Assembly: GCA_963745235.1 (NCBI GenBank)
Contig: CAVUXE010000084.1
Location: 27,507 to 91,506 of the forward strand
Length of the DNA stretch: 64,000 bases
Direction: 5' to 3'
Origin: an uncultured Spirochaetota bacterium
GTDB taxonomy: Bacteria > Spirochaetota > Spirochaetia > SZUA-6 > Fen-1364
Positions 1-64,000 of this stretch are shown piece after piece (within the stretch, counting starts at the first letter, position 1; each line of letters begins with the position of its first letter). The notes below the pieces were generated by a model. It saw only the letters and a program-made list of their open reading frames with translations, made no database searches and was not told the origin of the DNA. The translations under genes and the position numbers were made by a program.

Positions 1-2169
1 GTTGTCGGTGCGGATGAACCAGCGAAGCATGCGGAACAGGAGCTCGTCACGCGTGCCGTAGTGCTCGATGAGGGTGGCATAATCCACGCGCGCCGCGTTG
101 TAGCGCGGAGAGTCGGCGCGGTCTTTCTCCGCCCCCGCCCAGTCCAGGTTGTTGTCCCCCGCGGCCAGGAGCGCGTCGAAGTCATACTGGTTCTTGTCGA
201 GGAGAATCTGCAGGAGGTCGTCCGCCTTCTTGAAGTCCGCAAGCCTTGTGGATTCCATGCGGGCATAGTCGAGAACGCCTTTCCTGTCTCCCGGGAAGTC
301 CCGCAGGAGCAGGTCGTATTTCTGCTCCGCCAGGATGTACTGGCGCTTGTCCGAGAACGCCTCCGCGTAGCGGTAGTACCACCGCTTGATGCGCTGGGCC
401 GCCCGCGCCCGCTCGAAGCTCTCGTTGGCGAGCGTGAAGCGGTCTCCCAGGACGTGGGTGTAGCCGATGCGGTAGTTCGCGACGGCGTACAGGGGACGGT
501 AGACCAGGCGATAGCCGAGAAAGCCGATGAGGGCGGCTGCAAGGACCGTGATGGCGAACAGCCGCACGATGGGATAGATGTTCTCCCGCAGCGCGTATGC
601 GAAGGAACGCTGCTCGGCCTCGAATGCCACCCCGGTTTTCTTTTCGTAGCCGGCGGGAACGACGATGCGCTTGCCGGTAATCCGCGAAACAACGGTCGCA
701 ATCTCCTGCGCCGCCGCACCCTGCACAAGGAGGGAGACCAGCCGGGTCAGCGCGGCGCCGGTTGCCGCTTCCTGCCCGATCACCCCTTCCACCGCCATTT
801 TCAGGTTGCGGGGGAGCGACTCGAGCGTCCGCTTCAGCCGATTGAACTGCTCCTGCGTGAGGGCGATCTCCGGCCCCGCGGCGCCAAGCTCGGGGAGAGG
901 GGCGGCCTCCCGCGGCGCTTCCCGAGCGGCGGCTGGCCGGGGCGGCGCTGGCCGCGGGGCCGGCTTTGGCGGAGCGGCTTCGGCCTCGGGTTGCGCCCCC
1001 GCTGCGAACTGGCCGGTGGGCTCCGCAAAGCTGAAGTCCTCCAGGTTGAGATCTCCCAGCCCCTCTTCGCCTGCGGTCTCGGAAGGTGGCCCGGCCGCCG
1101 GCTGCTCGGGGGTTTCCTCCACTGATGGGGATGGCGGCAGCTCCGCCGAAGCGGCGGGCGTCTCCTGCTCCACCGCGCCGAGATCGAAATCTTCGAGGGA
1201 CGGGATCTCCGCCTCTCCGCCTGGCTCCGGCAGGCCGGCTTCGGCCTGCTCTGCCTGGGGAGGTTCGCCTTCAGCGCCCGCAAGGGGCTCGGTCAGGCTG
1301 AGGTCCTCGAGGTTGGGAAGCTCGATGCCAGCAAGGACTTCCTCGGACGGGGCCTCCATGGACATGGCCTCTTCTGACGGAGGCCTTTCTGGAGGCGCCT
1401 CTGTCGGAATGGTCTCATCCAGGGGAGCCTCAGTCGAAACAGTCTCCGCCGGGAGGGCTTCACCCTCCTGCGTCGGTTCGGGCAACTCCCCGATATCCCC
1501 GAGCGGCTCACCGACTTCGGCGGGAAGCTCACCGACATCCCCGGACGGCTCCCCGACAGGCAACTCCCCGAGGTCGCTGGGAAGCTCCCCGAGGTCGCTG
1601 GGAAGCTCCCCGAGATCGCTGGGAAGCTCCCCGAGGTCGCCGGCCAGCCCCCCGACATCTTCAGGCAAGGCCTCCATCTGTGACAGGTCTGACTGCAGGG
1701 GTGCGGATTCGCTTTCAGGAAGGGAGAACTCATCCACGGCAGGCTCGGCCGGCTCTCCTGCGGCGCTTTCCGCCGGGCCGCCGAGGGAAGGCTCCAGATC
1801 CTCTATGGGCGGTGTCGTGGACTCATCCCCGAAGAGGGAACCGAAGTCGAGCCCGCTCTCTTCGGGTGCGGGCCCTGGCTCTCCCTCTGTCTCCGGCTGC
1901 GCGGAGGGGGGCCCCGTCTGCGCGCCCGAGTCGAGGTCATCAAGGCTCGAGAGGTCAAGACCGAAGTCCTGAGGGCCTTCCTCGGCTCCTTCTGGAATCG
2001 GGGGTGGGGGTTCCTCGATTGGAACGCCGGCGCCGCCAGGCTCGGGAAGAGCTTCTTCCGGGGGCCGCACGTCCTCGATGGCCTGCGACCTTCGCGCCAT
2101 GATCTCCGGCTCTCCGCCGAGGGAGTTCAAGACCTCCTTGAACTTCTCGATATCCTCTTTGCGCGGCAA
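1..2169 (-). CDS. flcA: Periplasmic flagellar collar protein FlcA-like, TPR-type (3' end runs off the window)
   Basis: Absent from the ORF track. TTG start at 2169 with AGGAG upstream, reading MPRKEDIEKFKEVLNSLGGEPE. An acidic Pro/Glu-rich region and a hydrophobic segment follow. The same frame reads HYGTRDELLFRMLRWFIRTDN at position 1. Architecture matches spirochaete FlcA. Confidence 0.75.
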   Translation of the reverse strand, partial: MPRKEDIEKFKEVLNSLGGEPEIMARRSQAIEDVRPPEEALPEPGGAGVPIEEPPPPIPEGAEEGPQDFGLDLSSLDDLDSGAQTGPPSAQPETEGEPGPAPEESGLDFGSLFGDESTTPPIEDLEPSLGGPAESAAGEPAEPAVDEFSLPESESAPLQSDLSQMEALPEDVGGLAGDLGELPSDLGELPSDLGELPSDLGELPVGEPSGDVGELPAEVGEPLGDIGELPEPTQEGEALPAETVSTEAPLDETIPTEAPPERPPSEEAMSMEAPSEEVLAGIELPNLEDLSLTEPLAGAEGEPPQAEQAEAGLPEPGGEAEIPSLEDFDLGAVEQETPAASAELPPSPSVEETPEQPAAGPPSETAGEEGLGDLNLEDFSFAEPTGQFAAGAQPEAEAAPPKPAPRPAPPRPAAAREAPREAAPLPELGAAGPEIALTQEQFNRLKRTLESLPRNLKMAVEGVIGQEAATGAALTRLVSLLVQGAAAQEIATVVSRITGKRIVVPAGYEKKTGVAFEAEQRSFAYALRENIYPIVRLFAITVLAAALIGFLGYRLVYRPLYAVANYRIGYTHVLGDRFTLANESFERARAAQRIKRWYYRYAEAFSDKRQYILAEQKYDLLLRDFPGDRKGVLDYARMESTRLADFKKADDLLQILLDKNQYDFDALLAAGDNNLDWAGAEKDRADSPRYNAARVDYATLIEHYGTRDELLFRMLRWFIRTDN
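1564..1640. repeat. 21-bp tandem repeat, about 3.7 copies, encoding (LPSDLGE)n in flcA
   Basis: Unit CTCCCCGAGGTCGCTGGGAAG starts at 1564, 1585, 1606 (one mismatch) and 1627 (partial). Confidence 0.95.
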
Positions 2170-2245
2170 CTCGTCTCCTGATTCAAGTCTCGGCCAAACG
2201 ACATCGTCCCATGATTCAAGTCAGGCCAGCTCCCAGCCGAGACTT

Positions 2246-2273
2246 ATTATAAACAAAAGGCCCAGGACGTCCA
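2246..2273 (-). promoter_or_regulatory. Sigma70-like promoter for flcA
   Basis: Minus strand reads TGGACG-N16-TATAAT. Confidence 0.5.
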
Positions 2274-2275
2274 CA

Positions 2276-3055
2276 GTGAAGAAGAAGAACAGCAAGGGCG
2301 ACAGCGCACCTCTCCCCGAGATTCCACGCAGGAAAAGGGTTTCCCTCCTGCGCTGCCTCCTTCTCGCATGCATGGTGGCCGGCGCGGCCGCGCGCGCCTT
2401 CGCCGCCCAGCCCTTGACCCTTGACCTCTCTCTCAACGGCCTGATGGAGGCACAGCCTCCGCATCTCGTGGATGACGTGCTGATCCTGAGCTACAAGCCT
2501 GCGCGCGGAACGGATGCGCGGTTCGTGGGCGCCCGTTTCGAGACCGAGGACTACGCGGTCCTCCATTCTTTTTCCCGCAACCGCTACGGGGTTTTTGTCC
2601 TGGACTTCGAGCTTCCCGAAAACGTCCGGCAGGTCCGCTACCGCATGGTGGTGGACGGGCAGTGGCTGAGCGATCCCACGAACCTCCAGGCGGAAACGGA
2701 CGACCAGGGGAACCTCATCTCGCTTTTCACCGTGGAGAAGGAGCCCGTGCGGCCCGTCTTGAATCCGCGCCGGGAAGCCGATGGCAGCGTGACCTTCGTT
2801 TTCCACGGCCAGCCGGGCCGGCGGGTGACAATCCAGGGTGATTTCAACAACTGGGATCCCTTCACGAGCCAGCTCGTGGAAACCACACCCGGTGTCTACC
2901 GCATCACGCTTCGGCTCCTCCCCGGAGGACACTGGTACCGGTTCTTCACCGACGGCAGAAGGCTTCTGGACACCTACAACTCGGATACGGCCCGCGCCCC
3001 TGACGGCCAGCCGGTGAGCTATTTCGAGGTCTATCCCGCGCCCACGGACCCGTGA
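2276..3055 (+). CDS. Exported glycogen-binding domain protein with two CBM48/AMPK-beta-like modules
   Basis: Signal-like segment LLRCLLLACMVAGAAARAFA, then YRMVVDGQWLSDP and VTIQGDFNNWDP...YRFFTDG motifs. GTG start is approximate. Confidence 0.75.
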   Translation: MKKKNSKGDSAPLPEIPRRKRVSLLRCLLLACMVAGAAARAFAAQPLTLDLSLNGLMEAQPPHLVDDVLILSYKPARGTDARFVGARFETEDYAVLHSFSRNRYGVFVLDFELPENVRQVRYRMVVDGQWLSDPTNLQAETDDQGNLISLFTVEKEPVRPVLNPRREADGSVTFVFHGQPGRRVTIQGDFNNWDPFTSQLVETTPGVYRITLRLLPGGHWYRFFTDGRRLLDTYNSDTARAPDGQPVSYFEVYPAPTDP

Positions 3056-3106
3056 TGCGCGGGTGCGCGCCCTGACGGCGGGGCTCGCCGGCGCCCGCAA
3101 TGACCG

Positions 3107-3670
3107 TCAGTAGCGTGTCCCCCACGAGTTCATCCACAGGATCGAATCCAGCGGTTTCCTGATCTTCCGTCTTCCCTGCTGGCCTTCGGTCGGGTAGCCC
3201 AGGGCAAGGAGGCAGACGACGCGCACGTGAAGCGGCGCGCCCAGGGCCCTGCGCGCGCGCCTCCTGTTGAACCACCCGATCCAGCATGTTCCCAGCCCCA
3301 GCTCGGCGGCGCGAAGCGCCAGGTGCTCCCCCGCAATGCCGCAGTCAAGCTGGTACATCGCGCTGTCCTTGAGCGATTGCGCCGCCGCCGCAAGGCCTGC
3401 CCTTTCGGCGCACAACGCTATGATCACGGGTGCGGCAGCCGCGAACCGGGTGCGGGAGAAGATGCCGGAAAAGCACGCGCGGGAGAGCGCTTCACGGGCC
3501 GTCGCATCCTTGACCACCACGAACCGCCACGGCTGGCCGTTGCTCGCGGACGGGGCGAGGCGCGCTGCCTCGATCACCGCAAGGATGTCCTTGTCCGAGA
3601 CCGGCTGCTCCGTGTAGCGGCGGACGCTGGAACGCGCGAGGATCAGCGCCTCCAGGGCGGAGGCGCTCAT
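3107..3670 (-). CDS. Nitroreductase family protein
   Basis: RSSVRRY, APSASNGQPWRF, DCGIA and LGLGTCWIG motifs. Confidence 0.9.
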   Translation of the reverse strand: MSASALEALILARSSVRRYTEQPVSDKDILAVIEAARLAPSASNGQPWRFVVVKDATAREALSRACFSGIFSRTRFAAAAPVIIALCAERAGLAAAAQSLKDSAMYQLDCGIAGEHLALRAAELGLGTCWIGWFNRRRARRALGAPLHVRVVCLLALGYPTEGQQGRRKIRKPLDSILWMNSWGTRY

Positions 3671-4956
3671 ACGACGGCGCCCTGCCGGACCGTAACTGCC
3701 GCCCGGAGGTTGTGCGCCTCTTCCTTCAGCCGGTGGATCGAGTCAAACCATTTCAATGCGCTCTCATGGCGGAAAGGGACCCGGTACAGCTTGCTCTCGA
3801 AGGTGAAGTGCAGCTTGTCTCCCGGGTCAACCGACAGCGCACCGATGCCTCCCAGGGGAGCGGCGAAGGAAATGCCCAGCCGCGTGCGGAAAAGAAGGCG
3901 ATGGTTCGTCAGGAAAGCGCGGCCGAATGCGAAAACCCTGAGGTTGGGAAACTTCTCCTGCTTGAACAGGAAGTGGGGACGCGAGATGAGGTAGACCTGC
4001 TCATCCGGACCAAGACCGAGGCGCGCCTCGGTGCGGATGGGAGTGAACGGCATGGTCCTGATGCGGGCATAGTGCTGGGGGAGGCTGGTCCAGATCCCTT
4101 CCGGCTTTCCCTCCTCGTCAGCGGGAGACAGGCGGCAGGTGACATCGATTACCCATGAGGAGAAGCAGCTCGAGCACTCCACCCTGTTCGTGCTGAACGG
4201 CCGAACAACCTTCAACCCCTCCAGCGTTCCGCAGCTCGGGCAGCGGTAGAGCACGTGGGTCACGTCGACTGCAAGGCCCTTGTACGGGTACCGGGAGGCA
4301 TCCACCGAGAGACCGTAATCCGCGCTCTGAATGGCTTCCGCGACGTCATGGGAAATCCGCTCGTCATCCTCCGGGATCTCCTCCGGCCTGTAGAGCCGGG
4401 AAAACACTGCCCTGACGGGGAACCGCCGCCACCGCCTGGCCCAGCGGGGATACACGAAGTAGGCGCCGTCGAAACGGCAGACGTAGACGGGAGCTCCCAG
4501 CTTCCTGATGAGCTTTGCAATCCCCGGGGATATGGGCTGGACGGTTCCGTCCCAGGTCCTGACACCCTCGGGAAACACGCCGATGAGCCCGCCCCTCTTC
4601 GCAATGGAGAATATGGAGCGAAGCGCGCTCATGTCGGAGGCCGCCTTGCGCTTCGGAAAGGCGCCAAACCATCGGATGAACCGCCCCAGGGCGCGCTGGC
4701 GAAACAGGTCCTCCGTTGCGGCGAAGTACACGGGGCGCCTGAGCAGGACGTACAGCCAGATGGGATCAAACAGCGTGGTGTGATTGGCGAGGATCAGGCC
4801 GGCCCCGGTTTCCGGGACCACGCCTGGGTTGACCGAGTCGAGCTGGAAGTACCGGATGATGAAGCCGCGCAGTATGGAGGTCATGACCCGATAGAAAATC
4901 CGGTTGACCAGCCGGACCTTCGTGAAGGCTTCAGACGATGCGATCGGCTCGCTCAT
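3667..4956 (-). CDS. Lysophospholipid (PlsC-family) acyltransferase with C-terminal Cys-rich extension
   Basis: NHTTLFD (HxxxxD) and FPEGVR motifs, plus CPSC...CSSC. Confidence 0.85.
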   Translation of the reverse strand: MSEPIASSEAFTKVRLVNRIFYRVMTSILRGFIIRYFQLDSVNPGVVPETGAGLILANHTTLFDPIWLYVLLRRPVYFAATEDLFRQRALGRFIRWFGAFPKRKAASDMSALRSIFSIAKRGGLIGVFPEGVRTWDGTVQPISPGIAKLIRKLGAPVYVCRFDGAYFVYPRWARRWRRFPVRAVFSRLYRPEEIPEDDERISHDVAEAIQSADYGLSVDASRYPYKGLAVDVTHVLYRCPSCGTLEGLKVVRPFSTNRVECSSCFSSWVIDVTCRLSPADEEGKPEGIWTSLPQHYARIRTMPFTPIRTEARLGLGPDEQVYLISRPHFLFKQEKFPNLRVFAFGRAFLTNHRLLFRTRLGISFAAPLGGIGALSVDPGDKLHFTFESKLYRVPFRHESALKWFDSIHRLKEEAHNLRAAVTVRQGAVV

Positions 4957-5011
4957 CGGGTGCAAAGATACTGATTCACGCAGGAGTGCGCAATGGCCCG
5001 CGCGGGGCGAC

Positions 5012-8000
5012 TCAGGAGCACCCCGTGGTGGAACCGCAGGTGTCGCAGCGCAGGCAGGTGCCGCTTCTCAGAAGCGTGAAATGGCCGCAGACGGGACAGC
5101 CATCCCCCTCGTAGCCTTTCATCCTGGCCACGTGCACCTCGTTGTCCAGCGCCACGAGCTCCCCGTTGCCGTTCATCTCGTGCTTCGAGCTGCCGTTCTT
5201 GTTCATTGCGGTCGGGGTCAGGTCGTCCGGCTTCACCTGGACGAGGTCTGTCCTGCCGAGGTACGACAGCGCGAGGTCCCGGAAGATGAAGTCGAGCACC
5301 GAGGTGGTCATCTTGATGTGGTCATGCGCGCTGACAATGCCGTTGGGCTCGAACCGGGTGAAGGTGAACGCGTCCACGAACTCCTCCAGGGGCACCCCGT
5401 ACTGGAGGCCCAGGGAGACCGCGATGGCAAAGCTGTTGAGGAGCGACCGGAAAGCGGCGCCCTCCTTGTGCATGTCGAGGAATATTTCCCCCAGGGTCCC
5501 GTCCTCGTACTGGCCCGTGCGCACGAAGATGCTGTGCCCGCCGATCTTTGCTTTCTGCGTGTACCCGAAGCGCTTTGACGGAAGGGGATTTCGCTTCTTT
5601 CCCCGGGTCACCGAGGATGCAACGAGGCCGATGGGCTCCTTGCCCGCGTCTTTCATGATGGCGAGCACCGCCTCCGCCGTTGCATCCGTCCCCGGCATGA
5701 GGGCGGAAAGGGGCTGGCTCAGCTTGGAACCGTCCCGGTACAGCGCAATTGCCTTGAGCATCTTCCTCCAGGAAAGGAGATAGGCGCCCTTGATTTCGTC
5801 CACCGTGGAGACAGACGGCATGTTGATCGTCTTGGAGATTGCCCCCGAGATGAAAGGCTGCACCGCCGCCATCATCTCGATATGCGCCTTCCAGGCGATG
5901 GAGCGCTTCCCGATCCTGCCGTTGGGGTTGGCGGTGTCGAACACGGCGTAGTGCTCGGGCTGCAGGTGCGGCGCGCCCTCGATGGTCATTGTGCCGCACG
6001 CCCAGAGGTTTGTCGCCTCGATCTCCTTCGCGTTGAACCCGAGGTGCGCCAGGAGGTTGAACCCGGGCAGGGAGAACGTGGCCTCGGGAATCTGCAGCGT
6101 TTCGGCAAGGAACTCCCTGCCGAGAACGCCGGGCTGGAAGGAATAGTCGATGGAAAATGCGTTGGCAAGAGAGGCGTTTATCTTCTGTATCTCCGTGTCG
6201 CTGAACCCCTTTTCCCGCAGCTTCTCCGAAGAGACGCCGGGAGCCCCGTCAAGGGTCCCCCTGCCCAGGCAGTAGCGCTCGATGTCCTGGATCTGTTCCT
6301 CGCTGTAGCCAAGCTTGTGAAGGGCGGGGGGAATGGAGGTGTTGATGATCTTGAAGTAGCCTCCGCCGGCGAGCTTCTTGAACTTCACCAGGCTGAAGTC
6401 AGGCTCCACCCCCGTGGTGTCGCAGTCCATGACAAGGCCGATGGTTCCCGTGGGCGCGATGGCCGTGACCTGGGCGTTGCGATACCCGTACTTTTCACCG
6501 AGTGCAAGGGCCCTGTCCCACGCCCGGCGGGCGGCCGCCATGAGGTCAGGCGGGCAGAACAGGGCGTCAATGGGCTGGGGAATGACGGAAAGACCCTCAT
6601 ACTCCTCGGGAGCCGCCCCGTAGGCGGCCCGTCCGTGGTTCCTGATGACGCGAAGCATGTCTTCCCGGTTTGCGGCAAACCGGGGGAATGCTCCCAGCTC
6701 CGCCGCCATCTCGGCGGAGGTGGCGTACGCCTCCGCGGACAGGATGGCGGAAATGGCCGCCGCAATGGCGCGTCCCTCCGCGCTGTCGTAGGGAATCCCC
6801 ATCACCATGAGGAGCGTCCCGAGGTTCGCGTACCCGAGCCCGAGGGTGCGGAAGTCGAAGCTCTTGCGCGCGATCTCCCGAGCGGGGAACTGCGCCATGA
6901 GCACGCTGATCTCCAGCGTGATGGTCCAGAGGCGTATGGCGTGGCGCAGCTCGTCGATCCTGACCTCTCCCTTCTCCATGTCGTAGAAGGTCATCAGGTT
7001 GAGCGATGCCAGGTTGCACGCGGTGTCATCCAGGAACATGTATTCGGAGCAGGGGTTCGAGGCCCTGATCTCTCCGTCTTTCGGGCAGGTGTGCCAGTCG
7101 TTGATGGTGGTGTGGAACTGGAGGCCGGGGTCGGCGCAGAGCCACGCCGCGGTGGCGATCCGATCCCAGATCTCACGGGCGCGGATTTTCTGGCGGGACT
7201 TCCCGTCCGTGCGGTTGACGAGCTCCCACCACCCGTCATCCATCACGGCCTTCATGAACGCATCCGAGAGGCGCAGCGAGTTGTTGGAGGACTGACCGCT
7301 CACCGTGTTGTACGCTTCGCTGTCCCAGTCCGTGGTGTACTCTTCCGGCTCGAAGTCCCAGATGCCCTGCTCAGCGAGCTGGATCACCTGGAACACCCAG
7401 GAGGGCAGGACCTCGTCCTGGAGGGCTTCCCTCACCGCCCGCTCGAGCTCGCGGTTTTTCCTGGGATCAAATCTTGCCGCCCCGTCTCCGTTGTCACCGG
7501 CGTCCGGCTCGCCCTTGCAGGCCTCCAGGATTCGCTTCGTGTGCTTGCGGAGGAGCCTGCTGCCCGTGACCATGGCGGCAACCTTGCGCTCCTCCTGCGC
7601 CTTCCAGTCGATGTACTTCAGGACGTCGGGATGATCTGCGTCCAGGGTCACCATGCGAGCGGCGCGCCGCGTGGTGCCTCCGCTCTTGATGGAGGAGGCG
7701 GAGCGGTCGCTCACCTTGAGGAAAGACAGGAGACCGGACGAGACGCCACCGCCGGAAAGCGGCTCGCTGGAGGCGCGCAGCTTCGAGTAGTTGGTGCCTG
7801 TTCCCGAGCCGTACTTGAAGAGGCGCGCCTCACGCGTGATGAGGTCCATGATGCCGCCCTCGTTCACGAGGTCATCCTCTATGGAGAGGATGAAGCAGTT
7901 GTGGACGATGACATTGTTCGAGAGGTATTGCCCGCTCAGTGTCTGAATATCGTAGACGCGCATGAGCCCCGCGAGCTCGAGGCGGACCACTGCCTCCTGG

Positions 8001-8878
8001 CGAAGTCCCTGCAGCGTACTGACGCGGTGGCGCACGCCGTCAGGCCGGCCGCCAATCCCGCTGGCGGTCGAAAGGTGGAGCCGCATACCCGGGGCAAGCT
8101 CGCCAACCGGGACCCATTGCGCACCTTGGCGCAGCTCATGCGAGGCGAGGACCAGGTGGTCCCCTGTCGCCTCGATGGCGGCCCCGTTCCTGAGCACGAC
8201 GCGCAACACGGGTTTGACCCCGTTTTCCTTGACCGCCATGACGCGGGTCGTGCCTTTTCCATCGTCTGTGCCGTCGTAGACTTCGAGACCGATCAAACCT
8301 CCCTCTACGATTGAACCGATGGCGACTGGACCGAAAGGCGTGGAAACAGGCGCATGCCAGGGCTGGCACGCATGCGGCTGCGGGCGCTCGTACGCGCTGG
8401 TCGACCTCTTTACTTCCGCGGTCTTGGGGTCCACGTAGTAGTGGCCCTGGGCCGGACCGTTGATCCCGTACACGGCGAACAGACCGGTGTTGAACCACTG
8501 CGGCGAGTTGGGAGAGCCCATCTGGTGGGCGAGCATGAAGCACATCTCGTCGTAGTAGGCCTGCGCATCCTCCGCGGAGGAGAAGTAGCCGTATTTCCTG
8601 CCCCAGTCCATCCAGGTGAAGGCGAGCCGATGGAAGACTTGCCGGGCGTCATTCTCACCGCTCGTGGAGCCGTCCTTCTGGGGCACGCCGCGCTTGCGGA
8701 AGTATTTCTGGGCAAGGATGTCGGCCGCTATCTGCGACCAGAACGTCGGGACAAGGACGTTCTCCTGGCGGAAGATGTGCTTGCCGTCAGGGTTGCGGAT
8801 CTCCGAGGTGCGCGACTCGAAAGAAATATCTTTATACGGGGATTCCCCCGCGCGAGTGAAGCGCCGCTCAATCTCCAT
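5012..8878 (-). CDS. nrdJ: Adenosylcobalamin-dependent (class II) ribonucleotide reductase containing an intein
   Basis: [16 protein letters not shown] and APTGTI motifs, a TSCPD-like domain and a C-terminal CPVC...[11 protein letters not shown] zinc ribbon. Confidence 0.95.
7898..8368 (-). mobile_element. Mini-intein (157 aa) in NrdJ, without homing endonuclease
   Basis: Interrupts conserved PQPHA|CFIL. Begins CQPWH, has block B ATGDH, ends VYDIQT...VIVHN, with +1 Cys. Confidence 0.93.
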
Positions 8879-8916
8879 AGTTCCCCTCCACTGGAAATTC
8901 GGCGAGACAATCTACT

Positions 8917-8945
8917 AGTGTAACCGATGGGGTCAGCCCAGGCAA
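8917..8945 (-). promoter_or_regulatory. Sigma70-like promoter for nrdJ
   Basis: TTGCCT-N17-TACACT on the minus strand, with SD GGAGG before the ATG. Confidence 0.6.
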
Positions 8946-8953
8946 GAGGAAAA

Positions 8954-10603
8954 TCACTTCTGCGCCAGAATCGCAAGCGCATGACCGCCCGGAGGTCCGC
9001 CCGCGGCTCGAAGCTTCGCGTCCAGCGCGTCGAAAGAGTCGAGAAACGAGTGGGGATGCTCTGCGAGAAGGCGGCCCGCAAGCACCGCGGCCGCTCCTCC
9101 CTGCGCCTTCATGCGGGAAAGAGTCACGGACTGGAAGCCTTCCACGTCCTGCCGCTCCTGCTGGAAAAGGTAAGCCTGGAACTCGTTCACGACGAGGTAA
9201 TGGTCAGTCGTGTCATACGCCTTGGAGGAAAGGTAGTCTGCCCAGACGTCCTTCTCCACCGGCGAACGTGACTCCCAGACTGCCTCCACCCCCTCGCGGA
9301 ACTGCGGCAGGGAGAAGAACTCTCCATGGGCGCTTTCGTGGGACAGGAGCAGACGTCGAAGCGCCGGGGCGGAGCTGCGGGAGATGGATATCACAGCGCC
9401 TTCCACCGGGGAGAAACCCCCGGAGGTCTCTCGGATCAGGTCGTTGGCCACCAGGATCTGCCGCAGATCATTCTCCCCCGCGGTGAGCGCAATGCCTTTT
9501 CCGGACGCCTCGGTGAAGAACCTGGCAAGGTCCTCCGCCCGGTAGTCGTGCGCGTTGTATCCATGCCTGCCTGCCAGCGCGGACTGATCCTCGATGGTGC
9601 CCCGGTAGCCCGACTTCTCCACGAAGTAGGCGAGCCGTTTGAAGAGGCTGTCCTGGACGTCGTAGCTGGCCGTGTCGAAGATCAGCACGTGGGGAAACCT
9701 GTCCCACTGGAAAAGCTCGAAATCCGGGCGGCGCCAGGTTGCGCGGTCCCAATCCAGGATCATGCCCGGGTCCGCGGGAATGGGCCCGTCAGCGGGAACA
9801 AAGGAAATGTCCAGCTTTTCCACGGGAAGGCTTGCATGCACCTCCCGGGGCAGGAAGCCCATGCTGCCCCGGGCAAACAGCATGGTTGCAAGCCCGGCAG
9901 CCTGGTCCACGGAAAAAGCGGCGCTGCGGCCGTCCTCGGCAGTGAAACGGATGGAGCTTTGCCGATCCGGCTGCCCAACGGGGTCGACCGCTATCCTGAT
10001 CGCCCATATTCCCTGCGCCATTTCCTGGCGCGCAGAATCCGTGATGCGGGCGGAGAGGCCGGCTGGGCCGACCTCAGCGACCTCCACGCTGCCATCCACG
10101 GACAGGCCTTCCGGGGAAACCTCGAAGCCGTGGACGAACGGCTCGGTGCCCGCGCCCATGAGGTGGAGGGACCGGCCTGACTGCGCGGGACCTCGCGCGC
10201 TGAGCTGAAATCCCCAGATCCTGTCCCCGTCCGAAAGCGGCACCAGAAACCGGATCCGGGTCCCGCTGGAGGCGGGCAGGGCAACGCTTCGAAGGATGGT
10301 CTTTCGGTCAGAGAAAATGGAAAGCCGGCAATCCGACAGGGAGCTCGTATAGGACAGTCCGAAAGCTTCCCTGGGTGCGGCTGCCTGGACTCCACGACTC
10401 AAGCTGTACAAAGGGCTGGTCAGGCGCGCGGGGGTGGGCGCAAAGACAGCCTCCTGGTCACGGCTTCGTCCCGGTGACTGCCTGATCTGAACCCGGTCTC
10501 CCCCGGCCGTCTGGAACTCAAAGCTCTCGAACCGCGCCGTGCACCCCGCCAGAGCGAGGGCCACGACGGCGGGAAGCAGAGAGGGGCAGAACCGTCTTTT
10601 CAA
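8954..10603 (-). CDS. Hypothetical lipoprotein with C-terminal HExxH motif (possible zinc metallopeptidase)
   Basis: Lipobox LALAGC, HESAH and a downstream NEFQAY. Confidence 0.65.
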   Translation of the reverse strand: MKRRFCPSLLPAVVALALAGCTARFESFEFQTAGGDRVQIRQSPGRSRDQEAVFAPTPARLTSPLYSLSRGVQAAAPREAFGLSYTSSLSDCRLSIFSDRKTILRSVALPASSGTRIRFLVPLSDGDRIWGFQLSARGPAQSGRSLHLMGAGTEPFVHGFEVSPEGLSVDGSVEVAEVGPAGLSARITDSARQEMAQGIWAIRIAVDPVGQPDRQSSIRFTAEDGRSAAFSVDQAAGLATMLFARGSMGFLPREVHASLPVEKLDISFVPADGPIPADPGMILDWDRATWRRPDFELFQWDRFPHVLIFDTASYDVQDSLFKRLAYFVEKSGYRGTIEDQSALAGRHGYNAHDYRAEDLARFFTEASGKGIALTAGENDLRQILVANDLIRETSGGFSPVEGAVISISRSSAPALRRLLLSHESAHGEFFSLPQFREGVEAVWESRSPVEKDVWADYLSSKAYDTTDHYLVVNEFQAYLFQQERQDVEGFQSVTLSRMKAQGGAAAVLAGRLLAEHPHSFLDSFDALDAKLRAAGGPPGGHALAILAQK

Positions 10604-11385
10604 TCACTCTCCTCGACAGCGAGGGGCATGAGGCTGCGCACCATGTGCTGGCCAATCTCGCGCCGGGCCTCTTTGGAGATGGGCTGGGCCGGCCGAATGA
10701 AGTTGTCCAGCCTGCCCAGGAAACCATCGGGGAGAATGGGAAGGTTTGCCAGGCGATCGTTCAGCAGGCGGTCCGCTGGCTCGAATTGCCGATTGGCCGC
10801 AAAGAGGAAGCTGGCCACGCCGCGCATCAGCCGGGCGGCCGAAACCAGGAAGAAAAGGTCATCCGACCTGTGCGCCGCGGCCCCCAGGTCCACCAGGGCG
10901 CGCTCCGCCAGGGAGTAGGCGCGAAGGCGCGCCTGCCACCAGAACTCATCCGGCACGTGCGCCAGGGCCGCGCGGGTCTCATCCATCCAGCCGTCACGGC
11001 TGAAGAGGACCTCCCCGCGCTCGATCCGGTACAGCACGTGACTCCCCGGTTCGTGGAACACCCACGTCTTTTCCGCGATGCGCAGGAGCATGCGGTCCAC
11101 TTCCTCCGTGCGGATGTAGTGCGCCGTCACGGGGAGCTCCTCCACCAGGAACCTGTCGATGGTGGCCACGGGGGAGGTCTCGAAGGCGGTGACCTGGGCC
11201 ACAAGAGAGCTGCGCTTCTCCAGGCCGGGCAGCGCGCCGGAGATGTACACGTCCAGATCTATCGTGAAGTAGGGATCGGAGACGTCGACGTCAGCGGCCT
11301 CGCCCAGCACGACCACCTGGACGCCGCTTGTCCCGGCAAGGCTCTTGACCAGGGCATCCGTGATCCGCTGGACCTTCCGTTTCAT
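10600..11385 (-). CDS. DUF4037-like degenerate nucleotidyltransferase-fold protein
   Basis: N-terminal LG...D.YFTIDLDVY resembling Pol-beta NTases, and a helical C-terminus with FAANRQFEP. Confidence 0.55.
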   Translation of the reverse strand: MKRKVQRITDALVKSLAGTSGVQVVVLGEAADVDVSDPYFTIDLDVYISGALPGLEKRSSLVAQVTAFETSPVATIDRFLVEELPVTAHYIRTEEVDRMLLRIAEKTWVFHEPGSHVLYRIERGEVLFSRDGWMDETRAALAHVPDEFWWQARLRAYSLAERALVDLGAAAHRSDDLFFLVSAARLMRGVASFLFAANRQFEPADRLLNDRLANLPILPDGFLGRLDNFIRPAQPISKEARREIGQHMVRSLMPLAVEESD

Positions 11386-11429
11386 GAAACGAATTGTAGC
11401 AGGGCGGGGCGGGGCGAGTACAGCCGGGG

Positions 11430-11458
11430 TTGAGCCCTGGAGTGGCCCGTGCTACCAT
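11430..11458 (+). promoter_or_regulatory. Sigma70-like promoter, likely giving a leaderless transcript
   Basis: TTGAGC-N17-TACCAT, 8 nt before ATG 11467. Confidence 0.55.
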
Positions 11459-11466
11459 GCAGGATC

Positions 11467-12858
11467 ATGAAAGCGGAGTCCCCGCTCCGCGCCCATCGGC
11501 GAAGGCTCTGGATAGCGCTCATTCCCTTCACGGTCGCATTCGCCGCCGCTTCGGCGGCCGCGGCGCTGGGAGTCCGCGGGATACCTCTTGCCCCCGTCCT
11601 GATCCCATCCCTGGCCCTCGTGTTCGTCGAGGGCGTCCTTGTTGCCTATGCCCTTCCCGGCCAGAGGGCGCTGGAGACGCGCGCCATGCAGGTGGAGGCA
11701 GTCTGCAACCTCATCCGCAAGGCAGGCGCCTCCCTGGACCTCCAGGAAGTGCTCGACTCCATCACCCGTCTGACCGTCCAGGCGGCGGGGGTCCGCGGCT
11801 GCTCCATCAAGCTGCTGGATCCTTCCCGCGGCCTGATGAGCGTGCGCTCGATTGCGGGGCTGCACAGGCAGGTGGCGGAGCTGAGCGCGGAGGCCGCGCA
11901 AAGCATTTCCACGAAGAGCCTCATGGATGGACGACCCGTGCTGGTGGAAGGCGCGGCCCAGAGCGATTTTCCCGAGCTGGACGGCGAGAGCGAGTCCCTG
12001 ATCTGCGTTCCCCTCCGCCATGAAATGAAGGTCGTGGGCGCCCTGTGTGTCTACGGGGAGAAGGGCGGCAAGCTTTCACCGGAGATGCTGACTTTTCTCT
12101 CCCGCCTTGGAGACCTTGCGGTGCTGTCCATCCAGAATGCCGCCGTGTATGAGACGCTGAAGAAGGTGGACGAAGCGAAGTCCTGGTTCCTTCGAAAAGC
12201 GGCGCACGAGCTCGCCTCTCCGCTCTCGGTGATCCAGTCGGTGGCGCAGAACTTCCTTGGGGGGTACCTCGGGGAGCTGGACCCGGGGCAGCTGGCCAGC
12301 ATCGAGCGAATCAGGGCGCGCGCAGCCGGCCTGTCCGAGGTGGTTGCGGACCTTCTTGCCCTTGCCCGCGGCAAGGCGCGCACGGCCGCGGACAAGGGAG
12401 GGAAGACAGACTTGACCGCGTCTCTGAGGGAGACCATGGAGTTCTTCCAGACAGCGGCTCGCCAGAAAGGGATCGGGCTCGCTGCGGATCTGCCGTCTGA
12501 GAGCGCGGAGGTCCTGGTGTCTCCCGAAGAAGCCCATTCGGTGCTGACGAACCTGCTGTCAAACGCCATCAAGTATTCCCCCGCCGGCCGGGAGGTTCGC
12601 GTGAGCCTGATCATGCACGGCGCGGGAGTGGAGCTTTCCGTGAGGGACCAGGGTATCGGCATCCCGGCCGCTGAAAGAGAGAGGCTTTTCAGCGAGTTCT
12701 TTCGGGCATCGAACGCGCGTTCGTTCACGGAGTCTGGTACGGGGCTCGGCCTGGCCATCGTGAAGTCTGTCATCGAGAGCGCCGCCGGCTCACTGGAGGT
12801 GGACAGCGTCGAAGGCCAGGGCACCACCGTCAGGGTCCATCTCCCGCGAGCGCAATGA
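11467..12858 (+). CDS. Membrane GAF-domain sensor histidine kinase
   Basis: Two TM helices, GAF, H-box AHELASPL, N-box NLLSNAIKY and G boxes DQGIGI / GTGLGL. Confidence 0.9.
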   Translation: MKAESPLRAHRRRLWIALIPFTVAFAAASAAAALGVRGIPLAPVLIPSLALVFVEGVLVAYALPGQRALETRAMQVEAVCNLIRKAGASLDLQEVLDSITRLTVQAAGVRGCSIKLLDPSRGLMSVRSIAGLHRQVAELSAEAAQSISTKSLMDGRPVLVEGAAQSDFPELDGESESLICVPLRHEMKVVGALCVYGEKGGKLSPEMLTFLSRLGDLAVLSIQNAAVYETLKKVDEAKSWFLRKAAHELASPLSVIQSVAQNFLGGYLGELDPGQLASIERIRARAAGLSEVVADLLALARGKARTAADKGGKTDLTASLRETMEFFQTAARQKGIGLAADLPSESAEVLVSPEEAHSVLTNLLSNAIKYSPAGREVRVSLIMHGAGVELSVRDQGIGIPAAERERLFSEFFRASNARSFTESGTGLGLAIVKSVIESAAGSLEVDSVEGQGTTVRVHLPRAQ

Positions 12859-13382
12859 CGCAGACCCTGCTCGTTCTGCTCGCGCCCGGCTCTGTTGAAG
12901 CAGACGTCGGCAGGGTCCAGCAGCGCATCTTCGCGGACCACGGGCTTGTCTCCGCGGTTGCGCTTCCTCCCCTGGTGCCGGTGGCGTTTCTCCCGGCGGA
13001 GGAGCGGATGCGCGGGCTGCTTGCGAAGCTGAACGCCTCGGTGGCCGCTCCCTATCGCATCACGCTCGCCGGGCTTGCATGGCGGGACGGATTTCTGTAT
13101 CTCGGCGTAGACTCGGGGGGGGTATGGGGCTCTCTGCGGGCGGAGGCCTCCGATGAAGCCTCCGGCCTTTTTCCTCCATTCGAGGGCTTCTTCCTGGGGT
13201 GCGCGGAAGCCGGCGTGGCGCAGCGTGAGAGCATCCTGCCTCCCCTGCCCGCGCTCGGGTTCACCTCATCCACTCTTGCGGTGATGCGCATATGTGCGCC
13301 GGGAGAGGGCGCGGCGTGGTGGAGTGACGTGTCCACCGAGATTCTGGAGGAGATTCCACTTCGAGGGAGGCGCAGGCAATGA
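12855..13382 (+). CDS. Hypothetical protein (possibly degenerate 2H-phosphoesterase fold)
   Basis: ATGA overlaps with both neighbours. The fold guess is weak. Confidence 0.55.
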   Translation: MTQTLLVLLAPGSVEADVGRVQQRIFADHGLVSAVALPPLVPVAFLPAEERMRGLLAKLNASVAAPYRITLAGLAWRDGFLYLGVDSGGVWGSLRAEASDEASGLFPPFEGFFLGCAEAGVAQRESILPPLPALGFTSSTLAVMRICAPGEGAAWWSDVSTEILEEIPLRGRRRQ

Positions 13383-14188
13383 AATCCTTTCCCGCGTTCG
13401 GGATACTGCTGAGGTCGCGTTCCGAGCGCCCGGCCCTCATTTCGCTGCTGGAAAAGAACTCAGGCCTTCCGGGGCCGCGGGCCAACCTCGAGCTGGGGTA
13501 TTCATTCGCAAAGGCGGTCGCTTCTTTGAATCTCCAGGAATGGCAGTGGGACATGGTACTTGGAATGGCGTCGACCTCTCCGAACAAGGCGCCGGCCAAC
13601 ACGCCGAAAGAATACATTCCTTTCTGCGGCCTGGTGGCACTGGGCGCGTTGTGCGCGGCCGGTCTCCCCCGGCCCAGGAAACGCGCGGCCCTTGCCGCCA
13701 TCCGCAAGGCCGCCTCTGACCCGCGGTGGAGAACACGGGAGGCGGCCGCCATGGCTCTGCAGCTCATTGGGGAAAAGGAGGCGGCCGCTCTTCGAGAGAT
13801 CGTCGATACGTGGCTTCCCGGCGCCTCCCTGCTCGAGAAGCGCGCCATCGTCGCGGGGCTTGCGCATCCGCCCATCCTTGGCGCCGCTGCATTTGCGCAG
13901 TACTGCGTTGAGGTCTCGCGCTCGATCATGAGGGCGCTTCCCGGCGTGAGCGGCGAGGTCAGGGGCAGCGAGGAGTTCCGCGTCCTGCGCCAGGGCCTCG
14001 GCTACGCTCTCAGCGTGTTTGTCGCGAGCGCGCCGGAGGCGGGCTTTGCCCTGCTGCGGGAGGCTGCCTCCACGGAAGATCGCGATGTGCGCTGGATTGT
14101 CAGCGAAAACCTGAAAAAGAAAAGGATCTCCGACAGGTACCCGGCCGAAGTGAAGAAGGTGGCCGACCTCATGCGCGGACAGGGCTAG
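13379..14188 (+). CDS. HEAT-repeat protein
   Basis: SGLPGPRANLEL, ASDPRWRTREAAAMALQ and WIVSENLKKKR. All-helical. Confidence 0.7.
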   Translation: MKSFPAFGILLRSRSERPALISLLEKNSGLPGPRANLELGYSFAKAVASLNLQEWQWDMVLGMASTSPNKAPANTPKEYIPFCGLVALGALCAAGLPRPRKRAALAAIRKAASDPRWRTREAAAMALQLIGEKEAAALREIVDTWLPGASLLEKRAIVAGLAHPPILGAAAFAQYCVEVSRSIMRALPGVSGEVRGSEEFRVLRQGLGYALSVFVASAPEAGFALLREAASTEDRDVRWIVSENLKKKRISDRYPAEVKKVADLMRGQG

Positions 14189-14649
14189 ACCGTGGTCGGT
14201 CCCGTGGAACGTCTGACATCCGCGCGATAATCAACCAGGACTGCTCGATCCCCCTCTATTCGCCATACGAAGCGCTCTTCCGCCATGCCCCGCTCGAACT
14301 CGGTCTCCATTGCGAGCGCCACCTCGACGCCCTGGCCAGCGATTGCATTCACCTGGAACCCGCGAGCGCTGACCTTCCCTGATTTGCCCAGGCGGGAGTG
14401 AATGTCACTGAGGTAGGCAATGAAGTCGGTCCGCGTCCATGACTTTTTCAGCGAATCATCGCTCCTGTCGTAGATCAGGTCGTACCGCGCGTTGTCCAGG
14501 AGGGCGTGGAACTCTTTCACCGCCTTCTCCGCGCGGCTCCGGGATGCCCGAAATCCGCACGATGCAAGCAGGAGGCAGCACAGCAGCGCCGCCGCGACAC
14601 GAGTCGCGGCCGGCAGCAGGTTGTCAGCGAAGGGCCGGCAGCCGGACAT
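14185..14649 (-). CDS. Small lipoprotein, NTF2-like (DUF4019/DUF3887 type)
   Basis: SD AAGGAGGT before ATG 14649, lipobox LLASC, and T.FERG.A.E.F.W pattern. Confidence 0.65.
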   Translation of the reverse strand: MSGCRPFADNLLPAATRVAAALLCCLLLASCGFRASRSRAEKAVKEFHALLDNARYDLIYDRSDDSLKKSWTRTDFIAYLSDIHSRLGKSGKVSARGFQVNAIAGQGVEVALAMETEFERGMAEERFVWRIEGDRAVLVDYRADVRRSTGPTTV

Positions 14650-15256
14650 CCACCACCTCCTTGAGCGCTTCCATGACGCGGGAAACAGACAGGGAATATC
14701 CTTCTCTTGCCAGGGTGGTGCAGAAATCCTCGTGCGTTCGGCCGGCGCGGTACTCGGGGACCCTGGCGGGCATGGCCAGGTAGCGGGTGAAAAGGGAGAT
14801 GTCATTGCTCACCAGGAGACTCGCCTGGTAGAAAAGAACCAGGCGCGTGCGGTAGATGGACGTGCCCAGGACCTTCTTCTCCCTGATGGCGAGGTCCGAA
14901 ATGCCGCGCGGCTCCACGCCGCTCACCCCCAGGGCGCCCAGTGCCTCGATGAACCAGGAGTTGATCTGGGATGCGTATTCCTTGTTCCTGAAGGGGGAAT
15001 CAACCGTCGTGACGCACGCAAGCACCGCCTGCCCCGGGGTCAGGACAACCGTGCCGCCTCCCCCTCTTCTCCAGCGAACCGGAACGCCGTCCGCCTCCAG
15101 ACGGTCCAGGTACAGGTCCGTCCGGGGGTTGCCCCCCGCGCCAAGGACCGCGCAGGTTTCCTTTGGCTCATAGATGCGCGAGACGGCGCGTCCCGACTCG
15201 TGGAACCTTTCCAGGAGATCGCTGTTCACGGTAGGCTGCTGCGCAATGTCGGGCAT
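14624..15256 (-). CDS. Lipoate-protein ligase A family, catalytic domain only
   Basis: RRGGGGTVV and KKVLGTS motifs. Confidence 0.8.
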   Translation of the reverse strand: MPDIAQQPTVNSDLLERFHESGRAVSRIYEPKETCAVLGAGGNPRTDLYLDRLEADGVPVRWRRGGGGTVVLTPGQAVLACVTTVDSPFRNKEYASQINSWFIEALGALGVSGVEPRGISDLAIREKKVLGTSIYRTRLVLFYQASLLVSNDISLFTRYLAMPARVPEYRAGRTHEDFCTTLAREGYSLSVSRVMEALKEVVDVRLPALR

Positions 15257-15263
15257 GAGCTGC

Positions 15264-15701
15264 TTATTGTCCCATCTTTTTTTTCAAATCGTCGAGGGCT
15301 GCCTTGCTCTCTTCCTCTTTCATGGCGGCGGAAAGCTCGTCTTTCTTCCCTGCGGCCATTTCCAGCTGGGCAAGAAGCAGGTCAGTGTCTACGAGCCGGC
15401 CTCCCGTCATGCGAAGCCGCGCGAGCTTCTCCTTCAGCACGGACACCTTGGCCTTCAGGTCGGCAAGCTCCGCGTCCAGGGTTGCCTTTTTCCCTGTTGC
15501 CTCCGCGAGCCGGGCTTGCCCCTGCGCCGCAAGGCCCTCCTCCCCCCGGGCGCGGGCGAGCGCCACGCGTCGGGTCCAGACGGAGACTTCTTCTTCCGCC
15601 GCGCCGACAGCCTTCTCCGTCTGCTTCAGGGTGGTGATGAAAGCCAGCACGTAGTCCGCGGCTTCCTGTGGTCCAAGACCTTCAATATCAGTGTCGATCA
15701 T
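15264..15701 (-). CDS. Coiled-coil PspA/IM30-like protein
   Basis: WTRRVALARARGEEGLA and C-terminal ALDDLKKKMG pattern. Confidence 0.6.
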   Translation of the reverse strand: MIDTDIEGLGPQEAADYVLAFITTLKQTEKAVGAAEEEVSVWTRRVALARARGEEGLAAQGQARLAEATGKKATLDAELADLKAKVSVLKEKLARLRMTGGRLVDTDLLLAQLEMAAGKKDELSAAMKEEESKAALDDLKKKMGQ

Positions 15702-15828
15702 GGCGCACTCCGGTAAAAGAGTAGCACGCGGCGGCCTCGGGAGGCTATCCGCTGCGCTTTTTCTCCACCTGTCGCGCGAAGCTATCCCTTCGCACAAAAT
15801 TCCCATAAAATCTCCGTGCAGGGTCAGG

Positions 15829-17175
15829 ATGATTCACTCCCCCGATGATCCAATAGCAGCTCTCGCCACCCCGCTTGTATCAAGCGCCCTCGCGGTCATC
15901 CGCGTCTCGGGAGAGGGGTCACTCCAACTGCTCGCGCCTCTTGTGAAAGGCGGAGCGCCGGCCGCCGGGCGGCGGGGGAACACGATCAACCGCTGCATCA
16001 TCCGGGATGGCGATGACGACGTCGATGAAGTCATGCTCGCTGTCTACCGCGCTCCGCGAAGCTACACAGGTGAGGACAGCGCGGAGATAATCTCCCACGG
16101 GAGCATCCCGGTCATCCAGCGCCTTCTCTCGCTCCTGACCCGAAGCGGGTTTCGTCCCGCCGGTCCGGGCGAGTTCACGCAGCGCGCGTTCCTGAACGGA
16201 CGCATGGACCTCACGCGGGCAGAGGCCGTGAACGAGATCGTTCGCGCCAGGACAGACCGCGCTCGGGCGCTCGCCCTGCAGCGCCTGAGCGGCGCAATCG
16301 AGTCCCGCATCAAAGCGGCAAGAGAAAGCCTGGTGGAGCTTCGCGCCGGACTCGAAGTTTCAATCGATTATCCGGATGACGAGCGCGACGGGGAGGTCCT
16401 TGATGACGGCGCGCTGGATCGGACCATTTCCCTCCTCCAGGGACTCACGCGCACGTACAGGCAGGGAAGGATCTACCAGGAAGGAGTGACCGCCGCCATA
16501 GCGGGCGCCACGAACTCCGGAAAATCCAGCCTCTTCAACGCCATGCTTCGCCAGGAGCGCGCCATCGTCTCGGAGGTGCACGGCACCACGCGCGACTGGC
16601 TGGAAGGCTCCGTCAGCCTGGAAGGCATCCCTGTCCGTCTCTTCGACACCGCCGGCCTGCGGGACACGAGGGACCCCCTGGAGGTGGAGGGCATCCGAAG
16701 AACGGAGCAGGTCCTGGCGGGGGCGGACCTCGTCATCTACCTGGTGGATTCCACGGCGGGGATACGTGCGGCGGACGTCTCGTTCATGGCTCGCTGGGCC
16801 GGCGTTCCCATGATCCGGGTGTGGAACAAGGTCGATCTTCCCGGCCTGCCCGTGCCTGAAGGCTTCGTTCCGCTGAGCGCGACCACCGGCGAAGGCCTGG
16901 GGCCTCTGGAAGAAGCCGCCGCGGGGCTGGCGCTCGGCGGCTCGCCCGCGGATACGGGGGAGCCCCTTATCGATTCGGTGAGGCAGAGGGACCTCATTTC
17001 CCGCGCCCTTGCGGCGCTGGGTCGTCTGCGCGTCGCGCGCGCGGGGGGCGTGACCGCTGACCTGCTTGCGGTGGACCTGGCCGACGCCTTGGATGCGCTG
17101 GGCGAAATCACCGGGGAGGTCACGACCGCGGAGATCCTGGAACGAATGTTTGCAAGCTTCTGCGTGGGGAAATAG
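15829..17175 (+). CDS. mnmE: tRNA modification GTPase MnmE
   Basis: GEFTQRAFLNGRMDL, P-loop GATNSGKS, GTTRD, DTAG, NKVD and C-terminal FCVGK. Confidence 0.97.
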   Translation: MIHSPDDPIAALATPLVSSALAVIRVSGEGSLQLLAPLVKGGAPAAGRRGNTINRCIIRDGDDDVDEVMLAVYRAPRSYTGEDSAEIISHGSIPVIQRLLSLLTRSGFRPAGPGEFTQRAFLNGRMDLTRAEAVNEIVRARTDRARALALQRLSGAIESRIKAARESLVELRAGLEVSIDYPDDERDGEVLDDGALDRTISLLQGLTRTYRQGRIYQEGVTAAIAGATNSGKSSLFNAMLRQERAIVSEVHGTTRDWLEGSVSLEGIPVRLFDTAGLRDTRDPLEVEGIRRTEQVLAGADLVIYLVDSTAGIRAADVSFMARWAGVPMIRVWNKVDLPGLPVPEGFVPLSATTGEGLGPLEEAAAGLALGGSPADTGEPLIDSVRQRDLISRALAALGRLRVARAGGVTADLLAVDLADALDALGEITGEVTTAEILERMFASFCVGK

Positions 17176-17176
17176 C

Positions 17177-19060
17177 ATGGGAAATCGCGCGCGTGCTGAT
17201 GCGGACTTCGACGCCATCGTCATTGGCGGCGGGCACGCAGGGATCGAAGCGTCACTCGCCATCGCCCGGCTTGGTTTCTCCACGATCCTCGTCACGCAGA
17301 ACCTCGATGTCATCGGGAGGATGTCCTGCAATCCCGCAATCGGCGGGATTGCCAAGGGGAACCTGGTCCGCGAAGTGGACGCCCTGGGCGGCCAGATGGC
17401 GAAGCTCATTGATGCGACCATGATCCAGTTCAGGATGCTCAACGAAAGCCACGGTCCGGCTGTCCAGGCCCCGCGCGCCCAGGCCGACAAGCACGCGTAT
17501 GCCGCCCTGGCAAAGCTCACCCTGGAGCAGGAGAAGAACCTCACCCTTTTCCAGGACACCGTCGTCGACTTCGTGCTGGACTCAAGCGGCACGACAGTTC
17601 GGGGCGTGGTAACTGAGCGGGGGAGGAAAATTACGGCTCCCGTGGTCGTGCTCACCACGGGGACGTTCATGGAGGGGCGGCTTTTCATCGGGGAGTGGAG
17701 CGCCCCCGGGGGACGCCTTGGAGAGCCGGCCGCCATCGGGCTCGGCACAAGCCTGCGTCGACTGGGCTTCAGCGTGGGCAGGCTGAAGACGGGGACCCCG
17801 GCGCGGGGGCTGCGCGGCTCGCTCATTCCTGAGAGGATGGAGGTGCAGCAGCCTGATCCGGAAGCTCGAGCTTTCAGCTTCGAAACGCATCGGGTGGAGA
17901 GGCCGTCAGTGCCGTGCTTTGTCACGTACACAACGGGGGAGACTCATCGCATCATCCGGGAGAACATCCATCGCTCGCCGCTGTATGGCGGGAAGATCGT
18001 GGGCCGGGGTCCGCGGTATTGTCCGTCCATAGAGGACAAGGTCATGCGGTTCCCCACGCGTGAAAGACACCAGGTCTTCGTGGAGCCGGAGGGGCTCGCC
18101 ACGGAGGAGGTGTACCTCAACGGGGTCTCTTCGTCGCTCCCCGAAGACGTGCAGGAGCAGTTCCTGCACAGCGTGCCCGGCCTGGAGAAGCTGGTGATCA
18201 CGCGGCCCGGCTACGCCGTGGAGTATGACTTTCTCTTCCCCACGCAGCTCTTCCCCAGCCTGATGACAAAACGGATCCAGGGCCTCTTTGTCGCCGGACA
18301 GACAAATGGAACGTCCGGCTACGAAGAAGCCGCAGCGCAGGGCCTCGTTGCCGGTATCAACGCCGCGCTCCATCTCCAGGGCAGGGAGCCTCTTGTTCTC
18401 TCTCGCGCAGACGCTTACATCGGCGTGCTCGTGGATGACCTAGTGACGCTGGGCACGGAGGAGCCCTACCGGCTTTTTACATCGCGGGCAGAGCATCGGC
18501 TGTCCCTGATGCATGACACGGCGGATATCCGCCTCCTGCCGAAGGGGCACGCCCTCGGGCTGCAGGGGGACGCCGCGCTGGATCGCGTTGCCAGAAAGGT
18601 GCGCGGGATCGAGGAGACTCGCGAGCTCCTGCGCCGTCGCAGGGTGACCGCTTTTGATGTGGCGCGGATATCAATCCTGGAGAGCCACAGGGGAAGGAGC
18701 TTCGAACAGGCCCTGAGGGATCCCCTCGTGTCGATTTCCCGCCTGGCCTCCCTGGATTCTCTGCTTGCCTCCGCGGACGGCTCGTGGCTTGCCCTGGCGG
18801 AAGCAGGGGTCAAGTACGAGGGGTACATCGCCCGCCAGGAAGAGCAGGTCGGGCGCTTCCGGCGCATGGAGGAGAAACGGATTCCCGGGGACTTCGACTG
18901 GGACGGCCTTACCGGCGTCTCCGCGGAGGCAAAGGAAAAGCTCAAGATGATCCGGCCCATCTCGGTGGGGCAGGCGTCACGGATCTCGGGCGTGCGGCCC
19001 CCGGACATCGCCGTCCTCTTGGTGTCCCTGACGCGTGACGGCGGACAGGCGCGTCGGTGA
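17177..19060 (+). CDS. mnmG: tRNA uridine-5-carboxymethylaminomethyl modification enzyme MnmG
   Basis: GGGHAG, MSCNPAIGG, GPRYCPSIEDK and GYEEAAAQG. Confidence 0.97.
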   Translation: MGNRARADADFDAIVIGGGHAGIEASLAIARLGFSTILVTQNLDVIGRMSCNPAIGGIAKGNLVREVDALGGQMAKLIDATMIQFRMLNESHGPAVQAPRAQADKHAYAALAKLTLEQEKNLTLFQDTVVDFVLDSSGTTVRGVVTERGRKITAPVVVLTTGTFMEGRLFIGEWSAPGGRLGEPAAIGLGTSLRRLGFSVGRLKTGTPARGLRGSLIPERMEVQQPDPEARAFSFETHRVERPSVPCFVTYTTGETHRIIRENIHRSPLYGGKIVGRGPRYCPSIEDKVMRFPTRERHQVFVEPEGLATEEVYLNGVSSSLPEDVQEQFLHSVPGLEKLVITRPGYAVEYDFLFPTQLFPSLMTKRIQGLFVAGQTNGTSGYEEAAAQGLVAGINAALHLQGREPLVLSRADAYIGVLVDDLVTLGTEEPYRLFTSRAEHRLSLMHDTADIRLLPKGHALGLQGDAALDRVARKVRGIEETRELLRRRRVTAFDVARISILESHRGRSFEQALRDPLVSISRLASLDSLLASADGSWLALAEAGVKYEGYIARQEEQVGRFRRMEEKRIPGDFDWDGLTGVSAEAKEKLKMIRPISVGQASRISGVRPPDIAVLLVSLTRDGGQARR

Positions 19061-19713
19061 GCGCTCACGCCGCGCAGGCGGATGTGCTGGGAGAGGGAAT
19101 TGCGCGGCTGGAGATCCCCGGGCAGGAGAGAGTCCAGCGCACGCTGGGCCTGTACCTGGATGAGCTTGAGCGCTGGAATCCACGGTTCGGGTTGGTCAAG
19201 GCGGACACGCGGCAGGAGCTCATCGTCAAACACGTGCTGGACTCCCTGTCCGCGTGGCGGCAGGTACGGGAGGAAGCGCGGGAAGCAGGGGTGCTGGACG
19301 TGGGCTCGGGCGCGGGGCTGCCCGGCATCCCTCTGGCAATCGCCCTGCCCGACATTTCCTTCACCCTGCTCGAGCGCTCGGCAAAGAAGGTCTCCTTCCT
19401 CCGCACGTGCAAGGCGCTCCTGGGCCTGGAGCGCACGCGCGTGATCCAGGGAGACCTGGCGTCCGCTTCCGCCTCGCCGTTTGACGTCGTGACATTCAGA
19501 GCGGTAGCCCCGCTGTCCCGGTTTCTCGCGGATGCCCGCAAGGGCGGGCTGAGGTTCCGCGCTGTGGTGGCATATAAAGGAAGAATTGAGCGGGCAAACG
19601 CCGAGGTGGAGGATGTTCGACGGTCCGCGGAAGCCCTGATTTCAGCTCATGTCGTTCCCGTTGCCGTGCCTTTCCTCGACGAAGAGCGCTGCATCGTGGT
19701 CCTCAGAAAGTGA
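19057..19713 (+). CDS. rsmG: 16S rRNA m7G527 methyltransferase RsmG
   Basis: HVLDSL, DVGSGAGLPG and FRAV. Follows mnmG. Confidence 0.95.
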   Translation: MSAHAAQADVLGEGIARLEIPGQERVQRTLGLYLDELERWNPRFGLVKADTRQELIVKHVLDSLSAWRQVREEAREAGVLDVGSGAGLPGIPLAIALPDISFTLLERSAKKVSFLRTCKALLGLERTRVIQGDLASASASPFDVVTFRAVAPLSRFLADARKGGLRFRAVVAYKGRIERANAEVEDVRRSAEALISAHVVPVAVPFLDEERCIVVLRK

Positions 19714-19719
19714 TCGTTA

Positions 19720-19748
19720 TTGACAAATGGGTGTACGCAACATAGACT
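19720..19748 (+). promoter_or_regulatory. Near-consensus sigma70 promoter
   Basis: TTGACA-N17-TAGACT, followed by SD GGAGG. Confidence 0.85.
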
Positions 19749-19769
19749 CTCGGATGGAGGCCCTGCGCA

Positions 19770-20720
19770 GTGAGCGACTCGACGATCGGCATCAAGATCG
19801 CTGATGGTTCGTATTATCCCGTGCTAGAGAAGGGCTTCACCGGCCGCAAAAAGCTCACCGTCACCACCATCAAGGACAACCAGGAGAAGGTTCAGATAGA
19901 CCTTTACCGGGGCAACGGGGGAGGCCTCGAGCAGCCCAGCTATATCGGGAGCCTCATCGTGGAGAATATTCCCCCCGCTCCCCAGGGAGAGCCTGAGATA
20001 GAGTTGCTCCTCGGCATCAACCCGGACGGGGAGCTCTCCGCTGAAGCCAGTGACATGCGCACGGGGGAGTCGCAGAAGTTCTCCACAACGCTGACCCGGC
20101 TGTCCGAAGTGGAGCTCACCGACGCTCCCGAGTTCGAGGTCGAAGGGGATGGCAAGACCGTCGCGGCGTCTGACTTCGAAGAGCCTCCCCTGACCGGGGA
20201 AAGCTATCGGGTTACTGAAGCTGATCGACGTCGCGAGGTGCTGGAGCACGAGAAGCGGGGACCCAACCTCCTGCTCCTGATCCTGTTTGTTCTCCTCGGT
20301 GTCCTTCTTGTTGCCGCCATAGCGTATTTCATCTACAAGAGCGTTCGCGGTCCCGAGACGCCGCCCCTCTCAGCGCAGGGGAGCGCTCCCGTGGCGGTTG
20401 CGCCGCAGCAGCCCGCGGCCCCGGCGCAGCCTGCCCCTGCGCAACCGGCTCCCGCGGCGGCGCCGGCAGGGCCCCAGGCCGGCGTGCAGGCCCAGCAGGG
20501 CAGCGGCGGGCAGGCATCGGTCAAGAGCTCCACGCGTGAGGCCGCCGTCGTGGCCAAAGGCGGGGTCACCTACCGGATCAAGCGCGGTGACACGCTGTGG
20601 GACATCTCCGCCACCTACTATCGAAATCCCTGGTTGTATCACAAGCTGGCCAGGGCAAACTCCATCAGAAACCCGGACCTGATTTTTGCGGGAACTCGCA
20701 TCTATATTCCTGAAAATTAG
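19770..20720 (+). CDS. Hsp70 substrate-binding-like domain + TM helix + LysM protein
   Basis: TTIKDNQEKVQIDLY...IPPAPQGEPEIEL...DGEL resembles the DnaK SBD-beta domain. One TM helix, then LysM YRIKRGDTLWDIS...NPDLIFAG. Confidence 0.85.
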   Translation: MSDSTIGIKIADGSYYPVLEKGFTGRKKLTVTTIKDNQEKVQIDLYRGNGGGLEQPSYIGSLIVENIPPAPQGEPEIELLLGINPDGELSAEASDMRTGESQKFSTTLTRLSEVELTDAPEFEVEGDGKTVAASDFEEPPLTGESYRVTEADRRREVLEHEKRGPNLLLLILFVLLGVLLVAAIAYFIYKSVRGPETPPLSAQGSAPVAVAPQQPAAPAQPAPAQPAPAAAPAGPQAGVQAQQGSGGQASVKSSTREAAVVAKGGVTYRIKRGDTLWDISATYYRNPWLYHKLARANSIRNPDLIFAGTRIYIPEN

Positions 20721-22860
20721 GATCCTGATCCCTCTCCTGGCAGTCCTGCTTTCCACCGCCGGGTGCGGTCCCCGCAAAGTATGGGGATACCCCGCGGACG
20801 TGCTTGCGCTGCGGTTGTCCACCGCCCGGTACGCCGTCCTTGCGAGCGTGGACTTCACGACCCAGGATCCCTCCCAAGCTCTCTCACTTTCCCCCGGCGC
20901 GCCGTACTACCTGTCCCTTGTCTTCGATTCCATGGACATGGCGGACCAGGCGATGCGCATGCTCGAGCTGGCGTGGAACCGCTGCCCTGATCCGTGGAAG
21001 CGGGAGGCCGGAGTGCTCCTGGCCCAGAAGTACAACGCGAAGAAAAACTGGCCCCCGGCAATCCTGGTGGCTCGGAAAATCCTCTCGACGCAGCAGCCGC
21101 CTGACGTCGAGCAGAGGGCCCGGCGCGCGCTTGTTGAAGCCCTCTACTGGACCCAGCAGGACGAGGAGGTGCTGCGCCAGGCAGACCTCCTCACGAACCC
21201 GGACTCCGAGGTCCTTCTTTTCCGCGGCGTGAGCTCGCTGCGCCTGGGGATGGCATCAGCCCACGACCTCATTATTCAGCTCTTCCTCCAGCAGCGGGCC
21301 TCCACGCTGCACGCGAGGTTCTTCACCTTCCTCGCCGGTGCGCCCCAATACGCGGAGGGGTTCACCGACCTGGAAAGGGACCTCATCGCCGCAAAGAACG
21401 ATCTGTTCCTGCAGGATTGGGAGGCAGGCATCCCGTTGATGGAAAGCGTGCTTTCCCGGCTGGACCCGGCCCGCTCCGCCGCCAGCGCTCTTGTTGGTGA
21501 CCTCGCGGTCGCGTACCAGTCCTCCGGAAGGCAGGCGGCCGGCGCCCGGTTCCTGGTTGGCGTTTCTTCGCGCCTCACTGGTCGGGCCCGGGCGGATGCC
21601 CTGGAGCAGGCGGGAAGAATCTACAAGCGCATGAGGGCCACCCGCGACGCGTTCGCCGTGCTTCGCGCCGCCCTGGCCGCCTCTGATGACGCGGACCAGC
21701 GGGACCGGGAACGCTGGCACCTGATGGACATGATCGTTGCCCGCAACCCTCCCGATGTCCTGGCGCAGGTCGACAAGGAGCTTGCCGCCTCCAGCAATCC
21801 CGGGTTCTTTTCCGACGTGCTTGAAGACTGGATCTCGGACCTGGTGGGCGCCAGGAAGTGGAAAACCCTCATGGGCCTCCTGAAGGTGGTGCAGGCCCGC
21901 GGACCCCAGGATGTGCAGGCAAGACTTTCGTACGTGCTTGGCAGGGCCGGCCAGGAAGGGCTGATCATGCCTCTTGCGGCAAGCCCGGGTGACCTTCTGC
22001 GCCAGGCGGCTTCCCTTGACGCGGATGGCTACTACGGCCTCATGGCCTCGAGCGTTCTCGGTGACGTGCCGCCGCAGGTGAAGCCGCACCCCGCGGATGC
22101 CGCACCGGAGCGAAGACCGATGCTTGATCCATTTGTCACGGGGTTCCTTCCCTTTGGTCTTTTCTCGCAGGCCTACCAGAGGCTTGTCGAATCCCGCAGG
22201 AGCCTCTCGGACGCCGAGCTGCATGAGGCCGCGCGACTGATGGCGCAGGCCGGCGACTACGCAAGCTCCATGCACCTCATGGGGATCCTGGGGCGGCGCC
22301 GGCCGCTTTCCCAGGATGAGCTTGCAATGGAATACCCGAAGGCTTTCAGCTCCGTGATCGACGAGCTTTCCCTGACGAGCGGGATCGCGGGACCGGTGCT
22401 GTATGGCCTTGTTCGGGAAGAGAGTTATTTCGATCCCGACATCGTGTCCAGCGTCGGAGCGGTCGGGCTCAGCCAGCTCATGCCTGCCACGGCAGCCGCG
22501 GTTGCCCGCAGGCTCCACATGGCTGAGCCGGATCTCAAGGACCCGTCGGTCAACCTCACAATCGGGGTGCGCCATTTCCAGGATCTTCTCAAGAGCGTGA
22601 ACAGCGTTCCCAAGGCGCTCTTGTCCTACAACGCGGGACTGACCAGAGTCAGGGCATGGGAAAGGGCCGGCGGGGACTTGCCGGGCGACATGTTCGTGGA
22701 ATCGGTGCCGTTCGAAGAAACGCGGAAATACGTCCGCAAGATCCTCATCTCATCGGTGATGTACGCATCCCTTTACGGGAGCGAGGACCCTCGGGAAGCC
22801 GCGCTCTCTTTCTTCAACATACAGGACAGGTCCGGGGGCGCGCCTCCGAAGACCCCATAG
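20686..22860 (+). CDS. Slt-family lytic transglycosylase with TPR-like N-terminus (spirochaete flagellar-assembly type)
   Basis: REESYF, GAVGLSQLMP, SYNAG and ETRKYV motifs, plus signal/lipobox STAGC. Confidence 0.88.
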   Translation: MRELASIFLKIRILIPLLAVLLSTAGCGPRKVWGYPADVLALRLSTARYAVLASVDFTTQDPSQALSLSPGAPYYLSLVFDSMDMADQAMRMLELAWNRCPDPWKREAGVLLAQKYNAKKNWPPAILVARKILSTQQPPDVEQRARRALVEALYWTQQDEEVLRQADLLTNPDSEVLLFRGVSSLRLGMASAHDLIIQLFLQQRASTLHARFFTFLAGAPQYAEGFTDLERDLIAAKNDLFLQDWEAGIPLMESVLSRLDPARSAASALVGDLAVAYQSSGRQAAGARFLVGVSSRLTGRARADALEQAGRIYKRMRATRDAFAVLRAALAASDDADQRDRERWHLMDMIVARNPPDVLAQVDKELAASSNPGFFSDVLEDWISDLVGARKWKTLMGLLKVVQARGPQDVQARLSYVLGRAGQEGLIMPLAASPGDLLRQAASLDADGYYGLMASSVLGDVPPQVKPHPADAAPERRPMLDPFVTGFLPFGLFSQAYQRLVESRRSLSDAELHEAARLMAQAGDYASSMHLMGILGRRRPLSQDELAMEYPKAFSSVIDELSLTSGIAGPVLYGLVREESYFDPDIVSSVGAVGLSQLMPATAAAVARRLHMAEPDLKDPSVNLTIGVRHFQDLLKSVNSVPKALLSYNAGLTRVRAWERAGGDLPGDMFVESVPFEETRKYVRKILISSVMYASLYGSEDPREAALSFFNIQDRSGGAPPKTP

Positions 22861-22902
22861 TTTCCCGCCCGAAAGGTCTCTTCGGTCCGACTGCCGGCTT
22901 TG

Positions 22903-23523
22903 TCACTCATCCAGTCCGGGGATCTGCACGTCCTCTCCGTTGTACCATTTGTCGAAGAGGTCCTTTGGGACCACCGCGACCTTTGCAAGCATCTTTGAAT
23001 GCTCCTGCCCGCAGTACTGGGAGCACAAGAGGTCGAAGGTGCCGAGGTCCGTCGACTTGAACCACACCTTGTTGTGCATGCCCGGCACCACGTCCTGCTT
23101 GATCCTGAAATGCGGCACGAAGAACCCGTGAATGACGTCCAGGGACTCAGTTGTGAGGATCACGTTGACACCCTGGGGGACCACCAGGTCCCTGCTCTTC
23201 AGCCCGTTCTCATACTGGAAAAGCCACGACCACTGGCGGGCGATGACCGTCACCTGCATGCCGTCTTTCGGCGGGACCCTGAGGAACTGGAACCCCAGGT
23301 ACGCGTAGAAGAACATCGGCAGAACGATGAGCGTTGCGCCGAGGATCCATGCCGCCTCCAGCAGGACGTTCCCCGAGATGTTGGCGGCATGCGGACTGCG
23401 CGAACGACGGTAGCGCACCACGAAGAACACCATGAAGAAGATGATGAGGACAAAGAGCAGGGCGCAGAAGGCCAGGATGAAGATGAAGGGATCGTTGACC
23501 GCGGCCTTGGTGTCGGTGATCAT
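22903..23523 (-). CDS. coxB: Cytochrome c oxidase subunit II (CuA)
   Basis: Two TM helices, QWSW, DVIHGF and CSQYCGQEHSKM. Confidence 0.95.
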   Translation of the reverse strand: MITDTKAAVNDPFIFILAFCALLFVLIIFFMVFFVVRYRRSRSPHAANISGNVLLEAAWILGATLIVLPMFFYAYLGFQFLRVPPKDGMQVTVIARQWSWLFQYENGLKSRDLVVPQGVNVILTTESLDVIHGFFVPHFRIKQDVVPGMHNKVWFKSTDLGTFDLLCSQYCGQEHSKMLAKVAVVPKDLFDKWYNGEDVQIPGLDE

Positions 23524-23535
23524 GCCTTTCTCCGC

Positions 23536-23799
23536 TTACCTGAAGAGCACGTCGGTGTAGGTGAGCCCGATGAAGATCGCCAGCGTGCAGATGGCGATGG
23601 GCACCAGGATCTTCAGGAGCAGCCGCTTTTCGAGCAGCAGGTGCATGAAGTACAGGAGCACGAGGGTCGACTTGATGGCGGCGATGGCCAGGACGACCAG
23701 GATCCCGACCCGGCCGAAGTTGAGGCTGGCCGTCGTCACCGTGATGGCCGTGAGGACGACGAGGCCGGCCCAGATCAGGATGTAGCGCGGGTATGTCAC
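23536..23799 (-). CDS. coxD: Cytochrome c oxidase subunit IV
   Basis: GTG start, three TM helices and K..LV.LYFMHL motif. Confidence 0.85.
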   Translation of the reverse strand: MTYPRYILIWAGLVVLTAITVTTASLNFGRVGILVVLAIAAIKSTLVLLYFMHLLLEKRLLLKILVPIAICTLAIFIGLTYTDVLFR

Positions 23800-23810
23800 A
23801 GGTTCTCTCC

Positions 23811-24437
23811 TCAGGAGATCAGGTAGAAAAGCGGGAACAGGAAGATCCAGATGATGTCCACGAGGTGCCAGTACAGGGCCCCGTTTTCCATGATATTGAT
23901 TCGCTCCTGCGGTGACTTTCCCCCGCAGCACGAAGTTGAGCACGAACGAGAGCACGCCCATGCCGATGATGACGTGCAGCGCGTGCAGCCCCGTCATGGT
24001 GAAGTACAGGCCGAAGATAGAGGATCTCCCCGTGGGGCTGACTCTCCAGGAGCTCCGCCGCCGGGGTACAGCCCGTGCTCGAACTTCGCCGCCCACTCGA
24101 ACGCCTTCACCACGAGGAAGGTAAGCCCCAGGGCGATGGTGGCCGCCAGGAAGAAGGCGGCGCGCCTTGTGTTGCGCTTGATCTGCAGGGAGTAGATGGC
24201 CAGGACCGCCGTGAGGCTCGAGGTGAGGAGCACAGCGGTGTTCAGCGTGCCGTCGAACCTGCTGAGCTCAAGGGACGCCGCGTGGAAATCCACCGGATGC
24301 TTGGAGCGGTACACGGCGTACAGCAGGAACAGCCCGCCGAAGAGGAGGATCTCCGAGAGGAGGAACAGCCACATGCCGACCCTTGCCTTGACCCCCTCCC
24401 CGTGGACTTCAACGCTTGTGCTGTGACTGCTGCTCAT
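23811..24437 (-). CDS. coxC: Cytochrome c oxidase subunit III (split by indels)
   Basis: [25 protein letters not shown] and [19 protein letters not shown] lie in different frames. Confidence 0.9.
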
Positions 24438-26106
24438 GAGATTCCTTCTTGCCGTGTCCGTCCCCTGTCCGTCGCCGTCTCCGTCCGTGAAGACGTAGGG
24501 CCCGTGCGTGATCACCGGGGTTTCCTCGAAGCTGTTCTCCGCCGGGGGAGAGGGGATCTGCCATTCCAGGGTGGCGCCGCCCCAGGGATTGGCCTCCGCT
24601 TTCTTCCCGCGGAACAGACGCGTAGAGGAGGTTGCCGAACATCATGCCCAAGGCCGCCGACCATGATCCAGGAGCCCACGGTGGCGATGCGCTGCAGGTC
24701 GGTGAACTGCGGCAGGTAGGAGTAGTAGCGCCGCGGCATGCCCGCCCAGCCCAGGATGAGCAGCGTCATATAGAAGAGGTTGAAGCCGACGAACAGCACG
24801 ATGAAGGCCACCGTGGCGAACTTGTAGTCGTAGGTCTTGCCGAACATCTTGGGAAACCAGTAGTGCAGGGCGGCGAACAGCCCGAACCCCATGCCGCCGA
24901 AGATGATGTAGTGGAAGTGGCCGACGACGAAGTAGGTGTCGTGGGTGTGCACGTCGGTGGAGAGGGCGCCCAGGACAGCCCGGTGAGACCGCCGATGGAG
25001 AACAGGGCGATGAACCCCAGCGCGTAGAGGAAGGGCGGGTCCATCTTGACCGAGCCCTTGTACATGGTGGCCACCCAGTTGAAGACCTTGATGGCGCTCG
25101 GCACGGCCACGAGGAAGGTGAGGAGGGAGAAGACGATGCTCGCCGTGTCGCTCTGGCCGCTCACGTACATGTGGTGGCCCCAGACCAGGGAGCCGACGCT
25201 CGCAATGGCGAGGCTGGAGAAGGCGATGGTCTTGTACCCGAAGATGTTCTTGCGGGAGAACACGGGGAAGAGGTCGGAGATGATCCCCATGGCGGGCAGG
25301 ATCATGATGTAGACGGCAGGGTGCGAGTAGATCCAGAACAGGTGCTGGTAGAGGAGGGGATCACCGCCCTTTGTCGGGTCGAAGACGCCGATGCCGAAGA
25401 TGCGCTCGACGAGGATGAGCACCATGGTGATGCCGATGACCGGGGTCGCCAGGACCTGGACCCACGCGGTGGAATAGATGCCCCAGATGGACAGGGGCAG
25501 GCGGAAGAAGGTCATCCCCGGGGCGCGCTCCATGTGGACCGTGGTGACGATGTTGATGCCCGTGAGGATGGAGGACATCCCCAGGAGGAACACCCCGAAC
25601 ACGGCAAAGGGGACGTTCACCGTCGTCCGCAGGCTGTAAGGAACGTAGAAGGTCCAGCCGGTGTCCGCGGGGCCCTTGCCGGTGAGAAGCGACACCAGGA
25701 GGATGGCCGCTCCCAGGATGTACAGGTACCAGGAGAACAGGTTCAGGCGGGGGAATGCCATGTCCTTGCCGCCGATCAGGATAGGGAGGAAGAAGTTCCC
25801 GAAGATCGTCGGAATGGCCGGGATCACGACCAGGAACACCATGATCACCCCGTGCAGGGTGAAGATCTGGTTATACAGCCTTCCCGTAAGGAACTTGCTG
25901 TCCGGTGAGAGCATCTGGATGCGCATCAGCACGCCGAGGATCACCGCGACGGTGAAGAAGCTGAGGACCGGAACCAGGTAGAGGGTGCCGATCCTCTTGT
26001 GGTTGGTCGACGTGAGGAAGCCGCGGAGCCCGGCCCGCTTTCCCTCATTGGTGTACCACGGGTAATTGCTGTGCGGATGTGCGGCTGCCCCGCCGTGCTC
26101 GTCCAT
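24409..26106 (-). CDS. coxA: Cytochrome c oxidase subunit I, A2 type (split by indels)
   Basis: FTLHG, GWTFY, YSHPAVY, WGHH and [12 protein letters not shown]. Frame changes near 24975, 24640, 24620 and probably 24460, so the end is approximate. Confidence 0.93.
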
Positions 26107-26124
26107 TCTGCTACGTCCTCCTGT

Positions 26125-26904
26125 CTACTTCCACCCCTGTCCCTGGATGTATTGATAGATGTCCCCGGCATCCCTGTCGCTCACCTGGTCCGCCGGGAAC
26201 GCCGGCATCTGCCCGGCCGAGCCATTCGGCATGACGGGATTCCTTATGAAAGAGACAAAAGCGGCCTGGGTGGCCAGCTGCTTTGCCCCTTTCAACGGCA
26301 GCTCGGGCACAACGACGTTTGCGCCGCCCGGATGACAGGCAGCGCAGTTTGCCGCAAACAGCCGCGGCCCCAGGCGCGCGCCGGACGGAGCTGCCGGTGC
26401 CGCGCCAGTGCCGGCCCCCGCGCCCGTTGCCGGGGCGGCCGGAGCTGCCGCTTCCGCGGCCGGCTGGGAGCCTGCCCAGTTGCCGTACACGAGCCGGGCC
26501 CCATACCATCCCAGGCCCACCACGCCAAGCACCGCCAGCGCCCAGATAACCATCATGGGAGCGTTCCTGACCTTCACCTCGGACCCGAGGATGATTCCGG
26601 TCCCCAGGAGCAGCAGCACGCAGGTCGCCAGGATCATTTTCATCTTGATGGGTGGTATCAGCGCCCCCTTGAAGAAATGCAGCCAGTCTATCACGCCGAG
26701 CAGGATGGTCGGAAAGACGAAGATGAAAGCCAGGATGGATACGTGGCGCGCCGTGAGGTACAGGTTCTTCTTCTTGAAAATGACCGCCACGTAAAAGAAG
26801 AGAGCCCCGCCAATGACGAGCCCGATGGGGATGTGCGTGACCGGCGCGTGCAGCGGGTCCGTGAAGCCGATCCTTGCCAGGAGCTGGTAAATCGCATCGA
26901 TCAT
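26125..26904 (-). CDS. DUF2231-like membrane domain fused to a class I c-type cytochrome
   Basis: HAPVTHIPIG...GWYGARLVYG with 4 TM helices, an Ala/Pro linker, then CAACH and a distal Met (QMPAF). Confidence 0.8.
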   Translation of the reverse strand: MIDAIYQLLARIGFTDPLHAPVTHIPIGLVIGGALFFYVAVIFKKKNLYLTARHVSILAFIFVFPTILLGVIDWLHFFKGALIPPIKMKMILATCVLLLLGTGIILGSEVKVRNAPMMVIWALAVLGVVGLGWYGARLVYGNWAGSQPAAEAAAPAAPATGAGAGTGAAPAAPSGARLGPRLFAANCAACHPGGANVVVPELPLKGAKQLATQAAFVSFIRNPVMPNGSAGQMPAFPADQVSDRDAGDIYQYIQGQGWK

Positions 26905-27758
26905 GGGGTGCCTCCTCCTATGCCGGAAAAATCGACATCAGCCAGGCCTTTCGCGGCCGCCTGGCCGAAAATCTCCTTTGTCGCATGCGTTGCGGGAAGG
27001 GGCACGCCAAGCTCAAATGCGGCGTCGGACACGAGCTGGAGGTCCTTGTGCATCAGTCGGAGGGGGAACTCCGCGTCATAGCGCCCCGTGGCAAGCCTCT
27101 CGCGTTTTGCGGCCAGGAACGGGGCGGCCACTCCGCTTCCGACCAGCGCGTCCAGGAGCGCATCACGGCCGAAGCCCAGCGCCTCACCGAAGGCAAGCGC
27201 CTCGGAGAATGCCGCCATTGCGTTGCCCAGGAGCATGTTGTTCACCAGCTTCAGGGAGCAGCCCATGCCCGCGGCCCCCAGGTGCTTGATGGTTTTCCCC
27301 ATCACCGAAAGCAGAGGCCTGCACCTCTCCAGGTCCTTCGCGTCTCCGCCGACCAGGATCGTCAGCTCGGCCTTCTCAGCCGCCGGGAGGGAGCCCACCA
27401 CCGGGGCGTCGAGGAATGACACCCCCCGGGAAGCGGCTTCCCGCGCCATGCGACGCGCAGAGCCGGGCGTTACCGTGCTGCAGTCCACCCAGAGGGAACC
27501 CTTTGCCATGTGGTCAAGAAATCCATCGGCGCCGAGGGCAACGCCGGCCACGGCGTCGGGGCTGGTCAGCATGGTAAAGGCAACATCGCAACTCCGAGCC
27601 GCCTCAGCAGGCGTAGAGGCCAGCCTTGCGCCTTTCTGCACGAGTCCCTGGGCTTTCGCGGATGAACGGTTCCACACGGTCAGCTCGTGCCCGGCGCGCA
27701 GAAGGTTTGCAGCCATGCGGCTGCCCATGATCCCCAGACCCATGAATGCGATCTTCAT
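26901..27758 (-). CDS. 3-hydroxyisobutyrate dehydrogenase family oxidoreductase
   Basis: GLGIMG, DAPVVG, KLVNN and KDL. Confidence 0.92.
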   Translation of the reverse strand: MKIAFMGLGIMGSRMAANLLRAGHELTVWNRSSAKAQGLVQKGARLASTPAEAARSCDVAFTMLTSPDAVAGVALGADGFLDHMAKGSLWVDCSTVTPGSARRMAREAASRGVSFLDAPVVGSLPAAEKAELTILVGGDAKDLERCRPLLSVMGKTIKHLGAAGMGCSLKLVNNMLLGNAMAAFSEALAFGEALGFGRDALLDALVGSGVAAPFLAAKRERLATGRYDAEFPLRLMHKDLQLVSDAAFELGVPLPATHATKEIFGQAAAKGLADVDFSGIGGGTP

Positions 27759-28450
27759 CTGCTCTTCTCCCAGGATTCGACCGCCCTGCGCAGCGCGGCC
27801 GCGGATGGCGGATCCGACGGCGAAGTCCCTTCCAACACATCGGAAGGTTTGTCGATTTCCTTTCCATAATATGCCGCGTTCGCGTCCAGGTCCACGTCAA
27901 GGGAGACTCCCTCCAGGCTCACCCCCGCGAAGATTCCCCGCGTCCTGGCATAGCTGTAGATCTCCGCCCTCATGTCAGCGTCCGTGGATGCCGCCGCGGC
28001 CCTGCCAAGGGAGCCCGCCGCCAGGGACGCTCCGACCCCCATGGTGTAGCGGCCGCGCAGCACGGAGTCCACGCTCCCGCGCGTGCGGAAAAACAGGATG
28101 ATGTCCGCGGACTGAATGCCGACCTGCCAGCCGACGCTGGCCCCCGAAAGGGTGAGGAACAGCGGGCGGCTCCAGGTTCCCTCTCCCCGGCGGACAATGA
28201 GCACTCCTTTTCCATGCTGGCCGCCTATCACGAAGCCGACCTTCTTGACATCCGGAAAGACGGCGAGAGCGTATGTCTTTTTCATGAGCTGTTGAACAGC
28301 ATCCCGTTCGGGAACGTTCGTGATTGCGGTGAACACGTCCTGCGCATCCTCCACCTTGCGCGCCTGGGTCCGATCAGCGGCCACGGGTCCGGCGCCGAGC
28401 AAGAGGAGTGCGCAGATCGCCATCGGCGCAGAAGCGAATCGACGGACCAT
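27755..28450 (-). CDS. Ysc84/SYLF lipid-binding domain protein, exported
   Basis: KVGFVIGGQHGKG, GWQVGIQ, YARTRGIFAGVSLEG and a signal peptide. Confidence 0.88.
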   Translation of the reverse strand: MVRRFASAPMAICALLLLGAGPVAADRTQARKVEDAQDVFTAITNVPERDAVQQLMKKTYALAVFPDVKKVGFVIGGQHGKGVLIVRRGEGTWSRPLFLTLSGASVGWQVGIQSADIILFFRTRGSVDSVLRGRYTMGVGASLAAGSLGRAAAASTDADMRAEIYSYARTRGIFAGVSLEGVSLDVDLDANAAYYGKEIDKPSDVLEGTSPSDPPSAAALRRAVESWEKSR

Positions 28451-28647
28451 GACCAGGTTCCTCCCGAAAGGACAACTGCCGCGGCCCGCACGGAGTGCCG
28501 TGCGAGCTGCCACCGTGTGGAACGACTTCCTGTCCATATAGTACTTTGCCGGTCCGCCCACCGCAAAGCAAGAAATTCTCGCGCCTGCCACGGGCGCGCA
28601 TATCAACTCACCTCGCAGCGTACCGATAATGTCAGAAGGGGGACAGC

Positions 28648-30789
28648 GTGACAGTCTTCGGCAGGAGGTTCTCTCCTGCGATCCTCGTCTTTTCCGGCGT
28701 GTTGACGGTGCTCTGCGCCTCGACCCTCGTTTCACTGGTCCTTGCCGCTGCCGGCGCGCCAACTGCCCTCGGGGTCCCCGGGCGTTTTCTCCTTTCGAGC
28801 TTCTCCTGGGCTGCCTTCTTCGCGCCCCTGTACTTCCTGTGCGGGATACTTCTCCTTGGCGCCCCGGTCTTTCGACGCCGCTCGGCGCTGCTGCTCATGT
28901 TTTCCATCGTTCCCTTCCTCACCCTGAGCCTCATCCTGCGGGTCCTCCAGAGCCCTTCATCACTGATCCCGCAGCTCCTCGTGGATTCCTTCGGGGTGCT
29001 TCCCTCCGCGCTCCTGCTCTTCCTGCTCCTTGCCCTCGAGATGGTCTTCCTCCTGACCATGCCCTCGGGAAGGATTCGAGACATTCCCCGGAGCCCCCGG
29101 CCGCCGTCGAAAAAGCCGTTGGCGCTGCCATTGATCGCCGCGCCGCAGGCCGCACCCCTGCCGCCTTTGTCCCCGGAACCCGCATCGCTTGCGCCCCCGG
29201 AAGCCGTCCCGGTCGTCGAAGGCTTGGAGCCGGCCGCGGAAGCCATGGAGCCGAGGCGGCCTCCCCGGCGCGTTTCCGAGGAGCCGCGCAAGCGGCCTGC
29301 GGAGCCCGCCCTTGCCCCCGCCCCCGCGCGCGAGCAGGCCGAGCTTCCGTTCCCTCCCGAAAAAGGAGACAAAGCCGCATATGGCATCCCCGTGCACAAC
29401 GTGTTGAAGAACAGGGACGGGGATCAGTACTGGATCATCGACGATGAAACGAAGCGAGCCGCGCGCATCCTCACCGAGTCCCTGCGGGAGTTCAACATCG
29501 AGGCCGAGGTGACAGGGATCAGGAAAGGCCCGGTCATCACCCTTTTCGAAGTCCTTCCCGCGCCGGGGGTCCGCGTGTCGAAGATCGCGAACCTCGCGGA
29601 CAACATTGCTCTTCGTCTGGCCGCCCCCAGCGTGCGCATCGTGGCCCCCATCCCCGGCCGGCACGCGGTCGGCATCGAGGTGCCGAACAGGGTCCGCGCA
29701 ATCGTCTCCTTCAAGGAGATGATCTCACTCGATGTCATGCAGAAATCTCCCTACGAGATCCCTGTTGCCCTGGGCAAGGACATCCTGGGGGAGGCCCAGG
29801 TGATCGATCTGGTGCAGACGCCGCACCTCCTCATCGGCGGAGCCACCAACTCCGGCAAGAGCGTCCTGGTGAACTCCATCATCTGCTCCATCCTCTTTCG
29901 AAAGTCCCCCGACGAGGTGAGGCTTTTCCTGATCGACCCCAAGATCGTCGAGCTGAAGCTCTACAACGGCTGCCCTCATCTTCTGACCCCCGTGATCACG
30001 GAGCCGAAGAAGGCGTTCCAGGCCCTGCAGTACTGCATCTCGGAGATGGAGAGGCGCTACACGCTGCTGGACGCCCTGGGCGTTCGCGATGTCCGGGCGT
30101 TCAACAAGAAGGCCAGGAAGGAGCGGGTACAGCGCCTGCCGTACATCGTCATCGTGGTCGATGAGTTCGCCGACCTCATGGCGACCACCGGGAAGGAGCT
30201 CGAGTCCACGCTGGCAAGGCTTGCCGCCATGGCGCGCGCCGTGGGGATCCACATGGTCCTGGCTACGCAGCGGCCTTCCATTGACGTCATCACCGGCCTG
30301 ATCAAGGCGAACATCCCGTCGCGCATCGCTTTCATGGTGGCCAACAAGTTCGACTCCCGCATCATCATCGACGCGGTGGGCGCCGAGAAGCTCCTGGGCA
30401 AGGGCGACATGCTCTTTTCAGCGGCCTGGAACCCCTTTCCCACTCGCATCCAGGGCGCCTATATCGACGACGAGGAAACCGACTCCGTCACCGAGTACGT
30501 GAAGAAGATGGGGCCGCCGCAGTACATCGAGGATGAGGTCTTCTTCGATGACGAGGAAACGGGCGACTTCGAAGGGGAGCCGGGCAACGACCCGCTTTTC
30601 GAGCAGGCGCTCGGCATCGTGCTCGCCCAGGGCAAGGCATCCGCGTCCTACCTGCAGCGCAGGCTCAAGGTTGGATACAACCGGGCCGCCCGCCTGGTGG
30701 AGGAGATGGAAATGCGGGGCATTGTCGGGCCTGCGCAGGGCAGCAAGCCCCGGGAAATCATCCACGTGCCATCGAAAGGCGGCCAGTAG
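28648..30789 (+). CDS. ftsK: DNA translocase FtsK
   Basis: N-terminal TM helices, PHLLIGGATNSGKS, DEFADL, ATQRPS and gamma domain LQRRLKVGYNRAAR. Confidence 0.96.
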   Translation: MTVFGRRFSPAILVFSGVLTVLCASTLVSLVLAAAGAPTALGVPGRFLLSSFSWAAFFAPLYFLCGILLLGAPVFRRRSALLLMFSIVPFLTLSLILRVLQSPSSLIPQLLVDSFGVLPSALLLFLLLALEMVFLLTMPSGRIRDIPRSPRPPSKKPLALPLIAAPQAAPLPPLSPEPASLAPPEAVPVVEGLEPAAEAMEPRRPPRRVSEEPRKRPAEPALAPAPAREQAELPFPPEKGDKAAYGIPVHNVLKNRDGDQYWIIDDETKRAARILTESLREFNIEAEVTGIRKGPVITLFEVLPAPGVRVSKIANLADNIALRLAAPSVRIVAPIPGRHAVGIEVPNRVRAIVSFKEMISLDVMQKSPYEIPVALGKDILGEAQVIDLVQTPHLLIGGATNSGKSVLVNSIICSILFRKSPDEVRLFLIDPKIVELKLYNGCPHLLTPVITEPKKAFQALQYCISEMERRYTLLDALGVRDVRAFNKKARKERVQRLPYIVIVVDEFADLMATTGKELESTLARLAAMARAVGIHMVLATQRPSIDVITGLIKANIPSRIAFMVANKFDSRIIIDAVGAEKLLGKGDMLFSAAWNPFPTRIQGAYIDDEETDSVTEYVKKMGPPQYIEDEVFFDDEETGDFEGEPGNDPLFEQALGIVLAQGKASASYLQRRLKVGYNRAARLVEEMEMRGIVGPAQGSKPREIIHVPSKGGQ

Positions 30790-30815
30790 CGGACCGGGCG
30801 GGAGGCACGCAAAGC

Positions 30816-31985
30816 TTGGATTGGGCCGGCGAAAAAGTCCTGGTCATCGGGGGCTCCGGTTTCCTCGGCGCGAACCTGATTCGTTTCCTGGTCGGGGAAA
30901 AGTGCGTCCCCGCGAGGAACATCCGCTCATTCTCCGACAGGGCAAGTCGAGCCCTGAACGACCTCCCCGGGCTTGACGTGCGCAGCGGTGACATCCTCGA
31001 TCCAGCCGGCGTTGCCGAAGCCTGCAAAGGCCGCACGCTTGTGTTCCATGCGGCGGGGTCCACCACCTTTGACCCGCGGTCAAGGGAACGGCAGTGGTAT
31101 GTGAACGTCGAGGGAACACGAAACGTCCTGGAGGCAGTCGCATCCTCTGCGTCCATCCGCCGACTCTGCTACACGAGCACCGTGAACGTTCTTGGCTGCC
31201 CGTGGCCGGAAGGCTCAATCGGAACAGAGAGCTGCGATCCCTACGCCAGCCGGCCGAAGCTGCACTCGTTTGCGAGCCCGGCCGAAGCGCTTGCCCTTGC
31301 GGACGCCGTCCACCACGGCGGTGCGCGGCGCCGATGGTGGAAGCGCCTCCGGATAGCGTACTTCGACTCCAAGCTGGCCGCGCAGGAGCTCGTCAACCGG
31401 GCCGCGCTGGAGCAGGGCCTGGACGTCGTCTCCGTGCTGCCCGGCACGTTCTTCGGTCCCTCCGACGAGTTTCCCGGCCCGAGGCTCTTTCTCACGGGCG
31501 TGATGGAGAACAGGATCCCGGGTGTTCCGCGGGGAGGACTGCCCCTTGCTCACGTTCATGACGTGGCGCGTGGACACGTGTTGGCCGTGGAAAAAGGCAG
31601 ACCAGGAGCCACGTATATCCTCGGCGGTCTCCAGGAAGACAACCGCCGCTACGCCGACATGATGCGAATCATCTCCGAGGTGGTCAGTGAGAAGGAGCCG
31701 GGGAGGAAGATCAGGCATCGCTTTCGGGAAATTCCGGCCTCGGGAGCATGGTTGGCCGCGGCCCTGGACGAGGCATGGGCGGGCATCGTTGGACAACCGC
31801 CCGTCGTGACCAGGCAGGCGATTCGAGCCTCACGACGTGCCTTGTTCTATTCTTCAGCGCGGGCAGAGGGAGAGCTGGGCTACCGCGCGGCAAAGTCCTT
31901 TCGCGAGGCAGTGGGCGCGATGTACGACTCCCTGAGGCGGGCGGTGACAGATGAGGTCGCTCCTTTGCGCGGGGCCGCACCCTAG
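30816..31985 (+). CDS. NAD-dependent epimerase/dehydratase (dihydroflavonol reductase-like)
   Basis: GGSGFLG, NVEGTRNV, YFDSK and HVHDVA. Confidence 0.88.
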   Translation: MDWAGEKVLVIGGSGFLGANLIRFLVGEKCVPARNIRSFSDRASRALNDLPGLDVRSGDILDPAGVAEACKGRTLVFHAAGSTTFDPRSRERQWYVNVEGTRNVLEAVASSASIRRLCYTSTVNVLGCPWPEGSIGTESCDPYASRPKLHSFASPAEALALADAVHHGGARRRWWKRLRIAYFDSKLAAQELVNRAALEQGLDVVSVLPGTFFGPSDEFPGPRLFLTGVMENRIPGVPRGGLPLAHVHDVARGHVLAVEKGRPGATYILGGLQEDNRRYADMMRIISEVVSEKEPGRKIRHRFREIPASGAWLAAALDEAWAGIVGQPPVVTRQAIRASRRALFYSSARAEGELGYRAAKSFREAVGAMYDSLRRAVTDEVAPLRGAAP

Positions 31986-32688
31986 GGGGCGGCTACCACC
32001 ACCCTGTTGCGGCCCGTCCTCTTGGCTTCCAGGAGGGCCTGGTCTGCCGCGCGGATTGCCGCTTCGGGATCATCTCCGCGCTCCTCCGCGATGCCGATGC
32101 TGATGGTGACGCGGATCGAGCTTCCCGCAACATCGATTGCCGATTGCTCGATCACGGAGCGCAGCTTTTCCGCCGCGGCTGCCGCGCCGTTCGCGTCGGT
32201 CTCCGGGAGGAGGGCCAGGAACTCTTCCCCGCCCCACCGCACCTTGAGATCCTCGCTCCGCAGGGACGAGGCGAATGTCCGCGCCGTTTCCCGCAGGACC
32301 ATGTCCCCGACATCGTGGCCGTACTGGTCGTTCACCGCTTTGAACCTGTCGATGTCTCCCATGAGGATGCACAGGGACCTTTCGTGCCGGCGGGAACGGG
32401 AGAGCTCCGGCCGTACCCTGTCGAAGAACGCGCGGCGGTTCATGAGCCCCGTGAGATAGTCCGTGCGAACCGCCTCGTCAAGGGCGGCGTTGAGCTCTTT
32501 GAGCCTCAGCTGGTACCCGTCGCTGATGTGCACGGTCTTCATGAAAGTCCGGATCACGTGGGCGTAGCGGTCGGCGAGCTCGCGATACTGCTCCAGGAGA
32601 GGGTTCCGGTGTACGCGGGATCCGCCAGCACCTCCCGGGTTCGCTCGAGGAACGGGTCCGGATCCTGGGAGTCCCGTCTGAAGCTCAC
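31982..32688 (-). CDS. siaD: Diguanylate cyclase SiaD-like (one indel near 32605)
   Basis: GTG overlaps the siaC stop and reads ...VLADPAYTG. After a frame change it reads NPLLEQY...ISDGYQ...DYLTGLMNRR with an intact GGEEF. Confidence 0.85.
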
Positions 32689-33089
32689 TGGCCCGGTCCT
32701 TCCAGCACGATCTCGAATGGCAGCGTGACATCCTCCCGGAACTCCTCTGCCGCCTCCCGCGCCCGGTCATTCTCTTTGTCGCAGAACCACGCCACGCGCG
32801 CGGACCGCCCGCTCTTATGGGCGTTCTCCAGCAGGTCAAGGAGGTCGATCATGCACTTCGTGCTGCTCGTGTTGAGGTAGCTCAGGCGAAGCTCCAGGCA
32901 GAGCGGTGTTGAGCCTTCCCGCAGAAATTGCCGCGCCCACTCGATGATGGGGGCGAAGAAGTCGAAGGCGTTCTGCGGATAGGACTCCCCGGTCAGCTCC
33001 ATGACGCCGCGGCTCGCGTCCAGCCGCACCGTAGGTGAGGAGATGCTGCCCGCAATGATCAGATCGTTCACCATCGGCGCTCCATTCAT
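32685..33089 (-). CDS. siaC: SiaC (DUF1987) phospho-switch protein
   Basis: GESYPQNAFDFF, YLNTSSTK and AEEFRED. Confidence 0.9.
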   Translation of the reverse strand: MNGAPMVNDLIIAGSISSPTVRLDASRGVMELTGESYPQNAFDFFAPIIEWARQFLREGSTPLCLELRLSYLNTSSTKCMIDLLDLLENAHKSGRSARVAWFCDKENDRAREAAEEFREDVTLPFEIVLEGPGQ

Positions 33090-33634
33090 ATGATCACTGA
33101 CAGGCTGAAGAACCGGTACCTGTCGTCGATTTCCCGGAAGCTCCAGGAAAGGGGCCGGGTTGCCCGCCGCGCCACGTCTATCAGCCCGAGGCCGGCGCCT
33201 CCCGCGGGAAGGCGCGGCCCGCGAAGCCTCTCCTTGTACAGGGCCTTGAGCTCCGCCTTGTCCATGGCGCGCAGCTCTTCGAGGCGCAGCGCCAGGGCGC
33301 CGACGTGGGCCTGGTCCATCATGTTCCCGGCGCTGACGGCGTAGGCGTTGCCCTGCCTGCCGATGGCCAGCGTCCCGGCGTCCAGCCCGGCCTCGTCCTT
33401 CCTGTCTTTCAGCCTGCCCGTGTACGCCTGCACGTTCTGTGCAAGCTCCACGAAGACGGCAAACACGTCGGAGACGGCGGAGCGGGAGGTGGTTTCCGTT
33501 TCCAGGTAGCGCTTCACGGCGATCCCGATCTCCTCAATGATGCTGTGGGAAAACGGGCCGTTGAAACAGATGAGGACTTCCCCGTCGATGAAGCTCTTCC
33601 TGAGACCGTAGAGGTCCAGGGCTTGGGTTCGCAT
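33086..33634 (-). CDS. siaB: SiaB-family protein kinase
   Basis: FNGPFSHSIIEEIG, FVELAQNV and GGAGLGLIDVARR. Confidence 0.88.
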   Translation of the reverse strand: MRTQALDLYGLRKSFIDGEVLICFNGPFSHSIIEEIGIAVKRYLETETTSRSAVSDVFAVFVELAQNVQAYTGRLKDRKDEAGLDAGTLAIGRQGNAYAVSAGNMMDQAHVGALALRLEELRAMDKAELKALYKERLRGPRLPAGGAGLGLIDVARRATRPLSWSFREIDDRYRFFSLSVII

Positions 33635-33636
33635 TC

Positions 33637-35610
33637 TCAGTCTCCTCTTTCCGCGACGCGGAACCCGATGATGGTGATGTCGTCGCGCTGCGGGAGCGAG
33701 CCGCGCCACTTTTCAATTGCGGCTTCGATGCTCGAAAGCTGCGCGGCCAGGGGGAGGGACCAGCAGGAGGCCATGAGGATGGCCAGCCGATCGCTTCCGA
33801 ATCCGAATCCGCGCGGACCCCCGGCCAGGTCCAGGATTCCGTCGGTGGACAGGTAGAACGTGGTGGCGTCCAGGGGTACGTGAGTAACAGAAAGCTGGCC
33901 GTCGGGAGCCCGGCGGCGCGACCCGATTGACCCGCGGCCTGCCCGGATGCGCCGTGCTCCCCGTTCGCCGGCGCAGAAAAGATCGATTCCCGCCCCCGCG
34001 TAGCTCAGCGTGTTTGCATTCGGCCTGATGCGGCACAGGGCAATGTCCAGGCCTCGCTGGCTTCCCGGGCCGCCAGCATCCTCACCGAGGTTGCTCCGTA
34101 TGCTCACATCCAGCTCGTCGATGAGGGCGGCCGGGTCGACTCCAGCCCTGCGGGCCGCAATGGCCTCCAGAGCGGACTCCGTGTACATGCTCATGAGGGC
34201 GCCCGAGACTCCGTGCCCCGTGCAGTCCGCTATGCCCAGGAGAAACGAGTCACCATCATCGCGGAAGAAGTAGAAGTCTCCGCCAACGCGATATCTCGGG
34301 CGAAAGAGGATGAACCGCTCGGGCAGGCGTCGTTCCAGGGCCCGCCCGCCGGGCAGGATGGAGCGCTGGATGATGTCCGCATACTCGAGGTCCTCCACCA
34401 TGCGGGCGTTCGCCTCCGCAAGCTGCTGCGTCCGCTCCCTGACCTGGCGCTCCAGGTTTTCCGTGGCCGCCTGAACCTCGCCGGCCATCGTGGAGAAGGA
34501 GGTGGCGAGTGCGCCGATCTCCCCGACCCCCGCCGCCGGAAGGGCAAGGTCGTACCGGCCCCTGGCCATCTCCCCGGCTGCCGTCGTCAGGGCGCCGAGA
34601 GGCATCAGGATGAGCCGATCCACTGACAATGCCAGCGCCACCAGGAGCAGCGCAAGGGCGGCCAGGAAGACCACCAGGATGGCCGCGAAGCTTCGGACCG
34701 TGAGAAACCTGGCAAGATCCACGGCGGCAATGATCGTCCAGCCTCCAAGGCCGGGGAGGGCGGAGGCCGCCACGAGGCTTCGTGAGCCCTCGAAGCTGAT
34801 CCTCGTGGTGCGGACCGTCGTGGGGTCCGCGCCGGCCCCGCGGAGAAGCTCGCTCAGCGCCGTCCTGTCATGCGGGGAACCTGCCAGGTCAACTGCCCTC
34901 ACCTTGGCTTTCCCGGTCCAGGTCCGCGCGTTTCGCTCCAGGTAGTCGAGGTCCCGGGAGGCCGTGATGCTCCCCTGGTCATCGACGAGCATGACGGACA
35001 GTCCTTCCCGGGCCGCGCGGCCGAGGTCGGCAAGAAAGGCCGTGATGTCGATTGCGCTTCCCGCAACGGCAATCGGGCGGCCGCCGTCACGCACCACGCA
35101 GTTGATCCACACCTTCGTGACATGGAGGTTGGTGTCGTAGTCGAGGTTGAGCTCCCAGTCCTTCTGCAAGCGGAGCGTGCGGAAGAACCAGGCGTCTGAC
35201 AGCGCGCCGGGACTGAGCGTGACGACGACCCGCCGCCCGTCCGACGGCTCGTTGTAGTAGGTGTTGCTGGAGGCAATGGCCACGAAATAGCTGTGGTCCC
35301 CGAAGGCCCGACGGTAGCTCTCCAGCTCTGCCCGGGCTGCAGCGGCCTTTACGGGATTTCCCTCATCCAGGATCCACGCCTTGACGACAGGAGAGTCAGC
35401 CAGCTTGCGGGCCAGCACGACCTCCGGCTCCACCATGCCCATGATCCGCGCCGTTGCCAGCTGCGTGTTGGTCTGGGCAAACCGGGTCCCCAGGGACTCG
35501 ACAATCCCCTGCGCCGTGGCGAAGAAGAGGATGAAGGATATGATCCCCGCGGCCAGGAACAGGGTGAAAGCGAAAAGGAGAAACCGTGTCTTGAGCCCCC
35601 AGGAGCGCAT
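33637..35610 (-). CDS. siaA: SiaA: extracytoplasmic sensor + HAMP + PP2C/SpoIIE phosphatase
   Basis: Two TM helices, HAMP, VGGDFY, ADCTGHGVSGA, STDG and RDDIT. Confidence 0.9.
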   Translation of the reverse strand: MRSWGLKTRFLLFAFTLFLAAGIISFILFFATAQGIVESLGTRFAQTNTQLATARIMGMVEPEVVLARKLADSPVVKAWILDEGNPVKAAAARAELESYRRAFGDHSYFVAIASSNTYYNEPSDGRRVVVTLSPGALSDAWFFRTLRLQKDWELNLDYDTNLHVTKVWINCVVRDGGRPIAVAGSAIDITAFLADLGRAAREGLSVMLVDDQGSITASRDLDYLERNARTWTGKAKVRAVDLAGSPHDRTALSELLRGAGADPTTVRTTRISFEGSRSLVAASALPGLGGWTIIAAVDLARFLTVRSFAAILVVFLAALALLLVALALSVDRLILMPLGALTTAAGEMARGRYDLALPAAGVGEIGALATSFSTMAGEVQAATENLERQVRERTQQLAEANARMVEDLEYADIIQRSILPGGRALERRLPERFILFRPRYRVGGDFYFFRDDGDSFLLGIADCTGHGVSGALMSMYTESALEAIAARRAGVDPAALIDELDVSIRSNLGEDAGGPGSQRGLDIALCRIRPNANTLSYAGAGIDLFCAGERGARRIRAGRGSIGSRRRAPDGQLSVTHVPLDATTFYLSTDGILDLAGGPRGFGFGSDRLAILMASCWSLPLAAQLSSIEAAIEKWRGSLPQRDDITIIGFRVAERGD

Positions 35611-35615
35611 GATTC

Positions 35616-36335
35616 CTACGCGTGACCAATCAGCGGCAGCCGCACGCCGTTGATTGTACCAGCATCGTCAGAGCAGAGGAAGAGCATGGCCGCGGCGATC
35701 TCCGCCGCCGGTGTCGACCTGCCATAGGACTTCTTCGGCGCGGCGCCGTGCAGCCCCGCCTCGGCCTCTACCTCTATGCTGTCCACCACGATCAGGTTTG
35801 CGGTTGCCCCGGTGCCGCCAAGCTCATTGGCAAGGGCCAGCACCAGGGCATCGGAGGCGGATTTCGCCATCGCGTACAACGCATTCTTCCCGGTGGGCGC
35901 CTGGGCGCGCGGGGAGGTTACCGCGAGGAACCGTCCCCATCCGCTGGACGACAGGGGCCGGGCGAATGCCCTCACCACGTTGAGCGTTGTCCTCACCAGC
36001 ATGGCGTGCAGGAAATCCCAGTCCGCGTTGACGATTTCGCTGACGCTCGTCCCTCCTTTGTAGCCTCCCACAAGGTGAACCACGATGTCCACGCGGCCAA
36101 ACGTCCCGACCACCTGGCCGGCCCACCCTCGGGCACCGGCCTCATCCGCCAGGTCCACCGCCGTTGCCATTCGCCGTTCCCGCGGCGCCCCCAGGGCATC
36201 GAGCAGTCCGATGAGCTTCTGGTCGTCCCGGCCCGCCAGGGCGAGGGCCGCGCCGGCGTCGTGAAAAGCGCGGGCAACGGTGGGACCAAGCCCGCCCGCG
36301 GCGCCGGAGATCGCTGCGACTTTGTCCTTCAACAT
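35616..36335 (-). CDS. Short-chain dehydrogenase/reductase
   Basis: SGAAGGLG and YAMAK. Confidence 0.88.
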   Translation of the reverse strand: MLKDKVAAISGAAGGLGPTVARAFHDAGAALALAGRDDQKLIGLLDALGAPRERRMATAVDLADEAGARGWAGQVVGTFGRVDIVVHLVGGYKGGTSVSEIVNADWDFLHAMLVRTTLNVVRAFARPLSSSGWGRFLAVTSPRAQAPTGKNALYAMAKSASDALVLALANELGGTGATANLIVVDSIEVEAEAGLHGAAPKKSYGRSTPAAEIAAAMLFLCSDDAGTINGVRLPLIGHA

Positions 36336-36401
36336 TTCCCAAAGGTACAGGCTTGCCGCGACCGTTGGCAATCGCTACTCTACGGGCCCACAGGGAGCGC
36401 T

Positions 36402-37094
36402 ATGGACACGGCGTTACGTCGGTTGGAGTTCTGGAGCGGAGTTCGAGACGAATCCCCCATCCTCCTCGGGGTGGTCCCGTTCGGCATGATCTTCGGGGCG
36501 CTCGCCATTACCTCGGGGCTTTCAACCGCGGCCGCGCAGGCCATGTCCTCCATCGTCTTCGCAGGCTCAGCCCAGTTCATTGCGGCGCAACTCCTCGGGG
36601 CGGACGCCTCGGGGATCGTCATCCTCATGGTCGTCTTTGTCGTGAACCTTCGCCATGCCCTGTACAGCGCGTCAGTGGCCCCGCACGTGGAAGACCTCCG
36701 GCCCGGCTGGAAGCTCATGCTCGCCTACCTTCTCACCGACGAGGCCTACGCGGTCACCATCACCCATTACAACAGCCGTGGAGAGGCTCGCGCCCGGCAC
36801 TGGTATTTCCTGGGCGCCGGGCTGACCCTGTGGGCATCCTGGCAGCTCAGCACTGCCGTGGGCATCTTCATCGGAGCGCAGATTCCCCGCAGCTGGCCGC
36901 TGGGCTTCGTCCTCCCCATCACATTCATCGCGCTCGTCGTGCCCGGCTTGAAGGACGGGGCGGGAGTGGCGGCCGCCGTGATTGCCGGTGTGCTTGGCCT
37001 CGCGGCCGCGGGTCTTCCGTACAAGACCGGCATCATCGTCGCCGCCCTGGTGGGGATCCTGGTCGGCATGCTCGTGGAAGGGCGCAAGCAGTGA
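36402..37094 (+). CDS. azlC: AzlC-family amino acid exporter
   Basis: FAGSAQF, NLRHALY and LTDEAYA. Confidence 0.92.
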   Translation: MDTALRRLEFWSGVRDESPILLGVVPFGMIFGALAITSGLSTAAAQAMSSIVFAGSAQFIAAQLLGADASGIVILMVVFVVNLRHALYSASVAPHVEDLRPGWKLMLAYLLTDEAYAVTITHYNSRGEARARHWYFLGAGLTLWASWQLSTAVGIFIGAQIPRSWPLGFVLPITFIALVVPGLKDGAGVAAAVIAGVLGLAAAGLPYKTGIIVAALVGILVGMLVEGRKQ

Positions 37095-37408
37095 GCCTCT
37101 GGCTGACAATGGTTCTCGCCGGCCTGCTCACGTACGCCATCCGGCTGTCCTTCATCGTGCTCCTTGGGCGCTTCGCGGTTCCGGACTGGTTTCGGCGCGC
37201 GCTGCGCTTTGTTCCGGCCGCCGTGCTTTCCGCCCTCATCGTCCCCGGCCTTTTCGACCGGGCAGGCGCGATGGACTTCTCCGCGCGAAACCCGCAGATC
37301 TGGGCCGGGATCCTTGCAATCGCGGTGGCATGGCGCACGAAAAACGTCCTGCTTACAATTGCCGCCGGGATGGTTGCGCTGCTGGCCCTGCAGCTGATGA
37401 TGGGGTAA
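37091..37408 (+). CDS. azlD: AzlD-family protein
   Basis: TYAIR...LRFVPAAVLSALI, with GTGA overlap to azlC. Confidence 0.9.
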   Translation: MSLWLTMVLAGLLTYAIRLSFIVLLGRFAVPDWFRRALRFVPAAVLSALIVPGLFDRAGAMDFSARNPQIWAGILAIAVAWRTKNVLLTIAAGMVALLALQLMMG

Positions 37409-37532
37409 CCCGGTCTTCCCATGAAGCAATAAATCCCTTTCCGGCCCGTCATAGAAGGGGGCGGGTGCAAAAGCGCCCCCTCGAGGTGTTACACTGGAAC
37501 AGGAGATGCCAGACTCCGGCTCGCATCTGCCC

Positions 37533-37553
37533 TTGTTTACACGCTGTTAACAA
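37533..37553. promoter_or_regulatory. AT-rich imperfect palindrome (candidate operator) upstream of the ABC operon
   Basis: TTGTTTACACGCTGTTAACAA, downstream of a TG-n-TACACT extended -10 at about 37487-37495. Confidence 0.45.
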
Positions 37554-37590
37554 AGAGGTTCGACATTACCTTGTGCAAGGAGATTTCGCC

Positions 37591-38292
37591 ATGAACGTGA
37601 TCGAGCTGAGGAACGTGAAGAAAGACTATCCCCTGGGGGCTACCACGGTGCACGCCCTGCGAGGGGTGGACCTGGCCATCAAGGAGGGGGACTTCATCTC
37701 CATCGTGGGCCCTTCGGGGAGCGGAAAGACCACGCTGCTCAACATCATCGGGTGCATCGACCACGCCTCCGAGGGGGAGGTGAAGATCCACGAGGAGGAT
37801 GTGACCACCTACACCGACCGCCGGCTCACCGACCTGCGGCTGCACACCATCGGGTTCATCTTCCAGACCTTCAACCTGATCCCGGTCTTGACTACGCGGG
37901 AGAACGTGGAGTTTCCGCTTCTGCTGATGAAGGAAGGGCTGTCACGGCGGGAGATTCGCGAGCGGGCGGAGAAGCTGATCGACGAGGTGGGGCTGACCGA
38001 GCAGATCAACCACAAGCCCTACGAGCTGTCGGGGGGGCAGAGGCAGCGAGTGGCAATTGCGCGCGCCCTGGTGACGCGGCCGACGATCGTCCTGGCGGAC
38101 GAGCCCACGGCGAACCTGGACAGCGAGACAGGGGAGATGATCCTGAAGCTGATGAAGGAGCTGAACAGGATAGAGAAGACGACGTTCATCTTCTCCACGC
38201 ATGACGCGGACATTCTGAAATACGCAAACGGCGTGGTGAAGATCAAGGACGGGCTGATGGTTCACGACGGGCGCGGCCCTGCGGCGAACTGA
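37591..38292 (+). CDS. ABC transporter ATP-binding protein (LolD/MacB type)
   Basis: [25 protein letters not shown] and STHD. Confidence 0.95.
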
Positions 38293-38301
38293 GGCGGAGA
38301 C

Positions 38302-39814
38302 ATGCTGACACTGAAGATAGCCTGGAGAAGTCTCCTTCGGCACAAGGCCAAGAGCTTCGTGATCGGGATCATCCTTTTCCTGGGGGCTTTCATCATGACC
38401 CTGGGGGATGCCACGGCCATCGGGATGAGGCGGGGAATCGAGGAGAACGTGGTGAAGAGCCTCACGGGGAACGTGGTGCTCGTGAGCAATGAAGAGACCA
38501 AGGACAACGTGCTGTTCACCCCGATGATGAAACCGCTGAAGGTGCTGAAAGAGTACGACAGGGTCCGCTCCGTGTTGCAGCAGCAGCCGTATGTGAAGGA
38601 CTTTCTGCCCATGACGCGCGGCGGGGTGTCGATCCTGGGCGGCCAGGAAATGAACTTCATGGGGACCATCGGCGTCAACTTCGATGACTTCCAGCGGGTG
38701 TTCGGCAACCCGATCAAGGCCGTGGAGGGACACCTGCTGCATGGCAGCGAGCACGGCATCCTGCTGAACGTCCAGGGCAGGCAGAACCAATACAAGTCAC
38801 AGGGCTACTGGCTGGTGCCCCAGGGCACGGAGCTGGACAGAGCGAACCTGAGCGCCGAGGCGAAGAAGGAGCCCAACCTCGAGGTGAGAAGCTCTCTCGC
38901 CCTGGAAGGCTTCGGAGAGGTGAACTCGACGAACAAGGACGTGCCGGTGGTGGGGGTCATGCGCTTCAAGAGCCTGAACACGCTGTTCCAGGAGGTCACG
39001 ATCATGGACATCGAGACCTACCGGGAGCTCTTCGGGTACTACACGGCGGAAGACGTGGTGGAGAAGCTACCCGCGAGGGAGAGCGCGCTCCTGTCGGCGG
39101 GTGAGGATTCGCTTTTCGAAGGCGGGGACATCTATGCGTCCGGGCAGACCAGCTCCAGCGTCAGCGCGCTGGAGAAGCAGATCAAGGCGCCTGCGAAGGT
39201 GACGCGGAAGATCAACTTCGATGATGCCGCGTACAACTATGTCTCCGTCCTGCTGAAACCGGGGCAGAGCGTGGACGGGGCCGTGGGAAAGCTGAAACAG
39301 GTGATGAAGGACAACAACCTGCCGGTGAAGGTGTTGAGCTGGAAGAAGGCCTCGGGGCAGCTGGCATCCACGGCGGACATCCTGCAGATCATCATCTACG
39401 TATTCGTGATCCTGCTGTTCTTCGTGGCCATCATCATCATCATGAACACCCTGAGCATGAACGCCCTGGAGCGCACGGAGGAGTTCGGAATGATGAGGGC
39501 CGTGGGGGCGCAGAAAGGCTTTGTCACGAAGATGTTTCTCGCGGAGACTTTCTCCCTGTCGTTTGTCTTCGGGGGGGCGGGCATCCTGGTCGGCGTGATC
39601 GCAACGTGGGTCGTTCGAGGGCTGCACATCGGCTCCGCCGGGGAACGAGATATTCGAGCTGCTGTTCGGCGGGGAGATATTCCGCCCGACCCTCGGGTTC
39701 GTGGGACTCGTGGTCGGCATTATCGGGCTTGCGGCGGTGACTGTGCTCGCGGTGCTGTACCCGGTGCGGGTGGCGCGCAGGATCACGCCCCTTGACGCCA
39801 TCAACCGTCACTAG
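38302..39814 (+). CDS. FtsX/LolE-type ABC permease (extra G near 39640)
   Basis: KIAWRSLLR, a large periplasmic loop and ERTEEFGMMRAVG. The C-terminus YPVRVARRITPLDAINRH is in a shifted frame. Confidence 0.9.
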
Positions 39815-39829
39815 GCAAGGAAGATCGAG

Positions 39830-41609
39830 ATGAGAAACTTTCTGAACTCCATGCTTTCGAAGGTCCGCAGCGTGCGGGTCGTGTCGAAGATCGCCTTCCG
39901 CAACCTGGTGCGCCAGTTCCGCCGCAACCTGCTCCTGGGCATCGGGATCGCCGTGAGCATGTGCATCCTGGTCGTCACCGCGTCTTTCACCAACGGTCTG
40001 ACCGACATCCTGTTCAACAGGGTGATGGTCTACATGACGCGGGCACATCAGGGTGGTCGAAGACTCGTATGTCTCGCGCAGAAGCGACGTCATCCGGGAT
40101 ACGCCGCGCTTCATCGAGATAATCAAGAAGACCGTCCCGGGCATCAAGCGCATCGATGTCACAGTCAGCGCCTTCGGTCGCAGCATCGGCAACGGGAAGA
40201 CGGGCATGTGCGCGCTGGTGGGCATCCCCAAGGACGCGGATTTCTACAAGGACACGCAGCTGGAAGCCGGCCACACGGAAGACATCTTCAAGCCGGATGT
40301 GTTCCCCGGGATCATTCTCTACAAGAACGCGGCGAAAGACATCAACGTCGGGCTGAACGACATCGTTACCGTCCGGTTCGACACGATCTATGGCCAGTCG
40401 CAGGCGCCGAAGTTCAAGGTGGTCGGCCTCATCCCGTCGGAAAACATGTTCATGGACGTCGCGGCCTTCGTGGACCAGGACACGCTGCGGCAGTTGCTGA
40501 ACATGAAGCCGGATGAGTCCCTCGGGCTCAACATCGTCACCGACTATCCCGAGGACCAGAGGAGGGTCATCCAGGAAGCGAACAAGCTGCATTCAGCGCT
40601 GGCTCCTGAAGCCGCGGGCGTGAAGGCTCTTTTTGCGGCCGGGGACAAGCGGGCAGTGGCGGATACCTTCGCGTTGAGGCTGGATGACCCGCTGGCTTCG
40701 CAGATCGCAAAGGACAACCTCCAGTTCGTGAAGGGGGACCTCGCGTCCCTCGCGCAGGACAAGAACGGCATCATTCTCACGGAGACTCTGGCCGCGCGGC
40801 TGGGAGCGGACACCGGCGCTCATCTGACCTGCAGCTATGCGCCGAAGAGCGGCACGGACACCATCGACAGGGATGTCGTCGTGAAAGGGATCGTGAAATC
40901 GGTCTCTCCCTTCGCGGATGCCACCGCCTTCGCCAATCCCGAGGTGTTCTACCAGACCTATTACTGGAACATCCCGCGGCAGCCGGCCACCGTGGCCCAC
41001 GATGCGCCGCTTTTCAAAGCGCTCCTGCCCGAGTGGGACCTCATGGCTCGCAGCTCCAACACGGACGCCGCTGTCAAGAAGCGCCAGCTCCTGGGAAGAG
41101 AGTCATGGAAGGGCGCCAAGGTGGACGTGCAGACCATGTTCGAAAATGCCAGCGCCATCGTGGATTTCCAGAAAGGGTTGAACACGGTGTCGCTCGTGGC
41201 AGTGCTGGTGCTGTTCTTCGTGATCCTCATCGGGGTGGTGAACACCATGAGGATGAGCATCCGAGAGCGCACCCGAGAGATCGGGACCAACCGGGCCATC
41301 GGGATGCAGCGCGGTGACGTCCGAAGCGTGTTCGTCATGGAGATCGTGTTCCTGGCCGTCCTGTCCTGCGTGGTCGGGATCCTCCTGGCCTGGGGAGTCA
41401 TGTCCCTCCTGGGGCTCCTGACATTTGACCTGAAGGACAACCCGTTCAGCATGTTCTTCGTTCAGAAGCACCTGTATTTCGTGCCGAAGGTCGCCACCAT
41501 TGTCGCGAACTTCGTGACGATCGTCCTGGTGGCCTTCCTGATAGCATTCTTCACGGCTCGGCGCGCGGCCAGGATGAGAGTGGCAGACGCGCTGCGCCAC
41601 TACGAGTAG
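39830..41609 (+). CDS. Second FtsX/LolE-type ABC permease (indel near 40040)
   Basis: IAFRNLVRQFRR, ERTREIGTNRAIG and ARRAARMRVADALR. Confidence 0.9.
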
Positions 41610-41618
41610 GAGAGACAG

Positions 41619-42392
41619 ATGGGTATGCGAAAGCTGATGCTCGTGACAGGGCTTTTGGGGCTGGCCGCAGCCCTCTGGGCCAACCCCTCGGTGAGCGAGA
41701 TCATCGACCAGGTGGACACGCACATGCAGCTGCGAAGCGACATGACCGCGCAGGCGCGCATCACCACCAGGGACCCCGAGCAGGGCACGAAGGTGATCGA
41801 CAGCGTGTACTACCGTCGGGACAGCGATGATGCGTTTCTGATCGTCATCGCCTCCCCCGAGAGCGACCGCGGCAACGGGTACATGCGGGTGGGGGACAAC
41901 CTGTGGATGTACAAGCGCGCCACGCGGACCTTCACGCACATCGGGCGGGATGAGAAGATCGGGGGGTCCAACGCGAGCGCGGGGGACATGGAGACGAGGA
42001 AGTTCAAGGACCTGTACAAGGCGTCCCTGGATGCCGCGGGCAAGGAGATCATTTCCGAGGAGACCATCGGGGGAGCGAAGATCCCGGTGTATCGCGTGGA
42101 GGTGACGGCGAAGGTCAACGACGTGAAGTACCCGAAGCTGGTGATGTGGGTGACGCGGGACAAGTACCTGGAGCTGAAGCGGGAGTGCTACAGCCTGTCG
42201 GGGACGCTGATGGAGACTGACCTGTACACCAGCTACAAGGACGTGGACGGGCGCTACGTGCCTTTGCTGATGAAGTTCACCGACGAGGTGGAGAAGGGGC
42301 ACACCTCGGTGCTGGAGATCACGGGGATCAACTTCTCCAAGGTGGATGACTACAAGTTCGACAAGTCATACCTGGAAAGCCTCAGCAAGTAA
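41619..42392 (+). CDS. LolA-like outer membrane lipoprotein-sorting protein
   Basis: Signal peptide, P..DRG.GY....NLWMY, GS.AS.GD and Y.KL.MWV pattern. Confidence 0.85.
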   Translation: MGMRKLMLVTGLLGLAAALWANPSVSEIIDQVDTHMQLRSDMTAQARITTRDPEQGTKVIDSVYYRRDSDDAFLIVIASPESDRGNGYMRVGDNLWMYKRATRTFTHIGRDEKIGGSNASAGDMETRKFKDLYKASLDAAGKEIISEETIGGAKIPVYRVEVTAKVNDVKYPKLVMWVTRDKYLELKRECYSLSGTLMETDLYTSYKDVDGRYVPLLMKFTDEVEKGHTSVLEITGINFSKVDDYKFDKSYLESLSK

Positions 42393-42406
42393 ACTGGAGT
42401 CTCACA

Positions 42407-43885
42407 ATGAAACGTATCGCATGGCTCGTCTGTTGTGCGCTTCTGGCCGGCTCCGCGCTCTGGGGGCAGGGCGCGGCCCCAGCCACGGGTGACGCAGGGA
42501 CCGCGGGGACTGCCCAGGGGTCCGGCTCCCCGGCGGCCACCCCCGGTGCCCCTGCGGCCGCAGCGGGCGCCGCGGCGGCCACAGCTGGATCCGGGGAGGA
42601 TGAGTTCTTCGGATCCGGGAACGTGGAGGCCAAGCCAGGGGCCGCGGAAAAGCCGAATGTCGCCGAGCAGGTCGAATCGGAGAAGCTCGGCTTTTCCGGC
42701 CAGCTTCAGACCTTGAGCTCGTATACGATGACCCGCAACTTCATCCAGGGCAACACGGGGTTCAGCGACAACACGTTTGCAAACACGATCATGGGGGATT
42801 TCCTGGTGGATGCGAGGCTGCCCAGGAGCTTTCGGATGTTCATGGACCTGAACATCAACTACGTGCCCACGGGAGTGCCCGTGCCGGTTACCGGAACGGC
42901 CATCTCGCCGGTCCCTGGACCGCTTTCGGTATTCCAGAACGAGACCACCCTCCTGGACATCAAGGAGGTGTTCGTCGACTTCAACTTCGCAAGCAATGCG
43001 ATCCACTTCCGGGCCGGCAAGCAGGTGCTCCAGTGGGGCACGGGCTACTTCTGGAACCCGACGGACTTGATCAACGTCGCGCACAAGAGCTTCACGAACC
43101 TCAACGCGCTGCTGGACGGCGTCTTCGGCCTGCGGACGGACGTGACGTTTTCCCAGGCGTTCCATCTCTACACGTTCATCAACCTGAACGGGGTCACCGA
43201 CCTCACCGACGTGGCGTATGCGGCAAGGACCGAGTTCCTGGCCGGAAAGGTCGAGTTCGGGTTCTCCGGCTGGTACGAGTACGACAAGATACCCGTGTTC
43301 GGCACGGACATCACAACGCCCCTGTTCTGGGAGCTGAACCTGACCGGAGAGGCCAGCCTGTCCTATGGGGACAACGCCCAGAAGATCGATGCGAGCGGCA
43401 ATCCATACTCGGTCAGCAACCAGTTTGTCCCCAAGGTGGACATCGGGCTATCGCGGACATTCGATGTTCTCAACGTCGTGGACAGGCTCATGGTCGAGGC
43501 TGAGTTCTTCTGGAACTCCGACGGCTACGGCCAGAACATGTTCCAGACCCCGACGAGCCCTGGTCTGATCCCTTTCCCTGCCTCTCCGTACTATCATGCA
43601 AGCTATTACGGCCAGTACTATGGAGCCCTGTTCGTCTCTATCAACGACTTCGGCCTTCCCAACATGACCCTGTCGTTGAACGGTCTGATGAACTTCTCCG
43701 ACTCCTCGGGGATCGCGCTGATCGGGCTTTCTGACTCGCCAGTCAGCAACTTCACGCTCCAGCTCCAGGTCGGATCGTTCCTGGGACCGAGCAATGGCGA
43801 GTACACCTCTTCGTTCAATGCGACGACAAACGGACTGACGAGCAACATGTTCCTGGTGATCCTCAGCGCGCAGGTCAATTTCTGA
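42407..43885 (+). CDS. Putative outer-membrane beta-barrel protein
   Basis: Signal peptide, an Ala/Gly linker, RAGKQVLQWGTGYFWNPTD, amphipathic strands and a terminal Phe. Confidence 0.75.
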   Translation: MKRIAWLVCCALLAGSALWGQGAAPATGDAGTAGTAQGSGSPAATPGAPAAAAGAAAATAGSGEDEFFGSGNVEAKPGAAEKPNVAEQVESEKLGFSGQLQTLSSYTMTRNFIQGNTGFSDNTFANTIMGDFLVDARLPRSFRMFMDLNINYVPTGVPVPVTGTAISPVPGPLSVFQNETTLLDIKEVFVDFNFASNAIHFRAGKQVLQWGTGYFWNPTDLINVAHKSFTNLNALLDGVFGLRTDVTFSQAFHLYTFINLNGVTDLTDVAYAARTEFLAGKVEFGFSGWYEYDKIPVFGTDITTPLFWELNLTGEASLSYGDNAQKIDASGNPYSVSNQFVPKVDIGLSRTFDVLNVVDRLMVEAEFFWNSDGYGQNMFQTPTSPGLIPFPASPYYHASYYGQYYGALFVSINDFGLPNMTLSLNGLMNFSDSSGIALIGLSDSPVSNFTLQLQVGSFLGPSNGEYTSSFNATTNGLTSNMFLVILSAQVNF

Positions 43886-43922
43886 CCTTTCTCGCGGGAA
43901 GATTTCGGTTTAGAATCGGTTT

Positions 43923-44609
43923 GTGCTGAGAACCGAAGACGAGATCAGGGCCCGCCTCATAGAGACAATGGATCCGGAGAGCATCATACTCTTCGGGTCC
44001 CGCGCCGCAGGGACGGCCGCGGTAACAAGCGATTTCGATCTCCTGATCGTCACCACGGCCGGCACACGACCGAGCGATCGGCGGGCCATCGCCGAGCGGG
44101 CGCTCTCCGACCGCGCCGTCCCCATCGACATCTTTGTCTATACGCCTGCGGAGATGCGGTATCTCCACAGCATCGGAAGTCCTTTTATCGATGAAGTGCT
44201 GGAAACCGGGAGGGTGCTGTACGTGAGGAAAGCAACCGAACAGTGGATTCTCGATGCGGAGGACGAGCTCTCCTCCGCCCGGATCCTCCTTGCGAACGGG
44301 AAAACCCGAACCGCATGCTTCCACAGCCAGCAGTGCGTGGAGAAATGCCTCAAGGCGTTGATCATCGAGAAAGGCGAGAGGCCCGAAAAGACGCATGATA
44401 TTGTCGAGCTCGGCTCCCATGCCCGGAGGGCAGGGTGGGGAATCGACCTCGAAGTGGAAGATGCCGTTTTTTTGAACAGCATCTACAAAGGTCGCTACCC
44501 CTCAGAGGAGGGTCTTCTCCCCTACGGTGAGCCCACGGAGCAGGACGCCCGCCGCGCGGTGAGCGCGGCCGAGAACGCTTTCCGCTCGATGAAGAAAGCG
44601 ATCGGGTGA
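43923..44609 (+). CDS. Fused minimal nucleotidyltransferase (MNT) + HEPN protein
   Basis: LFGSRAAG...SDFDL, then in frame FHSQQCVEKCLKA...KTHD...RYP. Confidence 0.88.
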   Translation: MLRTEDEIRARLIETMDPESIILFGSRAAGTAAVTSDFDLLIVTTAGTRPSDRRAIAERALSDRAVPIDIFVYTPAEMRYLHSIGSPFIDEVLETGRVLYVRKATEQWILDAEDELSSARILLANGKTRTACFHSQQCVEKCLKALIIEKGERPEKTHDIVELGSHARRAGWGIDLEVEDAVFLNSIYKGRYPSEEGLLPYGEPTEQDARRAVSAAENAFRSMKKAIG

Positions 44610-44706
44610 ATCACAAGACTCGCAAAACCCCCGGCTATTGTCCCCTGTATATCAGTACGTGACGATTCCGTTGGGACGCTGGCGTCCCGGACTCCGGGGG
44701 TGAATC

Positions 44707-45240
44707 ATGAGCTTTCTCAACGCACTTCACATGTGGCACGATTTCTACGTCGGAATGGGGATTGCCTCCGCGGCGCTCCTGGGGTTTGCTTTCCTGGGGC
44801 TCTCGGAGCGAAGCGATCGGATGAACGGGCACCAAGGGTCGCGCGGATTGGAAGGCCACACGCTCGGCTCGCTGCTCGGCCTCGTGACGGTGTCCCTCGT
44901 GATCCTGATTCCTGGCCAAAGTCCGAAATCCCTTGGTCTTACGCTCTTTGCGGCCGGCGTCGTGGGGTTGGCCGCGACGGCCAGGCTTCTCTGGCCGCTC
45001 AAGCAGGCGAGCCCCGCTTTTCTCGCGTGGAGGATCGTCCTGCCCCTGGTTGTCCTGCTTGCCGATATTCTTGCTTCGATCATGCTCCTTGTCGACGCCA
45101 GGAGCTCCGGGATGGAGAGCCTCTACCTGCTCTCCGCGGCTTTCCTCATCCTTCTCCTGACCGCCGCCCGCAACGCGTGGGAGCTTCTGGGCCGCCCGGG
45201 GCAGGAAAGGCTGAAGCTCCACAAAGGAACCAGGGGCTGA
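44707..45240 (+). CDS. Hypothetical multi-pass membrane protein
   Basis: About five hydrophobic segments, with WHDFY...ASAALLG and NAWELL. Confidence 0.7.
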   Translation: MSFLNALHMWHDFYVGMGIASAALLGFAFLGLSERSDRMNGHQGSRGLEGHTLGSLLGLVTVSLVILIPGQSPKSLGLTLFAAGVVGLAATARLLWPLKQASPAFLAWRIVLPLVVLLADILASIMLLVDARSSGMESLYLLSAAFLILLLTAARNAWELLGRPGQERLKLHKGTRG

Positions 45241-45369
45241 TAGAGCTCTCGGATCGCTCCTGCGCAGCGAAAACCGCTTTCCTGCCGCCTGCACGTGAAA
45301 CCCTGTCAAACGATCCGGATTCCAGGCTATAATGGCGTGAATCCAGGCTGGACAAAAATCGGGGGGTCC

Positions 45370-47814
45370 TTGAGAAAGCAAGGCGCACGGGCGGTGCGGG
45401 AGCTTTACAAATCGATCGCGGACAACGCGTACGACTGGATCTACTGGCGCGCGCCGGATGGAAAGCTTCCCTATGTCTCACCTTCCAGCGAGCATATGAC
45501 AGGCTACCGGCCCGCCGAGTTCGCGGAAGACCCGGGCCTGCTGGTGAGAATCGTGCATCCGGATGACGCTGAGATCTTCCAGGCCCATCTTGACCGGGAA
45601 GCGGGTCGTTCGAACGAGGGCAGTCCCTTCGATTTTCGCATCATCGCCAGGGACGGAAGCACGCGCTGGATCAGCCATGCCTGCCTGCCGGTACTCGATG
45701 GCGAGGGCAGGCTCCTTGGGCGCCGGGCGACCAATCGGGACGTCAGTCTCAGGAAGACGCTGGAGGAGCAGGTCCAGAGCCTGGCGAAGTTCCCCTCGGA
45801 GAATCCCAACCCCATTCTCCGCATCGGCCGTGATGGCGCAATCCTGTATTCGAATGAAGCGGGGCGGGCCCTGATGCGAACGTGGGAAGACCATGAGCTG
45901 CCCCCGCCCATGCGTGAGCTCATTGCGGAAACCTTTGCCGGTGGGGAGCAAAGGAGGGCGGACATCCCGTGCGGGCAGTGGGTCTTTTCCTTCGACATCA
46001 TTCAACCCGCGGACGCGCACTACGTCAACGTGTACGGCACCGACGTGACCGAACGGCGAAAAGCAGAAGACGGCTTCCGCGCTGCCCGTGATGCGCTTGA
46101 CCTGGCCGTCCGCGAGCGCACCGATGAGCTTCGGCGCACCAACCGGCTGCTGCGCATGATATCCGCGTGCAACCAGGCCCTGGTGGGGATCGACGATGAG
46201 AAGGAGCTCGTCCAGGCGGTCTGCCAGCTCATCCTGGACGAGGGGGGCTACCGGATGGCCTGGGTGGGATATGCGGACCAGGACGGCGCGCGACTGGTGC
46301 GCCCCGTCGGAAATGCCGGGTTCGAGGCCGGGTATCTCGACCGTGCCGGCATCACCTCCGCCGATACGGAACGAGGCAGAGGGCCCACCGGCACGGCAAT
46401 CCGGGAGTGCAGGCCCTGCATGGGCAGTGACTTCCTCACCGAGCCGTCCCTTGCACCGTGGCGCGAAGAGGCTCTCCGCCGGGGATTTCGCTCTTCCATC
46501 GCCCTCCCCCTTGTGAGCCAGGGACGCGCGTTCGGAGCGCTGACAATTTACTCCGAGCTGCCCTCCGGGTTCGACCCGGAGCAGCAGACTCTCCTTGGCG
46601 AGCTCGCAGGGGACCTCTCGTTCGGCATCATGTCGGTGCGGGCGCGCGTACAGCGAGACCAGGCGCAGAAGAGCCTCGAGCAACGGACGGAGCTCCTGCG
46701 CTCACTGGCCGTCGAGCTGGTGCAGGCGGAAGAACGCGAGCGGCGAAGGATCGGCAGGGTCCTCCACGACCAGCTTCAGCAGCTCATTGCGGGGGCGAGG
46801 TTTGGCCTGGAAAGCCTCCGTTCCTCCGGCGTTGCGGAGGGCGTCCGTGAAACCGTGGACAAGATCGACGCGATGCTCAAAGAGGGCCTGGACGTCTCCC
46901 GTTCTCTCACCACCGAGCTGAGCCCGCCCATCCAGTACAGCGCGGAGCTGCGAAGCGTGATGGAATGGCTTGCGGCCTGGGCCAGGGAGAGGTATGGCCT
47001 GCAGGTGGCCATCCACTCCCGGGAAGAGCTGCGCGTCGAGTCCGAAGAGATCCGCATGACCTTGTTCCGCGCGGTGCGGGAGCTTCTTTTCAACATCGTC
47101 AAGCACGCGGGGGTGAAGGAAGCAAGCCTGTCCCTCCGCCGTCATGGAACCGGCAAGGTCCAGGTGACCGTTTCCGACAAGGGGAAGGGGTTCGCCCTCG
47201 AGGCGCTTCGCGCTCACGGGGGAACGTCGGGAGGGCTCGGGCTTTTCAGCCTCCAGGAGCGCCTGGAGGCGCTCGGCGGATCGATTGCCATCGAGAGCGT
47301 GCCCGGCAGGGGAAGCTCTTTCACCCTGTGCGTCCCCGTGGAGCAGATCCCGTCCGCGCATCCGCAGCCGCCATACACCTCCGTTCATTCCTCCGAAGAG
47401 GCACGCGAAGGGCAATGCCGGGAGCCCGTTTCTCCCGGCGGACCGAGGATCCGCGTTCTCCTGGTGGACGATCACCTCGTTGTGCGCCAGGGCCTTGCCA
47501 TGGTGCTGGGCGGTGAGCCGGACATCGAGATCGTGGGGGAGGCCTCGAACGGCCAGACCGCCATAGCGCTCGCCTGCCGGCTTCACCCCGACGTGGTCAC
47601 TATGGATGTCGGTCTTCCGGACATGAGCGGCATCGAAGCTACCCGGGCAATTCACGCGGCGCTTCCCGGCGTCGCCATCATCGGGCTTTCCATGTTCGAG
47701 GACCAGGAAGATGCAATGCGTCAGGCCGGCGCGGCAGGGTACCTGGCGAAGACGGGTGCGTCGTCCAACCTCCTTGCGGCCATCCGGGCGTCGTGTCGTA
47801 AAAAGCCGACATAG
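45370..47814 (+). CDS. Cytoplasmic hybrid sensor kinase: PAS-PAS-GAF-HisKA_3-HATPase-REC
   Basis: VHPDD PAS, GRGPTG GAF, ERRRIGRVLHD, DKGKGF / GLGL, and REC with VDDH...MD. Start is approximate. Confidence 0.9.
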   Translation: MRKQGARAVRELYKSIADNAYDWIYWRAPDGKLPYVSPSSEHMTGYRPAEFAEDPGLLVRIVHPDDAEIFQAHLDREAGRSNEGSPFDFRIIARDGSTRWISHACLPVLDGEGRLLGRRATNRDVSLRKTLEEQVQSLAKFPSENPNPILRIGRDGAILYSNEAGRALMRTWEDHELPPPMRELIAETFAGGEQRRADIPCGQWVFSFDIIQPADAHYVNVYGTDVTERRKAEDGFRAARDALDLAVRERTDELRRTNRLLRMISACNQALVGIDDEKELVQAVCQLILDEGGYRMAWVGYADQDGARLVRPVGNAGFEAGYLDRAGITSADTERGRGPTGTAIRECRPCMGSDFLTEPSLAPWREEALRRGFRSSIALPLVSQGRAFGALTIYSELPSGFDPEQQTLLGELAGDLSFGIMSVRARVQRDQAQKSLEQRTELLRSLAVELVQAEERERRRIGRVLHDQLQQLIAGARFGLESLRSSGVAEGVRETVDKIDAMLKEGLDVSRSLTTELSPPIQYSAELRSVMEWLAAWARERYGLQVAIHSREELRVESEEIRMTLFRAVRELLFNIVKHAGVKEASLSLRRHGTGKVQVTVSDKGKGFALEALRAHGGTSGGLGLFSLQERLEALGGSIAIESVPGRGSSFTLCVPVEQIPSAHPQPPYTSVHSSEEAREGQCREPVSPGGPRIRVLLVDDHLVVRQGLAMVLGGEPDIEIVGEASNGQTAIALACRLHPDVVTMDVGLPDMSGIEATRAIHAALPGVAIIGLSMFEDQEDAMRQAGAAGYLAKTGASSNLLAAIRASCRKKPT
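47794..47811. promoter_or_regulatory. 18-bp palindrome, candidate NarL/GacA-family binding box
   Basis: TGTCGTAAAAAGCCGACA, with a related box at 49310-49327. Confidence 0.6.
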
Positions 47815-47874
47815 AAAATCATTCGTCCCCCGACTTTCTTTTCCCGCCCGGGCCGCCCTACCTTTGAGCTGCAC

Positions 47875-48099
47875 GTGACCGAGAGAATTGCGAGCTGCGC
47901 CGAGCGGGTGACATCACTGCTCGGGGAGAAACATCTCATCAACATTCTCCTTTTCCCGGAGCTTCTGGGGGAAAGGAGCGTCGTAGCCTACCAGGCCCTT
48001 GGCTGGCTGGCGTGTGAGGGAAAGGTTCGCTATTCGATGAACGGCAGGCAGTGCTACGTGTCCCTTGCCGAAGAGGCCGAGTCCCGGAAAGCGCGGTGA
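47875..48099 (+). CDS. Small winged-helix protein, DUF2582-like
   Basis: ALGWLACEGKVRY signature. Confidence 0.75.
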   Translation: MTERIASCAERVTSLLGEKHLINILLFPELLGERSVVAYQALGWLACEGKVRYSMNGRQCYVSLAEEAESRKAR

Positions 48100-48116
48100 G
48101 CCCGGAGGAGGGCGGA

Positions 48117-49019
48117 ATGCAGGCACCAGGTGACCCCAGCGCGGAAAGCGGTGAGATCGAGGCTTCGTGCGTCGAAACAGGCGGCCGGCTGGATCCCGTG
48201 ACGGGTGACATCCTGACGCAGGTCATGACCGAGCTGGCCACCATGATGTCCCTGCTCGGAAGGACCTCCGCCCGAAGGCGGATTCGGGAAATCCAGGTCC
48301 TCGTCAGGGCGCTCCTGCACCGGACTGCCGGCCTCATCAGGGCGGGGGAGATCGATCCCTGGGTGCGGCTGCGCATGTCCTCGGATGACCCGCCGGTTTC
48401 CCGCTCAGAGGGCACCCTGCGGATCGGCGTCTTTCCGCTTTCAGCCAATCCGATCCACTGGGGCCACCTCCTCTCGGGACTCTCCGCGATGGACCACGCC
48501 AGGCTGGACAAGGTTGTCTTTGTCCTGGCCCATGATCCTTTCCCGACAACCGAGCTTTACCCCGAAGAGCTCAGAAGGGGAGCCGCGGCGGAGGCCATCG
48601 CGCTTTTCCAGCCCCTTTTCACGCTGGTTCCGCCGTCGGGGAAGCCTCTGGACGGCGCCGCCTCTTTTTTCAGGCTCCTGGGGCTCAACGGCCAGCAATC
48701 GATTGAGGCGTTCTATATATCAGGCTGTGAGTCAGGTGCTTCGGCTTCCGTCGCGGAAACAACGGAAGCCCTGCGGAGCCAGGGCGCAAGGACCAGAGCA
48801 GGCAGCCTGCATTCCGTGTCGGTGGTCAGGATCGAAACCGGGTCCGGGGAAGGGCCTTCCCTGGAGGATCCGCGCTTCCTGCTGATTCCGTCAGCGCCGC
48901 CGGAGGTTTCCACCGCCGCTGTCCGCGCGGCAATGCGCTCGGCCCAGGGCCGCGACGAGCTTGCGGCGCTGCCCGCCTGCGCCTTCCGCCACCTGGGGAT
49001 GCTCAGCGGTCTGGATTGA
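48117..49019 (+). CDS. Divergent NadD/cytidylyltransferase-like (HxGH) nucleotidyltransferase
   Basis: IGVFPLSANPIHWGH...LDKVVFV and C-terminal VSTAAVR. Confidence 0.65.
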   Translation: MQAPGDPSAESGEIEASCVETGGRLDPVTGDILTQVMTELATMMSLLGRTSARRRIREIQVLVRALLHRTAGLIRAGEIDPWVRLRMSSDDPPVSRSEGTLRIGVFPLSANPIHWGHLLSGLSAMDHARLDKVVFVLAHDPFPTTELYPEELRRGAAAEAIALFQPLFTLVPPSGKPLDGAASFFRLLGLNGQQSIEAFYISGCESGASASVAETTEALRSQGARTRAGSLHSVSVVRIETGSGEGPSLEDPRFLLIPSAPPEVSTAAVRAAMRSAQGRDELAALPACAFRHLGMLSGLD

Positions 49020-49209
49020 GGGCTACCAGGATCCTTTCATCTTCCCATTTCAGATCGACGTCCGGGTGGCAGGAGAGCCGCGACAACACTCCCAGGGAGT
49101 ACTCCCGGCTTGCGCCAAGGATGGCCTGAATCTCCCAGAGATTCAGCGTTCCCTGCGTGTCGAGGGCCTGCCGTACTCTCATAATGGAAGATCCGACAGT
49201 TTCCGACAT
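49003..49209 (-). CDS. Small winged-helix-like protein (probable DUF2582 paralog)
   Basis: SD GGAGGAG. 68 aa with the same layout as the 47875 protein (VRQAL..GTLNL vs VTSLL..KHLINI; ILVAL vs CYVSL). Confidence 0.55.
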   Translation of the reverse strand: MSETVGSSIMRVRQALDTQGTLNLWEIQAILGASREYSLGVLSRLSCHPDVDLKWEDERILVALNPDR

Positions 49210-49309
49210 CAGCGTCTCCTCCCTCATCAGCGTCGATTGTAACCCTCTCGCCGTCCGGGAAAAGTCGCTGCGGTCATGATTTTTGCCGGGGGATATCAGG
49301 ACAAGCTCG

Positions 49310-49327
49310 TGTCGAAGCCTTCTGACA
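49310..49327. promoter_or_regulatory. 18-bp palindrome, candidate NarL/GacA-family binding box
   Basis: Minus strand reads TGTCAGAAGGCTTCGACA, upstream of the 49209 gene. Confidence 0.6.
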
Positions 49328-49340
49328 GGCAGCGGGTGCG

Positions 49341-49975
49341 TCAGTCCAGGAGGCCATGCTCGACCGCGTAGCGCACGAGCTCCGCGGTGTTTTTGAGGCT
49401 CAGCTTGGAAAGGACGCGTGAACGGTAGGTCCCGACCGTTGCCGGGCTGAGGAAGAGCTCGGAGGCGATCTCGGTCACTCCCTTGCCCGAGGCAAGCAGG
49501 CACAGCACCCGGTATTCACGGTCGGAGAGCTTCTCGTACGCGGGGCGGGCTCGCTTGCCGGAGACCTCTTCGGCAAGCTGCTCCGCAAGCGACGGGCTGA
49601 TGTATTTCCCCCGGTGCCGAGCTTGCGGATTGCCGTGAGAAGCTCTGCCGGCTCGCTGCCCTTGACCAGGTACCCGGATGCCCCCGCCCGAATGGCGCGC
49701 ATTCCGAGCTGGCTCTCCGTGTGCATGCTCATGACGAGAACGGGTATTTTCGGGTAATCCCGCGAAAGCGTCTTCAGGAGCTCGATTCCGTCCTGGCCGC
49801 CGGGCAGGCAGATGTCGAGGATGATGACGTCGCACCCGTGGCTGGCCAGCCGGGAGATGAGCTCCTGGCCGCTTGCCGCCTCCTCCTCGATGCTGATGTC
49901 CTTCTGTTTCTGGATGATCATCCTGACGCCTTCGCGGACGATGGGATGGTCATCACAAATGATTACCCGTATCAC
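49341..49975 (-). CDS. NarL/LuxR-family response regulator, UvrY/GacA-like (indel in a G-run near 49610)
   Basis: DDHPIVREG, GASGYLVK, LSDREYRVL and TVGTYRSRVLSKL. Confidence 0.92.
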
Positions 49976-50077
49976 CGCGTCTCCTTGCTGCCCCAGGTGA
50001 GATCACCGATTGTAGTGCAAAGGCGGCGCGATGTCACCATGCGGCCGCGCGTGCGCCTGCTTGCGGCGCACTCCCCC

Positions 50078-51106
50078 TCAGGGGGCAGCGGCCCGGTACT
50101 GGATGATGACGGGGCCGCTGGGGGCCGCCGCGCCTTCCGCCGGTTCCACCGTCACTTCCACTGCCTCGGGAAGCTTCGCGAGCGCCTGGTTCTCAGCGAT
50201 GATGACCGCGTTCCCGTCCGCTCCAGGGGCTGCACGGCCGACCGGGACCCACGCGCCGTTGCTCAGGACCCACGCCTGGTATGTGGTTGCGGGGGCAAGC
50301 GGATCCAGGTTGTGGAGCGTGATCACCGCCAGCGCCGTCCCGGTCCTGCCCCGGTACGCCCCGTGCGTGCGGGCAGGCGCACCGGGACCGGCCGCCAGGT
50401 GCAGCGTCGTGATGTCGCTTGCCGTGACGAAAGCCAGGGCGCGGTCGGTCTTCTGCGCGACCATCTCCTGGTGGCGGGCGCGGACCGCGACGCCCACGGA
50501 GAGCGCCAGCACCACAACGGCCACTCCCAGGGGAGCAAGGAGGAAGCGGAGCTTCCTGATGCCTGACCTGATTCGGGTCTTCACGGTCCCGAGGGGGAGC
50601 CGCAGGGTCTCCGCCACCTGGTCATGCGTCAGGTCTTCGAAGAACGCCAGGCTGAGCGCCTGCCGCTGACCGGGGGACAGCCTGTCCACTGCTGACTGGA
50701 CAGCTTCCTTGCGAAACTCCTGCCACGCAGTCTCAACGGGCCCTTCGTTCCCGTCTGCAAGATCCTCCACAAGCTCGCCGCCGACATCCGGGTCCAGCTG
50801 CGGTCTGCGGCTGCGCCGGCGCAGCTCGTTCAGCACCCTGAAATGTGCCACCTGGAGGAGCCATGGGCGGAAGGGCCCCCGGCGCGGGTCGTAGGTGTGT
50901 GCCTTGCGCCACAGTGCCAGGAAGACCTCCTGGACGATGTCCTCCGCGGCGCCGGTGTCGAGGCTCTGGGCAGCAATATGAAACACAAGGGGCGCGTACC
51001 GCGAGTACAGCGGCGTCAGCGCCTCGGGCTCGCCATCGGCCAGCCGGCGGGCCAGCTCTTCATCTGTCCTGGTGTCCCGCTGTGCACTATCCCTGCCAGG
51101 CATCAT
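50078..51106 (-). CDS. ECF sigma factor (SigK-like) fused to a TM helix and RskA-like extracytoplasmic domain
   Basis: AEDIVQEVF and GTVKTRIRSG, then directly LLAPLGVAVVVLALSVGVAV, then YQAW and VTVEPAEG..PSGP. Confidence 0.88.
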   Translation of the reverse strand: MMPGRDSAQRDTRTDEELARRLADGEPEALTPLYSRYAPLVFHIAAQSLDTGAAEDIVQEVFLALWRKAHTYDPRRGPFRPWLLQVAHFRVLNELRRRSRRPQLDPDVGGELVEDLADGNEGPVETAWQEFRKEAVQSAVDRLSPGQRQALSLAFFEDLTHDQVAETLRLPLGTVKTRIRSGIRKLRFLLAPLGVAVVVLALSVGVAVRARHQEMVAQKTDRALAFVTASDITTLHLAAGPGAPARTHGAYRGRTGTALAVITLHNLDPLAPATTYQAWVLSNGAWVPVGRAAPGADGNAVIIAENQALAKLPEAVEVTVEPAEGAAAPSGPVIIQYRAAAP

Positions 51107-51113
51107 GAATGTC

Positions 51114-51141
51114 AGTACACCGGATGCACGCACCCGGATGT
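51114..51141 (-). promoter_or_regulatory. Candidate ECF (SigK-like) autoregulatory promoter
   Basis: ACATCC-N16-TGTACT, 7 nt before the sigma ATG, with no SD. Confidence 0.4.
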
Positions 51142-51209
51142 ATGCGCCCCCGATCTAAGGTATCACATCGGGACGGGCCGAGGCACGGAAAGTTGGTTAC
51201 TATAGTGCT

Positions 51210-51968
51210 ATGCCGCTGACACCACTTCAGATCAAAGACCTTCTGGATGAGAACAGGACGCACGACTGCGAGGGAGTCGGAAAGGACCGGGTCTGCGTTC
51301 GAATCGCCTCGATTGCGGACCTGCCGTCGCGCTTCGGGCAGTTCCAGGTGGTCGCGTTCTGGAACAACCGCGACGGGAAAGAGCACGCGGCCTTCGTGCA
51401 CGGGGACGTCTCCGGCAGGGAAGAGGTGCCCGTGCGGATGCACTCCGAGTGCCTCACGGGAGACGCCATCGGCTCCCTGCGCTGCGATTGCCGCGACCAG
51501 CTGGAGGCATCCCTGCGCGCCCTGGGCTCCATGGAAAGCGGGATGCTGCTGTATCTTCGCCAGGAGGGACGCGGGATCGGCTTCGTCAACAAGATCAGGG
51601 CCTATGGCCTCCAGGACCACGGCTACGACACCGTCGAGGCGAACCTTGCCCTCGGCTTCCGGGACGACGAACGCGACTACAGCATCGCGGCGCACATGAT
51701 CTGGTCCCTTCACGTGAAGTCGGTGAGGTTGATGACGAACAACCCGCGCAAGATTGACGGCCTCACGTCCCTGGGGGTCCGCGTCTCGGAGCGCATCCCG
51801 CTCATCATCCAGCCCAATGAGTACAATCGGTTCTATCTCCAGACGAAGGCAAACAAGTCAGGACACCTCCTGGATCCGGAAGGCAAGGAGCACCTGCTGG
51901 AGCAGATCGACAGGCCCGTCATTGACGGAATGACCTCGGACCAGGCCGCAGTCCTTCAGGAGGAGTGA
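51210..51968 (+). CDS. ribA: GTP cyclohydrolase II
   Basis: RMHSECLTGD...RCDC, QEGRGIG and MTNNP. Confidence 0.96.
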   Translation: MPLTPLQIKDLLDENRTHDCEGVGKDRVCVRIASIADLPSRFGQFQVVAFWNNRDGKEHAAFVHGDVSGREEVPVRMHSECLTGDAIGSLRCDCRDQLEASLRALGSMESGMLLYLRQEGRGIGFVNKIRAYGLQDHGYDTVEANLALGFRDDERDYSIAAHMIWSLHVKSVRLMTNNPRKIDGLTSLGVRVSERIPLIIQPNEYNRFYLQTKANKSGHLLDPEGKEHLLEQIDRPVIDGMTSDQAAVLQEE

Positions 51969-52735
51969 TGGCGCCAGCTCCCCGGAAGGACCTCCCCATC
52001 ATGGCCTTCGAATCCGCGGGGGCGTGGGAGGCGTGGCTCGCCGGGAACCATTCCCGTTCTTCGGGCATCTGGCTGAAGCTCGCGAAGCGCGACAGCGCGG
52101 CGCCATCCGTGTCGTACGCCGAGGCGCTGGAGGTGGCACTCTGTTACGGATGGATCGACGGCCAGAAGGAGAGGTTGGATGCATCCTGGTGGCTGCAGAA
52201 GTTCACCCCGCGCGGGCCAAAGAGCATCTGGTCACGGATCAACAGGGAGAAGGCGGATGCCCTGGCGGCACGCGGCCTGATGAAGCCCGCCGGGCTTGCG
52301 GCAATTGCGAGCGCCAGGAAAGACGGCCGCTGGGACAAGGCCTACGCCTCGCAGAAAGCAGCTGCCGTGCCGCCGGACCTGAAGGCGGAGCTCGACAAGG
52401 ACCCCCGGGCGCGGACGTTCTTTTCAACCCTGAGCAGCGTGAACAGGTATGCAATCCTGTTCAGGCTCCACAACGCGAAGAAGCCGGAAACGCGCGCGCG
52501 GCGGCTTCGACGTTTCATGGACATGCTGAGAAGAGGGGAGACTATTCACCCGCAGGAGAAAGCACAGGCTCCGGCGAGCGCAAGCTCCCCGTCGCGTCGA
52601 AGACCCGATGATGCGAACAAGGACACAGAAGGAGTTGCACGCATGCGGCATCCCGCATCGAAGCGCGCGCGAGGCACGGGGTCCAGCAGGCGCCGCCGGG
52701 ATTCTGACGAAACTGCTCACCGCGGACGCCCGTGA
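51968..52735 (+). CDS. YdeI/OmpD-associated family protein
   Basis: ALCYGWIDG, FTPR...WS.IN and AKKPETRARR. Confidence 0.9.
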   Translation: MAPAPRKDLPIMAFESAGAWEAWLAGNHSRSSGIWLKLAKRDSAAPSVSYAEALEVALCYGWIDGQKERLDASWWLQKFTPRGPKSIWSRINREKADALAARGLMKPAGLAAIASARKDGRWDKAYASQKAAAVPPDLKAELDKDPRARTFFSTLSSVNRYAILFRLHNAKKPETRARRLRRFMDMLRRGETIHPQEKAQAPASASSPSRRRPDDANKDTEGVARMRHPASKRARGTGSSRRRRDSDETAHRGRP

Positions 52736-52844
52736 AGACGGCGCGATCACAGCGGGCCATGAGAGCCGTGCTGCGGCACCCCGCGTCAGACCGCCGCGCC
52801 GGGCGTCTGGCCGCGGCGCCCCGCTGGTCAGTATCATAGTCTGG

Positions 52845-53693
52845 ATGGCGAAGGAGCTTCGCAGATTCACGGCGGACGACCTTGCCCGGTTCAACGGGGA
52901 GAACGGGACACCCATCTACATCGCCTTCGAAGGCCGGGTCTTCGACGTGACGGCAAGCAAGTTCTGGCGGGGCGGCACTCACATGAAGCGTCACCCCTCC
53001 GGCACGGACCTCACGGACCAGATGTCGGCTGCGCCCCACGACACGGAGGTGCTGGATCGTTTCCCGCAGATCGGCATCCTGGTTTCACCGGCAGGTGCGG
53101 CGGAAGTCGCGGCCCGGTCCGCCGGGAAGGCGGAAGCTCCGTCCCCCGCGCAGTCGGATGCGCCCACCACGGCGGAAACGGCGCTGCCGGGCCTGCCGCA
53201 GGCCCTCGAACGGTTCCTGGATCTGCACCCGTTTTTCCGCCGGCACCCGCACCCAATGACCGTTCACTTCCCCATCGTCTTCTTCATCTTCGCGCCCCTG
53301 TTCACGGTCCTGTACCTGGCGACGGGAAACGGGGGCTTCGAGTTCACCGCGCTCAATTGCCTCGCTGCCGGGCTTCTCTTCTCCCTCGTCGTCATCCCCA
53401 CCGGCCTGATCACATGGTGGGTCGGTTACGGGGCCCGGCCCATGAGGGCCGTGACAATAAAGATCGTCCTGTCAGTGTGCCTGTTCGTGGATGGGCTCGT
53501 GCTCCTTCTGTGGCGCCTCGGTGACCCGGGAGTCATAACGCGGCCGGCGGGGCCGAGTCTTCTCTTCCTGATACTTGATTTCCTCCTTCTCCCGATGGTC
53601 GTCGTGGTGGCCTGGTATGGGGCCACGCTGACTTTCCCGCTGGCAAGGAAAAGGAGGCCCGGGTCTCACATACCCGGAGCTCACGCCCAATGA
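52845..53693 (+). CDS. Cytochrome b5 heme domain fused to a DUF2231-like membrane domain
   Basis: F.GRVFDVT..W.GG.H..H.SG.DLT...APH, then HPMTVHFPI and four TM helices. Confidence 0.85.
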   Translation: MAKELRRFTADDLARFNGENGTPIYIAFEGRVFDVTASKFWRGGTHMKRHPSGTDLTDQMSAAPHDTEVLDRFPQIGILVSPAGAAEVAARSAGKAEAPSPAQSDAPTTAETALPGLPQALERFLDLHPFFRRHPHPMTVHFPIVFFIFAPLFTVLYLATGNGGFEFTALNCLAAGLLFSLVVIPTGLITWWVGYGARPMRAVTIKIVLSVCLFVDGLVLLLWRLGDPGVITRPAGPSLLFLILDFLLLPMVVVVAWYGATLTFPLARKRRPGSHIPGAHAQ

Positions 53694-55057
53694 GCGTTTT
53701 CACCGACACCCTGCTCCTCTCCCGGCTCCAGTTCGGCATGACGACGCTCTACCACATGATCTGGCCGACTCTCTCGGTGGGCTTGAGCCTCACCCTTGTC
53801 ATCCTGGAGGCGCTCTGGCTGCGCACGGGTGACCCGGCCTGGTACCGTCACCTGCGCTTCTGGAGCCGGCTGCTCCTCCTCAACTTCTCCGTCGGCGTGG
53901 CCACCGGCCTCGTCATGGAGTTCCAGTTCGGCACCAACTGGGAGCCCTTCACGGAGGCGACGGGCGGCTTCTTCGGAAACATCCTTGGCCTCGAAGGCAC
54001 CCTCGCGTTCATGCTGGAGGCCGGGTTCCTGGGAATCATGATGTTCGGCTGGCGCAAGGTTCCCCGCGGCCTGCACATGGTCTCCACCGTGCTGGTTGCC
54101 TTCGGGGCATCCCTGTCCGCATTCTGGATCCTCGTTGCCAACTCCTGGATGCAGACCCCGGCGGGCGGGCATTTCGAGCATGGACGGTTTGTCGTGGATA
54201 ATTTCCTTGGCGCCCTTTTCAACTCCGACATGATCACCTCGACGACGCACATGTGGGCGGCGTGCATCGAGACCACGGCTTTCGTCGTGGGAGGAATCAG
54301 CGCGTGGTATATCCTGCGCGGGCGCCAGCCCGAGTTCTTCCTGAGAACACTGAAGGTCGCCCTTGTGCTTGCCCTTGTCATGACCCCTCTGCAGATCTTT
54401 CTCGGGGACGCGCAAGGTCTCCACATCTATCGGACCCAGCCGGAGAAGCTTGCGGCCATGGAATCGCACTGGAAAACCAATCCGCCGGGCGCAGGGGCGG
54501 CCTTCAACATCATTGCGTGGCCTGACGACGCGGGGGAACGCAACTCTTTTGAAGTCCAGGTGCCTTACCTCCTCAGCCTGCTGGAGACCCGTTCGTTCAC
54601 GGGACAGGTGAAGGGGCTTTCGGAGTTTCCCCCCGACGCCCGGCCGCCCGTCGTGATCCCGTTCTATTCTTTTCGGATCATGGTGTTGATCGGTTTCCTC
54701 CTGTTCGGGCTCATGGTGTGGACACTTGTCGTGTGGCTGCGCGGCGGCCTTGCCCTTTCGCGCATCCGGACCAGGCGGGCGCTCCTGCGCGCCTGGATGT
54801 GGTCCCTTCCCCTGGGGTACATCGCCGTTGAGACGGGGTGGCTCGCCCGCGAAGAGGGCCGGCAGCCGTGGCTCATCTACAGGGTGCTGCGGACCGCAGA
54901 TGCCGTGAGCTCGCTTCCTCCCTGGGTTGTCGGCATGTCCCTGCTGGCGCTCTTCGCCATCTATGCCCTTCTCACCGTGTTCTTCCTGATCTATGCGGGG
55001 CGGATGCTTTCGAAAGGGCCCGACCTTTCCCTGGTTCCTCCCGGGGAAGGAAGCTGA
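53690..55057 (+). CDS. cydA: Cytochrome bd quinol oxidase subunit I (short Q-loop)
   Basis: RLQF....YH, EFQFGTNW, NSWMQTP, QPEKLAAME and GRQPW. Confidence 0.96.
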   Translation: MSVFTDTLLLSRLQFGMTTLYHMIWPTLSVGLSLTLVILEALWLRTGDPAWYRHLRFWSRLLLLNFSVGVATGLVMEFQFGTNWEPFTEATGGFFGNILGLEGTLAFMLEAGFLGIMMFGWRKVPRGLHMVSTVLVAFGASLSAFWILVANSWMQTPAGGHFEHGRFVVDNFLGALFNSDMITSTTHMWAACIETTAFVVGGISAWYILRGRQPEFFLRTLKVALVLALVMTPLQIFLGDAQGLHIYRTQPEKLAAMESHWKTNPPGAGAAFNIIAWPDDAGERNSFEVQVPYLLSLLETRSFTGQVKGLSEFPPDARPPVVIPFYSFRIMVLIGFLLFGLMVWTLVVWLRGGLALSRIRTRRALLRAWMWSLPLGYIAVETGWLAREEGRQPWLIYRVLRTADAVSSLPPWVVGMSLLALFAIYALLTVFFLIYAGRMLSKGPDLSLVPPGEGS

Positions 55058-55058
55058 A

Positions 55059-56063
55059 ATGGAACAGCTCCTTCCGGCCGTGTGGTTTGCGATCCTCGGC
55101 TTCATCCTCCTTCTTTACACGATGCTGGACGGCTTCGACCTGGGAGTGGGGATTGTCTCCCTCCTGGTGAAGGACGACCGGGAACGCGGACTCCTGATGG
55201 CCAGCCTGGGAAGCATCTGGGACGCCAACGAGACGTGGCTCGTTCTCTTTGGCGGGATCATTTTCGGCGCGTTTCCCGCCGTCTATGGCCTGGTGATGAC
55301 CGCCCTGTACATTCCGCTGATCGGCATGCTCATCGGCCTCATTTTTCGCGCGGTTTCATTCGAGTTCCGCGAGCACGCGAAGAGCAAGAAGCCCTGGGGC
55401 CTTGCTTTCGGGTGGGGAAGCCTTCTCACCGCCGTGAGTCAGGGGTTCGCGTTCGGTGGGCTGCTGTGGGGCGTCACTATCACCACCGGCAAATACACGG
55501 GAGGGGTTTTCGACTGGCTTTCCCCCTTTTCCATTATCACCGCGGTTGCGGTTGTCGGCGGATACGTGATGTTCGGATCGACATACATCATCATGAAAAC
55601 GCAGGGTCCCGTGGCCGGATTCGGGCGACGCATGACCGGATGGGGGGCCGGGATCGCGGCCCTGGGCGGTCTTGCTGATACCATTCTCGCAGTCGGGAAA
55701 TACCCGTTTCTCTCCCAGAAATGGACGGCAATTCCCGGCTCTTTTCTCACGATCGTCCCGTTCGTCCTGGGACTTGGTGCCTTCGGGATGATGCTGCTCG
55801 CAATCAGGCGGGGTCGGGAGACGCTTCCTTTTGTCTGCGCGCTCCTGTTCGCATTTTTCGGCTACGTTGCGCTGTCCGCGAACTACTTCCCCATCATCGT
55901 GCCCCCCGGACTCACCGTCTATGAGACCGCGGCCCAGCCCCTCACCCTCCGTTCGATGCTGATCGCTGTCTCGGTGGCGCTCCCCGTCCTGCTTGCCTAC
56001 AACATCCTGCAGTACTGGATCTTCCGCGGCAAGACGACCGGGTCCCTGTACGGAGGCGAATAG
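55059..56063 (+). CDS. cydB: Cytochrome bd quinol oxidase subunit II
   Basis: LDGFDLGVG, WDANETWLV and FRAVSFEFR. Confidence 0.96.
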   Translation: MEQLLPAVWFAILGFILLLYTMLDGFDLGVGIVSLLVKDDRERGLLMASLGSIWDANETWLVLFGGIIFGAFPAVYGLVMTALYIPLIGMLIGLIFRAVSFEFREHAKSKKPWGLAFGWGSLLTAVSQGFAFGGLLWGVTITTGKYTGGVFDWLSPFSIITAVAVVGGYVMFGSTYIIMKTQGPVAGFGRRMTGWGAGIAALGGLADTILAVGKYPFLSQKWTAIPGSFLTIVPFVLGLGAFGMMLLAIRRGRETLPFVCALLFAFFGYVALSANYFPIIVPPGLTVYETAAQPLTLRSMLIAVSVALPVLLAYNILQYWIFRGKTTGSLYGGE

Positions 56064-56104
56064 CGGGCGTCGGGAAGCGGGCGTCGGGAGGCGGGCGTCA
56101 GAAG
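56063..56104. repeat. 14-bp tandem repeat, three copies, between convergent genes
   Basis: GCGGGCGTCGGGAA / GCGGGCGTCGGGAG / GCGGGCGTCAGAAG. Confidence 0.85.
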
Positions 56105-56112
56105 GCCGCTTC

Positions 56113-56973
56113 TCAGCCCGGCGTGGTCTCCTGGAAGTCCATGACCTCCGCAAGCTCGGTCGGCGGATAGATTTGCCCTGGAATGGGCGGCATGGGATTA
56201 TAGACCCAGCTCACTTGCGCCACGCCGCAGCGAACGCCTCCGAAGCGTCGCGCGCCCTGATAGGGGCCCCGCACGAGCACGTCTTCCATCTTCAGCGACA
56301 AGCAGAAGACGGCGAGGGACGCCCCCGCCGGGATTTCTTCCAGCTCATCCGTGAACGCCTGAGTGGAAAAGGCGACGACGTCTCCCGGGCACGGCTGCGC
56401 CTGGATGACAGGCACGATCCTGGGGAACCCGTCCTGGTGGACCCAGGCCGCGAACTTCAGGTTGCCCATGCCGCTCATGAGCTGGCCAGTCCCGCCGGAA
56501 AAAGCGGGGGAGGATTGCCGGGAGCGCCCGAAAAGGCTTGCCGCTTTTGTTGCAAGCGCCGCCGTGACGATGCGGCCCATCGGGAGATGCTCCCTGCCGC
56601 CGTGCTGGACCAGGTCGAAGCTGAAAACCGTGTGGATCCCGACGTACGCGTTGTACCGGAACATGGGGACCTTGTTGTATTCGTCGAGCTCCGGCCCTGC
56701 CTGCGTCGTGCCCGTGAAAAGAGCCCTGCCACGCCACATGTCCCGCTGGAGGGTCATGACGAGAAACCCGACGCGAGGGTTGTTCCTCACGTGGCATTTT
56801 CCCCGGCCCTCAATGAACTGGCCGAAGGTGAGCCGCGTGGACGATGCGGCCTGGAGGCTGGAAAGGAGCGTGATGTGCGGAAGCCCGTCCTCGTTCACGG
56901 TGGCCAGCAGACCGACCTTCATGGCCGGGCGGAGGCTTTCGATCTCCTGCTCAGAGAACGTGGTGTGTCTCAT
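56113..56973 (-). CDS. Tandem pyridoxamine-5'-phosphate-oxidase-like (split-barrel) protein
   Basis: LATVNEDGLPH...NNPRVGF and a second copy AWVHQDGFPRIVP. Confidence 0.75.
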   Translation of the reverse strand: MRHTTFSEQEIESLRPAMKVGLLATVNEDGLPHITLLSSLQAASSTRLTFGQFIEGRGKCHVRNNPRVGFLVMTLQRDMWRGRALFTGTTQAGPELDEYNKVPMFRYNAYVGIHTVFSFDLVQHGGREHLPMGRIVTAALATKAASLFGRSRQSSPAFSGGTGQLMSGMGNLKFAAWVHQDGFPRIVPVIQAQPCPGDVVAFSTQAFTDELEEIPAGASLAVFCLSLKMEDVLVRGPYQGARRFGGVRCGVAQVSWVYNPMPPIPGQIYPPTELAEVMDFQETTPG

Positions 56974-57926
56974 TCCTCTCTCCTTCGCGCTGCGCCGGTG
57001 ACGGACACAATGCCGGGGTCCACCCCTGATGCGCGGGCGTACCCGGCAAGCTCATCGAGCTCTTCCCTGGTGAAAAGCGGGGTCTGGGCGTATTCCCATG
57101 CGATCCCGAGCCTTTGATACTTGTCCCTGCAGAGATTGTTGAAAGCGCAGAGCTCCCATCTTTCGACCGCGCTGCCTGCCGTCTCGGTCAGGAACCTGCC
57201 GATGGAGACGAGGTTGTCCCGCGTAGCGGTGGCTCCCGGGACGAGCGGCGTGCGGACCCAGAGTGAACCCTTTCCTCGCCGCGCGGCATCGGCCACGGTG
57301 ACGAAGTTCAACAGTATCAGCTCGTTGGACTGGCCGGTAAGCTCCTGGTGGCGGACCGGGTCCATCACCTTGAGGTCATACAGCACCATGGTCGCGAATG
57401 GCAGCGCTTCCGCCAGGACCTCCGGCGCGGCATGACCACAGGTGTCGAGGGCGGTCTGGATTCCTTCCGAGCGCAGGCCCTCAAGGAGCGCGGAGGTGAA
57501 GGCCGGCTGCGCAAGCGGCTCACCGCCTGACAGCGTCACACCGCCTCCGGACTGTTTGTAGTATTCCCGGTCCCGGACCAGCTCACGCGTCAGCGCACCG
57601 ACGTCGGTCGGTCTGCCGGCAATCTCAAGCGCGTTGGCAGGGCACTCGGAGGCGCATGTCCCGCAACCCGTGCAGCTCTCACGCCTGATGCGCACCCCTG
57701 CCGTGGAGAGCGAGATGTTGGCCGCGCTGCAGGCTGCAACGCACGAGCCGCAGCCGAGGCAGCGCGTGAAAAACCACTGGAGCTGCGGCTTCCCCGAGAT
57801 GCTCTCCGGGTTCTGGCACCACCGGCAGGCAAGAGGGCAGCGTTTGAAGAAGACCGTGGAGCGGATGCCCGGCCCGTCCTGGGTGGAGAAGCGCTGGATG
57901 CTGACGATGGTGCCGTCTTCCCTCAT
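56970..57926 (-). CDS. Glycyl-radical enzyme activating protein (radical SAM with ferredoxin insert)
   Basis: DGPGIR, CPLACRWCQNPE, two CxxCxxCxxxC motifs and SGGEP. Confidence 0.95.
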   Translation of the reverse strand: MREDGTIVSIQRFSTQDGPGIRSTVFFKRCPLACRWCQNPESISGKPQLQWFFTRCLGCGSCVAACSAANISLSTAGVRIRRESCTGCGTCASECPANALEIAGRPTDVGALTRELVRDREYYKQSGGGVTLSGGEPLAQPAFTSALLEGLRSEGIQTALDTCGHAAPEVLAEALPFATMVLYDLKVMDPVRHQELTGQSNELILLNFVTVADAARRGKGSLWVRTPLVPGATATRDNLVSIGRFLTETAGSAVERWELCAFNNLCRDKYQRLGIAWEYAQTPLFTREELDELAGYARASGVDPGIVSVTGAARRREE

Positions 57927-57930
57927 CGGA

Positions 57931-60408
57931 CTATCCCAGTGAATGGGATTCCCGGGATATGATCTCGTCCTGCAGCTCCCTGCCCACCGTCGTGAAGTAC
58001 GCGTTGTATCCGGTGACGCGCACCAGGAGGTGATGGTAGACCTCGGGATGCACTTGCGCATCCCTCAGCATGTCGGGGTCCAGCATGTTGAGCTGCAGGG
58101 CAGTGCCGCCGTTGCGGCAGTACGCCCGGAGGAACGCCGTGAGGTTCCTGCGGTGCTCGGGGTCTCTGGCGAACGTTGGATTGAAAGTGATGGTGTGGCT
58201 GCCTCCGTTGGGCAGCAGGTTCTCACGCGGAGCACCGTCTGCCATGCCCGCAATCACCTTTCCCACCGAGTTCGCGTTGGCGGTCGGGCCGTTCACGTCG
58301 GCGCCGTTGGACGGGCAGAGGGCGTTGGAGAGGAACCGTCCCTGGGGTCTTCCGTCGGGGCTCGCGGGAAGGATGAACCCGTCAGAGACCCAGTAGTTCC
58401 AGCTCAGCATCCCTGGCCGAAACCGCCGTCCCGTGCACCGCGTGCGGTGCTTCCAGGTTTCCGCCGTCCACAGCTCCATGACCTTTCGGCCCAGGGCATC
58501 AGCCTCATCGTCGTCCCGACCATATTTTGGCGCCTTGGTCCGCGCCTTGGCCTGCAGCTTCTCGTATCCTTCCCAGTTGTTCTTCAGGGCCTGGGTCAGC
58601 TCCAGAAGGCTGCATTCCTTTCTGTCGAAAACGAGATATTTCACGGCAAGGAGAGAATCAACCGTCGTCGCAAAGGTCACTGCCTCAATGGTCACGAAGC
58701 CGAGCTGGGCTCCGCCCTGCGTCACGTCCAGCCCTTTCTCCGCACACCCGCGCACGAGGCAGGAGAGGTACGGGGTGGGCAGGAAGAGGGCCCTCACAGA
58801 CTCGCTTTTCTCGTAGAGCTCCACGATGCGCCGGGTGATGTGCCGGGTCTGCTCCGCATACGCATCCCAGAATTGATTGAACGTCCGTATGCGGGACGGG
58901 TGCGGCGTTCGCGGGCCGGTGCATCGGAGCCTCTCCGTCTTTCCGGTCATGGGGTCCGTGAAAGGAAGGAGGTCGTATCCCCCAGTCAGCGCCAGCTCCA
59001 CGGCCTTGAGGAGGTTGAGGTTCGCGTCCACCGTCCCGGACCTGTCGTTGCCGGCCATGGTGTTCTCCAGGCAGCCAACCGAAGCATAATCGAAGACGTT
59101 GCCCTCGCTGATTAGGTGCGGGACGCGCTCCTTGTCCGCCTCCAGGAGCAGCCCTGCCATGGACCGCTCGTCGAAGTTCAGGAGGAAAGGGGCGCCCTGG
59201 CTCCCGGCGATCATGTCCACCAGCTTGTCGAGGAGCGCGTCGGGCGACCCGCGGTGCAGGCGCACATTCGGCTTGGGTTCCAGGATCGGGGACATCTCGT
59301 CCACCACTTCGAGGATTGCAAGGGTCAGGTCGTTGGTCATGTCCGTGCCCCCGGGACCAAGGCCGGAGAGCGATATGAGCTGGCCATAGCCGGCGGTGAT
59401 GCCCTGATTGCCTCCCATGCGGATCATCGCGTCGTACGCGGTATTGCAGTGCATCCAGAAGCACTTGAGGATCTCTTTCCCGAGCTCCCGGTCCATTCCT
59501 TCCTTCAGCGACCTCTCCCAATACGGAAGCAGGTATTGATCCATGCGGCCGAAGGAAAGTCCGGGCCCCGGGTAGTTCTCATCGCTCATGACCAGCATGT
59601 GCGTGAGCCAGAGGGACTGCACGGCTTCCCAGAAAGTCCGGGCGGGCTCCCAGGGCACCCGTTCCAATGCTTCGGCCATCGCCTGCAGCTCGGCTCGACG
59701 CGCCGGGTCCGACTGCCCCTGTGCTGACTGCCGGCAGGCGGCAGAGTACTTTGCCGCCACATCGCGCGCCATTGTGGAGGCTGTCAACATGGCGCGAAGC
59801 TGGTTGCCGCGGAGACCCGCGCGTTCGGTGGAGGGAAGGTCGCGGAGCCTTGCCTGAATGTTTTCATGGATGCCGCGCCAGCCCGCTGAAAGGACACGGG
59901 GGTAATCGGGAACCAGGTGGCCGCTGGTGGCTCCCGCGTTGCCGTAGCCGTGGTTGTGGAACCAGAGGATTGCCTCTCTGGCTCCACCCGGCCCAGTCAC
60001 GAGCTTCTCGTAGCGCGCTGCCTCCCGCCTCGTGAGGCATGCGGAAGTCATCACGTTGAACCGCGCGCCGGCAATGAGGTCGCCGGGAAGGATTTCCTGC
60101 GGGACGCAGCCCGTCATTACCTCCCTGATGAAGACCGCCCTTCGCTCAGGCAGGCTGAGGCGCCAGAATCCGTACGGCAGCGCGACCGGCCGCGCCGCCT
60201 GCCCGAAGGAAGCGCGGAACGTGGAGAAGAACTGGTAGGTCTCCGGCACGACATAGAACGTGAGCTCGTTGAACTGAAAGTCCCAGGGCGTGCCGGTGGT
60301 CCACGCGGAGAACTCGTTGTTCCACGGCCTGTCGACCCCCCTGAAATAGTAGTCGCGAAGCCGCTTGATCCGCGGGGACAGGTCTCCGGGCGTTTTGAGG
60401 GCGTGCAT
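57931..60408 (-). CDS. Glycyl radical enzyme of unknown specificity
   Basis: Cys loop SVGCLEN, glycyl loop LVRVTGYNAYF, and SD AAGGAGG. Confidence 0.93.
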   Translation of the reverse strand: MHALKTPGDLSPRIKRLRDYYFRGVDRPWNNEFSAWTTGTPWDFQFNELTFYVVPETYQFFSTFRASFGQAARPVALPYGFWRLSLPERRAVFIREVMTGCVPQEILPGDLIAGARFNVMTSACLTRREAARYEKLVTGPGGAREAILWFHNHGYGNAGATSGHLVPDYPRVLSAGWRGIHENIQARLRDLPSTERAGLRGNQLRAMLTASTMARDVAAKYSAACRQSAQGQSDPARRAELQAMAEALERVPWEPARTFWEAVQSLWLTHMLVMSDENYPGPGLSFGRMDQYLLPYWERSLKEGMDRELGKEILKCFWMHCNTAYDAMIRMGGNQGITAGYGQLISLSGLGPGGTDMTNDLTLAILEVVDEMSPILEPKPNVRLHRGSPDALLDKLVDMIAGSQGAPFLLNFDERSMAGLLLEADKERVPHLISEGNVFDYASVGCLENTMAGNDRSGTVDANLNLLKAVELALTGGYDLLPFTDPMTGKTERLRCTGPRTPHPSRIRTFNQFWDAYAEQTRHITRRIVELYEKSESVRALFLPTPYLSCLVRGCAEKGLDVTQGGAQLGFVTIEAVTFATTVDSLLAVKYLVFDRKECSLLELTQALKNNWEGYEKLQAKARTKAPKYGRDDDEADALGRKVMELWTAETWKHRTRCTGRRFRPGMLSWNYWVSDGFILPASPDGRPQGRFLSNALCPSNGADVNGPTANANSVGKVIAGMADGAPRENLLPNGGSHTITFNPTFARDPEHRRNLTAFLRAYCRNGGTALQLNMLDPDMLRDAQVHPEVYHHLLVRVTGYNAYFTTVGRELQDEIISRESHSLG

Positions 60409-60480
60409 GGGACCCTCCTTTTTGGGTCGATTATAGCCCACAACGGGTATATTAGGGCATGCACACGCGGGGAGGTCGGC

Positions 60481-60924
60481 ATGCCTGATATCATGCATCG
60501 AATCGGCGTCGAAGCGCCGCCGGCCCGTGTGTATCGGGCGCTGGCCACCAGATCCGGTCTCATCAACTGGTGGACGTGGCACGTCACCGGTGAGCCTGCT
60601 TCCGGGGCGGTGGTCCGTTTCCGGTTCGGCAGCGACAGCGGCGTGGAGATGAAGGTCCTGGAGCTTTCCCAGGACCGGCGGGTGAGGTGGCGCTGCGTCG
60701 CGGGCCCCGACGAATGGATGGGCACCGAGATCTCATTCGAACTTTCACCGGCTGATCGTGAGACGATTGTGCGTTTTGCGCATACGGGGTGGCGCGAGGC
60801 GGGAGAGCTCATGGCCCACTGCAACTGCAAGTGGGGATATTTCCTCCTGAGCCTCAAGACCTGGGTGGAGGACGGCAAGGGGACCCCCTACCCGGAGGAC
60901 AGGAAGATAAGCTCATGGGGGTGA
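60481..60924 (+). CDS. SRPBCC/Aha1-domain protein
   Basis: APPARVYRAL...WW, EWMGTEISF and W..FL.SLK..E.G.G.P. Confidence 0.9.
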   Translation: MPDIMHRIGVEAPPARVYRALATRSGLINWWTWHVTGEPASGAVVRFRFGSDSGVEMKVLELSQDRRVRWRCVAGPDEWMGTEISFELSPADRETIVRFAHTGWREAGELMAHCNCKWGYFLLSLKTWVEDGKGTPYPEDRKISSWG

Positions 60925-61659
60925 GAGCGCATTGGCTCCAGCACGTTCCCTTCGAAGGGCTGGGCTACATCGAGGGCTGGCTCGCGCGAAAGCGCGCGAA
61001 GGTCAGCGCGACCCGGTTCTTCGAGAGCTCGGCGCTTCCCGGCCAGAAAGACTTCGACCTCCTCATCATCATGGGCGGACCCATGAGCGTGAACGAAGAA
61101 GACGCTTATCCCTGGCTGCGGGAAGAAAAGGATTTCGTCAGGGCAGCTGTCGATGGAGGGAAAATGGTCCTCGGTGTCTGCCTGGGAGCACAATTGATTG
61201 CCAGCTCGTTGGGGGCCGCGCGTGCGCCGCAACAGCCTGGCGGAGATCGGCTGGTTTCCGGTTGTGAAGGCAGGCGGGAAGGCTGCGGACGCAACGGCCG
61301 CGAACGCAAACGCCGCGAGCCCGATTGCCGCGGGCCCGATTGCCGCGATTCTCCCGGACCGCCTGGATGCGTTTCACTGGCATGGGGAGATGTTTGAGCT
61401 GCCCCCGGGGGCGCTGCATATCGCACGAAGCGAAGCGTGCGAGAACCAGGCTTTCACCCTCGGAGATCGCGTGGCGGCGTTCCAGTTTCACCTGGAGACG
61501 ACGCCCGCCGCGGCGCGCGCCCTCCTGGAAAACTGCCGCGGGGACCTTCTCCCCGGCCGGTTCGTGCAATCGGAGAGCGAGATCCTCGGGAGACCCGATC
61601 AATTTCGGCGCATCAACGGAGCCATGGAGGCCGTCCTGGACCTCCTGACCGGCTCGTGA
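60921..61659 (+). CDS. Type 1 glutamine amidotransferase (indel near 61215)
   Basis: QHVPFEG, MGGPMS and GVCLGAQ, with FQFHLE in a shifted frame. Confidence 0.9.
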
Positions 61660-61696
61660 TGGTTATCCCGACCTTCAAACGCTATACTCGGGAGCA

Positions 61697-63347
61697 ATGT
61701 TCAGGTCCCGATACCGGCGCATCCTGAGGTTTTTTTTCCGCATCATGCTTCGCGTTGTGTGGTGGGACGTGCTCCTTCCCCGCATCGGCTTCCGCGGGCT
61801 TTCCGACCGCACCCGCTCGGCGCGAATGCGCTCCATTGCGGTCTCCTTCCGGGCGCTTGCCGTGCGCCAGGGAGGCGTGCTCATCAAGGTGGGCCAGTTC
61901 CTCTCCGCGCGGCTGGACGTGCTGCCCCGCGAGGTCACCGCGGAGCTTGCCGACCTCCAGGACGAGGTGGGCGCGGAGCGCTTCGAGGACATCAGGCGCG
62001 TGATCGAGGCGGAGTTCGGGAGCCCCTGGAGCGCAGGTTCGTGGAGTTCGACCCGGTGCCCGTTGCATCCGCGTCCATCGGCCAGGTGCACATGGCCCGG
62101 ATCTGCAGCGCCGCCCCGGAGAGCGCGCCCTGCCCGCCGGTGGTGGTCAAGGTCCAGAGGCCCCACATCCAGCAGATCGTGGAGGCGGACCTGGCCGCCA
62201 TCAGGGTGGCGGGGGGCTGGCTGCAGCGCATGGAGTCCATCCGCCGGCACGTGCATCTTCCCGCTCTGATCGACGAGTTCAGCCGCACGCTTTTCGAGGA
62301 GATCGACTACGTGCAGGAGGGAAAGAACGCGGAGAGGTTCGCGGCGAACTTCCGCGGGTCGCGATGAGGTGCGCGTCCCGGACGTGGTCTGGAGCCACAC
62401 GACCCGGCGGGTCCTTACTCTCCAGGACGTCGGGGCCATCAAGATCACTGACTACGCGGCAATCGAGGCGGCCGGGATCAACAGGGGCAAGGTGGCGAAA
62501 CGCCTTCTGGACATCTATCTGAAGCAGGTCTTCGAGGACGGCTTCTTCCACGCGGATCCGCACCCGGGCAACCTGTTCGTCCTTCCCGAGCCGCGCGCGC
62601 CGGGGGGATGGAGGCTCGTGTTCGTCGATTTCGGGATGACGGGCACGCTCCCCCCGGACACCTTCGAAGGGCTTCGCGACGCGCTCGTGTCCGTCGGGAC
62701 CCGGGATGCTGCGCGCCTGGTGGGCTCGTTCCAGCAAGCTGCGCATCCTTCTTCCAGGAGCGGACCTGGAGCTGGTGGAGCGCGCATGCGAGAGGGTCTT
62801 CGATACCATCTGGGGGAAATCCACCCGGGACATGATGCAGATGAGCAGGGCCGAGGCGGCGGCCTTCGCTGAGGAGTTCGGAGACCTGCTCTACGAGATG
62901 CCGTTCCAGGTGCCGGAGAACCTCATCATGCTGGGCAGGTGCGTGAGCATCCTTTCCGGGATGGCTTCCGGACTGGACCCGGACTTCAACGTGTGGAACG
63001 GGCTTGCGCCGTACACGCGCAGGCTGATTCAGGCGGACGGCCGGGGAAGGGTGGAGAGCATCCTCCGGGAGCTAGCGGGAGTGGCACGGGTCCTGGCGGG
63101 GCTGCCGCGGAGGGCGGATTCCTTCATTTCCCGCGCGGAGCAGGGCAAGCTGGAAGTCCGCATGCCTGAGCTCAAGCACCACGTGGCGCGGCTGGAGCGC
63201 GGCGTTCGCAAACTGGCCGGCTCCATCATTTTTGCGGCTGGCCTGGTAGCAGCCACCGGGCTGTACCTTGGCGGGAAAATGGAGCTGGCCCTCGCCGTCG
63301 GCGCCGTGGAGGTCCTCCTCCTGGGCTGGATCCTGCTGGGCAGGTAG
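61697..63347 (+). CDS. ABC1/UbiB/AarF-family atypical kinase (three indels)
   Basis: IKVGQFLS, ASASIGQVH, VVKVQRP, HADPHPGN and DFGM are spread across frames. C-terminal TM helices. Confidence 0.9.
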
Positions 63348-63356
63348 GCCAGCCTC

Positions 63357-63551
63357 CTATTTTCCTCCGGCCCGCTCGATGGCCGCATCCAGGAGGCTCC
63401 TTATTGCGAGAAGGACCTCCCTTCGAGCGGCGCGGCGGTGCTCGACGAAGCCCTTGGGAAGCAGGTCCTCGAATGTCTCGAGGACCGAGGCACGCGCCGC
63501 CCTCATGTGCCCGCGGGCTTCCTGGAGCTTTTCACTGGGTTTCTCTGCCAT
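63357..63551 (-). CDS. Small helical hypothetical protein
   Basis: SD AAGGAGG. 64 aa containing H.RAARREVLLAIRSLLD. Confidence 0.7.
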   Translation of the reverse strand: MAEKPSEKLQEARGHMRAARASVLETFEDLLPKGFVEHRRAARREVLLAIRSLLDAAIERAGGK

Positions 63552-63696
63552 GAGACACCTCCTTGCGGGAGTCGAATACAATGGTAGAGCGGCAGGCATG
63601 ACGGGTCAAGCGAAGCCCAGTTGCCGTATCCAAGGATCCCTATTTCAATCAATCACTTGACCTAATCAGGCAAAGGATTACTATTGGTCCGCATTC

Positions 63697-63954
63697 ATGG
63701 ATCACCTCACGAGGGCGGAGGGCCTGGTTTATTGCGATGGCGCCTTGCCGAGAAAGATGAGAAGCTTCTCATCGCCATGGTTTTTGACGCGTCGCACGGC
63801 GCCGTGAGCGGTGTGAAGTCGTTGGCGCAGTCCGCTGTCAAGGCGGGAGCAACAAAGGCGGAAATTGCGGAGGTGTCGAGGGTGGGCGTGCTATCTGGAG
63901 GGCGTCGGCAGCATCTACGCGGCCTCGCAGGCGCTCAAGGAGTTGTTTCCATAG
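63697..63954 (+). CDS. Carboxymuconolactone decarboxylase family protein (frameshifted, start uncertain)
   Basis: DGALPRK..LLIAM..DA.HG...AGATKAEIAE, spread across frames. Confidence 0.75.
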
Positions 63955-64000
63955 CGGCTCGGCCCCCGCTCGCCCGGCGATAACAGAATGTTATATCGTG

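Follow-up and report, generated by a model that had tools for sequence, protein, structure and literature searches.

The gene directly in front of coxA in an uncultured wetland spirochaete (P0001) encodes a DUF2231 membrane domain fused to a class-I cytochrome c, and the link between DUF2231 and cox genes is real, its conservation extending far outside this genome. Respiring oxygen with a CuA oxidase is generally held to require a quinol:cytochrome c oxidoreductase, of the bc1 or the ACIII type. In several Spirochaetota families we found a CuA oxidase and neither of these complexes, and DUF2231 is the sole unexplained conserved extra part of the operon. We read P0001 as a built-in, tethered donor to the CuA site of the A-family oxidase whose genes follow it, and tentatively propose that its DUF2231 domain oxidises quinol. 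This domain is a testable candidate for a new electron feed to oxygen, and a function for DUF2231 would fill a gap in the respiratory-chain annotation of wetland and sediment bacteria. Positions below refer to the window, the whole analysed stretch of 64,000 nucleotides.

Domain Organization of the Fusion and the cox Operon

A first-pass annotation had described two fusion genes in the window, one beside coxA and one beside cydA. Both reading frames lie where it placed them and contain the strings it quoted, and Pfam confirms DUF2231 (PF09990; cut-off 26.4 bits) in residues 16–142 of P0001 (28.9 bits) and residues 136–264 of the cyd-side protein (54.8 bits; Table 1). Residues 176–253 of P0001 match Cytochrome_CBB3 (PF13442, 40.7 bits, cut-off 27), and the protein also matches PF00034 (27.7 bits). 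The AlphaFold2 (AF2) model has helices at residues 19–43, 52–77, 84–107, and 115–140, with a pLDDT below 50 in the linker. The C-terminal domain combines a CxxCH motif with the profile match of a class-I cytochrome c, and is predicted to attach haem; both cysteines and the histidine of the motif, together with one methionine, are invariant across eight distant DUF2231–cytochrome c fusions. We read P0001 as a class-I cytochrome c that is probably tethered to the membrane, joined by a flexible linker to its DUF2231 anchor.

Table 1. Features of the two oxidase loci in the window.
Feature	Position (nt)	Strand	Residues or size	Basis
DUF2231–cytochrome c fusion (P0001)	26125..26904	-	259 aa	Pfam, AF2
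P0001, four-helix membrane domain	26479–26904	-	1–142	
P0001, Ala/Pro-rich linker		-	~143–174 (about 35 residues)	
P0001, class-I cytochrome c with CxxCH	26128–26382	-	~175–259	
coxA, N-terminal 5/6	24766..26106	-	COX1 profile 1–329	PF00115, 359.9 bits
coxA, C-terminal part, other frame	24512..24952	-	COX1 profile 336–436	PF00115, 102.2 bits
coxIII, short form	23994..24515	-		PF00510, 30.5 bits
ORF holding prokaryotic subunit IV	23536..24096	-		PF03626, 38.4 bits
coxII	22903..23523	-	206 aa	PF00116, 53.5 bits
3-Hydroxyisobutyrate-dehydrogenase-like NAD(P) oxidoreductase	26901..27758	-		PF03446, 173 bits
Cytochrome b5M–DUF2231 fusion	52845..53693	+	282 aa	Pfam, AF2
b5M–DUF2231, b5 domain (linker then)	52845–53084	+	~1–80	
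b5M–DUF2231, DUF2231 domain	53229–53639	+	~129–265	
cydA, bd oxidase subunit I	53690..55057	+		PF01654, 529 bits
cydB, bd oxidase subunit II	54993..56063	+		PF02322, 271 bits

The CoxII protein of the window contains the CuA motif C-x3-C-x3-H-x2-M and the upstream histidine of A-family oxidases; its 206 residues hold neither CxxCH nor a cytochrome c domain, the mark of the caa3 type. Subunit I is not intact in the assembly owing to a frameshift: the N-terminal part loses its frame after approximately residue 380 and runs into an out-of-frame tail. Judged against relatives, in which coxA is intact in one frame (562 aa in the orthologue of locus L130), the assembly lacks one base between 24976 and 24975. 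The best word share of sequencing runs is only 0.17, so these runs come from relatives only. As the COX4_pro match covers only residues 107–175 of its ORF (approximately nt 23572–23778), the true subunit IV gene is probably about 87 aa long, as in L130. The dehydrogenase-like gene, whose stop overlaps the P0001 start by 4 nt, also precedes the fusion in relatives (7 of 29 loci). It precedes P0001 in the transcription unit, and the earlier claim that a DUF2231 fusion heads both oxidase operons needs correction on the cox side, where P0001 is directly before coxA but not first; the b5 fusion does overlap cydA. A promoter/terminator scan of 22700–29000 gave 2 against 1.1 and 7 against 4.4 in shuffled sequences, not above the shuffles.

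Linkage of DUF2231 to cox Genes in Relatives

The DUF2231–cytochrome c fusion occurs in all 24 genomes of the family of the window genome (f1). It is adjoined by coxA in 20 of 29 loci, directly in 11 and with a Sco-like gene between them in 9, although the lineages are few and related, so that these counts overstate independence. Other Spirochaetota have a stand-alone or, in one lineage, Sco1-fused DUF2231 in front of caa3-type operons. Across the four operon types DUF2231 is the constant element, and the cytochrome c domain sits either on DUF2231 or on CoxII; the CoxII proteins of relatives L127 and L131 carry PF00034, as caa3-type subunits do. In several families DUF2231 keeps its place at the head of the operon where cytochrome c is on subunit II. 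In a 251-genome sample of the phylum, COX1 is no more than 3 kb away from 9 of the 25 non-own DUF2231 matches.

The linkage has its limits. Four genomes (G269, 96% complete, G285, G286, and G300) keep the fusion, with no COX1 found. Of 80 loci of distant DUF2231–cytochrome c fusions (35–44% identity), only 2 have cox genes in the flanking DNA retrieved, and these fusions show no steady neighbor, the largest cluster (17 of 73 loci) being without a Pfam match. The association with oxidases anticipated by the first-pass annotation stands for the cox genes of relatives, does not extend to these distant fusions, and is weak on the cyd side (see below).

Membrane-anchored c-type cytochromes that feed terminal oxidases are known from Rhodobacter (cytochrome cy) and Bacillus (CccA/CccB); they have a single-helix or lipid anchor and are reduced by bc1. 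P0001 shares with them the class-I cytochrome c, the flexible linker, the membrane tether, and the CuA oxidase, but its anchor is the conserved four-helix DUF2231, and neither bc1 nor ACIII was found. With caa3-type oxidases, in which cytochrome c is part of subunit II (Thermus, 2YEV), it has the presumed built-in donor in common, and relatives have exactly the caa3 form. Unlike these, the window has its haem c on a separate DUF2231 protein and a CoxII without a haem domain.

The Sole Cytochrome c and the Lack of a Known Complex III

P0001 is the sole match to PF13442 in the window genome (85.7% complete), in which a single CxxCH occurs in only 15 ORFs and several CxxCH in none; a CcsA-type maturation gene is present. 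We used NrfD (PF03916, ActC/ActF type) as the marker for ACIII, and a cytochrome b match of at least 100 bits as the marker for bc1. NrfD gave no match in the window genome and 0/24 in its family, and cytochrome b likewise 0/24 in the family. As P0001 is the only cytochrome c of a Pfam type, and neither bc1 nor NrfD was found, it is the protein most readily taken as the tethered donor of the oxidase.

Two further matches were examined and rejected. The only trace of bc1/b6f in the window genome, considered as the missing reductase, is a single 31-bit cytochrome b-like ORF on contig C83, with no Rieske gene beside it; this gene is present in only 14 of the 24 family genomes, and was not found in G273 (96% complete) and G274 (99%), both of which have the fusion and cox. 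A second COX1 match (contig C13) is not an oxygen reductase; we read it as an 816-aa qNOR-like ORF beside a hybrid-cluster-protein-like ORF.

The anticorrelation with bc1 and ACIII that the first-pass annotation proposed to test is seen at the family level in Spirochaetota. Family f62, which has cox and lacks the fusion, has cytochrome b in 17 of 17 genomes. In five near-complete genomes of f37, f41, and f56, where DUF2231 lies beside cox, both cytochrome b and NrfD are absent (0/5 each). Cross-tabulation of the phylum sample gave a DUF2231 gene in 8 of 8 genomes that have an A-type COX1 but lack both markers, versus 7 of 46 genomes with a marker. There are exceptions: G063 has DUF2231 near cox but also NrfD and a cytochrome b of 124 bits, NrfD matches occur in G150 and G203, and G311 has the fusion together with a strong cytochrome b.

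Features of the DUF2231 Domain

When aligned directly, the cox-side and cyd-side membrane domains are 19% identical (BLASTP, E = 0.004), and the homology claimed for them follows from the shared Pfam family and not from this pairwise score. Each has four long helices in its AF2 model. P-x-H-x4-H and two glycines are invariant in five aligned DUF2231 domains, including those of all four DUF2231 genes of the window genome, two of which stand alone and away from oxidases. P-x-H-x4-H lies at the start of helix 1 and is equally invariant in 28 b5-type and 33 cox-type sequences. In the cox-type clade, H19, H24, D73, W74, and K89 are invariant in 33 of 33 aligned members, whatever the partner.

At E up to 0.001, DUF2231 is a large family of 4209 representative clusters. 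The 77 longer representatives include 45 with class-I cytochrome c (one of which carries a cupredoxin too), 4 with PSCyt1, 5 with DOMON, and 3 with b5, supporting the conclusion that the fusion partners are almost all one-electron carriers (57/77).

The DUF2231 profile gave 0 matches to PDB sequences at E up to 10, and thus no solved relative, and the ESM Atlas search no usable match. In a fold search with the b5–DUF2231 model, the membrane part matched generic helical bundles only, within the "common arrangement" range of the tool (Z of 13.2 for designed proteins, 12.3 for CydA 7d5i, 10.8 for caa3 2yev_D, and 10.1 for cytochrome b6). DUF2231 has no known signature for binding a cofactor or quinone, and a literature search on the family name and accession found no publications on its function. 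The earlier suggestion of a haem- or quinone-interacting module therefore gained no support from these searches. Haem A synthase (CtaA/COX15, PF02628) was rejected as an identity for DUF2231 at the sequence level (hhalign probability 0.2%, with 1.1% for the CoxIII control). A complex prediction for CoxA, CoxIII, and the DUF2231 membrane domain of G256 (score 0.00, mark 0.32) has no bearing either way.

A Possible Role in Quinol Oxidation

Our proposal draws on domain content, conservation, synteny, and phyletic pattern. In the predicted topology, the invariant His-His-Asp-Trp-Lys set would lie at the periplasmic ends of helices 1–3, on the side of the haem domain, and DUF2231 would be more than an anchor. 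At this site on the periplasmic side, (mena)quinol would be oxidised, giving up its protons to the outside and its electrons to haem c and from there to CuA. Since neither bc1 nor ACIII was found in these lineages, we consider quinol oxidation at DUF2231 the most likely mechanism, while holding to it only tentatively. Membrane subunits of the NrfD/PsrC/ActC and NrfH/NapC types bind quinol without a cofactor and work with a periplasmic haem or Fe-S partner. The principle proposed here is the one by which these subunits work, in that quinol would be oxidised at the periplasmic face without a cofactor and an adjoining carrier would take the electrons. DUF2231 differs in having four helices only and no sequence relation to NrfD, which was not found, and its quinol binding is a proposal.

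The argument from a missing complex III is not unique, as oxidase assembly factors are missing too: Cox11, Caa3_CtaG, and PCuAC are each absent from five genomes searched (0/5; G000, the window genome, G256, G273, G186, and G244), and CtaA gave no match in the window genome and only two weak or partial matches in the 24 genomes of its family. Cox-linked DUF2231 might instead be a factor for copper delivery or assembly, whose periplasmic His/His/Asp would bind copper and, with Sco1, metallate CuA or CuB in place of Cox11, CtaG, or PCuAC, the cytochrome c fusion being a secondary use of the anchor. Such a role fits the linkage of DUF2231 to Sco1 equally well, and the Sco1 fusions (L137, P0245, P0251, and P0252) and adjacency (a Sco-like gene adjoining the DUF2231 gene in the 9 of 29 loci and in L086–L090, and within about 1 kb of it in L094–L096) are better explained by copper handling than by quinol oxidation. 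We nevertheless regard it as rather unlikely, because it leaves unexplained the reductant of the only cytochrome c where bc1 and ACIII are both lacking, the predominance of one-electron carriers among the fusion partners, and the predicted cytoplasm-facing b5 fusions near quinone genes and a copper-free bd oxidase; moreover, the cox operon of the window has no Sco gene, the one of this genome being on another contig. If correct, it would make DUF2231 a third kind of copper-insertion factor beside Cox11 and CtaG.

DUF2231 could also be a passive anchor or structural subunit without chemistry of its own, which holds cytochrome c, Sco1, or DOMON at the membrane or docks them to the oxidase, with the donor of cytochrome c not yet recognised. 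The long disordered Ala/Pro linker, like that of tethered shuttle cytochromes such as Rhodobacter cytochrome cy, agrees with this, as do the variety of partners, the unrelated gene neighborhoods of distant fusions, and the retention of the fusion without cox in G269. A single helix would be enough for anchoring, however, whereas here five polar residues are invariant with any partner, the His motif is predicted always to lie on the same membrane face as the redox partner, whichever the orientation, and stand-alone DUF2231 persists at the head of caa3-type operons, with nothing for it to anchor. Taken together, these observations make a mere anchor improbable.

Least probable is a b-type haem membrane cytochrome, in which the histidines would ligate the haem, perhaps between the two subunits of a dimer, and which would relay electrons in or across the membrane like the cytochrome b561 of eukaryotic DOMON-b561 proteins: two to three histidines are conserved at the start of helix 1, the DOMON and b5 fusions parallel known haem–haem relays, and b5M genes of CPR bacteria lie beside ferric-reductase-type membrane cytochromes (10.1101/2021.11.17.468889), but the conserved histidines are confined to one end of a helix, the distant members inspected have R, Q, or Y in place of H76, the second His pair that a trans-membrane relay would need is missing, and the profile comparison with haem A synthase was negative (see above).

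The Cytochrome b5 Fusion Upstream of cydAB

The start of the b5M–DUF2231 fusion at 52845 agrees with the N-termini of 27 homologues, and the pLDDT of its helices exceeds 90. Residues 9–72 match Cyt-b5 (PF00173, 31.7 bits). The domain aligns without gaps to the solved b5M 6NZX (E = 3e-23), with H46, H50, and H65 aligned to haem histidines. Both axial histidines are kept: H46 and H65 fall on the axial positions of b5M (H42 and H61 in the numbering of the b5M paper), and are invariant in 28 sequences. R-H-P-H-P-M-T-V-H-F-P is invariant in the aligned b5-type sequences. According to the accessible parts of two preprints (10.1101/2021.11.17.468889, 10.1101/2021.11.30.470528), the solved prokaryotic cytochromes b5M (6NZX, 6VZ6) are free-standing 78-residue domains; a fusion to a DUF2231 membrane domain, as on the cyd side, was not found in those parts.

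The start of cydA overlaps the stop of the fusion by 4 nt (53690–53693). As the Pfam match of CydB takes in nothing before residue 27, cydB may in fact start farther downstream. Among 80 loci of the b5 fusion, cydAB follows it in 8, all in Spirochaetota, plus 1 partial case; the arrangement is lineage-specific and confined to close relatives, without the steady co-occurrence expected of an accessory subunit of the bd oxidase. In the b5 type, the N-terminus, loop 2, and C-tail together hold 8.6 lysines and arginines versus 2.4 for loops 1 and 3, and the b5 domain and His motif are predicted from this sequence bias to face the cytoplasm, with the DUF2231 topology inverted relative to the cox side. 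This predicted orientation does not fit the electron entry into bd suggested by the first-pass annotation.

The steady neighbor of the b5 fusion across the 80 loci is a UbiA-type prenyltransferase gene, accompanied by a UbiE/MenG methyltransferase or a polyprenyl synthetase gene. We read the b5M–DUF2231 fusion as tied to the quinone pool, in biosynthesis or redox. A wider generalisation, which we find doubtful, would make DUF2231 a minimal four-helix quinone/quinol site that, paired with cytochrome c, DOMON, cupredoxin, or b5 as a one-electron carrier on the same side of the membrane, would take the place of complex III with a single gene and supply the A-type oxidases of Spirochaetota, the cytoplasm-facing b5 form being its mirror image on the quinone pool. 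Of 61 non-spirochaete loci, 42 have a UbiA-like gene immediately upstream of the b5 fusion; among the 19 Spirochaetota loci, at least 5 have one downstream of it, and locus L014 has the order polyprenyl synthetase, b5–DUF2231, UbiA, cydA, cydB.

Domain composition and predicted orientation of the two fusion proteins

The window has a GC content of 64% and is part of an uncultured Spirochaetia genome (G000; 5.85 Mb, 104 contigs), which is 85.7% complete, a value against which all absences from it are to be read. Both fusion proteins score above the Pfam cut-offs for DUF2231 and for their respective haem domain, confirming the first-pass annotation that such fusions lie beside both the cox and the cyd genes. 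The cox-side gene had also been described as heading its operon; since the upstream dehydrogenase-like gene overlaps it by 4 nt, the unit here starts before it.

Gene order in the cox and cyd regions of the window
Feature	Position	Strand	Remark
Ysc84-like ORF	27755-28762	-	first in the cox-side series
3-hydroxyisobutyrate-dehydrogenase-like ORF	26901-27758	-	directly upstream of the fusion gene
DUF2231-cytochrome c gene	26125-26904	-	between the dehydrogenase-like ORF and coxA
coxA, in two frames	24766-26106 and 24512-24952	-	downstream of the fusion gene
coxIII	23994-24515	-	downstream of coxA
prokaryotic subunit IV	within 23536-24096	-	downstream of coxIII
coxII	22903-23523	-	last in the series; CuA motif present
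b5-DUF2231 gene	52845-53693	+	after GTP cyclohydrolase II and YdeI/OmdA-like genes
cydA, then cydB	downstream of 52845-53693	+	same series as b5-DUF2231

The split of coxA (24512-26106) is caused by a single base missing between 24976 and 24975, and may stem either from misassembly or from recent pseudogene formation; the relatives are in frame. Inspection of the CoxII sequence revealed no haem domain next to the CuA motif, so that the window oxidase is by design a cytochrome c oxidase and not a quinol oxidase. Elsewhere in the window, a SiaA/B/C/D-like signalling set is present on the minus strand (31982-35610; SpoIIE phosphatase with HAMP and Cache domains, DUF6272, SiaC and GGDEF cyclase), and a PFL-like glycyl-radical enzyme (883 aa) with its radical-SAM activase adjoins the cyd genes (56970-60582, minus strand).

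Homology of the two membrane domains had been proposed as well. Their pairwise match is weak (19% identity, E = 0.004), but both are Pfam DUF2231 domains and share a P-x-H-x4-H motif and two glycines, which are invariant across five DUF2231 domains (four from G000 and one from the relative at locus L087). AlphaFold2 models both fusion proteins with four long helices. The b5 domain aligns without gaps (E = 3e-23) to 6NZX, a cytochrome b5M structure from a Hadesarchaeon, described as having two axial histidines (10.1101/2021.11.30.470528), and H46 and H65 fall on both of these. In the cox clade, the alignment and the AlphaFold2 model place the invariant polar residues H19, H24, D73, W74 and K89 where helices 1-3 end on the outer face, the face to which cytochrome c and Sco1 must belong. 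The positive-inside count of the b5 clade runs the other way (8.6 vs 2.4 Lys+Arg) and no signal peptide was found, predicting a cytoplasm-facing position for the His motif as well as the b5 domain.

Conservation of DUF2231 beside the A-type oxidase

Among 81 relatives searched, a homologue of the DUF2231-cytochrome c fusion is present in 24/24 genomes of the family holding G000 (f1), and in 5/8, 3/17 and 0/17 genomes of families f60, f61 and f62, respectively. In 20 of 29 fetched loci coxA lies beside the fusion, either directly adjacent (11) or with a Sco1/SenC-like gene between (9); of the nine loci without coxA, one lies where its contig ends and another belongs to genome G269. At the latter (L133, contig C4) the DUF2231-cytochrome c gene lies between FtsK and SLT genes that match those in the window, but the cox genes have been lost from the locus; a COX1 search of this 96% complete genome found nothing.

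Four operon forms were distinguished across the relatives. The window and G256 combine the fusion with a CoxII without haem (form A); G252 has the fusion, Sco and a CoxII with its own cytochrome c (form B); families f37 and f56 carry a stand-alone DUF2231 gene, Sco, a caa3-type CoxII and a UbiA-family member that presumably encodes haem O synthase (form C); and in f41 DUF2231 is fused to Sco1 (form D). What stays constant in these operons is the DUF2231 gene; the cytochrome c domain is what moves. Across 251 evenly sampled Spirochaetota genomes, nine of the 25 PF09990 matches other than our own lie within 3 kb of COX1, those of f44 just downstream of it, where chance is estimated to give well under one case (1-3 COX1 loci per 2-5 Mb genome). 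The DUF2231 domain of the cox-side protein is a conserved partner of its oxidase.

Cytochrome c and quinol:cytochrome c oxidoreductases

The fusion is the only PF13442 match in G000, in which we found no second cytochrome c by this profile and no ORF with more than one CxxCH; a CcsA-type maturation gene is present. There is good support for the cox-side protein as the sole cytochrome c donor, tethered to the membrane, of the window oxidase. We used cytochrome b (at least 100 bits) and NrfD as markers for bc1 and ACIII. G000 has no NrfD match, and its only cytochrome b-like match is a 31-bit ORF on contig C83 that lacks an adjacent Rieske gene. At C83:3996-5622 the 219-aa cytochrome b-like ORF (PF13631, 52 bits) is followed by a 320-aa membrane protein without Pfam match, and it is found in 14/24 f1 genomes. 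On another contig (C13:245-6869), an 816-aa qNOR-like COX1 homologue lies beside ORFs that by sequence alone resemble a Crp/Fnr-type regulator and a hybrid-cluster protein, a set suggestive of nitric oxide detoxification.

Neither marker was detected in the 24 f1 genomes (0/24 each) or in the five f37, f41 and f56 genomes with DUF2231 beside cox (0/5 each), four of which are 94-97% complete and one (G140) 85%. Family f62, which lacks the fusion, has cox and cytochrome b at 113-119 bits or more in 17/17 genomes, and f17 has COX1 and NrfD in 33/33 and DUF2231 in 0/33. Cross-tabulation of the phylum sample showed a DUF2231 gene in 8/8 genomes having A-type COX1 without either marker, vs 7/46 with one. 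The anticorrelation with bc1 and ACIII put forward for testing in the first-pass annotation is thereby seen in Spirochaetota at the level of families, but with exceptions: both markers accompany a DUF2231 gene near cox in G063, NrfD is matched in G150 and G203, and G311 combines the fusion with a strong cytochrome b. Since the lineages are few and related, this complementarity is a pattern rather than a statistic.

Possible roles of the DUF2231 domain

Tentatively, we propose that the DUF2231 domain would oxidise quinol. Other functions are missing too: Cox11, Caa3_CtaG and PCuAC were each found in 0/5 genomes with DUF2231 and cox (G000, G256, G273, G186 and G244), and CtaA is absent from G000, with only two weak or partial matches in its 24 f1 relatives (f62: 14/17). 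Any one of several absent functions could therefore be supplied by the DUF2231 gene. Copper delivery, favored by the adjacency to Sco1 and by the DUF2231-Sco1 fusion, appears somewhat doubtful as the role of the domain. It is unlikely to be a passive anchor or subunit, as the His motif follows the side of the redox partner in both orientations, which argues against a plain anchor. That it is itself a haem-binding membrane cytochrome seems quite improbable. Sequence comparison found no relation of DUF2231 to haem A synthase; in G290, G304 and G311, ctaA lies beside cox and DUF2231 elsewhere.

Genomic context of the b5 fusion

We compared 80 b5-DUF2231 loci, 19 from Spirochaetota and 61 from other organisms, mostly Desulfobacterota. 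A homologue of the b5 fusion is also assigned to the cultured spirochaete Salinispira pacifica. The proposed association with oxidases, which holds for cox in the spirochaete clade, is weak and lineage-specific for bd: cydA and cydB lie downstream in 8/80 loci, plus one partial case, all in Spirochaetota. The steady neighbor is an unassigned UbiA-family prenyltransferase, which directly precedes the fusion in 42/61 non-spirochaete loci and follows it in L014, L018, L021, L028 and L072. A UbiE/MenG-type methyltransferase occurs within 3 kb in 17/61 non-spirochaete loci. Both L014 and L018 have a polyprenyl synthetase upstream, the order in L014 being polyprenyl synthetase, b5-DUF2231, UbiA, cydA, cydB. 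The common thread of these neighborhoods is isoprenoid quinone, not the oxidase. As bd oxidase takes quinol close to the membrane's outer face, a cytoplasmic b5 is unlikely to be its electron entry. In G000, contigs C45, C53, C81 and C8 carry four paralogues, at ~40% identity, of the UbiA-like prenyltransferase found with b5-DUF2231 in Desulfobacterota; the one on C45 adjoins a UbiE-like gene.

The wider DUF2231 family

A profile of the five domains matched 4209 representative clusters at E <= 0.001; no publication on the DUF2231 (PF09990) family was found. Among the best 150 clusters, the 77 members of ~190 residues or longer were scanned with Pfam. A C-terminal class-I cytochrome c is present in 45 of these (in one together with a cupredoxin), a DOMON domain in five, a PSCyt1 cytochrome c in four and an N-terminal b5 in three, while 20 have no second Pfam domain. 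Including the Sco1 fusions also found, all partners are small redox or copper proteins.

More distant DUF2231-cytochrome c fusions (35-44% identical to that of the window) come from metagenome contigs, many of them short; cox was found within the fetched flanks of 2/80, and no steady neighbor was found in these 80 loci. This distribution shows that the heading of oxidase operons by DUF2231 is confined to the spirochaete clade, and a free-standing fusion gene would fit a general quinol:cytochrome c role. A ~320-aa protein without Pfam match, possibly an outer-membrane barrel, is linked to distant fusions at L177 (47-1009) and 16 other metagenome loci, and lies directly upstream in 11/73 loci. 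G000 itself has two more stand-alone DUF2231 genes, away from any oxidase. A stand-alone paralogue of the cox-clade domain (C53:158310-158726; also L003), 47% identical to the membrane part of the fusion, lies between ORFs judged from their sequence to be endonuclease III-like and ArgR-like, and recurs as second match in many genomes of the genus.
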